Shown one piece after another: positions 1 to 63,485 of a stretch of DNA of 63,485 nt. A program made the translations under genes and the position numbers. The notes under the pieces were generated by a model. That model ran no database searches and was not told the origin of the DNA. It saw nothing but the letters and a program-made list of their open reading frames with translations. Each line of letters opens with the position of its first letter. Position 1 is the first letter of the stretch. This DNA comes from an uncultured delta proteobacterium (GTDB taxonomy: Bacteria; Desulfobacterota; RBG-13-43-22), in NCBI GenBank assembly GCA_963743305.1, contig CAVUPH010000043.1, forward strand, positions 1 to 63,485, given 5' to 3'.

Positions 1-13
1 GGAGAAGAAAAAA

Positions 14-244
14 ATGTCGAAGAAACTCGAAGAAGCCGTGGCCCTTTTGAGCGAACTCAGCCTTGACGAGCGGGGGCAACTGGCAGCAAAGATCCTCCTT
101 AGCCTGGAAGAGCCCTCTGAAGAAGAGGTAGAAAAACTCTGGATAGCCGAGGCTGAGCGTCGTCTTCTAGAATATCGCGAGGGAAAAGTTAGGGGGATTC
201 CCGCCGAAGAGGTATTTCAAAAGACGATTGAAGACATTTCCTGA
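14..244 (+). CDS. Putative addiction-module (TIGR02574-like) antitoxin component
   Basis: 76 aa acidic protein with the family pattern L(S/P)xxER..LA..LL.SL..WxxEAERR..GKVxGIPxEEV; RBS GGAG at window start. Confidence 0.75.
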   Translation: MSKKLEEAVALLSELSLDERGQLAAKILLSLEEPSEEEVEKLWIAEAERRLLEYREGKVRGIPAEEVFQKTIEDIS

Positions 245-289
245 ACATTTTATTTGACATGATAATTTAAATAGCTTATTTCATATATC

Positions 290-1444
290 ATGTATAAAAG
301 AATAATCCAGTTCCCGTTGAAAACCAGTTGTTTTTTGTGGGGACCCCGCCAGACAGGTAAGAGTACCTTGCTCCGGGAACGATTTCCCGCCTCCAAGCGG
401 TATGACCTCTTGCTTTCCGATGAATTCAGGCGCTTGCTGCATCAACCTTCCTTACTCCGGGAGGAATGCCTGGCCCTGCAAAAGCGAGGAGAATTTAAGG
501 GTCAACCCGTCATTGTAGATGAGGTTCAAAAGATCCCCGATCTCCTGGATGAAATCCACTGGTTGATGGAAAACAAAGGACTTCGATTCCTACTTAGTGG
601 ATCAAGCGCTCGGAAGTTGAAACGAGGACAGGGGAACCTCTTGGGAGGCAGGGCGGTCCGGCTTGAACTTCATCCCCTCGTTTTTCCGGAGATCCCGGAT
701 TTTTCATTACTGCAAGCCCTGAACCATGGACTTCTACCGCCTCACTACGGGAACGAGATGGCTCGAACTCGGCTCGAAGCCTATGTGGGGGATTACTTAA
801 AAGAGGAGATCACCGCGGAGGCGGTCACCCGAAATATTCCCGGCTTCAGCCGGTTCCTGGAGATGGCCGCCTTGTCCAACGGGGAGGTCGTCCAATTCAG
901 CACCATCGCCCGTGACTGCGGGGTCAGTTCCCCAACGGTCAAGGCCTATTACCAGATCCTGGATGACACTTTAATCGGTCGATGGGTTCCGGCCTATCAG
1001 AAACGGCCCAAACGGCGGGTGATCTTATCCCCACGATTTTACTTTTTTGACGTTGGGGTGGTGGGTTTCCTCACCCGGCGCGGGCAGGTAGAGCAGGGTT
1101 CTGAACTTTTTGGAAGAGCCTTTGAACATTTCATATTCCTCGAACTGGCCGCCCACTCCCGCTACTCAGGGTTGCATTATCCGATTTCCTATTGGCGCAC
1201 GGCCTCCCAGTTGGAAGTGGATTTCATCCTGGGCGACCATCAGGCTTCACTGGAGGTGAAGGGAACTTCCTTAGCCCAGACGCATCATCTAAACGGGCTG
1301 GTTGCCTTTGAAGAGGAATATAAAACGGAACGCCGTCTCTTGGTGACCTGTGATCCTCAACCGAGGATCGTCCGGGGGGATATAGAAATCCTCCCCTGGA
1401 AAATATTTTTAGAGGACCTCTGGGCCGGGAAAATTATTCACTGA
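290..1444 (+). CDS. AAA_14-family ATPase with C-terminal DUF4143 domain
   Basis: Walker A GPRQTGKS, Walker B IVDEVQK, LSGSS motif, PRFYFFDVG, C-terminal YWRT..EVDFI..EVK. Confidence 0.9.
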   Translation: MYKRIIQFPLKTSCFLWGPRQTGKSTLLRERFPASKRYDLLLSDEFRRLLHQPSLLREECLALQKRGEFKGQPVIVDEVQKIPDLLDEIHWLMENKGLRFLLSGSSARKLKRGQGNLLGGRAVRLELHPLVFPEIPDFSLLQALNHGLLPPHYGNEMARTRLEAYVGDYLKEEITAEAVTRNIPGFSRFLEMAALSNGEVVQFSTIARDCGVSSPTVKAYYQILDDTLIGRWVPAYQKRPKRRVILSPRFYFFDVGVVGFLTRRGQVEQGSELFGRAFEHFIFLELAAHSRYSGLHYPISYWRTASQLEVDFILGDHQASLEVKGTSLAQTHHLNGLVAFEEEYKTERRLLVTCDPQPRIVRGDIEILPWKIFLEDLWAGKIIH

Positions 1445-1445
1445 A

Positions 1446-1490
1446 TATCTGGAGGGATGGATCCGCTTCGATTGATCCACCCTCCAGATA
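1446..1490. terminator. Strong hairpin between convergent genes
   Basis: TATCTGGAGGG(A)TGGATC ... GATCCACCCTCCAGATA inverted repeat directly after the ATPase stop. Confidence 0.55.
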
Positions 1491-1501
1491 GCTGATAAGA
1501 C

Positions 1502-1535
1502 GAGATTGCTTCGTCCCTTCGGTCCTCGCAATGAC
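1502..1535. repeat. REP-like palindromic repeat, half copy (GAGATTGCTTCG...CTCGCAATGAC family)
   Basis: Near-identical to 3934-3967 and to both arms of 8095-8182. Confidence 0.8.
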
Positions 1536-1584
1536 GGCACTAGGGGTTTTTTGTGAAACCATCTTCAAATTTTCGATTTAGGGA

Positions 1585-3862
1585 TCACACCGTTTTTTTC
1601 TGTTTCAACGCCGCCACGATCTTCTCCGGGGTGATCGGCAAATCATTGATCCGGACCCCGATGGCGTCGTAGATGGCGTTGGCGATGGCCGGGGCGGTGG
1701 GCACGCAGCCGGGTTCACCGATGCCTTTGGCGCCGAAGGGGCCGGCCGGGTCGTCGGTTTCCACCACCAGGGCCTTGATCGGAATCCGGTCCTTGGCGGT
1801 GAGCATTTTATAATCCCGAAAGTTCGGGTTCATGACCTCGCCTTTATGCAGAATGAGCTGTTCGCTCAGGGCATAGCCCACCCCCATGGCGATCCCGCCG
1901 TAGACCTGTCCCTCGAGGAGCAAAGGATTAATGGCCCGGCCCACGTCATGGGCGGCCACGTAGTTCAGGATCTTGACCTTGCCGGTTTCCGGATCCACTT
2001 CGACTTCCACCCCATGGGCCCCGAAGGCGTAGGCCATGGACATATTCCCCTTGAATTCCCGATCGAGGTTATCATTGGCCGGGTCGTAAAAATATTCCCC
2101 CATGATCATCGTGCCCCCGGGGCTGTAGTGGGCCTTGCGCAAGATCTTCTCTAGGGAGAGGGACCGGTCGGGGCTGCCCTTGACTGAGATCTTCCGGCCG
2201 CTCAAAATCAGATCGGCCCGGATGGGCCTCTAGCTCTCGGGAGGCGATTTCCAGAATCCGGTTCTTCACCTGGCGGGCGGCCATCAGGGCGGAGTTGCCG
2301 GCCACAAAGGTGGTCCGACTGGCGTGAGCGCCCACGTCCCAAGGGCAGACGTCGGTATCCTGGTTGATCACGTTGATGTCCTCCACCGTCAGCCCTAATT
2401 CTTCGGCGACGATCTGGGCGATCACCGTTTCCGATCCCTGTCCCATTTCGCTGGCCCCGGTAAAAACATCCACCTTGCCGTAGTCGTCCATCTTGATGAT
2501 GGTCCCGCAGCCGTCGGATTTGTACACCCGGGCCCCGCCGCCCACATGGATCAGGGAAGCCATCCCCACCCCACGGTTTTTCTGCCGGCCTTTTTTTTCC
2601 GTCCAGTTCAGTTCCCGAGCCACGGATTCCAGACAGGCCGGAAGGCCGCAACTGGTTATTTTAAGGCCCTGAGGGCTGATTTCACCCGGGGTGTTGCTGT
2701 TCAGCCTCCGAAATTCATACGGATCGATCCCGGCCTTTTCGGCCAGGATGTCCAACTGGCTTTCGATGGCGAACGTGGCCTGGGGATTGCCGTAGCCCCG
2801 CATGGCCTGACTATAGGTGTTGTTGGTGTAGACGCACTGGGCGATAAATCGGATATTAGGGACTTGGTAGAGGGAGGAGATGGGCATCATCATGACCGAA
2901 GGGGTCGTCGCTCCCCAGGAAGTATAGGCCCCGTTATCGAGAATCATGGTCAGGTCGCGGAAGGTGAGCCGGCCTTCCCGGGTGCAGCCCTGGGCGATAT
3001 CGATGATCGCCGGCTGGCGGGTGGATGTATCTTTAAATTCCTCCTGGCGGTCAAAGATGATCTTGATCGGCTTGCGGACGGCCCTGGCCAGCAGAATGGC
3101 GATGTACTCATAGGCATAGGTGTCCAGCTTGCTGCCGAAAGCCCCGCCGATGAAGGTCTGAATGATTCGGACCCGGGATTCCTTCAGCCCCAGGGCCTTC
3201 AGGAATTCCAGGTAATCTTTCTGGGCCAGCGAAGGGATCTGGGTATTGCTGTACATGGTCAGGTTGTTGCGCAAATCGAAATCGGCGATGCAGCCGCTGG
3301 TGCCCAGGCAGCAATGGGTCACCCAGGTGACTTTGAACCGGTCCTGGGCCACAAAGTCCGAATTCTTACGCGCTTCCTCCACATCGCCGCAGATGAGTTT
3401 CCACGGCAATTTGAGCAGATTGGACTTATGCGCTTCATGGATCAGCGGGGCCCCGGACTGAAGCGCCTCCTCCGGGTCGAAGAGGGCCGGCAGCGGGCTA
3501 TAGGTCACTTCGATTAAGTTCAGGGCCTCCCGGGCGATTTCCGGATCAATGGCCGCCACGGCGGCCACTTCGTCGCGGTAGGACCGCACCTTGCCGGTTT
3601 TGAGCGGCGTGTTGTCTTTATAAAAACCGAATTTGAGCGGGGGAAGCTGGTCGCCGGTCAACACCGCCCGGACACCGGGAAATTTTTCCGCCCGGGAGGT
3701 ATCGATTTTTTCTATTTTGGCATGAGGATATTTGCTGTATAAAATTTTTCCATAAAGCATCCCCGGCAGCTTCACGTCTTGGATATACCGGGCCCGGCCG
3801 GTAACCTTATCAAGGGCATCCCGCTTCGGGATGCGTTGACCTACGACCTGTAGTTCTTCCAT
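1585..3862 (-). CDS. Xanthine dehydrogenase-family molybdopterin-binding (large) subunit; one frameshift near 2219
   Basis: ORFs 2072..3862 and 1585..2205 join; motifs KVTGRARY, GGAFGSK, AMRGYGNPQ, EMGQG, GAHASRTT, HDVGRAINP, GAKGIGEPG. Confidence 0.9.
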
Positions 3863-3933
3863 AAATCCCTCGTCTCTTTTCGTTTCTCAGAATTTGATGA
3901 CCAGCTTCGGAAATAGCATCTCTCGGTTCCTTG

Positions 3934-3967
3934 GAGATTGCTTCGTCGCTTCACTCCTCGCAATGAC
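3934..3967. repeat. REP-like palindromic repeat, half copy
   Basis: GAGATTGCTTCGTCGCTTCACTCCTCGCAATGAC in the intergenic gap. Confidence 0.8.
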
Positions 3968-4035
3968 CGCGGGCGATAATGGCCTGCTTTTCAGCATCCG
4001 CTATCGTCTTTCCATTTTGTCCAGTATCCGAAGTT

Positions 4036-4534
4036 CTATGTCTCCCGGGTTATGAACTCCACGTCCTTTTCTTCATAGGCGCTCAAGGACTGAACGGCCT
4101 GGATGATCTGGGCGTAGCCGGTACACCGGCAGAAATTGCCTGCCAGGGCTGTCCGGATATCGTCTTCCGCCGGATGGGGATTTTCGTCCAGGAGCGCCTT
4201 GGCCGACAAGATCATGCCCGGGGTGCAGAAACCGCACTGAACGGCCCCATAGTTAATAAAGGCCTCCTGGAGGGGATGGAGGGATCCATCCGCAGCCGGC
4301 CAGCCCTTCGATGGTGGTCACCTCCCGCCCTTCAGCCTCCAGCACCGGGAAAAGGCAGGCGTTGACCGCCAGACCGTCCAGCAATACCGTGCAGGCCCCG
4401 CATTCCCCTTGCCCGCAGCCCTCCTTGGTCCCGGTAAGTTCCAAATGGTCCCGTAATAATTCCAATAGGGTCCAGTGGGGTTCCACCAACGTCTCCAGGG
4501 GATGGCCGTTTAATTTAAAAACCATTTTTTGCAT
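4036..4534 (-). CDS. Xanthine dehydrogenase-family 2x[2Fe-2S] (small) subunit; frameshift near 4290
   Basis: GTKEGCGQGECGACTV in ORF 4253..4534, continuing in another frame as QCGFCTPG...GNFCRCTGY to TAG at 4036-4038. Confidence 0.9.
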
Positions 4535-4575
4535 AATAGGATTAGAACCTCCTGAATAGGAATGCTAACCAAAGA

Positions 4576-5451
4576 TTATTTATTCTTAATTCTTTCCAGC
4601 ACTTTTAAACCCATTCGCCGGACCAGGGTCTCCACCATTTCCCGGCGATACCAGGCCTGTCCGCGGATACTGTCGCGGACTTTGGTTTCCTTGGCGGCGA
4701 TCAAGCCGGCTTCGGTCAGGGTGGCTTCGCTGATTTCCTGTCCCTCTAAAAATTCTTCGGCCAAATAAGCGCGGATAGGAGTGGGAGCGGCCACGCCCAG
4801 TCCGAACCGGGCCTTGGCGCAGGTTTTCAGGTCCGGACTCAGGGCCAGGAAACAGCCTACGCCCACGATGGGCAGCTCCATGGCCTCCCGTCGGGTATGC
4901 TTGACATAGCCGCCGCCGCTGTTGGCCGGCAGGGGCGGGATAAAAAATTCGGTCAATATTTCCCCCGGCTCCATCAGGGTCAGGCCCGGCCCCAGAAAAA
5001 AACTTTTCAGCGGCAGGGAACGTTTCCCTTTGGGTCCCACCAGGGTTACCTGGGCGCCCAGGATGAGCAAAGGGATCACCCCGTCGGCGGAGGGGACGGC
5101 ATTGCAGATGTTGCCCCCGATGGTGGCCACGTTGCGGATTTGCACCGACCCGATATGCTCGACGGCATCGGAGATACAGGGATAATAGCGACGGATCAAG
5201 GACGATTGCTCCAGCATCCGGTGGGTGGTCAGGGCGCCGAGACGCAAGATGCCTTCCGGGTCCCGGTGGATATAGGCCAGGTCGGGGATATGGCGCAGGG
5301 AAATCAAATAATCCGGCGTCATCTTCCTTTCTTTGATTTTAACGATCACATCGGTCCCCCCGGCGATATAGCGACCTTTTTCGCCATGGGACTCCAAAAG
5401 TGAAATGGCTTCATTAATGGACTTTGGTCTCAAGTATTCGAAAGAAGGCAT
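4576..5451 (-). CDS. Xanthine dehydrogenase-family FAD-binding (medium) subunit
   Basis: IAGGTD, QIRNVATIGGN, PSADG, RGQAWYRR motifs. Confidence 0.92.
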   Translation of the reverse strand: MPSFEYLRPKSINEAISLLESHGEKGRYIAGGTDVIVKIKERKMTPDYLISLRHIPDLAYIHRDPEGILRLGALTTHRMLEQSSLIRRYYPCISDAVEHIGSVQIRNVATIGGNICNAVPSADGVIPLLILGAQVTLVGPKGKRSLPLKSFFLGPGLTLMEPGEILTEFFIPPLPANSGGGYVKHTRREAMELPIVGVGCFLALSPDLKTCAKARFGLGVAAPTPIRAYLAEEFLEGQEISEATLTEAGLIAAKETKVRDSIRGQAWYRREMVETLVRRMGLKVLERIKNK

Positions 5452-5475
5452 GGGATTTAGTTCTCAATCCTTTCT

Positions 5476-5500
5476 GCCTCTCCCCGTGCGGGGGAGAGGC
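5476..5500. repeat. GC-rich palindrome (CCTCTCCCC-N-GGGGAGAGG type)
   Basis: Perfect 10 bp inverted repeat GCCTCTCCCC/GGGGAGAGGC; related to 56878-56916. Confidence 0.55.
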
Positions 5501-5516
5501 AAAATGAGTTCTCGGT

Positions 5517-6680
5517 TTATTCGACCAGCTTCCACTTCCCATTCTCTATGCGCACCAAGATCATGGAATCGGTGCCCAAACCATTGTGGTCTTCGGGAGT
5601 CAAATTGTAGATTCCGCTGACGCCGACATAATTCTTGGTATGTTCGATGGCGTCCCGTAACTTATTTTTTTCGGTGCCCACCTTCTTCATGGCATTGGCC
5701 ACAATATAGATGGCATCCCAGGCATACCCCGAGTGGGCATTGATGGCAAATTGTTTATCGTGGTGATAGACATCATTGTACAGGTGGACAAATTCCTTGA
5801 TGACCTTCTTCTGGGGATCCTTGTCGGAGAGCTGTTCCCAGGCCATGAGCTTGGTGGAGGGCATCATGTTCCCTTCGGCGGCCGATCCGGCCAGCTCAAT
5901 ATATTTAGGATCCGGCAACCCATGGCACTGAAACAAAGGAGTGTTGATGTTGAGTTGCTTCACGTTCTTGGCCACGATCGCTCCGGCAGGACCGATGGTC
6001 CAGCAGATGATCGCCTCGGGATTGACGGCCTTGATCTTGGTCAACTGGGAGGTCATATCCGTATCCTTGGGATTAAAGGACTCATCGGCAATAATGGACA
6101 GTCCGTGTTGGGAGGCCAGTTTTTCCAGCCAACGCTTGCCGTCCTTGCCGAAGCCGTCCGAGGCGGTGATCAGCGCGATTTTTTTCAGGTTTTTTTTCTG
6201 CAGATACTGGTAAACTTTTTCAACCGCGGTCGAACTGCGCTGGGGAGACTTGAAAACCCATTTGAACGTCCCCAGCGGACCGCCGCCCATGATCACCGGA
6301 TCTCCGCCCACGGTCATGAAGGTGGGGATTTCGGCCTCCTCGATCAATTTTTTCACGGCCATGCCCAGATCAGTGCGGTCCGGACCGATGACCGCGGCCA
6401 CCTTGTCGACATTGATGAATTTCTTAATGACCATGACCGCCTTGGTGGGGTCGGATTCGGTATCCCCCAGAACCAGCTCGATAGGCCGGCCGTTGATTCC
6501 TCCCTCTTTATTGATTTTTTCCACCACCATTTGCGTAACCAGTTTCGTCGGAGTCCCGATGGCGGCCGCCGGGCCGGATAAGGAATAAAAGGCGCCGATC
6601 TTAATCGGCTCCGCGGCAAAGGCCGAAGACCAGCACAGCACCAACAAACCCAGCAAAGCAAAGATTCCCAGTTTTTTCAT
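5517..6680 (-). CDS. ABC transporter substrate-binding protein, branched-chain amino acid/aromatic acid (LivK-like) family
   Basis: Signal peptide ending AFA-AE, IKIGAFYSLSGPAA, GGINGRPIEL, GVSGIYNLTPEDHNGL. Confidence 0.9.
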   Translation of the reverse strand: MKKLGIFALLGLLVLCWSSAFAAEPIKIGAFYSLSGPAAAIGTPTKLVTQMVVEKINKEGGINGRPIELVLGDTESDPTKAVMVIKKFINVDKVAAVIGPDRTDLGMAVKKLIEEAEIPTFMTVGGDPVIMGGGPLGTFKWVFKSPQRSSTAVEKVYQYLQKKNLKKIALITASDGFGKDGKRWLEKLASQHGLSIIADESFNPKDTDMTSQLTKIKAVNPEAIICWTIGPAGAIVAKNVKQLNINTPLFQCHGLPDPKYIELAGSAAEGNMMPSTKLMAWEQLSDKDPQKKVIKEFVHLYNDVYHHDKQFAINAHSGYAWDAIYIVANAMKKVGTEKNKLRDAIEHTKNYVGVSGIYNLTPEDHNGLGTDSMILVRIENGKWKLVE

Positions 6681-6762
6681 TTGTTCTTCCTCCTTTTTTG
6701 AAATTTATCGGAAATTACCCTTTCCTTCTTCCCAGTTAGCCCCCTTCACCTCCTCGCGCGGC

Positions 6763-8052
6763 TTATATCCTGCTGTCGAAAACCCTCTTCGACTTCCGTT
6801 CCGATCGGGGCAGCATCCCGTAGTCGACCAGCTCAATCCGGGCGCTGACCAAGACCTGCTGTTTGATGCGCGCTTCAATCTTTTTGGCGAGATCGCTATC
6901 CCGAGCCGCGTCTTCTCCGCCGGCCCGTTCGAGGCGGACCAGCAGGGTATCTTTCCCGTCCGTCCCCCGGTTTAAATGGATCTGATATTCACTGCCCACC
7001 TCGGGGATTTCCGAAAGGATATGATCCAATTGGGCCGGATAGAGATTGACGCCCCGAAAAATAATCATGTCGTCGGAACGCCCCAAGATCCGGTCGTGCC
7101 GAGGCAGGATATTCCCGCAGGAGCAGGGGCCGGCGATCAACCGGGTCAGGTCCCGGGTTCGGTAACGGATTAAGGGCGCCGCCTCCTTGCACAAGGTGGT
7201 GACCACCATTTCTCCGGTCTGGCCAGGTTCCACCGGTTCCAGGGACAAGGGGTCCAGCAATTCAAGCAGATAATAATCGGCCCAATAATGAATACCCTCG
7301 TGGCGAACGCAGTCCAACCCGGTTCCCGGCCCGTAGAGTTCCGTCAATCCCGGGATATCAAACAGTTCTTCCAGCCCCAGCAGTTCTTGGATGCGCTTTC
7401 GTTGGGCCGCACTGCTTCGTTCCGAACCAAAGATGATTTTTTTTAAAGCGATCTTCCCTCGTAGCCCCCGCTTTTCCACCTCCTCGGCCATCAGCAGGGC
7501 CATGGAAGCGGTACAACAAAGGACCGTGGATTGAAGGTCCTCCAGAAACTGGCATTGGAGATCGATATTTCCGGGTCCTATCGGGATGGCCAGGGCTCCG
7601 AACCTTTCGCAGCCCAATTGAAAACCGACGCCGGCGGTCCAGACCCCGTAGCCCACGGCGATCTGGACCCGGTCCTCGCGGGACAATCCGGCCATCTCAT
7701 AGCAGCGGGCAAAAAAATGGGCCCAATCGTCGATGTCTTTCTGGGAATAGGCCAGGATCTTCCGCTTCCCGGTTGTGCCGGAGGAGGCGTGGATGCGGAC
7801 CACTTGTTCCAAGGGGACCGAAAGCAGCGGAAAGGGATACCCGTCCCGCAGGTCCTGGGCGGTGACAAAAGGCAGCCGGCGGATATCGTCCAACGATTTA
7901 ATATCTCCAGGCTTGATCCCGGCTTCGTCGAATTTATTTCGGTAGAAAGCCGATCCGCCATAGGCATGGTTGAAAGTCCATTGCAGGCCCTTCAGTTGAT
8001 GGGCAGCTAATTCCTCAGATGAAACAAACGAAGGCATGAAGGTGTCAGGCAT
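6763..8052 (-). CDS. Phenylacetate-CoA ligase (PaaK)-family aryl-CoA ligase
   Basis: RIHASSGTTGK, PLIRYRTRDLT, GRSDDMIIFRGVN, KSKRVFD. Confidence 0.9.
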   Translation of the reverse strand: MPDTFMPSFVSSEELAAHQLKGLQWTFNHAYGGSAFYRNKFDEAGIKPGDIKSLDDIRRLPFVTAQDLRDGYPFPLLSVPLEQVVRIHASSGTTGKRKILAYSQKDIDDWAHFFARCYEMAGLSREDRVQIAVGYGVWTAGVGFQLGCERFGALAIPIGPGNIDLQCQFLEDLQSTVLCCTASMALLMAEEVEKRGLRGKIALKKIIFGSERSSAAQRKRIQELLGLEELFDIPGLTELYGPGTGLDCVRHEGIHYWADYYLLELLDPLSLEPVEPGQTGEMVVTTLCKEAAPLIRYRTRDLTRLIAGPCSCGNILPRHDRILGRSDDMIIFRGVNLYPAQLDHILSEIPEVGSEYQIHLNRGTDGKDTLLVRLERAGGEDAARDSDLAKKIEARIKQQVLVSARIELVDYGMLPRSERKSKRVFDSRI

Positions 8053-8094
8053 AGGTATTCTCTTAGAAAATTCTCCTCAGATTATTTTCGTTCA

Positions 8095-8182
8095 GTCATT
8101 GCGAAGAGTGGAGCGACGAAGCAATCCCTACATCAGCACATAGACCTTTACCGGGGGATTGCTTCGCTTCGCTCGCAATGAC
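8095..8182. repeat. Full two-armed REP-like element
   Basis: GTCATTGCGAAGAGTGGAGCGACGAAGCAATCCC (8095-8128) and GGGATTGCTTCGCTTCGCTCGCAATGAC (8155-8182) form an inverted pair. Confidence 0.8.
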
Positions 8183-8203
8183 GGGTTTTCCCGTAGCTTT
8201 TCC

Positions 8204-9916
8204 TCATCGGCCCCGAATTCTTTTTGTTTCAGCCTCATCGGCTTCCTGGGTGACGGGGTCAATTTCAACCCCATATTCGTTCCTGGCGTTTTCCGGGCTG
8301 ACATATCCCTCCCGCACGTCTTCGGCCACTAATTCGGTCTCACGTTCGAAGGGATGTCCATAGCCGCCTCCGCCAGGAGCATCGATGATCACCCGGTCCC
8401 CGGGCTTCAACTGGGTTAATCCATAGGAATTCCCCGGTTCCCCGTTGATGAGGAATTGGGCCCGGGCACCGGGCCGGCCGTCAAAAAGCCCTTCCGCCGG
8501 GTAGCTGAACCTTCCCGCCTGGATTCCCAGGTTGACCGGCGGGATCGGGGCGTACTGGTCAGCGGGTATCCGAAAAACTTCTCTTTTCCCGAGGCCGCCC
8601 TTCATTCTCCCGGGTCCTCCCGAATCGATGAGGAGCTCCCGCTTTTCCACGATAAGCGGGGTGTCGCTTTCAAATATTTCTATCGGGGTATTCGCGCCGT
8701 TGGCCGGGAAGATGTAAACGTAATTACCGTCGTTGGCCGCTCCGGCCCCCATGCCGCCTCCCCGGATGATCACGGAATGCCAGGGCTTCCCGTCTTTCCT
8801 TCTCCCGTAAAAGACGTTCATCGCCGCCGGGGTCCCGCCGGATCCGGCAATGACTTTTTGAGGTAACACTTCGGAAAGAGCCCGGTAGATGACTTCGGTC
8901 ATGAAATGTCCCACCCCCATCCGGGCTGCCACGGCGGCCGGAAATTTGCAATTTACCACGCTCCCCTCCGGGGCGGTCAAACGTATCGGCCGGGCACAGC
9001 CTTCGTTATTTGGGATATCCGGAGCAAACATACTTTTGATGGCCATGAAGACATAGGCAAAGGTAAAATTGAAAACCACGTTGCCGCCCCAGTTGACCTG
9101 CCCGGAAGAGCCGGCAAGGTCCACCAGGATGTCGCTCCCCTTGATCTCGACCTGGGCTTGGATCACGATGTCCTCTTTTCCCCTGGCCTGTTCGATGAGG
9201 CCTTGGGCCCGGTAAATACCGTCCGGGATCTTTTCGATCTCTTCCCGCATGCTTTTTTCCGTCAGACGGATAATCTGGTCGGCCAGGTCGTCCAGGTTCT
9301 CCAGGTCACTCTCCTTAAGCATCTGGCCAACCTTTTCGGCGCAGACGAAGTTTGCTGAAATTTGCGAGCGGATATCTCCGGTAACCTCATCAGGCGTCCG
9401 AACATTCCAGCGGATCAAATCCAGGACCGATTGGTTGAGGACCCCTCGGTCATAGAGCCTCACGAAAGGGATGAACAGGCCTTCTTCGAAGACATCATGA
9501 TTGTCGGAGGCCACGCGGCCTCCGATATCGGAGTGATGAAAAACACAAGCGGTGAAGGCGACCAATTGTTCCCGGTAGAAAATCGGGCTCATGACACAGA
9601 TGTCATTCAGGTGCCCCGCCAGGGCCCAGGGATCATTGGTAATAAATACGTCCCCTGGCTGGTAGGTGTCGGCCGGATACTTATTGACGAGGGCCTTTAC
9701 CCCCAGGGCCATGGCCCCCGACTGGCCGGGGGTGGCAAAGGTCCCCTGGGCCAGTTCCCGACCCTTGCGGTCGGTAAACATACAGGTGTAATCGTGGGCA
9801 TCCCGGAGCAGACTCGAGAAGGCGGTCCGAGCCACACTGCCGTCCGCCTCGTCCACGATGGCGATCAGCCTGCGCCATAAAATTTCTAAAGTGATCGGAT
9901 CAAACGCGCGACCCAT
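8204..9916 (-). CDS. Hydantoinase B / 5-oxoprolinase-family subunit
   Basis: DPITLEI, FITNDPW..GHLND, HHSDIGG, NTPIE, SGGPGRMKGGLG, PGGGGYG. Confidence 0.92.
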   Translation of the reverse strand: MGRAFDPITLEILWRRLIAIVDEADGSVARTAFSSLLRDAHDYTCMFTDRKGRELAQGTFATPGQSGAMALGVKALVNKYPADTYQPGDVFITNDPWALAGHLNDICVMSPIFYREQLVAFTACVFHHSDIGGRVASDNHDVFEEGLFIPFVRLYDRGVLNQSVLDLIRWNVRTPDEVTGDIRSQISANFVCAEKVGQMLKESDLENLDDLADQIIRLTEKSMREEIEKIPDGIYRAQGLIEQARGKEDIVIQAQVEIKGSDILVDLAGSSGQVNWGGNVVFNFTFAYVFMAIKSMFAPDIPNNEGCARPIRLTAPEGSVVNCKFPAAVAARMGVGHFMTEVIYRALSEVLPQKVIAGSGGTPAAMNVFYGRRKDGKPWHSVIIRGGGMGAGAANDGNYVYIFPANGANTPIEIFESDTPLIVEKRELLIDSGGPGRMKGGLGKREVFRIPADQYAPIPPVNLGIQAGRFSYPAEGLFDGRPGARAQFLINGEPGNSYGLTQLKPGDRVIIDAPGGGGYGHPFERETELVAEDVREGYVSPENARNEYGVEIDPVTQEADEAETKRIRGR

Positions 9917-9978
9917 TCGTCAGCCCCCCTAAAATTCTCAAATCAAAAAAAGTAAATTCTGAAAATTTAGCCAAAATT

Positions 9979-12078
9979 TCAATCAGGCTTGGTCAAATCA
10001 ATCCACAGGAATCCGAAGTCATCTACGGCCACCCGGGCCTCCGCCCCCACAATGAGGGTCGACTCCTTCTCCTCGATAATGGCCGGACCGGAAAACCGGG
10101 CCCCCGGAAACAGTTGGTAGCGATCGTAGACCGTATAGGGGATAAATTCCCGAACCAGGGGGGAGTAGGCCTGCCGCCGCCCCCTGACGGCCGCCTCCAG
10201 GGACTGTTTCCCCTTGACGACCAATTTTGGCAGTTGCAGAAGCCGCTCGGGCAGGCTGGCCCGCACTTTGAAATTGATGAATTCCACCTCGGAGTCCGGA
10301 TAGGTCCGGCCATAGAGTTTTTCATAGGCCTCATCAAAGAGGCGACGAATTTCAGTTTTCTCGAGGTGGGTAAAATCTCCGGTAGGCAAAGAAACCGTGA
10401 TCTCCGAACCCTGTCCCACGAAGCGCATGTCGAGCGCCCTTTCGAATTGGAGCGTTTCCTCTCCGGCTTCTTTCTTCAGTATCTTGGCCGAATCCTCCTC
10501 TAACCCCTGGAAGATGCGCTCGATTTCATCCAGGGCTGCCTCCTTCAGGGAAACTTTGTGACTCCGGAGAAGATCAAAGGCCCGGGGGGCGGTGAAAAAA
10601 CCCATGGCCGACCCTACCCCGGCATTGGGCGGGACCAGCAAACGGGGGGCTCCCAATTTTTTGGCCAGCCCATAGGCGTGAACCGGTCCCGCACCCCCGA
10701 AGGCCACGATAGTCACCAGCTTGGGGTTTCCGCCTTTTTCGGCGATGTGGGTCTTGGCAGCCGCCGCCATGGTTTCATTGATGAGATCGTGGATCCCCCA
10801 GATGGCCTGAATAAAAGAGACCCCGAGCGGTTGAGCGATCTTTTCCTCGACGCCGCGCCGGGCCCCCTCGTAGTCGAGTTTCATGGTCCCGCCGAGAAAG
10901 TAGTCCGGATCCAGATAACCCAGCAGGAGATCGGCATCGGTCACGCAGGGATCGGTGCCTCCCAGACCGTAGCAGATCGGCCCGGGTGACGCTCCGGAAC
11001 TTTCCGGCCCGACCTGCAAGGTGCCCAGCTTGCTTACCTTGGCGATACTACCGCCCCCGGCGCCGATCTCCATCAGGTCTACGACCGGGACCTGAATGGT
11101 GAGGCCGCTCCCTTTCATGAACCGTTGGACGCGCCCGACTTCAAACGTCGGGACCACACCGGCCACCCCTTTCTGGATCAGGCAGGACTTGGCCGTCGTT
11201 CCTCCCATGTCAAAGCAGAACATTTCCGAAATATGGAAGTGTTTACCGTAGTATTGGCCGGCGATAACCGCCGCGGTCGGCCCGGACTCGATAATCCGCA
11301 CCGGAAACTCGGCCGCCGTTTCCAGAGAAGTGACGCCGCCGCTCGAAAGCATAATAAAAAGCTTGCCTCGAAATCCGATGGCCTCCAGCCGGCCGGCCAG
11401 CTTGGACAGATACCGTCCGGTCAGGGGCTTGACATAGGCATTGGTCACCGTGGTGCTGGTGCGCTCGTACTCCTTGATCTGGGGCAAAACATGGTAGGAA
11501 ATGGAAACGGAAAGGCCCGGGGCTTCTTGTTCGATAATCTCCTGGAGCAGCAGCTCATGGGCCGGATTTTCGAAGGAATTGAGCAGGCAGACCGCAATCG
11601 ATTCCACCCCCAACCCGAGCAGGGCGCGGACCACCTGTCGGGCCTCTTCCGGGTCCAGGGCCTTCAGAACGCTCCCGTCGCTTCGGACCCGCTCGTCCAC
11701 CTCCAGCCGATATCTTCGGGGGATCAGTGGCCGGGGGAATTCAGCGAACAGGTCGTAAGGGGCATAGCGCATCTCCCGGCCGATTTCCAGGACGTCTCGA
11801 AAGCCCTTGGTGGTGATCAGTCCGGTTTTAGCCCCTTTGCGCTCGATAATGGCATTGATGACCAAGGTCGTTCCATGAATCAGCTCATCCAGATGGGTCA
11901 CAAAGTCCGGCGTGGTGGCTTCCAGCGCCCGTATTCCCTCTTCCACGGCATCCGAGGGGTCCCGAGGGGTCGTCAGGCACTTGCCGGTCTTTATCTCGCC
12001 GGTGTGATCGTCAAGCAGGACAAAGTCGGTAAAAGTGCCGCCTATATCACAGCCCAACCGGTAAATTTTTTCCGCCAT
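9979..12078 (-). CDS. Hydantoinase A / 5-oxoprolinase-family ATP-binding subunit
   Basis: DIGGTFTD, HGTT, ESGP, DMGGTTAK, IGAGGGSIA, FGGAGPVHA. Confidence 0.92.
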   Translation of the reverse strand: MAEKIYRLGCDIGGTFTDFVLLDDHTGEIKTGKCLTTPRDPSDAVEEGIRALEATTPDFVTHLDELIHGTTLVINAIIERKGAKTGLITTKGFRDVLEIGREMRYAPYDLFAEFPRPLIPRRYRLEVDERVRSDGSVLKALDPEEARQVVRALLGLGVESIAVCLLNSFENPAHELLLQEIIEQEAPGLSVSISYHVLPQIKEYERTSTTVTNAYVKPLTGRYLSKLAGRLEAIGFRGKLFIMLSSGGVTSLETAAEFPVRIIESGPTAAVIAGQYYGKHFHISEMFCFDMGGTTAKSCLIQKGVAGVVPTFEVGRVQRFMKGSGLTIQVPVVDLMEIGAGGGSIAKVSKLGTLQVGPESSGASPGPICYGLGGTDPCVTDADLLLGYLDPDYFLGGTMKLDYEGARRGVEEKIAQPLGVSFIQAIWGIHDLINETMAAAAKTHIAEKGGNPKLVTIVAFGGAGPVHAYGLAKKLGAPRLLVPPNAGVGSAMGFFTAPRAFDLLRSHKVSLKEAALDEIERIFQGLEEDSAKILKKEAGEETLQFERALDMRFVGQGSEITVSLPTGDFTHLEKTEIRRLFDEAYEKLYGRTYPDSEVEFINFKVRASLPERLLQLPKLVVKGKQSLEAAVRGRRQAYSPLVREFIPYTVYDRYQLFPGARFSGPAIIEEKESTLIVGAEARVAVDDFGFLWIDLTKPD

Positions 12079-12105
12079 TTCTTCTCCAAAGTGTATAAGG
12101 ATGAT

Positions 12106-12402
12106 CTATCTTCTTTTTATCAACCAATAAATCAAAAACCATTCCAATAAAGCAATAATTATTACAAAAAATCGTGGGATTTTTTTTAAAACAAAATCAG
12201 TAAAATATATAATTAAGATAATGAAAAACAAAAAACCTAAAATATAAAAGAAGATATTATCGTTTTTATTTCCTGGCAAATATCCCAAAAAAGAAGCAAT
12301 TATTATTACAAACCCCCAAAGCAATATATTGGCAAAAATATAGTCTAAAAGTTTTCTAAAAATATCATACACATAGCTCTCCCGTTCTATTTTTTCGGAC
12401 AA
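12106..12402 (-). CDS. Small AT-rich membrane protein (about 3 TM), putative immunity protein of the orphan RHS tip
   Basis: Three hydrophobic stretches; overlaps the stop of the orphan RHS module; start uncertain (TTG 12402 or a downstream GTG). Confidence 0.6.
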   Translation of the reverse strand: MSEKIERESYVYDIFRKLLDYIFANILLWGFVIIIASFLGYLPGNKNDNIFFYILGFLFFIILIIYFTDFVLKKIPRFFVIIIALLEWFLIYWLIKRR

Positions 12403-13134
12403 ATTATTGATGGATTGTTTGGCGGCATAAAAAGTCTAGTTTGCGGATCATAAATCCAACCTGAAGGATAGTCGATTGGTTCAATCGGTGGCCACTCGTA
12501 AAGAGGATAAGCAAATTCAGACGGGTTCATTAATACCCAGAAGATAGAGGATGCGGTTATCAATCCAACACTAATACCAGGGGTAACTATCGGCAGATTG
12601 GTTAGTTGACCAATTACCTCTTCGCCAATTGTGCGACTGATGCTTGGTAACCATTTTTTTATAAGATTCCTCATAGATTGAATTGCTTGCAACCCCAAAG
12701 GATCCACCCAATTCTCTGGATCATTCCCCACATACCGAAACAGATTCACATCCCCGCCCCAAAACCCGATCGGGTCCTTGCTGATGAACCGCCCCGCCTT
12801 GGGATCATAATACCTCGCTCTATAGTAATACGGCCCCGTTTCCACGTCGTATTCCCGGCCAGTAAAGGTGAAAGGCTGATCAAGGCCCCCGGTTTGGGCG
12901 GTGATCTTCCCGAAACTGTCGTAGCGGTAGGTCTTGGTGGTATTCCCTGAAGTGTCGGTCAGCTCATTAACGCTCCCCAGACCATCGGTATGGTAGTAGT
13001 AGACATTTCCACCCTGATCGACGGAAAGAGGTTCGTCGAGTCCTCGCCCGAAGACGTATTTCGACCGGACCGTCCAGAGCCCGTTGTAGGCCGCGACCAT
13101 GTTAAGGCTGTCATAGATGGAGGTGGTCACCTGG
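12387..13134 (-). pseudogene. Orphan RHS core fragment plus 100 aa C-terminal toxin tip
   Basis: YYYRARYYDP..GRFISKDPIG..NLFRYVGNDP.NWVDPLGL; similarity to the main RHS gene starts abruptly near 13134, without its own credible start. Confidence 0.8.
12690..13134 (-). repeat. RHS core direct repeat, copy 2 (about 440 bp)
   Basis: High nucleotide and protein similarity to 14200-14645. Confidence 0.85.
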
Positions 13135-13219
13135 TTTAGTATCCCTTCGGATAAGCTTTTTCTGTATATTTTGGCGCTCAATAAAGAACTGCTAAAAAAC
13201 ACGTTACGATGTAAAATAT

Positions 13220-13963
13220 CTATCCCAACGGGTTAGACCAGTAGATACCTAGAAAATTTACGATACAATGAGAAACAATCGGGGATAGGATGGATTCAGT
13301 TTTTTCATAAAGTAAACAAAACATTATAGGAGCCAGAATAAATCCACCATCAGGATGAGATGTTACAAAAATGAATGAAGTTATTAAAACGGCTAAAATC
13401 GCGCCATATTTCTTCCTATAAGTTGAATATAATAAACCACGAAAAACCAATTCCTCCACAAAAGGAGCAAAAAATATTACTAAAAAGAAAAATAATATAT
13501 GATTAAAAGAAATGGGAGGGGTATCTATCCCCCACATCTCTTTCCAAAAATTAGTCTCTTTTCCAAAAAGTTTTAATAAATTTATACCTATAAAGTTAAT
13601 GATAAACCCTGCAACCAGCCCATAGCCAATGGCCTTGAATAAATTGTCAAATTTAAAACCTAAAACCTTGATATTCTGTCTCAGCCGAAACTTAAAATAG
13701 GCGAACAAAAAAAGTAGCACTAAAATATGGGATGCATACAAATACATCCCTTTGATGAGAGAAGTGGAATTAATGACATAATCAATTAGAACATAGTAAA
13801 ATAGAAAATTAGTGGTATTAAATAATAAGATAATTGTTACTATATCGATAGGCCTCCATTGCTGGTGTTTAAAAAGTTCCTTTTCCCCATCATTTATATC
13901 CTTCTTCTTTAAAAGAGAGAGAAGGAATATTAGAAGGAAAAAAATGGTAATCCATCTTGTCAT
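13220..13963 (-). CDS. CPBP-family (CAAX/Abi, Rce1-like) intramembrane metalloprotease, putative immunity protein
   Basis: EELVFRG, FVTSH and SHCIVN motifs; multi-TM; ATGA overlap with the RHS stop; AT-rich. Confidence 0.85.
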   Translation of the reverse strand: MTRWITIFFLLIFLLSLLKKKDINDGEKELFKHQQWRPIDIVTIILLFNTTNFLFYYVLIDYVINSTSLIKGMYLYASHILVLLFLFAYFKFRLRQNIKVLGFKFDNLFKAIGYGLVAGFIINFIGINLLKLFGKETNFWKEMWGIDTPPISFNHILFFFLVIFFAPFVEELVFRGLLYSTYRKKYGAILAVLITSFIFVTSHPDGGFILAPIMFCLLYEKTESILSPIVSHCIVNFLGIYWSNPLG

Positions 13964-16900
13964 TTTGAAGGGCAGGCCTCTGCTGGAGAAGGAATGAATG
14001 GATTTATTTTTTTGATTGATTCTTTAGGAATGATAATCTGAAATTGTACACGTGAAAAGTAATTGAAGAGCTCATTCCCTAATGTAGTCCTTATCAAATT
14101 CGAAAAGGGAAGAATATATTTTTCCATTGAATAATTATAATATGCTTCCATGTATCTAAGTGGTGTTGTTACTCCAGATGGGACAGCAAATCCAGGAAAT
14201 AATCCTAACGGATCTACCCAGTTTACGGGATCATTCCCCACATACCGAAAAAGATTCACATCTCCGCCCCCGAACCCAATCGGGTCTTTGCTGATGAACC
14301 GCCCGGTCTTGGGGTCGTAATACCTGGCCCGGTAGTGGTACAACCCGCTCTCGGCGTCATATTCCCGGCCGGTGAAGGCGAAGGGCTGATCCAGGGTCCC
14401 GGTCTGGGCGATGATCTTTCCAAAGCTGTCGAAGCGGTAGGTCTTCGTGGTATTTCCGGGAGGCGTCGGTCAGCTCATTAACGCTCCCCAGACCGTCTTG
14501 GTGGTAATAGTAGAGGCTGCCCGCCTGGTCAACGGACAGAGGCTCATCAATATCCAGCCCGAAGACGTATTTCGACCGGACCGTCCAGAGGCCGTTGTAG
14601 TCCGCGACCATGTTAAGGCCGTCGTAGACATAGGTGGTCACTTGGCCGTTGACGTTTTTTTCGATCCGGCGGCCCAAGGCGTCATACTTATACTGGGCGT
14701 CCATTCCCGGGTACTGGACCCGAGTCAGTCGGTTCTCGTAGTCATAGGTATAGTTAGTGGTCTCCCCATTGAGTTTTTTGACCTTCTGGATCAGGTTATC
14801 ATTGTAATCGTAGGTGTAGGTAAATTCGCTATCCTCCAAAAGGGCGTTATTGAGATCGACCGTAGTGCCCAGCCGGTTGCCCACCGCATCATAGCTAAAC
14901 TGCTCCGTCGGAGGAGTGGGGTGAGTGGCCTGGGTGAGCTGGTAGATATCGTCATACTGGTAGGTATGCAATCCCGCGAGGTCGGTCAGGGAGGTGCGGC
15001 GGCCCAGGGCGTCATGGGTATAGGCGAAAGAGTCAATGGTCACCTGTTGGGAATTAAGGGCCAGGACATTGTTGAGGAAGCCATCCGGGGTATAGGCATA
15101 GGTGGTCGTCACCCCGTTGGGATCGGCAAGACCCGTACGCTGCCCGGCTAGGTCATGGGTAAACCCATAGGTTCGGGAGGCGGCCACGATCTGGGAAAGC
15201 CGGTTCCCGGTGTTGTAACTATAGGTAAAGACCCGCCCGTCCGGGGCGGTCATTTGGGCCCGACGATTCAGGCCGTCGTATTGATAATAGATAGTCTTCC
15301 CATACATGTCCATTTGGCTGGTCAGCCGGTTGTTCAGATCATAGGAAAAGTAGTGGGTCATTAGGGGGTTGGCGGCCGAGGTCAGGTTGCTTCGGCCGTC
15401 GTAACCCAAGACGACAGTGGTGCTATTGGGATAGCGGACTTGGGTCAATCGGTTGATATCGTCATAAGTATACTGGGTGGTCTGATTGCTTTCGTCGGTC
15501 CGGGAGAGAATATTTCCGGCGGCATCATACGTGTAGGATTTGAAATAACCCAGAGGGTTGGTCTCCCGAATGAGTCGTCCGGCCAGGTCGTATTCAAAGG
15601 TGGTACTCTGACCCCGGGGATCGGTCAGGGAGGTTAATTTGTCCACCCCGGTCCCGCAGGAAGGACAGCCGGAGCCATAGGTCAATAAGGTGGTCTGGTT
15701 CAAGGCATCCATTATCCCGGTGACCCGGTTGTTGTAATTATAACTGTATTGGGTGACTTTGCCGTTGGCGTCTGTCTGGGAGACGCGGTTCCCCTTGGCG
15801 TCATAGCTTAAGGTGGTAACTTGGTTTTGGGGGTTGGTCAAGCGTTTGATCCGGTTCAAACCATTGTATTCCAGGGCATAGAGGTTGTTCAGCGGGTCTA
15901 AGACACTGACAATATTTCCGGCGTTGTCATAAGTCAAGGTAGTAACCGCCCCATTGGGCTCGGTAATCGAGGTCGGGTAAAAGGCCGCATTATAGGCGAA
16001 GGTGGTGGTCTGGCTCAAGGCGTTGACTTGGGTCAGGAGGCTGCCGTTGGCATCATAAGTGAAACTGGTCATGTTTCCTTGCGGTTCGGTGATTGACAAA
16101 AGGTTTCCCTGGGCGTCATATGAGAGATTATAAATGGAATTCCCGGGATAGGAAACCTGGGTTAGCCGGTTTAAGGTATTATAGCTATAAAAAACATTAT
16201 ACCCGGCGGGCTTGAAAGCCATGGTTACATTACCATTGCCGTCATAATAGTAGGTGGTGACCTTGTTTCGCGGATCGGTGACCGTCACCAGGTTCCGGCT
16301 GGCGTCATAGGTATACTTCGTGGTATTGCCTAAAGGATCGGTCTTTTCCGTGAGGGCGGCGATAGCGGGATCGTATTTATAGGTCCAGAGGCCGCCGTCT
16401 TTTTCCGTGATCCGGGAGGTGGAGGGGGCCACACTATAGGCGATGGATTTGGTCATTAACTCCGGGTCGGTCACTTGACTGACTCGATGTCGGTTGTCGT
16501 AGGTATAGGTGGTCACCTGATTTCCCGGATCGGTTTTGGTCAGAAGGAATCCGTCGCCATCGTAGGTATAGGACCAGGTCCGGGTCCCCAGGCCGGCGAT
16601 CTGGGAGGAGATCCCGGTCAAAAGTCCGTTGCTGTAGGAGAAACTATGGGTATTTCCATTCGGATCGGAGGTCGAGGCCACCCGGTTATCCTGGTCATAC
16701 GTCAGGGTGATGACCCGTCCGGAGGGATCGGTCAGACTGGTCAGGTTGTTTTGGCCGTCGTAGCCGAAGGTGAGGCTGTTAGCGTTCCGGTCCGTAACCG
16801 CGGTTATGATCTTGTTGGCATTGAATTGGTAAAAAATCCCCTCTTTATATTCGAGGGTATAGGTCCCGTTTCCGTTGACGGTCAAGGCGGGATAAGCGGC

Positions 16901-18235
16901 CCCTTCCGGTTTGTAGCGGCCGCCGTTGGGGTAGAGGGTCATTCTCCTCCCGTCTCCTTCCACTACGGTATAGGAGTTGTTATTGTTCAATAGAAGCTTG
17001 AGGTTATAGGTGTGAGTCCAGCCGAGCCCGAGGGGCGCCGATTGGCCGTCGAAGCTGTTATAGGAGAGGACGAAGTCCTTTTGAAATTTGGAGTGGGGAA
17101 GGCTGAACAGGCTCTGGTCATGATGGAGATTGCCGCTGGCCACGTTAACCAGGGAGCCCCAGGAAGCATTCAGACAAATGTCCTTTATATCCGTAACCGT
17201 AATAGGAGTACTCTGAGTGGTGCTGTCGGTGCAGCCGCCGCCGCTGGTCCGGGCCTGCAAGAGGGCCGAATAGGTTCCCGGTTGAATCCGGCGACCGGAG
17301 GCATCCCGTCCATCCCAGTCCACCGAGACATTTTCGTTTGTCCCTTGTTGGAGTATCATCCCGTTCAGGGACAGCGTCCAATCCACCGTACCCCCTCCCG
17401 ATGGAGTGGGAATGGTGGCGGAAATCGAAGTGGCTCCCCCGGCAGCCAGGTTGATTTTGGTGGTAGTGGTATTAAACCCTTTGATTTCAGCTAGGCAGGG
17501 GATGGTATCGGCAGGGCAACACCCTGCCCCGATTTGGGCGGAGGTCCGCATATCATGACGACCCGCCGCGCAACCGTCCGGACAGTTCGTCGAAATGCAA
17601 GCCGCCCTTTCAATATCGCAGCCGGGTCCCCCCCATTCCCAAAATTCTTCTACCGTACAACCTGTTACAAAGTGCCCGGGAGAACAGCCATAAAAAGAAT
17701 CTCCCAGTGTCCCGTTGCAGCCAAAATTCCTTTTTGTAACCTGGTAAGTACAATAGCCAAGATTACGACCGGCACAACCACCGGCCACATCTTCATAACT
17801 ATGGGTCACGAAGGTCGGGCTGGCATAATACCCGGCGATCTCGTAAAGGGCATTGACAGCCAACGACATATCGGTTGTGGCGTTGCAACTATCCGTTAGC
17901 CGGATAACCGGGTTGCCGGCGCAGTTGGCATTGGAAGTTGGCGCGGTGTAACTATTCGAGGTTCCGGAGCTTCCGGAGAGGCTTCCACCGCCATTGACAA
18001 TGGACCAGGAATACGGCCCTCCCGCACCGCCAGAGGCCGATAAGCCCTGGGTCCCGTTGACATTCAACTGTTTGGTGGTTGAGCCGATAATTGGAGGGGG
18101 GCAGTCCTGGCAGGAGGTGCATTGGGACCAGGAATCATTCAGAAGGAAAATTTGTATAATTAGGGACCAAGAAACACAGAGAAGAACAGAATAATGATTT
18201 TTTAAGGGCCATCTTGATGTAAACATTATCTTCAC
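13960..18235 (-). CDS. RHS/YD-repeat polymorphic toxin: signal peptide, Cys-rich N-terminus, FlgD-like Ig domain, DUF6531-like domain, YD repeats, RHS core, 79 aa tip; frameshift near 14459
   Basis: WDGRDASG..PGTY, VNVASGN..SYNS..LGLGWTHTY, many YD repeats; removing one C in TCCCGGAAAT joins 14357..18235 to the DPLGL-containing ORF 13960..14343. Confidence 0.88.
14200..14645 (-). repeat. RHS core direct repeat, copy 1
   Basis: Matches 12690-13134. Confidence 0.85.
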
Positions 18236-18261
18236 CTAATATATTCTCACTTCTTTTGTCG

Positions 18262-19890
18262 TCAAAAGATACTGGGCTCCTCGAAAGTTCCATAGGCTTC
18301 CCGGAACACCTGGGTCATCTCCCCCACCGTACAGTAAGCCCGGCAGCAGTCCACCAGGAAGGGCATGACATTTTTCTTTTCCCCGACGGCCCCTTCCAAG
18401 GCTTTCAAAGATCGGGAAACTTCGGCGGCGGACCGCTCCCGGCGCAGGGCCTGCAGGTCTTTAATCTTCTCCACCGCGGTTTCCTCCCGGTAGTCGTGCA
18501 GGGCCACGTCCTCCTCCTCCCCGACCACGTATTTGTTCACCCCCACCTTGATCAATTCCCCTTCCTGGACGGACTTCTCGAATTCATAGGCCTGCCGGGA
18601 AACCTTTTGTTGAATGTAGCCCTGGGCTACGGCCCGGACCACGCCGCCGATTTGTTCGATTTCCTGCATTTCGGCCAAAATCCTGTTTTCCATCTCCTTG
18701 GTCAGGGTCTCGATGAAATAGGAGCCGGCCAGGGGATCGACCGTGTCGCGGAGTCCGACCTCTTCCATCAGGATCTCCAGGGTCCGCAGGGAAAGCAGGG
18801 CCGCCCGTTCGGTCGGGATGGTGTAGGCCTCATCGAAGGAGCAGAGAGCCGTGGTCTGGGCCCCGCCCAGGGCGGCCGCCAGAGCATAGTAGGCCCCGCG
18901 GATGATGTTGTTTTCCGGCTGGGCCTTGGTCAGCCCGTAGCCACCGCCTCCAAAGAGGCCCCGGAGGTACAGGTCCTTATCCTTTTTGACGTCGTACTTC
19001 TCCTTCAAATTCTTGGCCCAGAGTTTTCGGGCGGCCCGGAACTTGGCCACCTGTTCCCAGAGGTTGCCGAAGATGTTCAGATTGAAGGAAAAGCGACCCA
19101 CGAACTGGTCGGCCGTGTAGCCCCGGCGGACGACCTCGTCGATATAGGCGTTGGCGATCAGGATGGCATAAGCGATTTCCTGGGCCGGCGTGGCCCCGGA
19201 TTCCCGGATGTGGTAGCCGCAGACGCTGACCGGATTGCACTTGGGCAGCTCCTTCATGGAATACTCGATGGTGTCCCCGATCAGGGCCACGGCCGGTTCG
19301 ATGGGGAAGATCCAGGCCCCGCGGCCGATCATTTCCTTGAGAATATCGTTCTGGGGGGTGGCGCTGATCTGCTCCTTGGTATAGCCGGATTTTTCGGCCA
19401 TGGCCTGGAACATGGCCAACATAATGTCCGCCACGGCGTTGATGGTCAGTCCCACGCCGATCTTGTCCAATTGAATGTCCTTAAAAGCAATTTCAAAGTC
19501 CCGTAGGGAATCCACGGCCATACCCACCCGGCCCACCTCGCCTTCGGCCAGGGGATCGTCGGAATCCAGACCCATCTGTGAGGGAAGGTCGAAGGCCACG
19601 TTCAGCCCGGTCTGCCCGTGGCCGATCATCAGCTTAAAGCGCTCGTTGGTCTCGGCCGGGGTCCCAAAGCCGGTGTATTGTCGAGTAGTCCAGGCCCGAC
19701 TACGGTAGCCCAAGGGATGGATACCCCGAGTAAAAGGGTAGGTCCCCGGATCGGCCAGATCCCGTTCATACTGGAAACCGGCCGCCTCTAAATCCTTCGG
19801 GGTATACACCGGCTTAACTTTAATACCGGACTGCAGGGTGACTTCCTGGATCCCATCTTTTTTATCCTTCTGATATTTGGCTACACCCAT
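18262..19890 (-). CDS. B12-dependent acyl-CoA mutase large (substrate-binding) subunit, methylmalonyl-CoA mutase family
   Basis: PGTYPFTRG, RQYTGFGT, AFDLP, QNDILKE, GYHIRESGA, DPLAGSY, TVGEM; no DxHxxG cobalamin-binding domain. Confidence 0.92.
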   Translation of the reverse strand: MGVAKYQKDKKDGIQEVTLQSGIKVKPVYTPKDLEAAGFQYERDLADPGTYPFTRGIHPLGYRSRAWTTRQYTGFGTPAETNERFKLMIGHGQTGLNVAFDLPSQMGLDSDDPLAEGEVGRVGMAVDSLRDFEIAFKDIQLDKIGVGLTINAVADIMLAMFQAMAEKSGYTKEQISATPQNDILKEMIGRGAWIFPIEPAVALIGDTIEYSMKELPKCNPVSVCGYHIRESGATPAQEIAYAILIANAYIDEVVRRGYTADQFVGRFSFNLNIFGNLWEQVAKFRAARKLWAKNLKEKYDVKKDKDLYLRGLFGGGGYGLTKAQPENNIIRGAYYALAAALGGAQTTALCSFDEAYTIPTERAALLSLRTLEILMEEVGLRDTVDPLAGSYFIETLTKEMENRILAEMQEIEQIGGVVRAVAQGYIQQKVSRQAYEFEKSVQEGELIKVGVNKYVVGEEEDVALHDYREETAVEKIKDLQALRRERSAAEVSRSLKALEGAVGEKKNVMPFLVDCCRAYCTVGEMTQVFREAYGTFEEPSIF

Positions 19891-19932
19891 GATAACTCCC
19901 TTCGGGAAAACGAATAGTTCGGATTAAAGCGA

Positions 19933-20655
19933 TCAAGCGATGTCCTGTCCTAGAAAGGCCCGGCGGACCTTTCCATCCTGCAGCAGGTCTTTCGACCGAC
20001 CGCTGGAGGTGATCTCTCCGGTCTCCAGGACATAGGCCCGCTGAGAGATTTGCAGCGCTCCGCGGGCATTCTGCTCGACCAGCAGAATGGTCCGGCCCTC
20101 ATCCTGGAGCGTCTTGATGATGCGAAAGATCTCCTGAACGATCATGGGGGCCAACCCCAGGGAAGGCTCATCCAACAGGAGCAGTTTGGGGTTGGCCATT
20201 AATCCTCGACCGATGGCCAGCATTTGCTGCTCTCCTCCAGAGAGGGTGCCCGCCCGCTGTTTTCGGCGCTCCTTAAGAATGGGGAAAAGGGCATAAATCC
20301 GCTCTATTTCCTGGATCAGCGCCTTTTTCCTCTCCTGCCGGGAACAGCCATAGGCCCCCATTTCCAGGTTCTCTTTGACCGTCAGGGGGCCAAAAAGCTG
20401 TCGGCTTTCCGGGACCTGAACGATCCCCAGTCGAACCCGTCGCTGCGAATCCGTCCCGCTGACATCCTGCCCCAGAAAACTAATTTTACCTTTCCGCAAG
20501 CGATGGACGCTGGAGAGGCAATTGAGCAAGGTCGTCTTGCCGGCCCCGTTGGCCCCGATCAAGGAAACAATTTCCCCCGGTTTGACTTCCAGGGAGACCC
20601 CTTTTAAGGCCTGGTTGCCGCCGTAATAGGCTTCCAGGTTTTCTACCGCTAACAT
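19933..20655 (-). CDS. ABC transporter ATP-binding protein (LivF-like)
   Basis: GANGAGKT, LSGGEQQ, LLLLDEPSLGL, LVEQN. Confidence 0.92.
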   Translation of the reverse strand: MLAVENLEAYYGGNQALKGVSLEVKPGEIVSLIGANGAGKTTLLNCLSSVHRLRKGKISFLGQDVSGTDSQRRVRLGIVQVPESRQLFGPLTVKENLEMGAYGCSRQERKKALIQEIERIYALFPILKERRKQRAGTLSGGEQQMLAIGRGLMANPKLLLLDEPSLGLAPMIVQEIFRIIKTLQDEGRTILLVEQNARGALQISQRAYVLETGEITSSGRSKDLLQDGKVRRAFLGQDIA

Positions 20656-21410
20656 CCGACCTCGGTCCCCAGGTAGGCCGCCAGGACTTGGGGATCCTTC
20701 TGAATCGCCTCCGGAGGTCCGGCGGCGATCTTTTGTCCAAAATTTAGAACCACGATCTGATCCGATATCCCCATGACCAGGTTCATGTCGTGTTCGACTA
20801 ACAGCACCGAAATCCCCTGAGCGCAGATCCGGCGAATCAGGTTGGCCACCTCCAGGGTCTCGGTCATATTCAGGCCGGCCACCGGTTCGTCCAGCAGAAT
20901 CAGGTCGGGCTGGGAAGCCAGGGCCCGGGCCATTTCGATTCGCTTTTGATCCCCGTAAGACAGACTGGCCGCCGGCCAGGGTCCCTGGTTGCGGAGGTTA
21001 AAAAAATCCAAAATCTCCCAGGCCTTCCGTTCGATCTCCCGCTCCTCCTGACGGACACCCGGGAGAAAAAAGAGGGAGGAGAGGAACTCCTTGTGTGTCC
21101 GGCCGTGCAGACCCACCATCACGTTTTCCAGAACGGTCATGTTTTGAAAAATCTGTATATTCTGAAAGGTCCGGGTCAGCCCCAGACGGGCCAGCCGATA
21201 AGGCCGCTGCCCGGTGACGGAACGCCCGTTAAAAAGAACCCTCCCTTTCTGCGGCCGATAAATTCCCGAAATGACATTGATCGCGGTTGTCTTGCCGGCG
21301 CCGTTGGGTCCGATCAGGGCGGTGATCCGTCCCCGGGGCAGGTCAAAACTCACTTCCCCCAGAGCCATCAATCCCCCAAAACTGATGGAGACCTCCTGAA
21401 CCTGCAGGAT
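20649..21410 (-). CDS. ABC transporter ATP-binding protein (LivG-like); start uncertain
   Basis: GPNGAGKT, RTFQN, LSYGDQK, LLDEPVAG, VEHDM; frame extends upstream of the called TTG as ILQVQEVSISFGG. Confidence 0.88.
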   Translation of the reverse strand: MLQVQEVSISFGGLMALGEVSFDLPRGRITALIGPNGAGKTTAINVISGIYRPQKGRVLFNGRSVTGQRPYRLARLGLTRTFQNIQIFQNMTVLENVMVGLHGRTHKEFLSSLFFLPGVRQEEREIERKAWEILDFFNLRNQGPWPAASLSYGDQKRIEMARALASQPDLILLDEPVAGLNMTETLEVANLIRRICAQGISVLLVEHDMNLVMGISDQIVVLNFGQKIAAGPPEAIQKDPQVLAAYLGTEVGC

Positions 21411-21483
21411 AAAGATTCCGGTCCCCGCAAGTCAAAAACGACTTTTTTCGAGTCCATCACAACTCACCGGAGATCCGCACCGC

Positions 21484-22440
21484 TCAAGTTCCGTTTCCTG
21501 CGCCGAACCGGTTTCGAAGGGCGACCACCACCCCTTCGGGTAAAAAGATTAGAATAAAGACCAGGATTAATCCATAAAAGATATCCTTATATTCATCAAA
21601 AAAGTGCAGCATCCCCGGTAGAGGGGTGATGAAGGTAGTCCCGAAAAGGGTTCCCCAAATACTGCCCATACCACCGACGATGACCATGGTCACCAATTCG
21701 ATGGAAAAGAAGATATCGAAGGTCTTCGGGCTGATAAAAGTCAAATAGTGGGCATAGAGGCTCCCGGCCAGGGAGGCATAGAGGGCGCTCAAAACAAAGA
21801 CCTTCACTTTGTAGACTGCGGTTTTTACGCCCAGGGAACCGGCGGCCACTTCGCTTCCGTGCAAGGCCCGGAGGCCTCGGCCGACCCGGGAATGAACCAG
21901 GTTTAAGGCCAGGGCAATCCCGACAAAAGTAAAGAACCAGATCAAATAGTACATCTTTAGGTCGGAATCGAAGACCAGGCTCCCGATTTTCAGGTTGGGT
22001 ATCCCGGGAAACCCGGAAGGACCGCCGGTGACCTGATCCCACTGGATCATAACAATATTGACGATGATATTAAATCCGAGGGTGGCCATAACCAAATAAT
22101 GGCCGTGCAATTTCAGGGTAGGGATACCGATCAGCAAGGCCAGCAACCCGGTGACCATCAAGGCCAGGCCCATGGCGGTCCAAGGAGAAAAATGATAACT
22201 GACCGTCAAAATTCCGGAAAGATAGGCCCCCAGGCCATAAAAAGCGGCGTGGCCCAGAGAGATCTGGCCGGCATACCCGATCAGCAGATTGAGCCCCACC
22301 ACGATCAGGGTGTTCAGGCCGATGATATTGACTACGTTCAAATAATAAGGATTGTTGATGACCAGGGGGAAGAGGAGGAGGATCAGGCCCAGGAGCAGCA
22401 AGCCCAAATAGGATTTATTCTTGATCCATCCCCAAATCAT
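21484..22440 (-). CDS. ABC transporter permease (LivM-like)
   Basis: GYAGQISLGHAAFYGLGAY, TGGPSG, GGMGS, FLPEG. Confidence 0.9.
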   Translation of the reverse strand: MIWGWIKNKSYLGLLLLGLILLLFPLVINNPYYLNVVNIIGLNTLIVVGLNLLIGYAGQISLGHAAFYGLGAYLSGILTVSYHFSPWTAMGLALMVTGLLALLIGIPTLKLHGHYLVMATLGFNIIVNIVMIQWDQVTGGPSGFPGIPNLKIGSLVFDSDLKMYYLIWFFTFVGIALALNLVHSRVGRGLRALHGSEVAAGSLGVKTAVYKVKVFVLSALYASLAGSLYAHYLTFISPKTFDIFFSIELVTMVIVGGMGSIWGTLFGTTFITPLPGMLHFFDEYKDIFYGLILVFILIFLPEGVVVALRNRFGAGNGT

Positions 22441-22444
22441 CAGG

Positions 22445-23331
22445 TTAGACCCGTTCCTTTTCGCCGAAGCCCAATAGGCCGCTCGGTTTCACAAACAAAA
22501 CCAGGAGCAGGATGATAAAGGCGAGCACATCTTTATAGCTGGAAGAGATCAGACCGGCCCCCAACGATTCCAAAACCCCCAACAACAAGCCGCCGATGAC
22601 GGCCCCAATAATATTTCCATACCCTCCCAAGACCGCGGCGGCAAACCCCTTTAACCCCAGCATGACGCCGATATCGTAAGACAAGGTGGTAATCGGGAAC
22701 GATAATAATGCCGGCAATGGCCCCCAAGGCCCCGCTCAGGGCAAAGGAGAGGAGGATCATGCGGTTGACATTGACCCCCATCAGGGCGGCGGCCCGGGGG
22801 TTGAAGGAGGTGGCCCGCATGGCCTTGCCCGTCAAGCTGTGATTAAAAAAGAGATGGAGGATGACCACGACGGCCAAGGTAATGAAGAAAATCCAGACGC
22901 TTTGAGGCAGCACCGCGGCCCGTAAAAGGATAAAGGGCGTATCCCCGCTAAAGGGAGGCACGGCCATCTGGTTTTTCCCCCAGATCACTTTAAAGGTCCC
23001 GCGCATCAGGATGGAAACCCCGATGGTAATAAATATCAGGACGATGACCGCGCGGGACTTGGCCGGTCGGATGGCCAACCGCTCCACCAGACCCCCCCGC
23101 CAGCGTAACGGTGATGACCGCTAATACGAAGGCCAGGGGCAGCGGCAGGCCCAGGCCCAGCAAAAAGGTATACATCATCAATCCGCCCAAGGTGATGAAA
23201 TCCACCTGGGTGAAATTCACAATCCCGGTGGCATTATGAATAATACAAAAACCGAGGGCGATGAGGGCATAGATGCTGCCGGTGGTTAGGCCGGAAACAA
23301 TGAATTGGGCTACTTGGTCGCCTATGGGCAT
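22445..23331 (-). CDS. ABC transporter permease (LivH-like); two frameshifts
   Basis: Joined ORFs 22990..23331, 22533..23087 and 22445..22717: GSIYALIALG, GKAMRA, KGFAAAVLGG, KPSGLLG. Confidence 0.85.
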
Positions 23332-23396
23332 AAACGGTTTCTATTAAGATCCGCCAGAACCGAAGGACGGGTTATTGGGGCGTTGTGTTGGAGTTA

Positions 23397-23455
23397 TTTG
23401 AGCGCTTGCTTTAACCTTCCGCTCTACCCTAATAAAAAAACCCCTTTTTTGTCAA
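23397..23455 (-). promoter_or_regulatory. Sigma70-like promoter for the transporter/catabolic operon with a putative TetR operator
   Basis: TTGACA (23455-23450), 18 nt, TAGGGT (23431-23426); operator-like TTTGAGCGCTTGCTTTAA at 23397-23414. Confidence 0.55.
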
Positions 23456-23462
23456 TATTTAT

Positions 23463-24068
23463 TTAGCTGTTTTTTAGCTGTTTTGCCCCAGCTCCCCGCT
23501 TCCGATAGATCCCCTGGGTAAAAATCGTATAGAAAATCTCGGAGAGTTCTTCCAATTTCACTTTCCCGTCCGGTCGATACCAGCGATAGGCCCAACTGAC
23601 CATGCCGAAAAAAGCATAGGCGCAGACCGTCAGGTCGATATCGAGCATCTCCCCCTGGTCCTGGAGCTGTTGCAGGATAGCAATAAGCCGGCTCACATAC
23701 TCGCTTTGTTTCTGATTTAGCTCTTTCCGATGGCCGGGGCTCAACGATCGTTGATCATGGACCAAGAGTTTCATTTTATCAAAGTCCACGGCCGCCGTGG
23801 TATGAATTCGGAGGGTCAGGGCCAATTTTTCCTTTAAGGGTCTGGGGCTTTGTTCAATTTCGGTAATTCGTTCCAATCCGGTGCGAATGACCTCTTCCAG
23901 GATCTGGTAGAGTAATTGCTCTTTACTATCGAAATAATAATACAGAGAGGCATTATTAATCCCCGCGGCCCCGGCGATATCGCGGGTGGTGGTATTTTCA
24001 AAGCCTTTCTCGGCAAAGAGTTTGGCGGCGACCTCCCGGATCTTGGTTCTTTTTTCTTCTTTGGGCAT
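23463..24068 (-). CDS. TetR/AcrR-family transcriptional regulator
   Basis: AAKLFAEKGFENTTTRDIA..LYYYFDSKEQL HTH; C-terminal WYRPDG. Confidence 0.92.
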   Translation of the reverse strand: MPKEEKRTKIREVAAKLFAEKGFENTTTRDIAGAAGINNASLYYYFDSKEQLLYQILEEVIRTGLERITEIEQSPRPLKEKLALTLRIHTTAAVDFDKMKLLVHDQRSLSPGHRKELNQKQSEYVSRLIAILQQLQDQGEMLDIDLTVCAYAFFGMVSWAYRWYRPDGKVKLEELSEIFYTIFTQGIYRKRGAGAKQLKNS

Positions 24069-24094
24069 GTTCCCATCAGCCTGTCGGGTGTTGA

Positions 24095-24141
24095 TTTAAG
24101 CAATTGCCTTAAGCATAATCTCAACCCTGACAAAAAGTCAA
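24095..24141 (-). promoter_or_regulatory. tetR promoter with putative autoregulatory operator
   Basis: TTGACT (24141-24136), 18 nt, TATGCT (24117-24112); near-palindrome TTTAAGCAATTGCCTTAA at 24095-24112. Confidence 0.55.
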
Positions 24142-24284
24142 ACGCTTCTTCGATTCCACGATAAAGTATTGACAAGACCCCCTATTTTTGGCTAAATTTA
24201 AACTAATAGGGCCGTGGGGCATGACTCCCTGCGGTTTTTTTGACCCAAAAACGAAGGGTTTAACCCAAATAAAGGAGGTGTCTT

Positions 24285-25191
24285 ATGGCCTTGACCGATT
24301 TTTCCGGTTGCCATGTCCCGTTCGTAACACCCTTTAAGGACGATTTCTCTCTGGATGAAGACGGCCTGCGCCGCTTGATCAATTATTTAATTGAAGAGGA
24401 AAAGGTGGACGGATTGGTCCCCTGCGGGACCACCGGGGAATCGCCCACGCTGGACCACGAGGAACATAATAAGGTCATCGAGATCACCGTCAAGGAAACC
24501 CGGGGGAGGGTCCCGGTCATCGCCGGTACGGGATCGAACAGCACCCAGGAAGCGATCATGATGACCCGCCACGCCGAAGAGGCGGGCGCCGATGCCACCC
24601 TGCAGGTGGGCCCCTACTACAATAAGCCGACCATGGACGGGATGCTGGCCCATTTTGAGGCCATCGCCAAAAACACCAAGCTGCCTATCCTGATTTATAA
24701 TATTCCGGGCCGTACCGGGAAGAACATCGAACCCCAGACTATCATCCAACTGGCGGAAATCGATAATATCGTCGGCCTCAAGGATGCCTGCGCCGATCTC
24801 GGCCAGACCATGGAGATCATTGCCGGGACCAAGCGAAAAGGAAAGACCTTTTATGTCCTTTCCGGGGAAGATGCCCTGACCTACGGCATGATGGCCCTGG
24901 GCGGAGACGGCGCCATCAGCGCGGTGGCCAATGTGATCGGCAAAGAATACACCCAGATGTGTCGTCTGATGAAGGAGGGTAAATCCGCCGAGGCGCTGGA
25001 GATCCACTATCGGACGCTGCCTTTGGTGAAAACACTTCTTCATTGAGACCAACCCGGTCCCGGTCAAGGAAGCCATGCAGATGATGGGCCTTCCGGCCGG
25101 CCCCCCGCGGCTCCCCCTGGTGCCCATGAAGCCGGCCAATCGGGAAAAACTGCGGAAGGACCTGGTCGCCGTGGGGCGATTGAAGGGTTAA
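24285..25191 (+). CDS. dapA: 4-hydroxy-tetrahydrodipicolinate synthase; frameshift near 25040
   Basis: [35 protein letters not shown]; continues as ETNPVPVK to TAA 25189-25191. Confidence 0.9.
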
Positions 25192-25220
25192 TGCTCAAGG
25201 ACGGTTTTTTCGTTTAATCC

Positions 25221-25256
25221 AAAAAAAGGGGGGATATGCGGATCCCCCATTTTTAT
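25221..25256. terminator. Probable bidirectional intrinsic terminator
   Basis: A-run, GGGGGAT/ATCCCCC stem, T-run between convergent genes. Confidence 0.55.
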
Positions 25257-25339
25257 GTGGAGTTATTGCCTTATGGGACAACCCTTGGTTACGGATAGCA
25301 GGAAGTACTCCTAAATCTCATCCGAATTCTTCTTGCCCT

Positions 25340-26552
25340 CTAATAAGTCCTTCTTATGTGTTGGGCCCCTAAATTAGAGGGATTGTCGATCTTGGTTAAA
25401 AGTGTGACCCATTCTCGGCTCTGGCCGGGGCTCAAGGCGATGAAAGCGTCAGAGTTAAGATTCCGTCTATTTATTGTCGCGGCCAGTTCCTGCACGGCAT
25501 CGTCAAAGCCATCCGGTCCAAGCTGGAACACCTGGTAATGGGCCGCGATGCTGACCTGCGCGTCCAGGTCCAGGTGGGCCTGGACGGCCTCCCTTGGCCT
25601 CATGTGGACGCGGAGGCGATAGTCGGCAGCAGGGTTATCCGGGGATTGCGGCTGGAAAGGGGATATCGGAAGGATGGCCACCCGGATGGGTGAAAAACGG
25701 CGGGCGATCTCCCGGAAATGGGGGCCATATCCCGTATCCCCGGAATAAAAGACATTTCCCGAAGGGCCGGAGACGACAAAACCTCCCCAGAGGGTCCGGT
25801 TACGGTCCCACAGCGTTCGTGATGAAAAGTGCTGGGCCGGAACCAGGGTAACCATGACGTCTGATGACAATGGAACGGATCGCCACCAATCGAGCTCGTC
25901 CACTGTGAAGAATGCCCGTGTCTCGAACCAGGTCTCGGTTGCCGAGCGGCACTAGGCAACGGGGTGTGCCTTTTTTCGCGAGACGTTCCAGTGTGGGCAG
26001 ATCAAGATGATCGTAGTGATTGTGGGACACCAGCACGGCATCAATGGGAGGCAGGTCCTCGAAACGGATGCCCGGCCGGCTATGTCTCTGGGGACCCGCC
26101 CACGATACCGGACTGCAGCGGTCCGACCAAATGGGATCCAGCAAAAGGTTGAGCCCATCCATTTGAATCAGGAAGGTGGCATGACCGACCGGGGTAATCC
26201 GGAGGGCCCCTTTCGGCACGCGGGCCGGAGGCGGTGGTCCGGTGGAGAAATCGTTGAAGTCCGGCCACTGCGGCCAATCGTTACCGACCATCCACCGCCA
26301 GACCCATCCCAGGACCCCCCGTTTCGGCCCCTCACCCGTGATGGAAGGTGAATTCGGGTTGAAATACCTGTTGCCGTCAAAGTGATTCGAAACCGGCTGC
26401 ACCTTATCGGCGGAAGGTCCCATCCTCGCTCCGCAGGCGCCGAGTAACAGAAAAGATAATAAAAACAAAGAGGCTATCAACCGCCTAAGGTTATTTTTGA
26501 AAAGCCCTTTCATTCCACCTTTCCCCGGATCCTTCCTTTTCACGGGCACCAT
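25340..26552 (-). CDS. MBL-fold metallo-hydrolase (RomA/NAPE-PLD-like), probable lipoprotein; frameshift near 25905
   Basis: LLGAC lipobox, GHAT, SHNHYDHLD, PAQHFS.R, SGDTGY. Confidence 0.85.
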
Positions 26553-26745
26553 TTCTTACCGGATTATCCCTCTTTCTGGAGCCGACAAGCATTATATTCG
26601 AATTGCCAGGGGTTCGAGCAGAAAAAACGTTATTATTTGAAAAGATCAGTCTAAAGGGTTCCATCACCCGGCCCTCAACCTAAAATGCCTGCCTTTTTGA
26701 GGGCTTAAGCGCCAATGGCCCCTCGCTTCTTTTTTTTTGCTTGAC

Positions 26746-26792
26746 ATACCATATCTTGTATTTTAACCTCTGTCATCCACCATATAAAGGAT
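26746..26792 (+). promoter_or_regulatory. Tandem NrdR boxes
   Basis: ATACCATATCTTGTAT (26746-26761) and CCACCATATAAAGGAT (26777-26792) resemble the acaCwAtATaTwGtgt consensus; 31 bp apart; overlap TTGACA at 26741. Confidence 0.7.
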
Positions 26793-26861
26793 GGCCGGTC
26801 CGTTGAAACAAGCCCGTCGGCCGTCCGCTTCGTTTTTAACCGCCAAAACTAAGGAATTTCT

Positions 26862-28986
26862 ATGGGTTCTGTCATCGAGTTTTCCCGCGAGTCGGCCGAT
26901 CCGGCCTCCAGAGAAACCACGGATCTGGCCCTGTTTGTTCGGACCTCAGACGAAGATCTGATTACCTGGGACCGCCGGCGCATCGTCCAGGCCCTGGTTC
27001 GGGAAACGCTGGTGGACGAGGACACGGCGGAGGCCATCAGCCGCGAAGTGGAGGAAATGATATTCACTTCCCGGATCACCATGGTCACCGCCCCGCTGAT
27101 CCGGGAGCTGGTAAACGCCAAGCTGGTCGAGCGGGGGCTGGAAAAGCCGCGGCGCCGTCATACTCGACTGGGCGTCCCCTGGTATGACGTGGACCAGTTG
27201 ATCGTCCACCCCAACAGGGAAAACGCCAATGTGCCCCACGGCCCCGAGGCCACCAACCTGACCCTGGCCGAAGGGATCAAGAAAGAATACGCCCTGCTGA
27301 CCGTTTTTTCCCCGGAAGTGGGCGACGCCCACATGCGCGGCGATCTCCATCTCCATGATCTGGGGTTTATCGACCGCCCGTATTGTTCCGGTCAATCTCT
27401 GGAATACATCAAAAAATTCGGCCTGAACTTGCCCAACGCCCTTTCCATGGCCAAACCGGCCAAACACCCGGAAGTGCTGCTGGCCCACATGGTCAAGTTT
27501 GCGGCGGCCCTGCAGTGCCATTTCGCCGGCGCCATCGGCTGGGATGCCGTCAACCTGTTCTTTGCCCCCTACCTGGAAGGGTTGTCGGACCAGGAGATCA
27601 AACAGTTGGCCCAGATGCTGATTTTTGAATTCTCCCAGCAGGCCGTGGCCCGGGGAGGGCAGGCCATCTTCACCGACATCAATCTCTACTGGGAAGTTCC
27701 AAAACATTTTGAATCGGTACCGGCCATCGGGCCCGGGGGAGAATACACCGGAAAAACGTATGCCGATTACCTGCCGCTGGCCCAAAAATTCGTCTGGCTC
27801 CTTTTTGAGGTATTTAAAGAAGGAGATGGTTCAGGGCGGCCTTTCTTCTTCCCCAAACCCCTGGTCCATATTACCGAGAAATTCTTTGAGACACCCGGAC
27901 ACCAGGAATTTCTAAATCACATCTGCGAAGTGGCTGCTTTGAAGGGTAACACCTATTTCGTTTTTGACCGGGGCCAGACCGCTAAAATTTCCGAATGCTG
28001 CCGGCTGAGTTTCAAACTGGAAGCCCGGGACCTGGAAGATGCCAAGGAGCCCTGGCGGATGCGGTATTGCGCCTTGCAGAACGTGACCCTCAACCTGCCC
28101 CGTATCGCCTATGAGGCCGGGGGAGAAGATACCGCCCTTTTCTCCAAACTGGCCGACACCCTCGAACTGGCCGTGGAGGCCCATCTTCAAAAAAGGGCTT
28201 TCATTCAAAAACTGCTCCAACTGGGGGAGACCGGGCCTCTGTCCCTGTTGACCATGAACCGGGATGGCAGTCCCTATTTGCGTCTGGACCGGGCCACTCA
28301 TCTCCTCGGCATGGTGGGACTAAACGAATTGGTACAATTCCATACCGGGGAGGAACTCCAGACCAGCGACCGGTCCATCAAATTTGGCCTAAAGGTCATC
28401 GCCTATATGAAATTGGTGGCCGACCGGTTCGGTCAGAAACATGGCCTGCACCTGGTTTTGGAACAGACCCCGGCGGAAAGCACGGCCTACCGTTTTGCCA
28501 AGCTGGATATGGAAAAATACCCGGGCCGGGCCCAAAGCCGTCGTTAAGGGAAATATTTCCCGGGGAGAGATTTACTACACCAATTCCACCCTTTTCAACG
28601 TCTCGGCGCCGATCAACCCCATCGACCGGGTCCGCTACGAGGGACTGTTTCACCCGCTGATCGAGGCCGGGGCCCTGACCCACATTTGGATCGGAGAATC
28701 CAAGCCGGATCCAGTGGCCTTGGCCGGTTTCGTCGTCAAAACATTCAGGAAAACCAAGAACGATCAGATCGCCTTTTCCCCGGAATTCACCACCTGCCGG
28801 GACTGCGGTCGGACCAGCCGGGGTCTGGCCGAACGCTGCCCGCTCTGCCATTCCCCGGAAGTGGACGGCATTACCCGGATTACCGGCTATTTCACCAAGA
28901 TTTCCGGTTGGAATAAAGGCAAGAAGGGTGAATTAGCCGATCGTTTTCGCAACAGTCCTTTTCTTAAGAAATCCCAATCCTCATAA
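26862..28986 (+). CDS. nrdD: Anaerobic (class III) ribonucleoside-triphosphate reductase with ATP cone; frameshift near 28532
   Basis: HLHDL, RPYC, ECCRL, EQTPAES, YYTNS, CxxC..CxxC and glycyl-radical motif RITGY. Confidence 0.92.
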
Positions 28987-28998
28987 AAGGAGAGGTCC

Positions 28999-29265
28999 AT
29001 GACCCTGTTTACCAAAGCCGACTGCCAAAAATGCCACTATATCAAAGGGAAATTCGATCTAACGGTCTTAGGGATTCGGGAAGAAATCCTGGGCGAAGAC
29101 AATCCGGAAGCCTTGGCTCACCTGGCCTGGCATGAACTGGTGGAGACGGCCCAAAAAGAGCTGCCTATCTTGATCCTGGATGATTCAACGTCCGTCATCG
29201 GGGCGATTCCCATTAAGAAGTATTTATCGGGAAAACGCGCCGCCCGTTCCCCTTATGGAAATTAA
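28999..29265 (+). CDS. Glutaredoxin/NrdH-like redoxin
   Basis: FTKADCQKC, ELP motif, 88 aa, between nrdD and the activase. Confidence 0.7.
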   Translation: MTLFTKADCQKCHYIKGKFDLTVLGIREEILGEDNPEALAHLAWHELVETAQKELPILILDDSTSVIGAIPIKKYLSGKRAARSPYGN

Positions 29266-29905
29266 AGGCTTTTTAGAAACTTCCTTTATCGACTGGCCGG
29301 AAAAAATCTGCGCCGTTCTTTTTCTTCCTTTCTGTAATTTTCGCTGCCCCTACTGCCACAACCACGGCCTGATCCTCCGTCCGGAGGAATACGAGACCCT
29401 GCCCTGGCCTTTTATCCGGGAACGATTCCAGACCCTTCGGGGTTGGCTGGATGGGGTTTGTGTCTCCGGGGGTGAACCCACGCTGCACCCGGACCTGCCG
29501 GATCTCCTCATGGCCATCAAGGCCCTGGGCTTTCCGGTCAAACTGGATACCAACGGGACCCGGCCCAAGGTACTGCAATTTTTGGTGGAGGAAAAGCTAG
29601 TGGATTTCGTGGCCCTGGACGTCAAGGCGCCCCTGGAAGCCGATCCCTACAGTCGCTGTGCCGGGGTCCCGGTCACGGTAGAGGCCATTCGCGAATCCAT
29701 TGCCCTGTTGCTTTCCGGAAGGGTGCCCTACCAGTTTCGAACCACGGTGGTCCCGGCCATGCATACCCCGGAAATCCTGGCCCGCATGGGTCGCGAATTA
29801 AAAGACGCGATTAGTTGGACCCGCCAGGAATTCCGACCCGGAGACGTGCTGGACCCGGATTTCCTGGCCGGCCTTTCCCTTGACCAAAGCAAGTCGTTTC
29901 ATTAG
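29255..29905 (+). CDS. nrdG: Anaerobic RNR activating enzyme (radical SAM)
   Basis: CNFRCPYCHN, SGGEPT, KLDTNG, FRTT; ATG 29255 is in frame with ORF 29180..29905. Confidence 0.88.
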   Translation: MEIKGFLETSFIDWPEKICAVLFLPFCNFRCPYCHNHGLILRPEEYETLPWPFIRERFQTLRGWLDGVCVSGGEPTLHPDLPDLLMAIKALGFPVKLDTNGTRPKVLQFLVEEKLVDFVALDVKAPLEADPYSRCAGVPVTVEAIRESIALLLSGRVPYQFRTTVVPAMHTPEILARMGRELKDAISWTRQEFRPGDVLDPDFLAGLSLDQSKSFH

Positions 29906-30091
29906 GTGCTTACATCCATTGTTCTGAGAATTTGTCTCTAACAAGGGAAATTTATCCGGATAAATTTCCTTATCAAGAAATATTACCCTATTGACAAACC
30001 AGTAGTGACTTGATAGGAATAACCCTATTGCACTATTTTTCACCAATTCCCTAATTTTCTTCAACTTTTCTTTATTCTTTAGGGAGGGCTT

Positions 30092-30332
30092 ATGCCCAGG
30101 CGTTTTATTGAGGCCCCCGGACCGAGCCCAGTGGCCCCGCCGATGTTGCCGCCCAGGTCCGAATCTATCATCCACCTTCGGGCAGGCCCTGGTCAAGGGA
30201 AAGATCTCCCGTAGGGGCCAGGTGAAGACGTTTGATAATTACCGCCCCTTCGGGCCTGGAAATAACCCTGCAGAAACTTGGTATTCGGCGGACAACCTGT
30301 GGACGTTAAAGTTGATTTTTACTCAAATATAG
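30092..30332 (+). pseudogene. Relic of a class V (alanine-glyoxylate/serine-pyruvate) aminotransferase with a large internal deletion
   Basis: RBS GGAGG then MPRRFIEAPGPSPVAPPMLPPRSESIIHLRA (family N-terminus PGPTPV..IIHHR); then GQALVKGKISR..TFD and IITAPSGLEITLQKLG (family C-terminus) in shifted frames. Confidence 0.7.
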
Positions 30333-30344
30333 GGGGAAAGACAC

Positions 30345-31925
30345 ATGAAGGTTTTGGTAAGCGACAATATGTCGGAAAAAGGGATTGACCTCTTCAAGAA
30401 GGCCAAAGGGATTACCGTCGATGTGAAGACCGGACTGCCGCCCGAAGAACTGAAGGCCATCATTAAAGATTACGATGGCCTGGCCATCCGCAGCGCCACC
30501 AAGGTAACGTCGGAAATCATCGGCGCGGCCAAAAAGCTTAAAGTCATCGGTCGGGCCGGCATCGGGTTGGATAACGTGGATATCCCGGCCGCCACGCAGC
30601 GGGGGATTGTGGTCATGAATACGCCGGAAGGGAACACGATCACCACGGCGGAACATACTCTTTCCCTGATTCTGGCCATGACTCGGATGATCCCCCAGGC
30701 CACGGCCTCCCTGAAGGCCCAGAAATGGGAAAAAAAGAAATTTCAGGGCCGGGAAATTTTTAACAAGACCCTGGGCATTATTGGTATCGGCAAAATCGGT
30801 AGTATCGTGGCTGACCGGGCCAAAGGCCTCAAAATGAACGTCATTGCCTTTGACCCTTTCATCCAGTCCGAAACCATCTCCAAACAGGGCGTGGAAGGAG
30901 TGACTCTGGACGAACTTTACCGGCGGGCCGACTTTATCACCCTTCACGTGCCCAAGACCAAAGATACCCTGGGATTCATCAATGCCCAGGCTATGGCCAA
31001 AATGAAAAAAGGGGTCATGCTGGTCAACTGTTCCCGGGGCGGGGTGGTGGACGAGCAGGCCCTGGCTGAAGCCCTGACCAGCGGCCAGGTGGCGGCCGCG
31101 GCCCTGGACGTCTTCGAAAAAGAGCCGCCCGGGGATTCCCCTCTGATGCAATTGGACAACTTTATCTGCACTCCCCACCTGGGCGCCTCCACCAAAGAAG
31201 CCCAGGAAAATGTGGCCCTGAGTGTGGCCGAACAAATAATCGATTACCTGCTGAATGGGGTCATTCGGAACGCGGTGAACGTCCCCTCGGTGAGTGCCCA
31301 TCTGCTGGAACGAGTCAAACCCTATTTGACCCTGGCCGAGCGATTGGGAGCCTTTCAGGCTCAGATCATCCAGGGTGGGTTGACCGAGGTGGCGATCGAA
31401 TATCTGGGTGATGTGGCCGCCTTCGATACCCAGCCCATGACCGTTTCCCTGTTAAAAGGCCTGCTCACCCCGGCCTTGAGGGATGTGGTCAACTTTGTGA
31501 ATGCCCCCCTGTTGGCCAAGGAGCGAGGGATCAAGGTGGTCGAATCCAAAAGCGAAACCGCGGATGATTTTATTAACCTCATCACCCTCAAAGTAAAAAC
31601 CCAGTCCATGGAAAGCACTATTTCCGGTACTCTTTTCGGAAAATCTGAGCCGCGCATTGTGCGCCTGAACAACTTCCGTTTGGAGGCCGTCCCCCAAGGA
31701 CACATGCTGCTCATTACCAACATCGACCGCCCCGGGGTCATCGGGGCTATTGCCACCACCCTGGGCAAACACAACATCAATATTGAACGGATGCACGTGG
31801 GCCAGGAAAAGGACCAGGGAAACAACGTCATCCTGCTGACCACGGACCAGATTCTGTTGCCATCGGTGCTGAAAGATGTATCCGGGCTACCGCCCGTTTC
31901 CTCGGTCCAGGCCGTGGAATTATAA
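30345..31925 (+). CDS. serA: D-3-phosphoglycerate dehydrogenase (long form with ASB and ACT domains)
   Basis: IRSATKVT, RAGIGLDNVD, GIGKIG, TPHLGAST, DRPGVIG. Confidence 0.95.
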   Translation: MKVLVSDNMSEKGIDLFKKAKGITVDVKTGLPPEELKAIIKDYDGLAIRSATKVTSEIIGAAKKLKVIGRAGIGLDNVDIPAATQRGIVVMNTPEGNTITTAEHTLSLILAMTRMIPQATASLKAQKWEKKKFQGREIFNKTLGIIGIGKIGSIVADRAKGLKMNVIAFDPFIQSETISKQGVEGVTLDELYRRADFITLHVPKTKDTLGFINAQAMAKMKKGVMLVNCSRGGVVDEQALAEALTSGQVAAAALDVFEKEPPGDSPLMQLDNFICTPHLGASTKEAQENVALSVAEQIIDYLLNGVIRNAVNVPSVSAHLLERVKPYLTLAERLGAFQAQIIQGGLTEVAIEYLGDVAAFDTQPMTVSLLKGLLTPALRDVVNFVNAPLLAKERGIKVVESKSETADDFINLITLKVKTQSMESTISGTLFGKSEPRIVRLNNFRLEAVPQGHMLLITNIDRPGVIGAIATTLGKHNINIERMHVGQEKDQGNNVILLTTDQILLPSVLKDVSGLPPVSSVQAVEL

Positions 31926-31966
31926 AAACGTATTAAACCCTCATGCCCCTTGGGGCGTCACGAAGC

Positions 31967-32022
31967 ATGAAAATCCCCCCCCAGCCCCCCTTTTTCTAAG
32001 GGGGATTTAGGGGGATTTTCAT
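31967..32022. repeat. REP-like nested palindrome
   Basis: Perfect 13 bp IR ATGAAAATCCCCC/GGGGGATTTTCAT enclosing a C-run/G-run hairpin. Confidence 0.6.
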
Positions 32023-32040
32023 TTAGAACGATCTTAGCAC

Positions 32041-32475
32041 ATGGCGCTCTCCACTCCAACCTTCGGCCCATCGCTTTGGGTAGGCCTAAAAAAGGGCCTT
32101 TGGGCCTCAGGGGGCATTATCAAGGTCATGTTCCCGGTGACCCTGGCCGTGACCTTGATGAAAGTCACCCCTCTGCTGGACTGGCTGGCCGAGATCTTTC
32201 GGCCGGTGATGGGAGGATTTGGCCTGCGGGGGGAAACGGCCCTGCCGTTTATCTTAGGTTCGGTCCTCAACTTGTATGTGGCCATCGGAGCCATGATCCC
32301 ATTGGGTTTGACCCCCAAGGAGATCACCATTTTAGCCACCATGTTGTTGATTTCCCATAACCTGTTCGTGGAAACCGCGGTGATCAAGGGCATTGGCGCG
32401 CCCTGGGTTCCGCTGTTGCTCCTGCGTCTGGGGGCGGCTTGTTTCATGGGATTTATCCTCTCCCTGATCCTTTAA
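32041..32475 (+). CDS. Nucleoside-recognition (Gate) domain membrane protein
   Basis: PVMGGFGLRGETAL, SHNLFVETAV; multi-TM. Confidence 0.75.
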   Translation: MALSTPTFGPSLWVGLKKGLWASGGIIKVMFPVTLAVTLMKVTPLLDWLAEIFRPVMGGFGLRGETALPFILGSVLNLYVAIGAMIPLGLTPKEITILATMLLISHNLFVETAVIKGIGAPWVPLLLLRLGAACFMGFILSLIL

Positions 32476-32478
32476 CCT

Positions 32479-32943
32479 ATGTTCCCGGTACCCGTTCAAA
32501 CGGAACTGCTCCAATCCCTGTTTTCCTTCCTCTGGGTCTCCCTGATGATCCTGCTGATCGTCACTCCGATCATAGCCCTCATGGAACTGCTCCGCCTTTA
32601 TAAACTCCTGGATCCCCTGCTCAACCCCCTGCACCGTCTCTTTGGCTGGATGCGTATCCGCAAGGAATCCGTAGTGGCCCTGTTTGTAGGAATTATTTTC
32701 GGGATCGCCTATGGAGGCGGCGTGCTGCTGGAAGAAAAAAGGTCCGGGGCCTTAAACCGGAGGGACGCCCTGTTGGTGGGAATTTTCCTCAGCCTCAGCC
32801 ACGCCCTCATAGAAGACACCCTGATTTTTGTAGCCATTGGCGCCGATTGGGTGGTGATCTTATTGGCTCGAATCCTTTTTACTATGGTCATTATGCTGGC
32901 CCTTCGTTTTGTCATCCCTTGGGGCGATCAGGCCCGGAATTGA
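32479..32943 (+). CDS. Nucleoside-recognition (Gate) domain membrane protein, partner of the previous gene
   Basis: GIIFGIAYGGG, SHALIEDT. Confidence 0.75.
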   Translation: MFPVPVQTELLQSLFSFLWVSLMILLIVTPIIALMELLRLYKLLDPLLNPLHRLFGWMRIRKESVVALFVGIIFGIAYGGGVLLEEKRSGALNRRDALLVGIFLSLSHALIEDTLIFVAIGADWVVILLARILFTMVIMLALRFVIPWGDQARN

Positions 32944-33026
32944 TCCGAGATCTATTTTTTATTGAATTTTCCCCCTGTCTGGATTAAGTATTTGAGTGCC
33001 TAATCTAAAAAAGAGGAGGAATCGCT

Positions 33027-34590
33027 ATTCATTTAGCCGAACTACTACTGAAAGCCGTCAGGGCCTATCCCCATAAACAGGCCGTTCGCTGCCCTGAGAG
33101 GCGCCTTTACCTACGAGGAGTTCGCCCAAAGGGTCTATCGACTGGCCCGATTCCTGACCGAAAAGGGTCTGCGGGAAGGCGACCGGGTGGCCATTTTACA
33201 ATACAATTGCCATACTTTCCTGGAGGCCTACTTCGCTGCGGCGCTCACCAACACTATTTTGGTCCCCCTTAATTACCGTCTTTCAGCCAAAGAAATCGAT
33301 TTTATTTTAAGGGATTCGGAATCCCGAATCCTGATCGCCCAGGCCGATTTTTCCTCGAAGACCCCTTCCCCTGAATCCCGGCCGCCCGCTCTGGAATCTA
33401 CGATCTGGATCGATCCCCGGGCTCAAATGAGGTCCGCCGATCTGGAATATGAAGGACTGCTGGCCTCCGCCTCCGCGGATCCGCTCCAGCCCCGGGGTCC
33501 GGGGGACGATGCCGTGGCTCAGATTTATTACACCAGCGGGACCACCGGTCGTCCCAAGGGGGTCATGTTAACCCACCGGAATGACGCCCTCCATGCCCTG
33601 GGCACTATCGCCGAGTTGAACCTTAAGGATACGGATGTCTGGATCCATGTGGCCCCCCTGTTTCATCTGGCCGATGCCTGGGCCACCTGGGCCGTTACCT
33701 GGGTGGGGGGAACCCACGTTATCGTTCGCGAATTCAACCCCCAGACGGTCCTAGACACCATGGTCCGGGAAAAAGTGAGCCTGACCAACATGATCCCCAC
33801 CATGCTCAACCTGCTCATCCATCACCCCGGCTTTGAGGCCTACACCTTCCCTCACCTGCGGCTCCTCCTGAGCGGAGGGGCCCCTATCGCCCCGGAAACA
33901 GTGCGCAAAATCATTGAGGGCTTCCGCTGTGATTATGTCCAGACGTACGGCATGACCGAAACCAGTCCCTATTTGACCCTCTCGCTCTTAAAGGCGCATT
34001 TGAAATCCTTACCGCCGGAAGAACAGCTTTTTTACAAGGCCAAAACCGGACGGGAATTCATCGGGATCTCGCTCAAAGTCGTCCGGGATAACGGTCAGGA
34101 AGTACTCCCCGACGATCAGGAGGTGGGTGAAATTATCGTCCGGGGAGATACCATCACCCCGGGTTACTGGAGACTTCCCGAGGAAACCCAAAAAGCCTTT
34201 AAGGACGGCTGGCTTTACACCGGCGATCTGGCGGTCATCGACCGGGAAGGTTATGTCAACATCGTGGACCGCAAAAAAGACATGATCCTTTCCGGCGGAG
34301 AAAACATTTACTCCACCGAAGTCGAAAATATCCTTTATCAACACCCCCAGATCCTGGAAGCCGCCGTATTCGGCATCCCCGACCCCAAATGGGGAGAAGC
34401 GGTCCAGGCGACCGTGGTCTTGAAATCCGGGGAGCAGACCACGGCCGAGGAAATTATCCGCTTTTGTAAAGACCATCTGGCCCATTACAAGGCCCCCAAA
34501 GGAGTGGCCTTTCTGGATCAGTTACCGCGCACCGGATCAGGAAAGCTTTATAAGAAAGCCCTGCGGGATCCCTATTGGGGGAAAGGATAA
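33027..34590 (+). CDS. Long-chain acyl-CoA ligase (AMP-forming); 5' frameshift near 33105, start uncertain
   Basis: YTSGTTGRPKG, YGMTE, GWLYTGD, DRKKDMILSGGEN, LPRTGSGK; upstream frame HLAELLLKA follows RBS AGGAGG. Confidence 0.88.
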
Positions 34591-34664
34591 AATGTGCGAT
34601 AAACGTTACCAAAACTATTTGAACTTTTTGCTTTAAAATTCGAATTCCAAAGGAGGCACGTATC

Positions 34665-35661
34665 ATGGACAAGATTGATGATCAGGGAATGAACCGGCGC
34701 AATTTTTTGAAATTGACGGGGGCCCTCGGCTTGGGGAGTTTAGTTTCAACCCCCTCCTGGTCCTTGGCCCAGACCAAAACTCGCCTTTCCATAGCCACGG
34801 GCGGTACCGGCGGGGTTTATTATCCCTACGGCGGGGGTATGGCGGCCGTACTGTCCAGGCACCTGCCGGGCGTGGAGGCCACGGCCGAAGTAACCGCCGC
34901 TTCGGTGGACAACTGCAAGCTGGTGGCCGCCCAGAAAGCCGATCTGGGTTTCGTCATGGGGGATACGGCCCATGATGCTTATGCCGGGACCGGCAAGTTC
35001 AAGGAAAAATTACCCCTGCGCAATCTGGCCGTCCTCTATTCCAACTTCATGCATATCGTCACCCTGGACGGCAAGGGGATCAACACGGTTGCCGATCTGA
35101 AAGGAAAGAATGTCTCCACCGGGGCCCCGGGATCCGGCACTGAAGTCAAAGCCCTGCGGGTTCTGGAGGCCTACGGCCTCAATCCGGATAAGGATGTCAC
35201 CCGCGACCGGTTGGGCGCCACGGAATCCGCCGGCGCCTTGAAAGACCGGAAAATCGACGCCTATTTCTGGGACGGCGGTCTGCCTACCGCCTCTATCCTG
35301 GATGTGGGGGCTACTCCCGGGATCAAGATCAAGCTGATCGGTCAGGAAGACGCCATACCCAAAATGGTGGCCAAATACGGGCCGGTCTATTTCAAGGGGA
35401 AAATCCCCAAAAAAGACCTATCCGGGGGTGGATACGGACACTGCGGTAGCGGCCGTGGCCAATGTCCTTATCTGCCATGAAAAAATGGATCCCACCCTGG
35501 CCTACAACATCCTGAAAACCCTCTTCGCCTACAAACCGGAACTGGTGGCCGTCCATAAGGAAGCCAACCACCTGACTATCGAGAGTGCCGTCGAAGGCTC
35601 CCCTATCCCTTATCATCCCGGAGCCATTAAATTTTATAAGGAAAAAGGGGCCAAACTATAA
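34665..35661 (+). CDS. TAXI-family TRAP substrate-binding protein with Tat signal; frameshift in the A-run near 35412
   Basis: RRNFLK, ATGGTGGVYY, GAPGSGTE, PYHPGA. Confidence 0.88.
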
Positions 35662-35669
35662 CTTTTTTT

Positions 35670-36134
35670 ATGGGTAGGAATTGGGGGAAACGGGCTGGTC
35701 TTTGGATGATATTCGGGGCTGGCCTTCTTTTCCCCCTCCCCGCCCCAGCCGTTCAAACGCTGCAGATTGTGCTGGAGGATTCGGGTAAAATTTATTGGGA
35801 AAGCCCCGATTCCGGATGACGGTTCGTTCATCCTCCTCCATTGCAATTCCATTTACGACGCCTGGGTGGAGGAGCGGTTTCAAACGGACCAGCCTGGGGC
35901 GGATCCGGCTGACGGCGGTCAAAACCCAAAGTCCGGCCGTACTGGAATACTATGGTCTGGAAACCGTCTCGAACGAACTGGATCTTTATATCCCGCTCCT
36001 TGGAAAGGCTTTCCCTGTTCGTTTCCTCTCGGGGCCTCGTTTCCTTGTTTCTTGATCAGAAGCGGATCCCCTTGTCGGCGGTTCTGCCCGACGGGACCCG
36101 GACCGAAGTCAGAGTCGTCCCCGGGAATAAGTAA
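35670..36134 (+). CDS. DUF1850-like small TAXI-associated protein; several frameshifts
   Basis: Position between SBP and fused permease; F.L.H.NSI...VEE.F pattern pieced from short ORFs. Confidence 0.55.
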
Positions 36135-36188
36135 ATGAGTTTGCATGAAAATAGCATTTAACCAGAATCAGGCTAGGAGCCCCAGGCC

Positions 36189-38147
36189 ATGGAAGAAAGA
36201 AAGGTTGTAGCGGAACAACCGGTCTCGATCAGCGAAGCCCAGCTAAAAGAGGCTGAAAAATTCATCGAAGAGGAAGAGGGGGTCACCCGACGCCTATCGG
36301 GATCCTTCGAGACCTTCATCACCGTCGTGGCCGTAATCATGTCCCTCTACCATCTCTACGCAGCGGTGGCTACCATAACCACCCAGATCCTGCGGGGAGT
36401 ACATGTGGCCTTTGTTTTATTCTTGGGCTTTCTGGTCTTCCCGCCAAATCGAACCTCCAAACAACGGATCGCCTGGTACGATGTCCTCCTGGCCTTAATG
36501 GGAGTGGCCACCATCGTCTACATGCTGTTTGATTTTGAAGAATTCATCTACCGGGCCGTGACCCCCACCTCCTGGGACCTCCTTTTCGGGGTTGTATTTA
36601 TTCTCTTGGTACTGGAAGTCGCCCGCCGGGCCACCGGCTGGGTCATGCCCTTCATCTGCGCCCTCTTCCTGCTTTACGCCTATATCGGTCCCTCCCTGCC
36701 CGCTCCCTGGACCCACCGGAGCTACGACCTGGAGCGGATCGTAGGCCACATGTACATGACGCTGGAAGGCATCTTCGGCGTCCCCATCGACGTCTCTTCG
36801 ACCTTCATCATCCTTTTCACCATTTACGGAGCCGTCCTGGAATATTCGGGGGCCGGTAAATTTTTCATCGATTTTTCCTTTGCCGCCATGGGACGGAAAC
36901 CTACCGGGGCCGGAAGGACGGTGGTCCTGGCCTCTTTTCTTCTGGGAGGGCCTTCGGGCAGCGGGGTAGCCACCACGGTTACCCTGGGATCGGTGGCCTA
37001 TCCCATGCTGGCCAAGGCCGGGTACGACAAGGATTCGGCCGGCGGCCTGCTCTCGGCCGGCGGCATCGGGGCCATCATCTCTCCGCCGGTCCTGGGAGCG
37101 GCCGCCTTCCTGATTGCGGAGATATTAAAAATCTCCTACCTGGATGTCATCCGCATGGCCGTCATGCCGACCATCCTCTATTATCTGTCCATCTTCCTGA
37201 TGGTGGAATTCGATGCCAAAAAATTCGGGGCTCAAAAGGTGGCCGTTGACGAAATCTACAGCCTGGGACAGTTGACCCGGATGTACTGGTTTCATTTCAC
37301 CTCCCTGATTGCCATTGTGGCCTTGATGCTGGTCGGATTTACTCCCATCTTGAGCGTTTTTTACGCCACGCTGATCGCCGTGGGGGTCAGTTTCATCCGG
37401 TCCGATACGGCCTTGAAACCCAGAAAACTCATCGGCGCCCTCCGGGGGGGGTCCATCGGGGTCCTGGGCGTGGCCGCCACCTGCGCCTGTGCCGGGATCA
37501 TCGTCGGAGTGGTCACCCTGACCGGTCTGGGCCTCAAGTTCAGCTCGATCGTCATTGATTACGCCGGGGGAAACCTTTTGCTGACCTGCATCTTCACCGG
37601 GATCCTCATGTGGATCATCGGCCTGGCCGTTCCGGTCACTGCCTCCTATATCATCGGAGCGGTCATCGCCGCCCCCGCCCTGATCATGCTGAAAGTCCCG
37701 GAAATTGCCGCGCATATGTTCATCTTCTACTACGCGGTCCTCTCCGAGGTCTCCCCACCCACCGCCCTTTCACCTTTTGCCGCTGCCGCCCTCACCGGGG
37801 GAAATCCTTACAAAACCACCATGATGGCCTGGAAATACACCTTGCCGGCCTTCATTGTTCCTTTTATGTTTACCCTTCATCCGGACGGCGTGGGATTGCT
37901 GCTGGTCGGGTCCTGGCCCCTGATCATTTGGACCTCCCTTACCTCCATGATCGGCATCGCCGCCCTGGCCGGGGGGGTGGATGCCTGGTTTTTGAGGCGG
38001 GCCAATTGGCTCGAACGGATCCTGCTGATCGCCGGGGGGCTCATGCTGGTTTACTCCTCCTGGATATTTGATGCCGTCGGATTGGGCCTGGTCGCCCTGG
38101 TAATTTTCATCCAGAAATTCACCCCCAAAATGTCTCCCGGATCTTAA
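36189..38147 (+). CDS. TRAP transporter fused 4TM/12TM permease
   Basis: EGIFGVP, SGSGVA, PPVLGAAAF, HMFIFYYA, SPPTAL. Confidence 0.92.
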   Translation: MEERKVVAEQPVSISEAQLKEAEKFIEEEEGVTRRLSGSFETFITVVAVIMSLYHLYAAVATITTQILRGVHVAFVLFLGFLVFPPNRTSKQRIAWYDVLLALMGVATIVYMLFDFEEFIYRAVTPTSWDLLFGVVFILLVLEVARRATGWVMPFICALFLLYAYIGPSLPAPWTHRSYDLERIVGHMYMTLEGIFGVPIDVSSTFIILFTIYGAVLEYSGAGKFFIDFSFAAMGRKPTGAGRTVVLASFLLGGPSGSGVATTVTLGSVAYPMLAKAGYDKDSAGGLLSAGGIGAIISPPVLGAAAFLIAEILKISYLDVIRMAVMPTILYYLSIFLMVEFDAKKFGAQKVAVDEIYSLGQLTRMYWFHFTSLIAIVALMLVGFTPILSVFYATLIAVGVSFIRSDTALKPRKLIGALRGGSIGVLGVAATCACAGIIVGVVTLTGLGLKFSSIVIDYAGGNLLLTCIFTGILMWIIGLAVPVTASYIIGAVIAAPALIMLKVPEIAAHMFIFYYAVLSEVSPPTALSPFAAAALTGGNPYKTTMMAWKYTLPAFIVPFMFTLHPDGVGLLLVGSWPLIIWTSLTSMIGIAALAGGVDAWFLRRANWLERILLIAGGLMLVYSSWIFDAVGLGLVALVIFIQKFTPKMSPGS

Positions 38148-38274
38148 AAAAAAGTTGACTTTGCCTACCACCCATGGTAAAGGTATCAAAATTTTTGGAC
38201 TATCTTTAAATTATTAAACTAATTCAACAAATTAATAATATAATTGGTCTTTTTGCCGCACCGCATAGGGGTTA

Positions 38275-38496
38275 GTGCAGGAGGAGACCCGAAAATATTT
38301 TCGTTTATTAGCCATGGTCAGTTCCATGGGTATTTCCATGGGGCTGTCGCTGGTAATCGGGCTGGTGATCGGATACTATTTAGATAAGTGGCTTCAAACC
38401 CAACCCGTGTTCTTTTTTATTTTTTTGCTTTTCGGGATCGTCGCCGGGTTTAAGAATATCTTGATCATTCTGAAAAAAACCCAGGACAAGATTTGA
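38275..38496 (+). CDS. AtpZ/AtpI-family (ATP synthase gene 1) protein
   Basis: GYYLDKWL..P.F..GIVAGF, first gene of the Fo operon. Confidence 0.85.
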   Translation: MQEETRKYFRLLAMVSSMGISMGLSLVIGLVIGYYLDKWLQTQPVFFFIFLLFGIVAGFKNILIILKKTQDKI

Positions 38497-38530
38497 AAGC
38501 CTTCCCGGCAGGCCCTCTTTTTATCGATCT

Positions 38531-38941
38531 ATGGATTTATTCGATAGAATAAAAGGAAACGATACCGACCCGTTGTTGCAAAAAATCCGGATGATGAACG
38601 CCGCGGTCTGGATTTCCATGATCGGAGCCAGCCTTTGGTTATGGCCGTGGCGTTTTACCCTGGGAGTCGTGGCCGGTGGATTGGTCATTCTCATTAATTT
38701 TCACCTGTTATCCCGGGTGCTGAAATCAGGCTTAACCCCCGGGCAACTGACCACTCCCATGGCGGTTATCGTTAAATATTATTTGCGGCTATTGGGGACC
38801 GCGCTGGTTCTTTACATCCTGATTGCCTACCGGCTGGTGAATCCCTTCGGGCTGATCCTGGGACTGTCGGTAGTCGTCATCAATCTTACCCTGGTAGGGT
38901 GCAACGAGATGAGGAAAATCCTTTTCAAGGAGGCCAATTAA
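38531..38941 (+). CDS. atpI: ATP synthase protein I
   Basis: Four TM segments, NF.LL and YYLR motifs, directly before atpB. Confidence 0.75.
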   Translation: MDLFDRIKGNDTDPLLQKIRMMNAAVWISMIGASLWLWPWRFTLGVVAGGLVILINFHLLSRVLKSGLTPGQLTTPMAVIVKYYLRLLGTALVLYILIAYRLVNPFGLILGLSVVVINLTLVGCNEMRKILFKEAN

Positions 38942-38945
38942 TTTT

Positions 38946-39635
38946 ATGGAACACCCGATTTTTTTCCTGACCAAGCTTTTGGAGGTCTTAGGGTTAGGCC
39001 ATTTTGCCCACGCCTACCCGCATGTAACCTTCACCTGGCTGATCATGCTGCTCATGATTGTATTCGGCTGGATCGCTACCAAGACCATCCAATTAGTCCC
39101 CTACGGCGGCCAGAATCTGTTTGAAGCGGTGATCGACGGGGTAGAAAATTTTCAGGTTGAGGTCATGGGTGAACACGGACGGGTTTTTTTCCCCCTGATC
39201 GCCACTTTTTTTCTTTTTATATTTGTGTCCAACGTGTTGGGGTTGGTACCGGGATTTTTCTCTCCTACGGCCAACATCAATACCACGCTGGCCTGCGCCC
39301 TGATCGTCTTCATCACTACCCATATCGTGGGCATCAAAATTCACGGACCAAAGTATATTAAACACTTCCTGGGGCCCATCTGGTGGTTGGCCCCGCTGAT
39401 GCTCCCCATTGAAATCATCGGCCACCTCTCCCGGGTCCTCTCCCTGACCCTGCGTTTGTTCGGCAATATCATGGGTGAGGATCTGGTCCTGGCCATTCTT
39501 CTAATGCTGGCCGGCCAATTCTTAGCTCCCCTGCCGATGATGTTTCTGGCGGTATTTACCAGCTTCGTGCAGGCCTTTATCTTTTCCCTGCTGTCCATGC
39601 TCTATATCTCGGGAGCCATGGAACACGCCCATTAA
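38946..39635 (+). CDS. atpB: ATP synthase Fo subunit a
   Basis: [23 protein letters not shown]. Confidence 0.96.
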
Positions 39636-39681
39636 CCGACAAAAGGAAGAAGGCATATCTTATAGAAAGGAGGATGGTTCT

Positions 39682-40050
39682 ATGGTAAGAAAAGTGTTGG
39701 TATTAACCGCGATAGCTCTGCTGAGCATGGTGGCCGTGGCCTTTGCCGAGGCTAATCCGCAGGTAGCCGCCGCCGGGTTGAACGTCTATTTCGGCGTTGT
39801 CCTGGCAGCCGGTTTGGCGATTGGGATCGCCGCCCTGGGAACAGGTATCGGCCAAGGTCTCGGACTCAGGGGCGCCGTGGAAGGCGTGGCTCGGAACCCG
39901 GAAGCTTCCGGGAAGATCACCGTAACCATGCTGATCGGTCTGGCCATGATCGAGTCTCTGGCTATTTACGCTCTGGTCGTGTCCCTGATCCTGCTCTACG
40001 CGTACCCGATGGCGACGCCGATCGCTAAGATGATTGGCCTCCCCATGTAA
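39682..40050 (+). CDS. atpE: ATP synthase Fo subunit c with N-terminal hydrophobic extension
   Basis: [21 protein letters not shown]. Confidence 0.96.
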
Positions 40051-40064
40051 CCTTTTTGATTTGC

Positions 40065-40101
40065 AAGGGGTTATTGGCCAATACCCAATAACCCCTTTTT
40101 T
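40065..40101 (+). terminator. Intrinsic terminator after atpE
   Basis: 13 bp stem AAGGGGTTATTGG/CCAATAACCCCTT with T-run. Confidence 0.8.
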
Positions 40102-40111
40102 AGGCCAATTC

Positions 40112-40129
40112 ATGTGCCACTATTCACAT
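40112..40129. promoter_or_regulatory. Rex operator upstream of rex (autoregulation)
   Basis: ATGTGCCACTATTCACAT resembles TTGTGAA-N4-TTCACAA. Confidence 0.65.
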
Positions 40130-40149
40130 AACCTAAAAGGGATCACCCG

Positions 40150-40839
40150 ATGAAATTTTCCAGGATTCCAGCGGCGGCCATTACCCGCCTTTCACGGTAC
40201 ACCCGGGCGCTGGAAGAGCTGGATGCCCAAAAGATTAAAGTCATCTCTTCGGAAAAGTTGGCCGAATACTGTGAAGTCAATTCGGCTCAAATTCGTAAAG
40301 ATCTCGCTTACTTTGGAGAATTCGGCGTTCGGGGCGTTGGCTATTTTGTCAGAGAACTGCTGTTTGAAATCAGGAGGATCTTAGGGCTAAACAAAGAATG
40401 GAACCTGGCCATTGTTGGCATGGGGAATTTGGGTTGCGCCTTAATCGCCCATTCCAATTTCGCCAGGCAGGGCTATCGGTTTGTGGCCGCCTTTGATGTG
40501 GACCCCGAAAAGATCGGCCGAATTTTGCCGGGGGGTATCACCATCGCGCCCATGAGCGCCTTAAAAAAAGAGTCCTTGGAAAAAGAGGTGGAAGTCGCCG
40601 TAATCGCCACCCCGGCCTCCAAGGCTCAGGAAGTCGTCAACCAGATCGTCGAGGTTCCGATCCACGGGATTTTGAATTTTTCCCCCGCCCAACTGCATCT
40701 GCCTGAGGGTTTCCTGGTCCATCATATTGACTTCACGGTGAAGCTGGACCGTTTGGCCTACCGCTTAAGCCACTTGACGGGACCCGGCCGGAATACCGAG
40801 CTAAACGACAAACCCTGGATTTCCAAGCACCTGCTTTAA
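40150..40839 (+). CDS. rex: Redox-sensing transcriptional repressor Rex
   Basis: [36 protein letters not shown]. Confidence 0.95.
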
Positions 40840-43636
40840 AAACTGCCCGGTGAAGGATTGGGGCAGGGCCGCCAGCTCTTCGGGTGTCCCGCACCCGATG
40901 ACCTCCCCTCCGGCATCTCCCCCTTCCGGCCCCAGATCGATAATGTAATCGGCGGTCTTGATGACGTCTAAATTATGTTCAATGACGACCACCGTATTGC
41001 CCAGGTCCACCAGGCGTTTCAAAACCTCCAGCAATTTTTGTACATCGGCAAAATGCAAGCCCGTGGTCGGCTCATCCAGAATATAAAGGGTCCGCCCCGT
41101 GTGGCGCTTGCTCAGTTCCCGGGACAGCTTGATCCGTTGGGCCTCCCCACCCGAAAGGGTGGTGGCCGCCTGTCCCAAGCGGATATACCCCAGGCCGACC
41201 TGACTGAGGGTCTCCAGTTTTTCCCGGACCGCCGGGATCGCTTCGAAAAATCCCACGGCCTGATCCACGGTCATTTCCAGTACCCGGGCGATATCCCGGC
41301 CCTTATACTGGATTTCCAGGGTATCCCGATTATAACGACTTCCCTGGCAGACCTCGCAAGTCACATAGACATCCGGCAGGAAATGCATTTCGATTTTCAT
41401 CAAGCCGTCGCCGTTGCAGGCCGGACAGCGCCCGCCGCGGACATTGAAGCTAAACCGGCCCGGCTTATACCCCCGGGCCCGGGCTTCCGGGGTGCGGGCA
41501 AACAGGTCCCGGATGAAAGTGAATAAACCGGTGTACGTGGCCGGGTTGGACCTGGGGGTGCGACCGATGGGGGACTGGTCAATGTTGATGACCTTATCGA
41601 TCAATTCGACTCCGATAACGCGATCCACCTTTCCGGCCCGCTCTTTGGCCCGGTAGAGCCGTTGCGCCATCAACCGGTATAGGGTGTCGATAACCAGCGT
41701 GCTCTTTCCGGACCCGGAAACGCCGGTGACACAGGTAAAGACGCCCAAAGGGATCGAAACCTTAATATTTTTTAAGTTATTTTCGGAAGCCCCCCGGAGT
41801 TGAATCCGGCCATGGTCTCCCCGGCGGCGGGCTGGGGGTATTTCAATCCGGAGTCGTCCGGAGAGGTACTTCCCGGTCAATGACTCGGCCTGCCGGACCA
41901 GTTGTTCCGGTGGACCGCTGAAAACGACTTCTCCTCCCTGCTCCCCGGCCCCTGGGCCCATATCGATCACGTAGTCCGCCGCTCGGATGGTTTCGGCGTC
42001 ATGCTCCACCACCAGGACGGTGTTGCCCAAATCCCGCAAGGTTTTCAACGTTTCCAACAACCGAAGGTTATCCCGTTGGTGCAGTCCGATGCTGGGTTCG
42101 TCCAGGATATACAGGACGCCCATTAATCGGGAGCCGATCTGAGTGGCCAAACGGATGCGCTGGCCTTCTCCCCCCGAAAGGGTCGCCGAGGACCGATCCA
42201 GAGTCAGGTAATCCAACCCCACGTTGACCAGGAATTCCAGACGGTCCAGGATCTCCTTCAGCAATCGCCGGGCGATCTGGGCTTGACGGGGGGTGAGCGC
42301 TAACTGCTTAAACCATTTTTGGCTTTCTTTCACCGACAGCCGGGTGACTTGAAAGAGATTCAACCCGGATATTTTTACGGCCAGGCTCTCCTTTTTCAAC
42401 CGGGCCCCTTCGCAACCGGGACAGGGGCGGACATTCATAAAGCGCTCCAGCTCTTCCCGAATAAAGGCCGAATCCGTTTCCCGGTAGCGCCGGTCCAGAT
42501 TGGGGATGACGCCTTCAAAGGGACGCTCGAAGAAATGGCGTCTCCCCTCCTTCTCAAAATGAAAGCGAACGATTTCGTTTCCCGATCCGTGAAGGAGAAC
42601 ATCCTGGATCCGCGAGGGCAGGTCCTTGAAGCGGGTATACAGATCGAAGTGGTAATGACTCATCAGGGCTTCCAGGGTCTGCTGGAAATAGAGGGAGGTT
42701 CGATTCTCCCAGGGCAGGATGGCCCCTTCGCGCAGGGAAAGGGTTGGGTTGGGGACGATCAGCTCCGGGTCGAAATACATCTTGGTCCCCAGCCCGTCGC
42801 AGGTCGGGCAGGCCCCCTGGGGGTTATTAAAAGAAAACAGTTGCGGGGTAAGTTCCGGGAGGCTGAGGTCGCAGCGGTCACAGGAAAAACGTTCGCTGAA
42901 CAGGCTCTCCGAGCCGTCACCGCCGACCACCCGAAGAAACCCCTGGGAGAGCTTCAAGGCCAGTTCCACCGAGTCGGTCAAACGAGACTTGAGCCCCGGC
43001 TTGACGATCAGCCGATCCACCACCGCCTCGATGGTGTGCTTCTTTTTTTTGTCCAGCCGGATTTCCTCTTCCAGTTCCCGGAATTCTCCGTTGACCCGGA
43101 CCCGAACAAACCCCTCTTTCTTGAGCTGGTCAAAAAGGCGCTGATGTTCTCCCTTCCGCCCGGTCACCAGGGGGGCCAACAATTGCAGGCGCGCTCCCTC
43201 GGGCAGGGACAACAACTGGTCCACAATTTCCTGCACCGATTGAGAAGAAATTCTTTGGCCGCATTGGTAACAGTAAGGCTCGCCGATCCGGGCAAAGAGG
43301 ACCCGCAGGTAATCATAGATTTCGGTGATGGTTCCCACGGTGGAGCGGGGGTTCTTGCTGGTGGTTTTCTGTTCGATGGAGATGGCCGGGGAGAGCCCTT
43401 CGATGAAATCCACGTCCGGCTTGTCCATCTGCTCCAGAAACTGGCGGGCATAGGCCGACAGGGATTCCACGTAGCGCCGCTGGCCCTCCGCGTAAATGGT
43501 ATCGAAAGCCAGGGTCGACTTGCCCGAACCGGAAAGTCCGGTGATCACTACCAGTTTCTCCCGGGGGATGGCCACGTCGATATTCTTTCAGGTTGTGTTC
43601 CCGAGCCCCTTTGACAAAAATCTCGGTCAAGGCCAT
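40801..43636 (-). CDS. uvrA: Excinuclease ABC subunit A; frameshift near 43585
   Basis: [27 protein letters not shown], two LSGGE signatures, GVSGSGKS. Confidence 0.95.
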
Positions 43637-44652
43637 TCGAGTTTCCTGCGAATAAAATCGGCGGCCAGGTGAACGGCCGCTAGCAGACTGTCCGGTTTGG
43701 CCATTCCTTTACCGGCGATGTCGAAAGCCGTGCCGTGGTCCACCGAGGTCCGAATAAACGGCAGGCCCATGGTCAGATTTACGGCGTCTGTCGAAGTGCA
43801 GCAGTTTGAGCGGTATCAGCCCCTGGTCATGGTAGAGGGCCACTACGGCGTCATAGCGCCCCCGGGCCGCCCAGTAAAAGAGCGTATCCGGAGGATGGGG
43901 ACCGGAAACCCGGAGGCCCTGCTCCGGAGCCTGTTTGGACCGCCGGGGATAATGGTCGTTTCTTCCTCGGTCCCGAAAGCCCCTTTTCTCCGGCATGGGG
44001 ATTGAGGCCGGCCACGGCGATGGCGGGGTCCTTGATGCCGAACCATCGGGTCAGGGTCCCGTGGGTCAGTTCGATGGTTTCCAGAATTCTCGTTGTTTTC
44101 AGTCTTTTCCGGATCGTCTTTCATCGAGCAATGGATGGTCACCAGGCTGACCTTCAGCCGTCTGCCGGCCAGCATCATGCCGAACCGCCGGGTCTTGGAC
44201 AAGCGCGGCCAGAGAATTCGGTGTGGCCGGTAAATCCGGGGTCGGTCCGCTGAATCACTTCCTTACTGATCGGGGCGGTCACCACGGCCTGGACCTGATC
44301 TTCCAGCGCCCATTGCGCCCCCACCCGAAGATAGGCCAGGGCGGCCTTCCCCCAGCGCTCGTCGGGGCGTCCGGGTTTGACCTGGGGGGCCGGCAGTCGG
44401 GAGGCCTCAAAAAGCAAAAATTCCCCTCTTGCCCTTCGGGCACCGGCTCGATCGATCGGAGGTAGCGGTCAAACCGATAGCTTTCCCCAAACGGCGGCCG
44501 GTTTTTTCCAGCATCCCCCGGTCGCCGATGACCACATAGCGGTTTTTCGGAAGCGACCCCGCAGCCAAAGCTTTCAGGATAATCTCCGGCCCGATCCCGG
44601 CGGGGTCGCCCATGGTGATGGCGATCAGCGGTCTGGGGATTTTTTCAGTCAT
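43627..44652 (-). CDS. pdxA: 4-hydroxythreonine-4-phosphate dehydrogenase; multiple frameshifts
   Basis: [33 protein letters not shown] and [13 protein letters not shown] spread over several frames. Confidence 0.8.
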
Positions 44653-44900
44653 CTTCTGTCTGGTCCCTCACGAGAAAATCGCAATTTATTATTATAAGCC
44701 TCTGCATCCGAGGGAACAAGTACGATTTTGAATTGGAACCCAATCGGAAAGAATTTCTGTTGGCGGGTGCCGGTATAAAAACGGAGGCCGGATAAAGACC
44801 GAAAACGATAGGGATACGGCCAAAAACTATTCAAACCTTTCGAATTTAGAATTATTGATGGCCATTGGATTAAAGTGAAAAATCCCCCCCCGATCAACCC

Positions 44901-45749
44901 TTACTTATCCGCCTCCACCATTTTATCCGCCTCGGCAAAAATCCAGGTAAAGACCAGTCCGGTGACCAACGAGGTATTCTGTTTATACAGCGGGCTGTCG
45001 GCAAACGTGGCCCCGTCGAGCTGGTCCCAGCGGGCGAAGAGGCTCACCCAGAATTTTTTGTAGTACTTGCTCAACCCGATGGAAAGCTGCGTGCCGCCAT
45101 ACCCTCCCTGGGCCGAATAGGCCGAGCGGGAAGGCGTAGCGTAGGCCGGCTGGACGGAATAGAAATAATCGTGGTAGGCCTGGTCCGCGAAGACCGGGCC
45201 GAGGGACATTCCGAAATTCAACCCCTTCGAGGAAAACAGATTATACCGATCGAAGTTCAGGCGGGGACTGAAGACCCAGCCGATCCCGTAGACCTGGGGA
45301 AAATCGACGGCCAGGGCGGTTCTCAAGGGAAAGGTCAGGGTGGTTTTAAAATTTCCTTTTTTTTCACCCAGGGTGACTTCCAAAGAGGGTCCGATTTCCA
45401 GAGAAGGGTACAGGTCAGGCATTCCCTTTCGGGCCTGGTTCTGGCTGCTGTCTACCGGGACGGAACCGCCTAAGCTGAAATCCAATTCCAGGCCCTCCCG
45501 ATGAAAAAACAGCCCTCGGATGGATTCCCGGTTGATTTTCAGATTTTCGCCCCGGTAAACGACATAGGGCAGTGGCAGGGCGTAATACCGGGTTTCATCC
45601 GATCCGCGGTAGTCGGGGAAAGAGAAAGCCGCCAGACCCAGGCCGGCTTCCCAAAGAGGGTATTCTCCTCCCCGACTCGCTTCGGGAAAAATCGTCAAAC
45701 CAAACAAAAAAACCAATAAAAGGAACCCCGCCTTACCGGCTTTGGTCAT
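44901..45749 (-). CDS. MipA/OmpV-family outer membrane protein
   Basis: Signal peptide, PDYRGSD, LPYVVYRG, EIGPSL, DSPL. Confidence 0.8.
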   Translation of the reverse strand: MTKAGKAGFLLLVFLFGLTIFPEASRGGEYPLWEAGLGLAAFSFPDYRGSDETRYYALPLPYVVYRGENLKINRESIRGLFFHREGLELDFSLGGSVPVDSSQNQARKGMPDLYPSLEIGPSLEVTLGEKKGNFKTTLTFPLRTALAVDFPQVYGIGWVFSPRLNFDRYNLFSSKGLNFGMSLGPVFADQAYHDYFYSVQPAYATPSRSAYSAQGGYGGTQLSIGLSKYYKKFWVSLFARWDQLDGATFADSPLYKQNTSLVTGLVFTWIFAEADKMVEADK

Positions 45750-45863
45750 GATGCACTCCGACGCTTGCTGAATGGGGATAGGCTGAGGGAAAAAAAGTTA
45801 GCTGGAAGGGCTTATCCCGGACGAGATAGACTTAAAGCATTCCGCTGGAAAATTCAACATCTT

Positions 45864-47054
45864 TTAGGCACCGTTCAAACCGATTTCATCATCGGTTAGA
45901 TAGCAGGCCGGGTCCGGGGCCCAGAGGTCTCCGGTAAAGGCCTCGGCCCGAACTCGAAAATTGCCCCCGCAGATGTCCAGCCAGCGGCATTTTGCGCATC
46001 GCCCGGAGACATACTTTTTCTTTTCTTTCAGTCGGGCCATTAGTTGGTTGGAAAGGTCCTGCCAGATCTCGCTGAAGGGTCGCTGCCGTACGTTCCCGAA
46101 GGAATAATGGCGCCAGAACTGGTCGGCGTGGACCTGCCCGTCCCAGCTCACACAGCCGATCCCCCGTCCGGAACTGTTTCCCTCGTTCATCTGCAGTAGC
46201 TCCAGCACTTCCGGGGCCCGCGCCGATCCCTCTTTCAGCAGACGCAGGTAAAGGTAGGGGCCGTCGGCGTGGTTATCCACGGTCAGCACTTCCTTTTCCA
46301 GTCCCTGGTCGAACAATTCTTTGGTCCGGTCCGCGATCAGGTCCACTACCTGCCGGGTTTCGGCCTGGTTCAAGTCCTCTTCCATGAGCTGGGAACCGCG
46401 ACCGGCGTACACCAAGTGATAAAAGCAGACCCGGGGGATATTTTCCTCGCGCAGGAGGTCGAAGATCGGCCCCACCTGGTCGACGTTTCTCTTGTTAACG
46501 GTAAAGCGAAGCCCCACTTTGATACCGGCTTCTCGGCAGTTACGGATCCCTTCCAAGGCCTGTTCAAAGGCTCCGGGGACCCCCCGGAAGCGGTCGTTGA
46601 CCTCCTTCAGCCCGTCGAGGCTGATCCCCACGTAGGATAGGCCGATGTCTTTGAAAATCCGCGCCTTCTCCGTGCTGATCAGGGTTCCATTGGTGGAGAT
46701 CACCGCCCGCATCCCCTTGGAAACGGCATACTGGGCCAGCTCCGGGAGATCGGGCCGCATCAGTGGCTCGCCGCCGGAAAAAAGCATCACCGGGGCGCCG
46801 AATTGGCTGAGGTCGTCGATCAGCTTCTTCCCTTCCGCCGTACTGAGTTCGTTTTCGTTAGGGGTCACCTTGGCCTGGGCATAGCAATGGACGCACTTCA
46901 GATTGCACTGGCGGGTCATGTTCCAGACCACTACCGGCTTCTTGTCCGCGGAAAACTGGAGCAGGTGGGATGGTAGATCCTTGGAATGCCTTCCGTAGCG
47001 CAGGGCATCCGAAGGTTCCACCGTACCTATATAGAGCTTGGAAATGCCGATCAT
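45864..47054 (-). CDS. ahbC: Radical SAM 12,18-didecarboxysiroheme deacetylase (alternative heme biosynthesis)
   Basis: MIGISKLY..DALRYGR..KPVVVWN, CNLKCVHC, DNHADG, SPASM CxxCxxxxxC, DPACY. Confidence 0.9.
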   Translation of the reverse strand: MIGISKLYIGTVEPSDALRYGRHSKDLPSHLLQFSADKKPVVVWNMTRQCNLKCVHCYAQAKVTPNENELSTAEGKKLIDDLSQFGAPVMLFSGGEPLMRPDLPELAQYAVSKGMRAVISTNGTLISTEKARIFKDIGLSYVGISLDGLKEVNDRFRGVPGAFEQALEGIRNCREAGIKVGLRFTVNKRNVDQVGPIFDLLREENIPRVCFYHLVYAGRGSQLMEEDLNQAETRQVVDLIADRTKELFDQGLEKEVLTVDNHADGPYLYLRLLKEGSARAPEVLELLQMNEGNSSGRGIGCVSWDGQVHADQFWRHYSFGNVRQRPFSEIWQDLSNQLMARLKEKKKYVSGRCAKCRWLDICGGNFRVRAEAFTGDLWAPDPACYLTDDEIGLNGA

Positions 47055-47220
47055 AGAACCTCTCGACGAGAAATTTATTAAAAAATCAAAAACCCAGGGG
47101 CCGGGTTAGAACTTAGAAAGCAATATGGAAAACCCTTTCGCCGAGACCCGTTGGCCATCCCTGAGCTGGGGGATAACCCAATAGGGCGAAGCATCATTAA
47201 TTGGCCGGATTACTGGATAT

Positions 47221-49033
47221 TCAGTTTTTCAGCTTCGGGTCCCTTCCCGCAGGGAAATAGGTTTGGAGTAATTTTTGAATATAGGCTTCCGTGTTTTCAA
47301 TGGCCTCCGGGTTGATCAGGAACCGGTTTAGACCGGTCTTTTCCTGGACCAATTTAAAGCCGTATTCGAAATCTTTAGAGAAATTTTCGCAAATGGACCA
47401 GACGCTGACCTGGGCTTTAAGCGCTTTGGCCAAAACGGTATCAATCCCTTCCTCCGAGAATTTGAGGCTGATATTGAACCGTTCAAAAAAACGAAGCTCG
47501 TATTCCCGCACCTGCTGGATCATCAGCCAGACCTCTTCAAAGGCCTGGGGCAGATCCAACCCCAATTCCAAATGGCGATCGGCGATTAAGGCCAAGCGGG
47601 CCTCGGTCATAGCAGTATCAAATTTCCCGCCCAATTCCTGGGCCCGCTCCCGGATGCGTTCCACCAAGGCCGCCCGTTCCTGGTCCCAGGCCTCTTGAAA
47701 GCGTTCCCGATCCGCCGGGTCTTCCGGTTCGGTCAGCAGTCGCTCCAATTCCTCGGCCGGGTTCTCCACCAGGGCTCTCGTGACCAGCAACTGCTTATGT
47801 TCGGTGGAAGGAAACCGTTTCTCGAATTTCAAAAGCGCCTTCTCTACGGCGCTGACCAGTCCCCGAGCTCCGGTTTTTTCTTCATAGGCCCTTTCGGCCA
47901 GCAACTTCAAGGCCTCATCCTCAAACAAAACGTCTATCCCGTAGGCCTTGAAATCCGCTTTTTTGCTCCGAATTATGGGATTGTTGGGGTTTCGCAAAAT
48001 TTGATAAAGGTCGTCCACGGTCAGGGATTCCAGGACCACCGCGACGGGTAGACGTCCTACAAACTCCGATTCGAAACCAAAGGCGATCAAATCTTCCGAT
48101 TTGACCTGCTTCTGGAAGTTTTCGGTCAGTTCCTTGGATCGGATCTTGGCCCCGAAGCCTAACCCCTTAGCCTGCATCCGCTTGCGGATAATCTCGTCCA
48201 GAGTGATTGAAGGCCCCGCTGACGATAAAGAGGATATTCTTGGTGTTGACGGTGCGTTTTTCCTTTTTCCCCGTTTTTCGGAAACGTTCGATGGCCTGGA
48301 GCTGGGAGATGGGGTCATGAGGCACGCGCAGGTCGATCTCCGCCTCTTCCATGGGTTTGAGCAGGGCCCGCTGAACTCCGGTCCGGGAGACGTCCGGCCC
48401 GATCAGGTTATGGCTGGAGGCGATTTTATCGACTTCATCGATATAGATGATGCCGTATTGGGCCAGCTCGATATCCTCATTGGCCTCATAGACCAGGTCG
48501 CGGACCAGATCCTCCACATCTCCGCCGACGTAGCCGGTCTCGCTGAATTTGGTGGCATCCCCCTTGACGAAGGGCACGCCCAGTTTCTTGGCGATCAACT
48601 TGATGATATAGGTTTTCCCCACCCCGGTCGGACCGATCATGATGATATTATTTTTGATCAGGCCTACCGGCTCGACCCCCGAACGGGTCCCCTGTTTTTC
48701 CCAGTACTTGATCCGGTTGAAATGAGTACAAATCTTGGTGGCCAAGACCGCCTTGGCTTCGTCCTGGCAGATCACGTATTCGTCCAGGTAGGCCTCCAGC
48801 TCTTCGGGTTTCAGGTCAAAATGGAGCTTGGAGGAGGATGAATCCTTTTCCGTATTAGGCTGGTCCGTTCCATCCGCTTCCCCCTTGGGAAAGATGAAGG
48901 GGGTGATGACCTTCACTCGGTCGCCGTACTTCTTGGACAAATAGTCGGATAACTCCCTTTCCAATTCTTTTTGATTGGGTATCTTTTGATTAGCCCCAGC
49001 GGCCTTTATCTCCTGAGGTTTTTTTTCTTCCAT
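47221..49033 (-). CDS. ClpX-like AAA+ ATPase lacking the N-terminal zinc domain, with C-terminal extension; frameshift near 48205
   Basis: GPTGVGKT, TGYVGGDVE, IYIDEVDKI, DVSRTGVQRALLK, LGF loop, EFVGRLP, TGARGL. Confidence 0.82.
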
Positions 49034-49249
49034 AATAAATAATCCTGCAGTTTGGGTTAATAATCACGCAAACTTATTTCCTTTCCATCACGTTTAAGCA
49101 ATATAAGGCATCCTTTCCCTCTTTTCAACCCCGGGGGGATCCGGGACCGGCAGACTTCGGGCTTCCGGATCCCGGAAGGATTCGCTTTTTGGCTTAAAGA
49201 GATAAATAGGGCAGCCTCTTGGGCTTAACCTGACAGAGGGAGTAAAAGC

Positions 49250-49876
49250 GTGGGAGGTCCGGACCTTGGTTATTCCCTTCCCGGTGGTTTGGATCGTTAC
49301 GCTCTTGAAGCCAGCCAGCCTTCAGTGGCCTCCGGGAAGCAGTCAAATCGTGGGATATTAAAATTGTTTGAAATTTCGGTCGGCGGCACTGGGTTTTCCC
49401 TTCAAATGGCCGCTCGGGAGGGTTACGAGGTTTTCAGCGCTTTTGTGGTCCAGTTCGACCGGGCCCACTTCTTTCCCAATAGAGACCTCATGTACCTGGA
49501 AATGGATATTCTGAATGCCCTGGGAAATACGGCGGAGAACGTATTGGCGGGCAAGAACCGGACCATCAATCCGGAGCAGGTGCTGGAAATGTGGAAGGCC
49601 AAGGACCCCGACCGGTTTCTCTTTCTGGACTGCCGGGGCTGGGGAATGCCTGAACCCTTCGTCCAGAAATATCCCGATATCTGGAAGAGCATCCCCCAGG
49701 ATCAGTTGCCGCAACGATTGGACGAGGTCCCTTCGGACCGGCAACTGATATTGGTCTGCAATACCGGCGTGCGCTCCTATGAAGCCCAGATCGCCATGGA
49801 TCAGGCGGGTCTGGGAAACTGCCTCAACCTCCAGGGCGGCGTGGCGGCCCTCAAGAAACTGGGTCTGGAGATCTGA
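49250..49876 (+). pseudogene. C-terminal remnant of a CoA-disulfide reductase-rhodanese fusion; rhodanese domain intact
   Basis: KLFE..GGTG..DRAHFFP dimerisation segment joined directly to MDILNALGN; rhodanese CNTGVRS and LQGG; FAD/NAD domains absent. Confidence 0.65.
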
Positions 49877-49908
49877 TTCGTCTTCGAAAAAATTTTTCAG
49901 GTCCCGCC

Positions 49909-51879
49909 TTAAGGGCGAAGGATTAAAGGCAAATAAATCGAGCTTTTCTGGGTAAAGATCGAACCGATTCCGGATACCTCGGTCATGTTGAAAGCACAAG
50001 TCCCTTTCCCGCTGCAGCCCTTGGCCGAGCCGATGCCCCCGCTCCAGCCGCTGAAGATCGACCCGGTTCTCGGAGCCGCGGTGAGACTCACCGCCGTGTT
50101 ATAGCTCAGGTTTACACTGCAGGTCCCGCTGCTGTTGTTCTCGTCCCAAGAACACTCGATCCCGTTGCCTGTTACGCTGCCACTGCCGGTCCCGGAGGGA
50201 ATGACCGTCAGGCTGTAGGGGTTCAACGTAAAGCTCGCCGCCGCCGTCTTATTTCCATCCAGGCCGGTATAGGTGCAGGTAGCCAGAGCCGTGCCGTTCC
50301 CCGTTGCCGCTCCGGTGCAGGCGGTCCAAGTCGCCTTGGATTCCGTGGACGCTGTGGCCTTCAGCACCACATTCGCACCGGAGTTGATGGCGGTCGTTGT
50401 CCCCGTGATGGCCCCCGGATAATCATAATTCAATCCGCCGACGTCTGATTGCACCATCCCGGCGCCGTTTCCCGTTGCATTCGCGGTAACGAAATATTGA
50501 ACAGGGCATTGTCCGGCGCTGCCGGCATTGTAAATGGTGGCGATCTCTTGCGCGGAAAGGGCGCGGTTAAATATCGCGGCCTCGTCGATAAGGCCATTAA
50601 AAAAACGAGCCGAATTTGATGGATCCCTGCCAATATTTAAATCATTGGCGGAAGGGACAATCGCCCCCGGAGCCGGTGTTGAACCGATTAATAGACCATT
50701 TATATACAAACTGACCGAAGTTCCATCGTAGACGCCGGCCACATGGGTCCAAATACCCTGGGTCAAACCTCCTGCGGGGCTGCTGATCCACCCCCCCGAC
50801 CCGCCTGAACCCAGGTTGACCCAAAAAAGAGCTTGACTGCTATCCACAGAGAGTTCCAATGCGTAACCACTGGTCGCGCTCGCCTTTTTAACAATAGCCG
50901 GAGCTAAAGAGCTGTTATTACTAAATATCCATGAGTCCACGGTGATCGCCGCGGTAGGGTTTAGACTGGGATGATCAGGGACCGTTACATAATCCCCCAC
51001 TTCATCGAAAGTAAAGGCCTGCCCAACCCTTCCCGAAGCGAAACTAGTGTTATTGACCAGTGTTCCATTATTGATCCCGATGAAATCAGTGGCGTTCCCT
51101 TCCGCCCTCCACCAGGAGACGAGCCCGGAAGGCGGCGGGGCACATACAAGGACTTGTCCGGGGTGATCGAAGAGCCACTGCACATCCTCGGGCATAAGGG
51201 CTTGGGAATATACCTGAACATCGTCGATCAAACCGTCAAAATTGGCCTCTGGCGTTAACGATGGAGTACTGAGACCAGCAATAAGAAATGGTGCCGCATT
51301 ATCAACAATGGGGACCGATGGATGAAAGTCCTCAACGGGAGCCCCATCCACATAGATGGAGGCGTTCCCACCCTGGGCATAGGTAACGATAATTTGATGC
51401 CAGTTTCCATCATTTATCGTGGTTGAGGAAATCGGAGCGAGAGAAGGCTCCCCTCGCCCATAGAACCAGGCCTTCCCGGGGCTTCCATAACTCCCCGTCT
51501 CATACTGGGCCATAATATACCCCGCAACCACCGTGCTTTGGTGCTTGGATAGAATCACGTTATCGCCTGCCGTTGTTTTCACCCACACCACCAGAGAGAA
51601 ATCGGTGCCAGTTAATGGCAGAACATTTCCCATGGTCACGTAATCTCCAGTAGCCCGGGAAAGGCTAACGGCCCCCCCCGCTTTGCCGCCGACAGGGGAC
51701 CAGGCCGTGCTGCCCGCCAGCGTTCCGGGGTAGGACCCGGTGCTATCGTGGGCCGTGGTTCCGCTGCCCTCATCAAAAGCCCAATGAGCGACCAAACCGG
51801 CCGGGCTTTCAACCGGCAGCCAACAAAAAGAAAAAACGACCACCATCCAGATCAAACAAATGTATCTCTGCCGGCCCAT
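49909..51879 (-). CDS. Secreted protein with two LamG-like jellyroll domains and divergent InlB B-repeat-like modules
   Basis: Signal peptide; GLVAHWAFDEG and GLVSWWRAEG; F.GLID(D/E); C-terminal SIYLPLILRP. Confidence 0.82.
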   Translation of the reverse strand: MGRQRYICLIWMVVVFSFCWLPVESPAGLVAHWAFDEGSGTTAHDSTGSYPGTLAGSTAWSPVGGKAGGAVSLSRATGDYVTMGNVLPLTGTDFSLVVWVKTTAGDNVILSKHQSTVVAGYIMAQYETGSYGSPGKAWFYGRGEPSLAPISSTTINDGNWHQIIVTYAQGGNASIYVDGAPVEDFHPSVPIVDNAAPFLIAGLSTPSLTPEANFDGLIDDVQVYSQALMPEDVQWLFDHPGQVLVCAPPPSGLVSWWRAEGNATDFIGINNGTLVNNTSFASGRVGQAFTFDEVGDYVTVPDHPSLNPTAAITVDSWIFSNNSSLAPAIVKKASATSGYALELSVDSSQALFWVNLGSGGSGGWISSPAGGLTQGIWTHVAGVYDGTSVSLYINGLLIGSTPAPGAIVPSANDLNIGRDPSNSARFFNGLIDEAAIFNRALSAQEIATIYNAGSAGQCPVQYFVTANATGNGAGMVQSDVGGLNYDYPGAITGTTTAINSGANVVLKATASTESKATWTACTGAATGNGTALATCTYTGLDGNKTAAASFTLNPYSLTVIPSGTGSGSVTGNGIECSWDENNSSGTCSVNLSYNTAVSLTAAPRTGSIFSGWSGGIGSAKGCSGKGTCAFNMTEVSGIGSIFTQKSSIYLPLILRP

Positions 51880-52038
51880 AGGTCAACCTCCTTGGTCTAT
51901 TAATAAATTTTCTTCTTCAGGTGGAAACCCATAACTCAGAATATGGATTATTGCAATAAAATTCACCCGGCGTCAATCCCTCGAAGGTGGGGATTTTGGG
52001 ACCTAATTTGATTAAGCGGTTCGGAGGGACCGCAAACA

Positions 52039-52919
52039 TCAGTCGCACTTCTGTTCTTCTTTACAGACGCCTTCGTCGGTGGAGGGATTGAATAAGGTAT
52101 TCGGCCCCCCCAAGGGCGGAAAAGACCACACCGATCCGAAATCTACGGATTTTGAATTGGATTCCTTTTTTATGGCAGGGACGTCCGCCACAGAAGGGAT
52201 GGACTTCCCTGGTGATTGACAGGCGGCGAGGTAGCGGCGAATGGCCTCCTTGCCGGTCAGAATGAGCTTTTCGTACTTCCCGTTCACGAAGAGCGTGGGC
52301 ACGGTGTCCACGCCCAGGTTCCTAAGCGTCGCCGTATATTCCTTGACGAGCACCGGAGTGATATCGAGCTTGTGTCTTATCGATCTCTTCCTTGATCTCC
52401 GAGCAGTGCCGGCATTCCGGGCTGTAAAACAGTATCATTTTCTTATCGGTAAGCAGCGCCGTGCCCCGGGGCGGGAGGACGAGCCCGACAAAACGCAGGA
52501 CCGCCGCGAAGGCAGCGAAGCCGGCCGCCGCCTCTTTCCAGCCCGCCACAGCCGCAGGAGGCCAAGGAAAACAAAGATAGCGCATACGCTTAAGCAGAGC
52601 AAGCAGACCTCCTGGAGCCAGAATACCTGGTAGCCGACGAAAAACCATTCGGCTGCCAGGGCCGCGATGAGGGCGAGGTTGATCATGGAGTCGAGCAGCC
52701 CGCTTCGTTTTCTTCGGTTCAAACCAGACAATAAGGCCAGGAAGGCCAGCGCCATAAAACCTACAAGGATCATCGAAAGATCGCCGAAACGGGAAAGCTG
52801 GGCCACGAGCCCGCACCCTTCAGAGACACAAATGCTCCTTTCGAACACCTGAAGCCCTGCTTCCACCAACAGATAAAGTGCGCCCAGGACGCTTACGACA
52901 AAAAAAATGCTCGTACTAA
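52039..52919 (-). CDS. VKOR-like membrane domain fused to a thioredoxin-fold domain; two frameshifts, 5' end abuts IS1634
   Basis: Loop cysteines ICVSEGC, TM CLLC, then FYSPECRHC and VPTL pieced from ORFs 52435..52941, 52322..52816 and 52039..52353. Confidence 0.65.
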
Positions 52920-54933
52920 CCCAACTTTCGCGATTGGGCACTATTCAAGCTGTAACTATCTGAAAACAGGACCCTGGTCTTAAAAGGTCGGCACTACAAA
53001 CCGGGAGTTAATTAGGTAGGGACGACCCCTTGACTGCCAAGCACGGGGGCGGTTGTTGGGGCAAAGTCAGCTTCAGTTGATGGAGTAATAATTTTTGATC
53101 CTTGTCCGGTTGGGTATAACGGGAGAGAATAAACCGGCGGCCATCGGTAGTGGGCAGGTGGACATCCACCATCTGCTGGGCGGCGAATTTTTCCAGGATG
53201 GAGCGGGGGGTCAAGCCGGGGGCCTGTTGTTTCGCTTGGAATTTTAAGGTGACCTGAAGGCAGTAAGCCAGAAAGGCGACAAAGATGTGGGCCTCGATCC
53301 GGTTATCTGTTTGATGATAGATGGGACGGATGCTCAGGTCGCCCTTGAGTTCTTTGAAGGCCTGTTCCACTTCGGTCAGTTGGGTATAATACTCCCAGAG
53401 GTAAGCCGGATCCTGGTGGGTCAGATTGGAGCGCAGTAGATAACAGCCTTCACGGCGGAGAAGCTCCCGCAATTTTTCTTTGCGCAGTCGGAAGGTAAAG
53501 GTCTGCGGGTTGACTGGTTCTCCCGGTTTCGGCAGGATGAGGTCCACCAAGGCATAGACGCGACCGGCTTCCTTCTTGGCTGCGCCGATTTTAAGCAGCA
53601 GGGTATCGCGAGTGATCTTCTGCGACTGAAGTTCTTTCAGACGCTGCCACAGTTTTTTCAGACGGCGGCGGCGCATGGCCCGTTCTTTGTGGACCCGCCC
53701 GTCACTACGGGCCAGGACGTACAGTTCGCCCTCCCGGGGCAGCAACCGGACCTGGACCTCGTCCCGAATCTGTTGCCAGGGTTGGGTCAAGAAGGCTTGT
53801 TCGAGTTGGGTCAGTTTCCCCCGGGGGGTCCCGACCAGATAATAGATCGGCCGGGCACTGGTGCGCATGCCCTGCAGGATTTCTTCCGTGGGGATGCCAC
53901 GATCCATAACCCAGACGCGATCGGCTTGACCGTATTGGTTTTCAATCGATTCGAGGAAGTCGGCCAGGGTAGTTTTATCGCTGGTGTTGCCGGCCAGCAC
54001 TTCATAGGCCAGCGGGAACCCCTCCGGGGTCACGATGAGGGCCAGGACGATCTGCACACAATCCGATCGTTTATCCCGGCTGTACCCATATCGGCGTTTT
54101 CCCAGGCCGGGCGGATCGGACTCGAAGTAGGTGCTGGTCAGGTCGTAGAGCAGGATATCGAAGCGGGCCTGGAACAGGGTGGCCCAGCGTTGCGTGAGGT
54201 GTGAAAAGAGATCCTTTTTATGGGGTAGCAATTGGTCCAGACAGCGGTAGAGTTTGTCCTTGGAGATCACCTCCAGATCTTCGCCCAGCAAGTCTCCCAT
54301 GGCGCTGCGTTGATACCATTCCCGATGCAAGCGCCATTCGCTGCCGGGGGAAATCAGCCGGTAGCTAACCAGGGTTTTCAGAATGTTGAGCCAGCGGGTT
54401 TTCTTGCGACTGGGCGGCAATCGGGGGATCCAGAAACCATCGAGATCCAGCAGGTTCCAGAGTTGGCAGGCCAGCCAGCAGGCGCCCCATTGCCGTGGTC
54501 GATGCAGTTCCAGAGCGGACAAGTGAATCTGGACCGCTTCGCAGGCCAGTTCCGGTACCGCACGGTCTGCGGGGAACAGGGCCATCTGTTTTCCCTGCCG
54601 CTCTCCCTGCTGAATGACCTCAATGGTTTTGACCCAGGAGGCCTGCTGGCCGTCGTTGATCTCGCCGAGATAAAGAACGTGACGTTGGACAACCTGATTA
54701 TCCACCGTCCGATGATTTTCAACGATACTCCAGTAGCGGTGCTCTTTCCCGTCTTTGAAGCGTCGTTTGACTCGAAGAAACATGCCCCCAATTTACCGTA
54801 AACTATCGGCAAATCAAGGGGGTAGGTCGGCACTACAAGCGAATTTTGGAAATCCGACCACGTAATATCAGATAGTTAGACTGAAATATCGGCCCATTTT
54901 AGCCCAAATGGCATCTGAATCGCGAAAGTCGGG
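52920..54933 (-). mobile_element. IS1634-family insertion sequence, apparently complete (2014 bp)
   Basis: Terminal IRs CCCAACTTTCGCGATT (52920-52935) and CCCGACTTTCGCGATT (reverse complement of 54918-54933), 15/16 identical; flanks CTAA and CTAG. Confidence 0.88.
53008..54783 (-). CDS. IS1634-family DDE transposase
   Basis: LYDLTSTYFE, GYSRDKRSD, VMDRG, VEQAFKELK..RPIYHQ..RIEAHIFVAFLAY. Confidence 0.93.
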   Translation of the reverse strand: MFLRVKRRFKDGKEHRYWSIVENHRTVDNQVVQRHVLYLGEINDGQQASWVKTIEVIQQGERQGKQMALFPADRAVPELACEAVQIHLSALELHRPRQWGACWLACQLWNLLDLDGFWIPRLPPSRKKTRWLNILKTLVSYRLISPGSEWRLHREWYQRSAMGDLLGEDLEVISKDKLYRCLDQLLPHKKDLFSHLTQRWATLFQARFDILLYDLTSTYFESDPPGLGKRRYGYSRDKRSDCVQIVLALIVTPEGFPLAYEVLAGNTSDKTTLADFLESIENQYGQADRVWVMDRGIPTEEILQGMRTSARPIYYLVGTPRGKLTQLEQAFLTQPWQQIRDEVQVRLLPREGELYVLARSDGRVHKERAMRRRRLKKLWQRLKELQSQKITRDTLLLKIGAAKKEAGRVYALVDLILPKPGEPVNPQTFTFRLRKEKLRELLRREGCYLLRSNLTHQDPAYLWEYYTQLTEVEQAFKELKGDLSIRPIYHQTDNRIEAHIFVAFLAYCLQVTLKFQAKQQAPGLTPRSILEKFAAQQMVDVHLPTTDGRRFILSRYTQPDKDQKLLLHQLKLTLPQQPPPCLAVKGSSLPN

Positions 54934-54967
54934 CTAGGACGCGCCGGGCGCCTTTTGCTTGGAAAGG

Positions 54968-55270
54968 TTATAGCGCGGAAGCTGTGGGCGTGGAAACAGG
55001 CCTGAGGAGCACCAGCGTGGCACCCCAGCCCCCTCCCTCCTCGCCGGCCAAACGATAAGAAGCGACCCCGGGCTGTTTTCTAAGAACGGCGTGCACGATA
55101 TCCCGCAAGGCCCCGGTGCCTTTGCCGTGAATAATGCGCACCTGGTAGATGCCCTTTTCACGACAGGCCGTCAGGTAATCGGGAATTAAGGTTTTGACCT
55201 CCCGGGGAGGAAAGGTATGCAGGTCCAGAACGCCGTCGATGGGAAGTTCAATCGGCTTTGAATGGGTCAT
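54968..55270 (-). CDS. Smr-domain protein
   Basis: LDLHTF, IIHGKGTG.LR, GGWGAT. Confidence 0.9.
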   Translation of the reverse strand: MTHSKPIELPIDGVLDLHTFPPREVKTLIPDYLTACREKGIYQVRIIHGKGTGALRDIVHAVLRKQPGVASYRLAGEEGGGWGATLVLLRPVSTPTASAL

Positions 55271-55314
55271 GATTTAAGGGCTCTGGTCTTTCATTCAGGT
55301 CTTTTTCTTATTGC

Positions 55315-56448
55315 CTATCTCCTATCCAGAGCCCTGGCCAGATCCTCCATTAGATCTTCGGGGTGCTCGATGCCGACCGACAGTCGGAACAAGGAGTCGG
55401 AAATGCCGATCCGCTTTCTTTCGGCGGCTGAGATCTTGGCATGGGAGGTGACCGCCGGGGCGCAGATGGTCGATTCCACGCCGCCGAGGCTGACGGCCGG
55501 CTTGATCAATTGCAGGCGCCGAAGGAATTGGGAGGAGGCTATCTTGTTTTCATCCAATTCAAAGGAAAGCATACCCCCAAAGGCCTGCATTTGGGCTTGG
55601 GCCAGGGAGTGGCCCGGAGCGGTCTTCAGCCCGGGATAAAAAACGCGGGTTACCCCCGCCTGCCGCTCCAGGAACTCCGCCAGGCGCTGGGCGTTTTCGG
55701 ACTGGCGGCCGACCCTCAGCGAGAGCGTCTTGAGGCTCCGTTCCAGCAGGTAGGCGCTGTTGGCATCCAGACTGCCGCCCAGGTTCCGGGCCAGGTCCCG
55801 CACGCGCGCGGCCTTTTCGGCCGAGGTCACCACCACCCCGCAGCAAAGATCACTGTGACCCCCCAGGTACTTGGTCCCGCTATGGACCACCACGTCGACT
55901 CCCATGGTCAAGGGGTTCTGATTTATGGGGGTAGCAAAGGTGTTGTCGATGATCGTGGTGATGCCCCGCTCCCGGGCCAAGGCCGCTACGCGGCGAATGT
56001 CGACTAGACCGAGGAGGGGATTGGTAGGGGATTCGATCACGATCACCCGGGTCCGTTCGGTGGAGGACCGCACGATGGCTTCAGCTTCGGTCGGCGCGAA
56101 GGCGTAATCGATGTTCAGCCGCTTGAACTCATTCGTAGCGATGGCGTGGGTCCCGCCGTACAGTTCATCCATCAGGACCACGTGGTCCCCGGCGCCGGCA
56201 AAGGCCAGGATAGCCGTGCTCATGGCCGCCATGCCGGAACTGAAGAGGACTCCGTCCTCGCCTCCCTCCAGGGCGCACATCTTTCGAACCACCGCTTCCT
56301 GATTGGGGGTGTTGAAATAGCGCGGATAGGGACATTCCTCCCGGTCCAGATATTCATAGGAGGAGGAGGTGAAAATCGGCGTGTTCAGGCCCCGGGTGAT
56401 GGGGTCCCGGTAGCCGCCGCTGTGGATGCACTGCGTTTCTCGTTTCAT
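55315..56448 (-). CDS. PLP-dependent Cys/Met metabolism lyase (cystathionine/methionine gamma-lyase family)
   Basis: FSSGMAA, YGGT, ESPTNP, DNTFATP, HSGTKYLGGHSD, SLGGVES, RLSVGIE. Confidence 0.92.
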   Translation of the reverse strand: MKRETQCIHSGGYRDPITRGLNTPIFTSSSYEYLDREECPYPRYFNTPNQEAVVRKMCALEGGEDGVLFSSGMAAMSTAILAFAGAGDHVVLMDELYGGTHAIATNEFKRLNIDYAFAPTEAEAIVRSSTERTRVIVIESPTNPLLGLVDIRRVAALARERGITTIIDNTFATPINQNPLTMGVDVVVHSGTKYLGGHSDLCCGVVVTSAEKAARVRDLARNLGGSLDANSAYLLERSLKTLSLRVGRQSENAQRLAEFLERQAGVTRVFYPGLKTAPGHSLAQAQMQAFGGMLSFELDENKIASSQFLRRLQLIKPAVSLGGVESTICAPAVTSHAKISAAERKRIGISDSLFRLSVGIEHPEDLMEDLARALDRR

Positions 56449-56450
56449 GG

Positions 56451-56802
56451 TTAATCCAGTTCCTTTTTCTTCTCCAAATATTCTTCCTTATTGATCTCTT
56501 CCCGGGCATATCGTTTTTTCAGGATATCCAGGGCCGATTCCGCTGCCGGCCCTGCCTCCTGCCCGGTCCCTTTCGAAGTCCGGATCCCTCGGATCAGCAG
56601 GACGATCACGAGGATGATCAAAACCCAGAAAAGGATCATCCCCAACGGCCCAAACCAGCCCATAGTCCCCCCAGCCCATCAGGCCCGGGCCCCAGCCGCA
56701 ATAGGAACGGTAGTCGGCCGAGGCCGCCGCCGGCCATGATCCGAATCCGAGGGAGGCCAGGAAACACACCAACATCCACCCCTTGAACGTTATCCTCTTC
56801 AT
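56451..56802 (-). CDS. SHOCT-domain membrane protein; frameshift near 56665
   Basis: Signal-like N-terminus, Gly/Met/Trp-rich segment, TM helix, ALDILKKRYAREEINKEEY. Confidence 0.8.
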
Positions 56803-56877
56803 GATTGAGTAGCTCCTTTCCCCGAAAAATTTGGCTTCGGTTAACAGTGACGGGTCTCGTTAATAATGCCTACCCTT

Positions 56878-56916
56878 CCCCTCTCCCCCGGTGGGGGGAG
56901 ACGTCCGGGTGAGGGG
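56878..56916. repeat. REP-like palindrome (CCCCTCACCC...CTCCCC-N-GGGGAGAGGGG type)
   Basis: Nested inverted repeat in intergenic DNA; related to 5476-5500. Confidence 0.55.
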
Positions 56917-56989
56917 AAAATTTCAAATACCCCTGGCAGGCATTTTAGAAACTTTAAACCGGAAATACAAGATCACTCTTGGATCCCCG

Positions 56990-57230
56990 GCCAGCCTTCC
57001 TTGCGGAAAGGCCACAAAAGGATTGATTCCCACATTGATTTTGTAGAATTATTCCGAAAGATGGAATAGAATTATCCACGCTGGATATCCGATAAAATCG
57101 AAATAGAGATTGTTGTCCCAAGTACGCCATATTCATAAAGAAAACCGGGGAACCTATGGATCTCGTCGGATGTCAAAAGCGCTGAAGGCCGCGTGCTGCG
57201 CCGTGGACCGCTTTTGGGGACGAAGTCCCG
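56990..57230 (+). pseudogene. Degenerate IS3-family OrfB fragment
   Basis: 57107 onward translates to RLLSQVRHIHKENRGTYGSRRMSKALK, the TYGxRR motif of IS3 transposases; boundaries approximate. Confidence 0.65.
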
Positions 57231-57276
57231 GCGCACTAGGAACCGGCGGATTACCCTTTCATAAATAGAGAGATTT

Positions 57277-57522
57277 ATGAGTAAGGTTATAAACCCTGAA
57301 GAACTTGGTCCGACCTATAGACGTGAGGACCTCAGTCTGGAAGTCGGCGGCAAGAATTCTGAGTCTCACCAAATTGATAGGGGGTTGGTCGCGATGTTCC
57401 TTAAGCTGTCGCCGGAGGAACGTTTGCGAGCCAATGATAACGCGGCACGCACCATTCTGGAGTTGAGAAATGCCTACCAGCAGCAAAAAAACAACCGGGA
57501 TAGATCTAAGCGCGCTACTTGA
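57277..57522 (+). CDS. Small protein (D..L....LKLSPEERL type), putative antitoxin
   Basis: 81 aa, overlaps the downstream nucleotidyltransferase. Confidence 0.6.
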   Translation: MSKVINPEELGPTYRREDLSLEVGGKNSESHQIDRGLVAMFLKLSPEERLRANDNAARTILELRNAYQQQKNNRDRSKRAT

Positions 57523-57979
57523 AGGACTCCTCGAGGCAGGCGTCAAGTTTATTCTTGTGGGGGGCCTGGCCGCTGTGGTACAGGGCGCTCCAATTACCAC
57601 GATGGATGTAGATATCGTACCGGACCGGTCTTCCGAGAATATTACTAAACTGCTGGCCTTTCTAAAAAAGATCGACGCTTTACATCGTCGCCCGGACGAC
57701 ATCGTCATAGAGCCAAAGGAGAACGATTTTTCAGGGAAAGGCCATGCGCTCCTTACGACCCGCTTAGGGCCTCTTGATATTTTGGCGGTAATTGAGGAGG
57801 GAAAAGCCTATGAAGACCTCCTTGACCACGCCGTAGATATTGAGTTTAGAGATCATACGATCCGGGTTCTCGAGCTTAAGAGGCTAGTTGAACTCAAGAA
57901 AACCTCTCGGGATTCCAAAGACAAACAGCGGCTCCCCGTCCTGGAAGAAACACTGCGACAATTGGAGGAGGAGGGTTGA
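57470..57979 (+). CDS. Nucleotidyltransferase-superfamily protein (DUF6036/AbiEii-like)
   Basis: FILVGGLA..G...TMDVDI; C-terminal LVELKK..RDSKD. Confidence 0.8.
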   Translation: MPTSSKKTTGIDLSALLEGLLEAGVKFILVGGLAAVVQGAPITTMDVDIVPDRSSENITKLLAFLKKIDALHRRPDDIVIEPKENDFSGKGHALLTTRLGPLDILAVIEEGKAYEDLLDHAVDIEFRDHTIRVLELKRLVELKKTSRDSKDKQRLPVLEETLRQLEEEG

Positions 57980-58138
57980 GGGGATGAAAAGGTACGTTGG
58001 ACAGTCGTTTTGAACGGCGGCCGAGTCGATATCTTTTTATAATATTAGCCAGGTCCAGTGAACGAAGTCAGGCGATTACTCTTAGAGAGTACCCGTTCCC
58101 CAAAGCATCTAACCAGGAATAGTTTTATCAGGATAGCG

Positions 58139-58363
58139 TCAGCCCTTATAGGATCTGTCATAATGGGGACTTTTATAGAAGTCACATTGCATACAGTTTG
58201 CCACTTTATGGGCGAAAGTTCCTTGTACCTGGCCGCCGCACAAGGTGCCGGCTATGCGGGCGCAGTGCTTCCCGTGATCCGGATAGGCGGCACAAACGCC
58301 CAGTTCTTTCGCCCGGGCTCCACCGCGTTCGCGACCGCATTTCTTGAATTCCCAGCAATTCAT
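58139..58363 (-). CDS. Small cysteine-rich two-CW-domain-like protein
   Basis: MNCWEFKKCGRE..GVC..C..IAGTLCGG..QG..NCMQCDFY; seven Cys; RBS AAGGA upstream. Confidence 0.75.
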   Translation of the reverse strand: MNCWEFKKCGRERGGARAKELGVCAAYPDHGKHCARIAGTLCGGQVQGTFAHKVANCMQCDFYKSPHYDRSYKG

Positions 58364-58446
58364 CAAATGATTTCCTTTCATCAGGGCTATGCTATACCTT
58401 TGGTATCGGTCGCCAAGAAAAGAACCTTTAATCCAAGGACCTGCTA

Positions 58447-59579
58447 ATGGAATATCCGCTTTACGCCACCTGCCCCGATGAACTGACGGGCCTTTTGGCC
58501 AAAGAAATCGTTGTCCTGGGAGGAACCGCGGTACGGACCGCCTACCGGGTGGTATACTTTTCCGGGTCGAAAGAAGTCTTTTACCGGGTGCACCTGCACT
58601 CCCGCTTGGCCAGTCGGATTTACCGGATTTTAAAAGAAATCCCGGCCCACTCCCCGACCATCATCTTCGACAAGGCCAAGAAGATTCGATTTCACGAGCT
58701 CTTTTCCGACCGGCAGGCGGTCAGCATCACCGTGGTCGCAGCCAACGAGGAAAGTTCGATTCCCACCCATCTGATCGGCAGTAAACTGCGTGAGGCCATC
58801 AATGACTGCTTTCAACACCACCTGAAGATCACCCCCAATCAAAGCTCCTGGGACGCCGTCATCGGGATCACCGGCTATTTCCATCATAAACGGCTGATGG
58901 TCAGCGTCGATACTTCCCTGGAGAGCCTGCACCGGCGGGGATTCCGCGTGGAGGGCCATCCGGCCCCTTTGAAGGAAACGCTGGCCGCGACCCTGTTGGC
59001 GGTTTGCGAATACGACGGGACCACCGCTTTCTTCGATCCCATGTGCGGCAGTGGCACGATTGTGCTCGAAGCGGCCTTGATAGCCGTTAATCGGGCTCCA
59101 GGGATTCTAAGAAAAAGGGCGGGTTCGGCTTTGAACACCTGCTCGATTTTGATTCCGGGGTTTGGCAGGCCGTTCGGGACAAGGCGCTGGCGGCAGAGCG
59201 GCCCGCGCCGGCGGGGATATTTGCTTCCGATATCGATCCCCAATTTATCAAGATCGCTCAAAAAACCGCCGCCAATGCCCGGTTGGAAACCGTGGTTCGG
59301 TTCGAGACCCAAGACTTCTTTCAGACAGAAAAGCCGGCGGAGAGCGGACTCTTGATCTCCAATATCCCTTACGGTGTCCGCATGACGGAAGAAGAGGTGA
59401 CCCCCGAATTTTTGCGGGCCATCGGTGATCACCTCAAAAATCACTTTAAAGGCTGGCGCTGCGGGATTCTCGCACCCACCTCAGCGCCCTTGAAGGAAAT
59501 CGGCCTGAAACCTAATAAACAGGCGCCGTTTCTGAACGGCACCGTTCCCGTCAAACTCGTTGTTTTTGATATTTATTAA
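58447..59579 (+). CDS. THUMP-domain RNA methyltransferase (RlmL/YpsC-like); frameshift near 59115
   Basis: LHRRGFR..APLKETLAA, DPMCGSGT, ISNIPYG. Confidence 0.85.
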
Positions 59580-59587
59580 CATGGGAA

Positions 59588-60169
59588 TTGGTCATGATTC
59601 GTTGTGAATGGTGTGGCCGGGACCCTCTCTATCTCTCGTATCACGACGACGAATGGGGGGTGCCCGTTCACGACGATCGGCGTCTTTTCGAAATGCTGAT
59701 TCTCGAGGGAATGCAGGCCGGCCTGAGCTGGTTGACGATCCTCCGGAAAAGGGAGCAATATCGGCGGGCCTTTCAGGGTTTCGACATCGAGCGAGTGGCT
59801 GCCTATTCCGAGGGCGAGGTGCAGCGCCTATTGGCTGATGCAGGCATCGTGCGCAACCGGCTGAAGATAGAAGCGGCCATCAGGAACGCGCAAGGGGTTT
59901 TGGACATACTGGAGTCGTTTGGTTCTTTCGATTCGTTTATCTGGCGGTATGTCGATCGCGCCCCCAGGCAGAATACCTGGAAATCCCTGGCCGAATTGCC
60001 GAGCCGAACTGACCTTTCTGACAGGATGAGCAGGGACCTCAAGAAACGGAGGTTCAACTTTGTCGGCCCAACGATTTGTTACGCCTTTATGCAAGCCGTC
60101 GGAATGGTCAACGACCACACGGTCGATTGTTTTAGATATAAAGAGGTGAGGAAGATCGCCCGACAATAA
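59588..60169 (+). CDS. tag: DNA-3-methyladenine glycosylase I
   Basis: RCEW, YHDDEWG, QAGLSW, IVRNRLKI, FVGPTI, NDH...C. Confidence 0.95.
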   Translation: MVMIRCEWCGRDPLYLSYHDDEWGVPVHDDRRLFEMLILEGMQAGLSWLTILRKREQYRRAFQGFDIERVAAYSEGEVQRLLADAGIVRNRLKIEAAIRNAQGVLDILESFGSFDSFIWRYVDRAPRQNTWKSLAELPSRTDLSDRMSRDLKKRRFNFVGPTICYAFMQAVGMVNDHTVDCFRYKEVRKIARQ

Positions 60170-60192
60170 AATGAAAGGAAAGGAGTTAGCGC

Positions 60193-60971
60193 ATGAGCTA
60201 CGAAAACATCCTGGTGAAAATCGGAGAGGATTTTGTTGCGGAATTAACCCTTAATCGGCCCAATAACCTGAATACCTTTAATATTCCTCTGGCAACGGAG
60301 CTTAATCAGGCCCTATTGGAACTCGACGCGGAAAAGCAGGTCCGTGTAATTCTCCTTAAAGGAGCTGGCAAGGCCTTTTGTGCCGGCATCGATGCAGCGA
60401 TTTTTTCAATAAGAGCGTCAGCGAGTATCGTGACTGGATAGAATGTATGGAGAATCCGCTGGTCACCATCAGCCGCCTCAAAAAACCGGTTATTGCCCAA
60501 GTCCAGGGAGTTGCGGCGGCCAATGGGGCCGGTCTAGTCGCCGCCGCCGACCTGGCCGTGGCCGGTGAAAAGGCGCGCCTGGGTCTGACGGCCATCAACG
60601 TGGGACTTAACTGCATCGGGCCGGTAGTCCCGGTAACCCGGTCCATCGGGAGAAAGCGTGCGCTCGAATTACTGTTCTACGGTAATTTGATTTCAGCCCA
60701 GGAAGCCTTGGCCATGGGGCTGGTCAACAAAATCATCCCGGAAGCCGATCTGGAAAAGGAAACCCGCCACTGGGCGGCAACTCTGGCCCAAAAGAGTCCG
60801 GTGGGGGTGCAGATCGCCAAGAAGGCCTTCTATGCGGCCGCGGATCTGGATTATTATAAAGCCTTCGAATATATGAACGAGGCGTTCGCCCGTCTTTGTT
60901 CTTCCGAAGATGCCAGGGAAGGGGTAAGTGCCTTTCTGGAGAAAAGAAATCCAGTCTGGGAAGAGAAATAG
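60193..60971 (+). CDS. Enoyl-CoA hydratase/isomerase-family protein; frameshift near 60395
   Basis: LTLNRP, AFCAGID, KPVIAQV.G, DAREGVSAFLEKR. Confidence 0.88.
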
Positions 60972-61085
60972 AAACAGCCTCGCAGTCAAAGAAGGTTGAG
61001 GCTGACTCAATCTGAGCGCCGATTTGCTCGGAAAGCTATTTTCCCATTTGAATTCACTAAATTTTTCACAAAAGGAGAGAAATCA

Positions 61086-62075
61086 GTGAAAAATTTAGAC
61101 CTGAAAAGCTTTCGTTTCCGGGGTCTTCATCCCCATATTTTCATCGGCACGGCCAGCGACCGCTACGCGGGCTGGATCGGCCAGATCTATTCCGCGGAAA
61201 AGTACCAGGGCCGGATCACGCACCGGTCCCATACCGTGGGTGGGAAAGTTTACCGGGATGAAGTCGTGCCGGTGGACAGCGTCCGGGAGTATTTCGAGCA
61301 CTTTTCCATTCTGGAACTCGACTACACCTTTTATCGACCGCTGCTGACGCCGGACGGAGAACCCACCTCGAACTACCATGTTCTAAGAAATTATACCCAT
61401 TATCTGGGAAAAAATGATCGGGTCATCTTAAAGGTGCCTCAAGAAGTCTGCGCCCTTAAGGTCCGCCAGGGAAACGAGACGGTCGCCAACCCCCACTACT
61501 TAAATTCTCGCGTATTCCTGGACCAGTTCTACCTCCCGGCGAATAAATTATTAGGATCAAATCTGGCGGGGATGGTCTTTGAACAGGAGTATCAGCGTAA
61601 AGAAGACCGGATACCCATCTCTCAACTGGCCTCCGGATGGGACGCCTTCTTTGAAGCCCTTCCCCGGGATACCCGGCACCACTGGAGCTGAGGACCGAAG
61701 CCTATGTGGTTCCCGCCCGTATTCGAGGTCTTGGAAAAGCACGGGGTCGGTCAGGTCCTGTCGCACTGGACCTGGCTGCCGCCCTTAAGCCGGCAAGTGG
61801 CGCGGGCCGGCGGCCGCTGGGTCACCGCCGGCCGGGTGGGTCTGGTTCGCCTGATGACCCCCATCGGCAAACGCTACGAAGACGCTTTCGCTCAAGCCCA
61901 TCCTTTCGATAAACTCGTGGAGGGGATGCTCAGTCCGGGCCTGGTCCAGGACACCGTGGCGTTGATGAAACGGGCTGCCGAGAGGGAACTGGACCTTTAC
62001 CTGATCATCAACAACCGGGCCGGCGGAAATGCCCCGTTGATCGCCCAGGGAATCGCCCGGGAATTCCTACGCTGA
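61086..62075 (+). CDS. DUF72-family protein; frameshift near 61680
   Basis: IGTAS..Y.GW, ELDYTFY, KVPQ, INNRAGGNAP; GTG start after RBS AGGAG. Confidence 0.8.
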
Positions 62076-62204
62076 ATTTTTTCCTTAGGGGCGTGGAGCA
62101 ACCGCCAAAATTATAAAAACATCAATAAGTTGACAGGGAAAGTCCTTAGGGTATAATAAAATAATTGAAAAACAAAGCCGGTGATAGAATATGAAAGCGA
62201 ATAA

Positions 62205-63258
62205 ATGCCTCTCTACCTGAACAAGATTCTGATCCCTCTCATTATCTTTCTGATTATATTGGTCGTAACCCTAATCCTCCGGGCCGTGGTTATGCGGTCC
62301 TTTCGCCACTGGGCAGAGCGGACCAATCATCACCTGGATGACCTTATCGTCCAGGCAATCAAGATTCCCTTCCCTTTTCCTATGCCTGGCCATTGGCCTG
62401 CATCTGGCCGTCGAATTTTCGGAACTCCCCTCTCGCTACGTTTTTTATGTACACCGAAAACCATCCATTTGGTCATCGTTCTATCGGTGGTCATCGGCGC
62501 CACCCATGTCTCGGAGATGTTTTTCCGTTATTATATCAAAAGATATGATCTGTCGGTTTCAGCTCCCGGCCTGGCCATCGGGGTCATTACCGGGATTCTC
62601 TGGATCCTGGGTTTTTTAGTCGCCTTGGCCCTCCTGGGAGTCTCCATCGCCCCAATGCTTACGGCCCTGGGGATCGGCGGTCTGGCCGTCGGCCTGGCGC
62701 TTAAGGATACCCTGGAGAACATTTTTGCCGGGATCAATGTGCTCATGGAAAAATCCATCCGGGTGGGGGATTGTTTCCGGTTGGAAAGCGGGCAGGAAGG
62801 GACCGTAAAAGACATCACCTGGCGGACGGCTCCACCCACATCCATCTCCTGGCCAACAACGTCGTGATCATCCCCAACAGCAAGCTGGCCCAAAGCGTCA
62901 TCACGAATTATTATTTGCCGGAAAAGCGTCTTTCGCTCCAAATTCCCGTATCGGTCAGCTATGACACGGATCCCGAGCAGGTGGAGCGCATCCTGATCGA
63001 GGTGGCCCAGAAGACCGCCGGGGAGGTTCCCGGACTGTTGCCGGAACCGGAGCCTTTTGTCCGCTTTATTCCAGGTTTCGGAGCCAGCTCCCTGGATTTT
63101 ACACTGATCTGCCAGGTGAACGAGTTCGTGGACAACTACCCGGCCCAGCATGAGTTCTGCGGAAACGTATCTTCAAGCGTTTCAAAGAAGAAGGCATCGA
63201 GATCCCCTTCCCGCAACGTACGGTTCATCTGCGGCCGGAAAAGCAGGAGAGCGCATGA
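62205..63258 (+). CDS. MscS-family small-conductance mechanosensitive channel; several frameshifts
   Basis: ALGIGGLAVGLALKDTL.N.FAG, IPNSKL, VSYDTD, FGASSLDF, GIEIPFPQ. Confidence 0.85.
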
Positions 63259-63467
63259 ACAATCAAAACCAATCTTTCGACTTCAGGCAGTGCATCCTGC
63301 TGCTCAAATCGACCGGCAGGAAGGCCAGGGATCTGAAGGAACTGCGGGAGGCCCTGGCGACGGTTTCCGACCGGTCCATCTATCATCATACCCGTGAATA
63401 TTTTCTGAAGGATATCAGTGTCGAGTATACCAACGATTTCGCCCATTGGGCGAGCAATACGCTGTAA
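63255..63467 (+). CDS. DUF5752-like protein, N-terminal part (probably truncated near the window end)
   Basis: TGRKARDL.EL..L..V...SIYHH..EY.NDFA.W; ATGA overlap with the mscS-family stop. Confidence 0.6.
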   Translation: MNNQNQSFDFRQCILLLKSTGRKARDLKELREALATVSDRSIYHHTREYFLKDISVEYTNDFAHWASNTL

Positions 63468-63485
63468 CTGTTTAGCAGGACATAA

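Follow-up and report, generated by a model that had tools for sequence, protein, structure and literature searches.

The window, the whole stretch of 63,485 nt that was analysed, carries a catabolic gene cluster at 1585..24068. Comparison with the iaa locus of Aromatoleum buckelii U120 suggests that this cluster probably encodes the main part of an iaa-type anaerobic route for indole-3-acetate or a very close heteroaryl-acetate. The pathway itself is known from other bacteria, and the cluster represents a variant of it. An iaa-like route had been proposed from the sequence-only reading, and the mutase, Mo subunit and HyuA all proved to be reciprocal best hits with proteins of the A. buckelii locus (L089). 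The same reading had suggested that the substrate or downstream steps may be new, but its grounds for this are weak; iaa operons of strict anaerobes are already on record (PMC8360864), both for sulfate reducers and for an archaeon.

Gene content and conservation of the cluster

Pfam and NCBIfam profile searches confirmed each of the genes previously listed, and all of them lie on the minus strand. The row starts with a TetR-family regulator (23463..24068; PF00440 and PF17932), a LivH-type ABC permease that is broken as assembled (22533..23331; PF02653 in two ORFs), a LivM-type permease (21484..22440; PF02653), LivG-type (20649..21371; PF00005 and PF12399) and LivF-type (19933..20655; PF00005) ABC ATPases, and the large (substrate-binding) subunit of a B12-dependent acyl-CoA mutase (18262..19890; PF01642, 588 bits). 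An inserted RHS/YD-repeat polymorphic-toxin cassette follows (12088..18263; PF05593, PF20148, TIGR03696 and PF02517). Beyond it lie the HyuA-type (9979..12078; PF05378, PF01968 and PF19278) and HyuB-type (8204..9916; PF02538, 487 bits) subunits of an ATP-dependent lactam-opening enzyme, a PaaK-like aryl-acetate CoA ligase (6763..8052; PF00501 and PF14535) and the periplasmic binding protein of the ABC transporter (5517..6680; PF13458, Peripla_BP_6). The row ends with the FAD (4576..5451; PF00941 and PF03450), 2x[2Fe-2S] (4036..4534) and molybdopterin (Mo; 1585..3862; PF01315, PF02738 and PF20256) subunits of an XDH-family molybdenum enzyme, the latter two frameshifted as assembled. None of the cluster's enzymes reached a curated NCBIfam equivalog cut-off. 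The earlier reading had put the binding protein about 13 kb from the rest of the transporter genes; this was correct, but the RHS insertion accounts for 6.2 kb of the distance.

The gene cluster is real and widely conserved. Among 200 other genomes of the phylum, evenly drawn, 23 carried a HyuA orthologue with at least 63% identity. Within 1.5 kb of this gene, HyuB was adjacent in all 23, the mutase was found in 13 and the PaaK-like ligase in 3, and the full gene set was present at longer loci in five genomes (G002, G003, G018, G007 and G033). The combination is not due to chance, since it recurs around HyuA orthologues in the phylum sample. The proteins did not group elsewhere and the synteny search found the combination conserved in relatives, so the proposal of an iaa-like cluster stood.

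The TetR regulator had been put forward as a distinguishing trait, but the regulator varies among orthologous clusters. TetR occupies the same position in G002, a genome of the same genus (95.5% identity), and in G007 (84%), and a GntR/FCD regulator takes its place in other relatives. The transporter type (Liv-type ABC or TRAP) also varies, with TRAP DctPQM genes instead of the ABC binding protein in G007, G031 and G033.

Comparison with iaa loci

The reference locus was located with the published iaaF primer. It carries an AMP-binding ligase, HyuA/B, a GGG-motif dehydrogenase, the B12 subunit and mutase, the FAD, FeS and Mo subunits, a CoA-transferase and a binding protein, and this content matches the iaa gene set as drawn in Fig. 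1 of PMC8360864. The iaa systems of Aromatoleum/Azoarcus (A. aromaticum EbN1, A. evansii) and the system described here share the XDH-family Mo enzyme, HyuA/B and the B12 mutase. Both also have a family III CoA-transferase, a CoA ligase and an ABC transporter that depends on a binding protein. Four proteins were reciprocal best hits between A. buckelii and the source genome (G000): the mutase, HyuA, the Mo subunit and the CoA-transferase. When the iaa binding protein of A. buckelii was compared with the source genome, its best match was the one in the window (28%, 179 bits versus 135 bits).

Identity between the window and A. buckelii iaa mutases was 56%, against 37-44% for paralogues, and on this comparison the window mutase is orthologous to the large subunit of the iaa mutase. 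It scored 663 bits to the iaa mutase, 438 bits to HcmA (4R3U) and 372 bits to methylmalonyl-CoA mutase (2XIJ, 1REQ), and fell below the cut-off of PRK09426. The window and iaa mutases have in common RQY, IGRG and an identical 12-residue active-site stretch, SVCGYHIRESGA. HcmA and methylmalonyl-CoA mutase belong to the same family, and the Tyr and Arg that mark its dicarboxyl-CoA mutases are retained in the window protein; in methylmalonyl-CoA mutase these two residues contact the free carboxylate.

A profile search found no B12-binding domain (PF02310) anywhere in the window, a point the sequence-only reading had not noticed. That reading had recorded the lack of a local CoA transferase, which is indeed absent in cis but is encoded as a pair with the B12 small subunit on another contig of the source genome (C17). 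A second copy of the pair, on contig C33, is broken. The C17 CoA-transferase and IaaL were reciprocal best hits (41-43% versus 31%), and the C17 B12 subunit was the best match in the source genome of the iaa small subunit, IaaG (51%). Both genes lie inside the orthologous clusters of G018, G021 and G033. The iaa-type system is thus split in this genus, with the CoA-transferase and the mutase B12 subunit on a contig other than that of the window, which sets it apart from Aromatoleum.

Predicted iaa operons of strict anaerobes are listed in PMC8360864 (citing Schuhle et al. 2016) for Desulfatiglans anilini, NaphS2, Desulfocarbo indianensis, Ferroglobus placidus and further sulfate reducers. The cluster of G033, orthologous to the window cluster at 58-74% identity, shows what this source gives as hallmarks of such operons: a GGG-motif IaaF orthologue (50% versus 38%) together with ETF genes, adjoining the CoA-transferase, mutase, HyuAB, ligase and Mo enzyme. 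In contrast, the genus of the window has no IaaF, ETF, CoA-transferase or B12 subunit in cis. A clear IaaF orthologue was not found in the source genome (90% complete) or in G003; the best matches (42% and 41%) were barely above other paralogues, and both carry GGG. The window cluster further differs from Aromatoleum iaa in having no clear IaaF or thiolase-like IaaA, and in having a TetR regulator and the inserted RHS cassette.

The ligase, as judged by its domains and closest matches, is a PaaK-type enzyme and not an orthologue of IaaB, and this is a real difference from the Aromatoleum system. IaaB is a 512-aa enzyme of PF00501 and PF13193. The window ligase shares its fold and the domain pair PF00501 and PF14535 with PaaK (TIGR02155; 4R1L, 2Y27), scoring 354 bits to 4R1L and 408 bits to TIGR02155, under the cut-off of 646. 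In A. buckelii it matched best to three PaaK paralogues, which are encoded elsewhere than in the iaa cluster. Identity to these paralogues and to the next copy in the source genome was 39-40%, and 69-98% in orthologous clusters, which suggests a conserved, cluster-specific and specialised paralogue of PaaK.

HyuA and HyuB are single copies in the source genome; HyuA is 35-37% identical to IaaC, and HyuB shares 31% identity with its counterpart in the A. buckelii iaa locus. HyuA scored about 390-404 bits to IaaC, 416 bits to N-methylhydantoinase (7HK5) and 357 bits to the caprolactamase entry 6YRA, and IaaC was itself nearer to caprolactamase (486 bits) and N-methylhydantoinase (466 bits) than to the window HyuA. 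Caprolactamase CapAB and N-methylhydantoinase were the best NCBIfam and PDB matches of the window HyuAB and outscored the carboxylases of the family (241-333 bits). Scores to the CapA (525 bits) and CapB (255 bits) profiles stayed under the cut-offs of 1000, consistent with a separate lineage. By these scores HyuA is no nearer to IaaC than to N-methylhydantoinase, and the deep divergence of HyuAB is, like the ligase, a real difference; neither had been noticed earlier.

The same enzyme logic could act on a different N-heterocyclic or lactam-forming acid, aryl or alkyl, and not on indoleacetate, a possibility that we hold to be rather unlikely but the strongest of the alternatives considered. 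The ligase, the separate HyuAB lineage, the low identities to iaa proteins (31-37% for HyuAB, 34% for the FAD subunit) and the scores below equivalog level all favour it, as does G013, in which HyuAB (85%) and the mutase (88%) are accompanied by a different enzyme of the XDH type but by no such ligase. However, the mutase, Mo subunit, CoA-transferase and the G033 IaaF match Iaa proteins specifically, with clear gaps to paralogues, and the identities are within the range expected between orthologues across phyla. An aryl-acetate such as indoleacetate also suits a PaaK-type ligase.

RHS insertion and frameshifts

The RHS cassette (6,176 bp) and the frameshifts had both gone unnoticed in the sequence-only reading. 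On the minus strand the cassette comprises an RHS core (14357-18235, frameshifted at about 14455), a first RHS C-terminal tip (13960-14343), a CPBP/Rce1-like protein (13220-13963) and a second, orphan RHS tip (12387-13202). G002 has no cassette but 2 bp at the site, with mutase and hyuA 12 bp apart, and contigs of runs X1 and X3 connect 12087 directly to 18264. The GC content was 0.38 in 12088-14356, compared with 0.56 across the cluster. The cassette is an insertion that lies outside the pathway, and it may block transcription of the seven downstream genes.

Four genes are broken as assembled, namely the RHS core gene, LivH and those of the Mo and FeS subunits. LivH has two 1-nt insertions, at about 23090 and 22698, with PF02653 positions 2-74 and 77-202 in two ORFs; the G002 gene is intact (294 aa). 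The Mo subunit has an extra base at about 2221 that splits its domains over two ORFs, and is a single frame in G002 and G003. The FeS subunit has one extra base at about 4291-4296, at a non-homopolymer site, which is absent from G003 and G018. This break is not a random error, because it is also present in G002.

If these frameshifts were real, the cluster here, its operon cut between mutase and hyuA by the insertion, would be a decaying and non-functional remnant, which we consider improbable. Changes between the source genome and G002 were mainly synonymous in every cluster gene (synonymous to non-synonymous 56:5 for the mutase, 49:5 for the binding protein, 18:3 for the FAD subunit and 71:19 for the Mo subunit). 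The same was true of FeS codons past the break, read in the shifted frame (7:0 against G002 and 24:1 against G003). Every in-gene indel between the two genomes was an extra base in the source genome. An X4 short-read contig had no extra base at 23092 in LivH, and X1 and X4 contigs were one base shorter at the FeS site (4294/4296), these contigs deriving from relatives that are 1-5% divergent. Breaks of this kind also split NrdD, MscS, a ClpX-like ATPase and a gene of the metallo-beta-lactamase fold, all housekeeping genes of this contig. The frameshifts are most likely assembly errors.

The molybdenum enzyme and the proposed pathway

Identity between the Mo subunit and its A. buckelii iaa counterpart was 51%, and five paralogues in the source genome reached at most 36%. 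Its intact orthologue in G033 also had the iaa Mo subunit as best A. buckelii match (47% versus 36%). The FAD subunit, in contrast, was not the best match in the source genome of the iaa FAD subunit. The nearest solved structure to the Mo subunit was the alpha subunit of 4-hydroxybenzoyl-CoA reductase (HcrABC, 1RM6; 405 bits, the next 246), an XDH-family enzyme with a CoA-thioester substrate. The window enzyme differs from it in that alignment showed no Cys-rich 4Fe-4S loop of the HcrB kind in the FAD subunit, which scored 250 bits to XdhB and 117 bits to HcrB, and in that the hydroxylase direction would be expected.

A phenylacetate or hydroxyphenylacetate cluster with a dehydroxylase of the 4-hydroxybenzoyl-CoA reductase type would fit this closest structure, the PaaK-like ligase and the best NCBIfam match of the Mo subunit (TIGR03194, 445 bits over the first 548 residues), but it is very improbable, as every score is far under the curated cut-offs (TIGR03194/03195), the HcrB-like subunit of G013 has the insertion that the window subunit lacks, the iaa Mo subunit of A. 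buckelii is a closer match to the Mo subunit than are the other two XDH-family proteins of that species, and HyuAB and the B12 mutase are left unexplained.

For the iaa-type route, we infer the substrate, the order of steps and the activities as follows. The acid would be imported by the Liv-type ABC system and its binding protein and converted to the CoA thioester by the PaaK-like ligase. The XDH-family Mo enzyme would then hydroxylate the carbon beside the ring nitrogen, giving the lactam 2-oxindole-acetyl-CoA. This ligase-first order is consistent with the action of 4-hydroxybenzoyl-CoA reductase on a CoA thioester. HyuAB would open the lactam with ATP to (2-aminophenyl)succinyl-CoA, the IaaL-type family III CoA-transferase would shift the CoA, and the B12 mutase would rearrange the product to (2-aminobenzyl)malonyl-CoA. 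Decarboxylation and oxidation, then beta-oxidation, would yield a product of the benzoyl-CoA type, which would enter the anaerobic ring pathway. The PaaK-type ligase and the TRAP or ABC uptake are consistent with an aryl-acetate substrate.

A search of the source genome gave no match to dsrA over its cut-off. An Oah/BamA ring hydrolase, which belongs to the anaerobic benzoyl-CoA pathway, was present in it above the curated cut-off. NrdD/NrdG were also present, and both the hydrolase and NrdD/NrdG are consistent with an anaerobe.

Gene order and conservation of the cluster

The window is one complete contig (C43, 63,485 bp) of a metagenome-assembled genome that measures 4.9 Mb in 43 contigs, with 90% completeness and 5.7% contamination. 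ORF listing and Pfam/NCBIfam scans of the window recovered all the genes named in the sequence-only reading, every one on the minus strand. The cluster (1585-24068) ran in the order TetR, LivH, LivM, LivG, LivF, acyl-CoA mutase large subunit, HyuA, HyuB, PaaK-like ligase, Peripla_BP_6 binding protein, and the FAD, 2Fe-2S and Mo subunits of an XDH-family enzyme. None of the cluster enzymes reached an NCBIfam equivalog cut-off, and each of them can be placed in a family but not given a function.

HyuA orthologues of at least 70% identity were present in 11 of 40 sampled relatives, and those of at least 63% identity in 23 of 200 genomes drawn evenly from the phylum. A related cluster is thus common in one anaerobic phylum (23/200 sampled genomes), its type occurring in about one in nine. 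We counted neighbours at these 23 HyuA loci, each extending 1.5 kb either side. HyuB adjoined HyuA at all 23, the mutase at 13 and the PaaK-like ligase at three, and seven loci had neither mutase nor ligase within this reach; at one of these seven (genome G031) the mutase lay one gene further upstream.

The synteny search in relatives showed that the gene combination recurs, and both the same-genus genome G002 and the relative G003 had a cluster order identical to that of the window. Longer loci were also compared in four further relatives. G018 carried CoA-transferase, LivHMGF, B12 small subunit, mutase, HyuAB, ligase, binding protein, FAD, FeS and Mo; G007 carried TetR, mutase, HyuAB, ligase, TRAP DctPQM, FAD, FeS and Mo; G021 carried CoA-transferase, GntR, MeaB, B12 subunit, mutase, HyuAB, ligase and FAD. 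The row in G033 was acyl-CoA dehydrogenase, TRAP, CoA-transferase, ETF beta/alpha, an ETF-QO-like protein, GntR, B12 subunit, mutase, HyuAB, ligase, FAD, FeS and Mo. From these gene orders, the types of regulator and transporter vary and the enzyme core is constant. The TetR gene, which had been read as a departure from the anaerobic indoleacetate (iaa) pathway, loses that meaning because the regulator type differs among orthologous clusters (TetR in G007, GntR in G021 and G033).

A sister clade of HyuA (46-51% identity) was found in eight of the 200 sampled genomes (loci L116-L120 and L033), with an adjoining mutase in none of the six loci examined. At locus L026 of the relative G013 (C47:12000-31999), HyuAB 85% identical to those of the window stood beside a different XDH-type enzyme, the FAD subunit of which has a 38-residue insertion with four Cys. 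Next came a saccharopine-dehydrogenase-like gene and then an aminotransferase, and the other strand carried a mutase, a B12 subunit, a TRAP system and a succinyl-CoA synthetase.

Relation to the indoleacetate pathway

To our knowledge, biochemical study of how auxin and other indoles derived from tryptophan are degraded anaerobically has been confined to denitrifying Aromatoleum, and just three enzymes of that pathway (IaaB, IaaL and IaaF) have been characterised. The early pathway steps, and the gene letters of the iaa hydantoinase and Mo subunits, are presumed here. PMC8360864 describes IaaB as the indoleacetate-CoA ligase, IaaL as the phenylsuccinyl-CoA transferase, IaaGH as the mutase, IaaM as the binding protein and IaaF as a decarboxylating dehydrogenase with GGG replacing YEG. 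Strict-anaerobe iaa operons are already in print: PMC8360864 reports those of Desulfatiglans anilini, other sulfate reducers and Ferroglobus with an iaaF orthologue and ETF genes. We found no description of anaerobic iaa operons in open literature other than PMC8360864, and passages of PMC5897657, PMC4207700 and PMC11659651 gave nothing further on operon content.

The reference iaa locus was obtained by scanning the gene-specific part of the iaaF primer of PMC8360864 over the genome collection. The scan returned 29 loci, one of which was an iaa cluster (L089, Aromatoleum buckelii U120); the remaining 28 were ordinary acyl-CoA dehydrogenase loci. The mutase at L068 is an unrelated one (41%). 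A. buckelii stands in for A. aromaticum, which the scan did not return. The order in L089 was thiolase-like protein, 512-aa AMP-binding ligase, HyuA, HyuB, GGG dehydrogenase, B12 subunit, mutase, FAD, FeS, Mo, family III CoA-transferase and binding protein.

The window mutase was 55-56% identical to its A. buckelii counterpart, and the two were reciprocal best hits. The iaa mutase matched the window mutase at 56% and three paralogues of the same genome at 43-44%, and in the other direction the iaa mutase (56%) stood well apart from the next match (37%). An identical SVCGYHIRESGA stretch occurs in both proteins. The window mutase also retains the Tyr and the Arg that mark dicarboxyl-CoA mutases. 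It scored 663 bits with the iaa mutase, as against 438 bits with HcmA and 372 bits with human MCM, its nearest solved relatives; with the methylmalonyl-CoA mutase model PRK09426 it reached 453.6 bits, below the cut-off of 876, and only the domain model TIGR00641 passed.

No B12-binding domain was found in the window, and 20 were found elsewhere in the genome. On contig C17 of the same genome (131012-132583), a CoA-transferase and a B12 subunit lie side by side and are orthologues of the in-cluster genes of G018 (78% and 83%). This CoA-transferase (131012-132199) is the reciprocal best hit of IaaL (41-43% vs 31%), and no protein of the genome matches the iaa small subunit better than the B12 subunit beside it (51%). 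The CoA-transferase that had been counted as missing is indeed absent from the window but is encoded on C17; in G018, G021 and G033 it sits inside the cluster. On contig C33 (2123-5143, locus L047) a second trio of CoA-transferase, B12 small subunit and sigma-54 response regulator is 72-84% identical to G018 proteins and is broken as assembled by stops and frameshifts. A sigma-54 response regulator comes next after the CoA-transferase/B12 pair on both contigs. No mutase large subunit was found near either pair, the large-subunit matches of the genome lying only on C43 (the window), C32, C13 and C12, so the orphan large subunit of the window and the orphan small subunits of C17 and C33 fit together. 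The large subunit would thus have its small partner at another locus of the genome. In this genus the cluster is split over at least two loci.

The Mo subunit was 51% identical to its iaa counterpart over the first 549 residues and 41% over the rest, the FeS subunit 51%, and the FAD subunit 34-35%. The best match of the iaa Mo subunit in the genome was the window Mo subunit (51% vs at most 36% for paralogues), and the intact G033 orthologue returned the iaa Mo subunit as its best match in A. buckelii (47% vs 36%). The nearest solved relative of the Mo subunit is the alpha subunit of 4-hydroxybenzoyl-CoA reductase. The HcrABC family is defined by a Cys-rich 4Fe-4S insertion in its FAD subunit, and alignment of the FAD subunits showed no such insertion in the window protein; the reductase models scored 445 + 163 bits against a cut-off of 994 (TIGR03194) and 117 against 405 (TIGR03195). 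On these grounds we rejected the reading as a 4-hydroxybenzoyl-CoA reductase. Given the FAD subunit without this insertion and the nearest solved relative of the Mo subunit, the enzyme is consistent with a hydroxylase whose substrate is a CoA thioester rather than with a reductase. The binding protein was 28% identical to its iaa counterpart; its nearest solved relatives (3UK0, 7YLT, 3UKJ, 3SG0, 3TX6 and 4JB0) are, we take it, aromatic-acid binding proteins.

HyuA and HyuB are sole copies in the genome and were 35-37% and 31% identical to their iaa counterparts. The best A. buckelii match of HyuA was the iaa HyuA (37% vs 31%), and the two are mutual best matches, yet N-methylhydantoinase scores as high. 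The window HyuA gave 416 bits with N-methylhydantoinase, 357 bits with the caprolactamase entry 6YRA and about the same with IaaC, while IaaC itself gave 486 and 466 bits with 6YRA and N-methylhydantoinase, respectively. With the caprolactamase CapAB models (NF050156/NF050157) the window pair reached 525 and 255 bits, below the cut-off of 1000. By these comparisons, HyuAB of the window form a lineage of their own inside the lactam-opening branch of the family.

The ligase differs in type. It is a 429-aa PaaK-type protein (PF00501 + PF14535), whereas the iaa-cluster ligase of A. buckelii has 512 aa and PF00501 + PF13193, so the window ligase is not of the IaaB type. Its best A. buckelii matches were three PaaK paralogues outside the iaa cluster (39-40%), and with the PaaK equivalog TIGR02155 it scored 407.8 bits, below the cut-off of 646.3. 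Its identity is 39% with the next PaaK-like gene in the genome but 69-98% among orthologous clusters, which makes it a dedicated paralogue. IaaB itself found its best matches in the genome (at most 42%) on other contigs. A second ligase in the window (33187-34590) was rejected as IaaB, being only the fifth-best match at 34% identity. This AMP-binding CoA ligase, its N-terminus cut off as assembled, opens a row (33187-38147) that continues with an NMT1/TAXI-type binding protein and a fused DctM-type permease.

The dehydrogenase of the G033 cluster has the GGG motif, and A. buckelii IaaF matches it best (50% vs 38%); in G018 the IaaF match (49%) lies on another contig. No clear IaaF orthologue was found in the window's genome (90% complete) or in G003, where the best matches (41-42%) were close to other paralogues. 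The two best in the window's genome (42% and 41%) both carry GGG, one on C16 beside a carboxyltransferase and one on C25 beside another XDH-type enzyme. The latter belongs to a second aromatic-type cluster (C25:71771-79934, locus L095) with TetR genes, the FAD, FeS and Mo subunits of that XDH-family enzyme, an AMP-binding CoA ligase, the GGG acyl-CoA dehydrogenase (41% to IaaF) and a Peripla_BP_6 binding protein. An Oah/BamA ring hydrolase scored above its curated cut-off in the genome, so a benzoyl-CoA-type product could be degraded further. No dsrA over the cut-off was found in this 90% complete genome, and for that reason we do not call the organism a sulfate reducer.

Judged by its protein sequences, the cluster would work like the iaa pathway, and the proposed iaa-like route holds. 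The Mo hydroxylase, the mutase and the CoA-transferase are orthologues of the iaa proteins; the ligase is non-orthologous and the lactamase divergent. We consider it fairly probable that the substrate is indoleacetate or a very close aryl-acetate. Another N-heterocyclic acid would be in keeping with the PaaK-type ligase and the HyuAB lineage, both peculiar to this cluster type, but the mutase, Mo hydroxylase and CoA-transferase are common to the cluster and the iaa pathway, and we regard such a substrate as possible though rather unlikely. It is in our view doubtful that the cluster is no indoleacetate pathway at all but an anaerobic route, so far undescribed, for a different N-heterocyclic or lactam-forming acid, with a Mo hydroxylase, a CoA-transferase and a B12 mutase borrowed from the iaa type; if it were true, the same enzyme logic would gain a new substrate class, defined by the ligase and the lactamase. 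The cluster differs from iaa in its CoA ligase of a different, non-orthologous type, in a very divergent ring-opening enzyme, in an RHS cassette that interrupts it, and in its division over at least two loci in this genus. A cluster of this kind can be spread over several loci. Concrete targets for testing are the ligase, HyuAB and the large subunit with its remote small subunit.

Frameshifts in the assembled contig

In the assembled sequence, frameshifts interrupt LivH (at two sites), the FeS and Mo subunits and the RHS gene. All in-gene single-base differences from G002 were extra bases in the window (25036, 23090, 22698 and 2221). LivH of G002 is intact (294 aa), the Mo subunit is in a single frame in G002 and G003, and an extra base at 23092 is missing from one short-read contig. 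That the copy in this genome, with its frameshifts, is dead we judge highly improbable, and codon changes from G002 were mostly synonymous in every cluster gene (synonymous:non-synonymous 56:5 for the mutase, 45:17 for HyuA, 48:19 for HyuB, 25:9 for the ligase, 49:5 for the binding protein, 18:3 for the FAD subunit and 71:19 for the Mo subunit).

The FeS break (about 4291-4296; about 18095 in locus L021) has the same extra base in the window and in G002, although their DNA differs by 3-4%; G003 and G018 lack it. The site is no homopolymer, and reading of the sequence found no known slippery motif for a programmed frameshift there. On the 3' side, the shifted frame showed 7:0 synonymous:non-synonymous changes against G002 and 24:1 against G003. 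Contigs of two metagenome runs are one base shorter at this site; they are a few percent divergent from the window, so they come from relatives. The shared break is most likely a systematic assembly error, though it could have another cause.

Single-base indels are numerous along the entire contig. Housekeeping genes are split at 25340-26552 (metallo-beta-lactamase fold), 26862-28986 (NrdD), 47221-49033 (ClpX-like AAA ATPase) and 62205-63397 (MscS), each into two ORFs with consecutive Pfam profile coordinates. We read the frameshifts in the cluster as probable assembly errors. Genes missing from a cluster, or frameshifts in a long-read metagenome, should not be taken for novelty or decay before the genome and its relatives have been checked.

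The RHS cassette between mutase and hyuA

The cassette (12088-18263; 6,176 bp) sits precisely between the stop codon of the mutase and the ribosome-binding site of hyuA. It encodes an RHS/YD-repeat protein of 1,292 aa with its C-terminal tip, together with a CPBP/Rce1-like protein and an orphan RHS tip. The two C-terminal tips differ and matched no Pfam family; the CPBP/Rce1-like gene is a putative immunity gene, and the AT-rich tail (12100-12380) may encode a small membrane protein. The GC content is 0.38 in the distal 2.3 kb of the cassette and 0.56 in the cluster. The insert has 17 promoter-like sites against 8.9 ± 3.3 expected, a count from an AT-rich stretch that says nothing on transcription into hyuA.

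In the alignment with G002 (95-97% DNA identity), 2 bp stand in place of the cassette, and 12 bp separate the mutase stop from the hyuA start. In contigs of two public runs of soil metagenomes, 12087 is likewise followed directly by 18264. Because it is absent from G002 and from these joined-through contigs, the cassette is an insertion into an older operon. A third run gave pieces identical to the cluster and to the RHS gene. Over the four metagenome runs, most of the RHS region was without cover and no contig bridged either junction, which carries no weight either way. Elsewhere in the window, a DDE transposase (PF01609, 591 aa) is encoded on the minus strand at 53008-54783, and large Laminin_G_3-domain proteins lie near it at 49909-51879.
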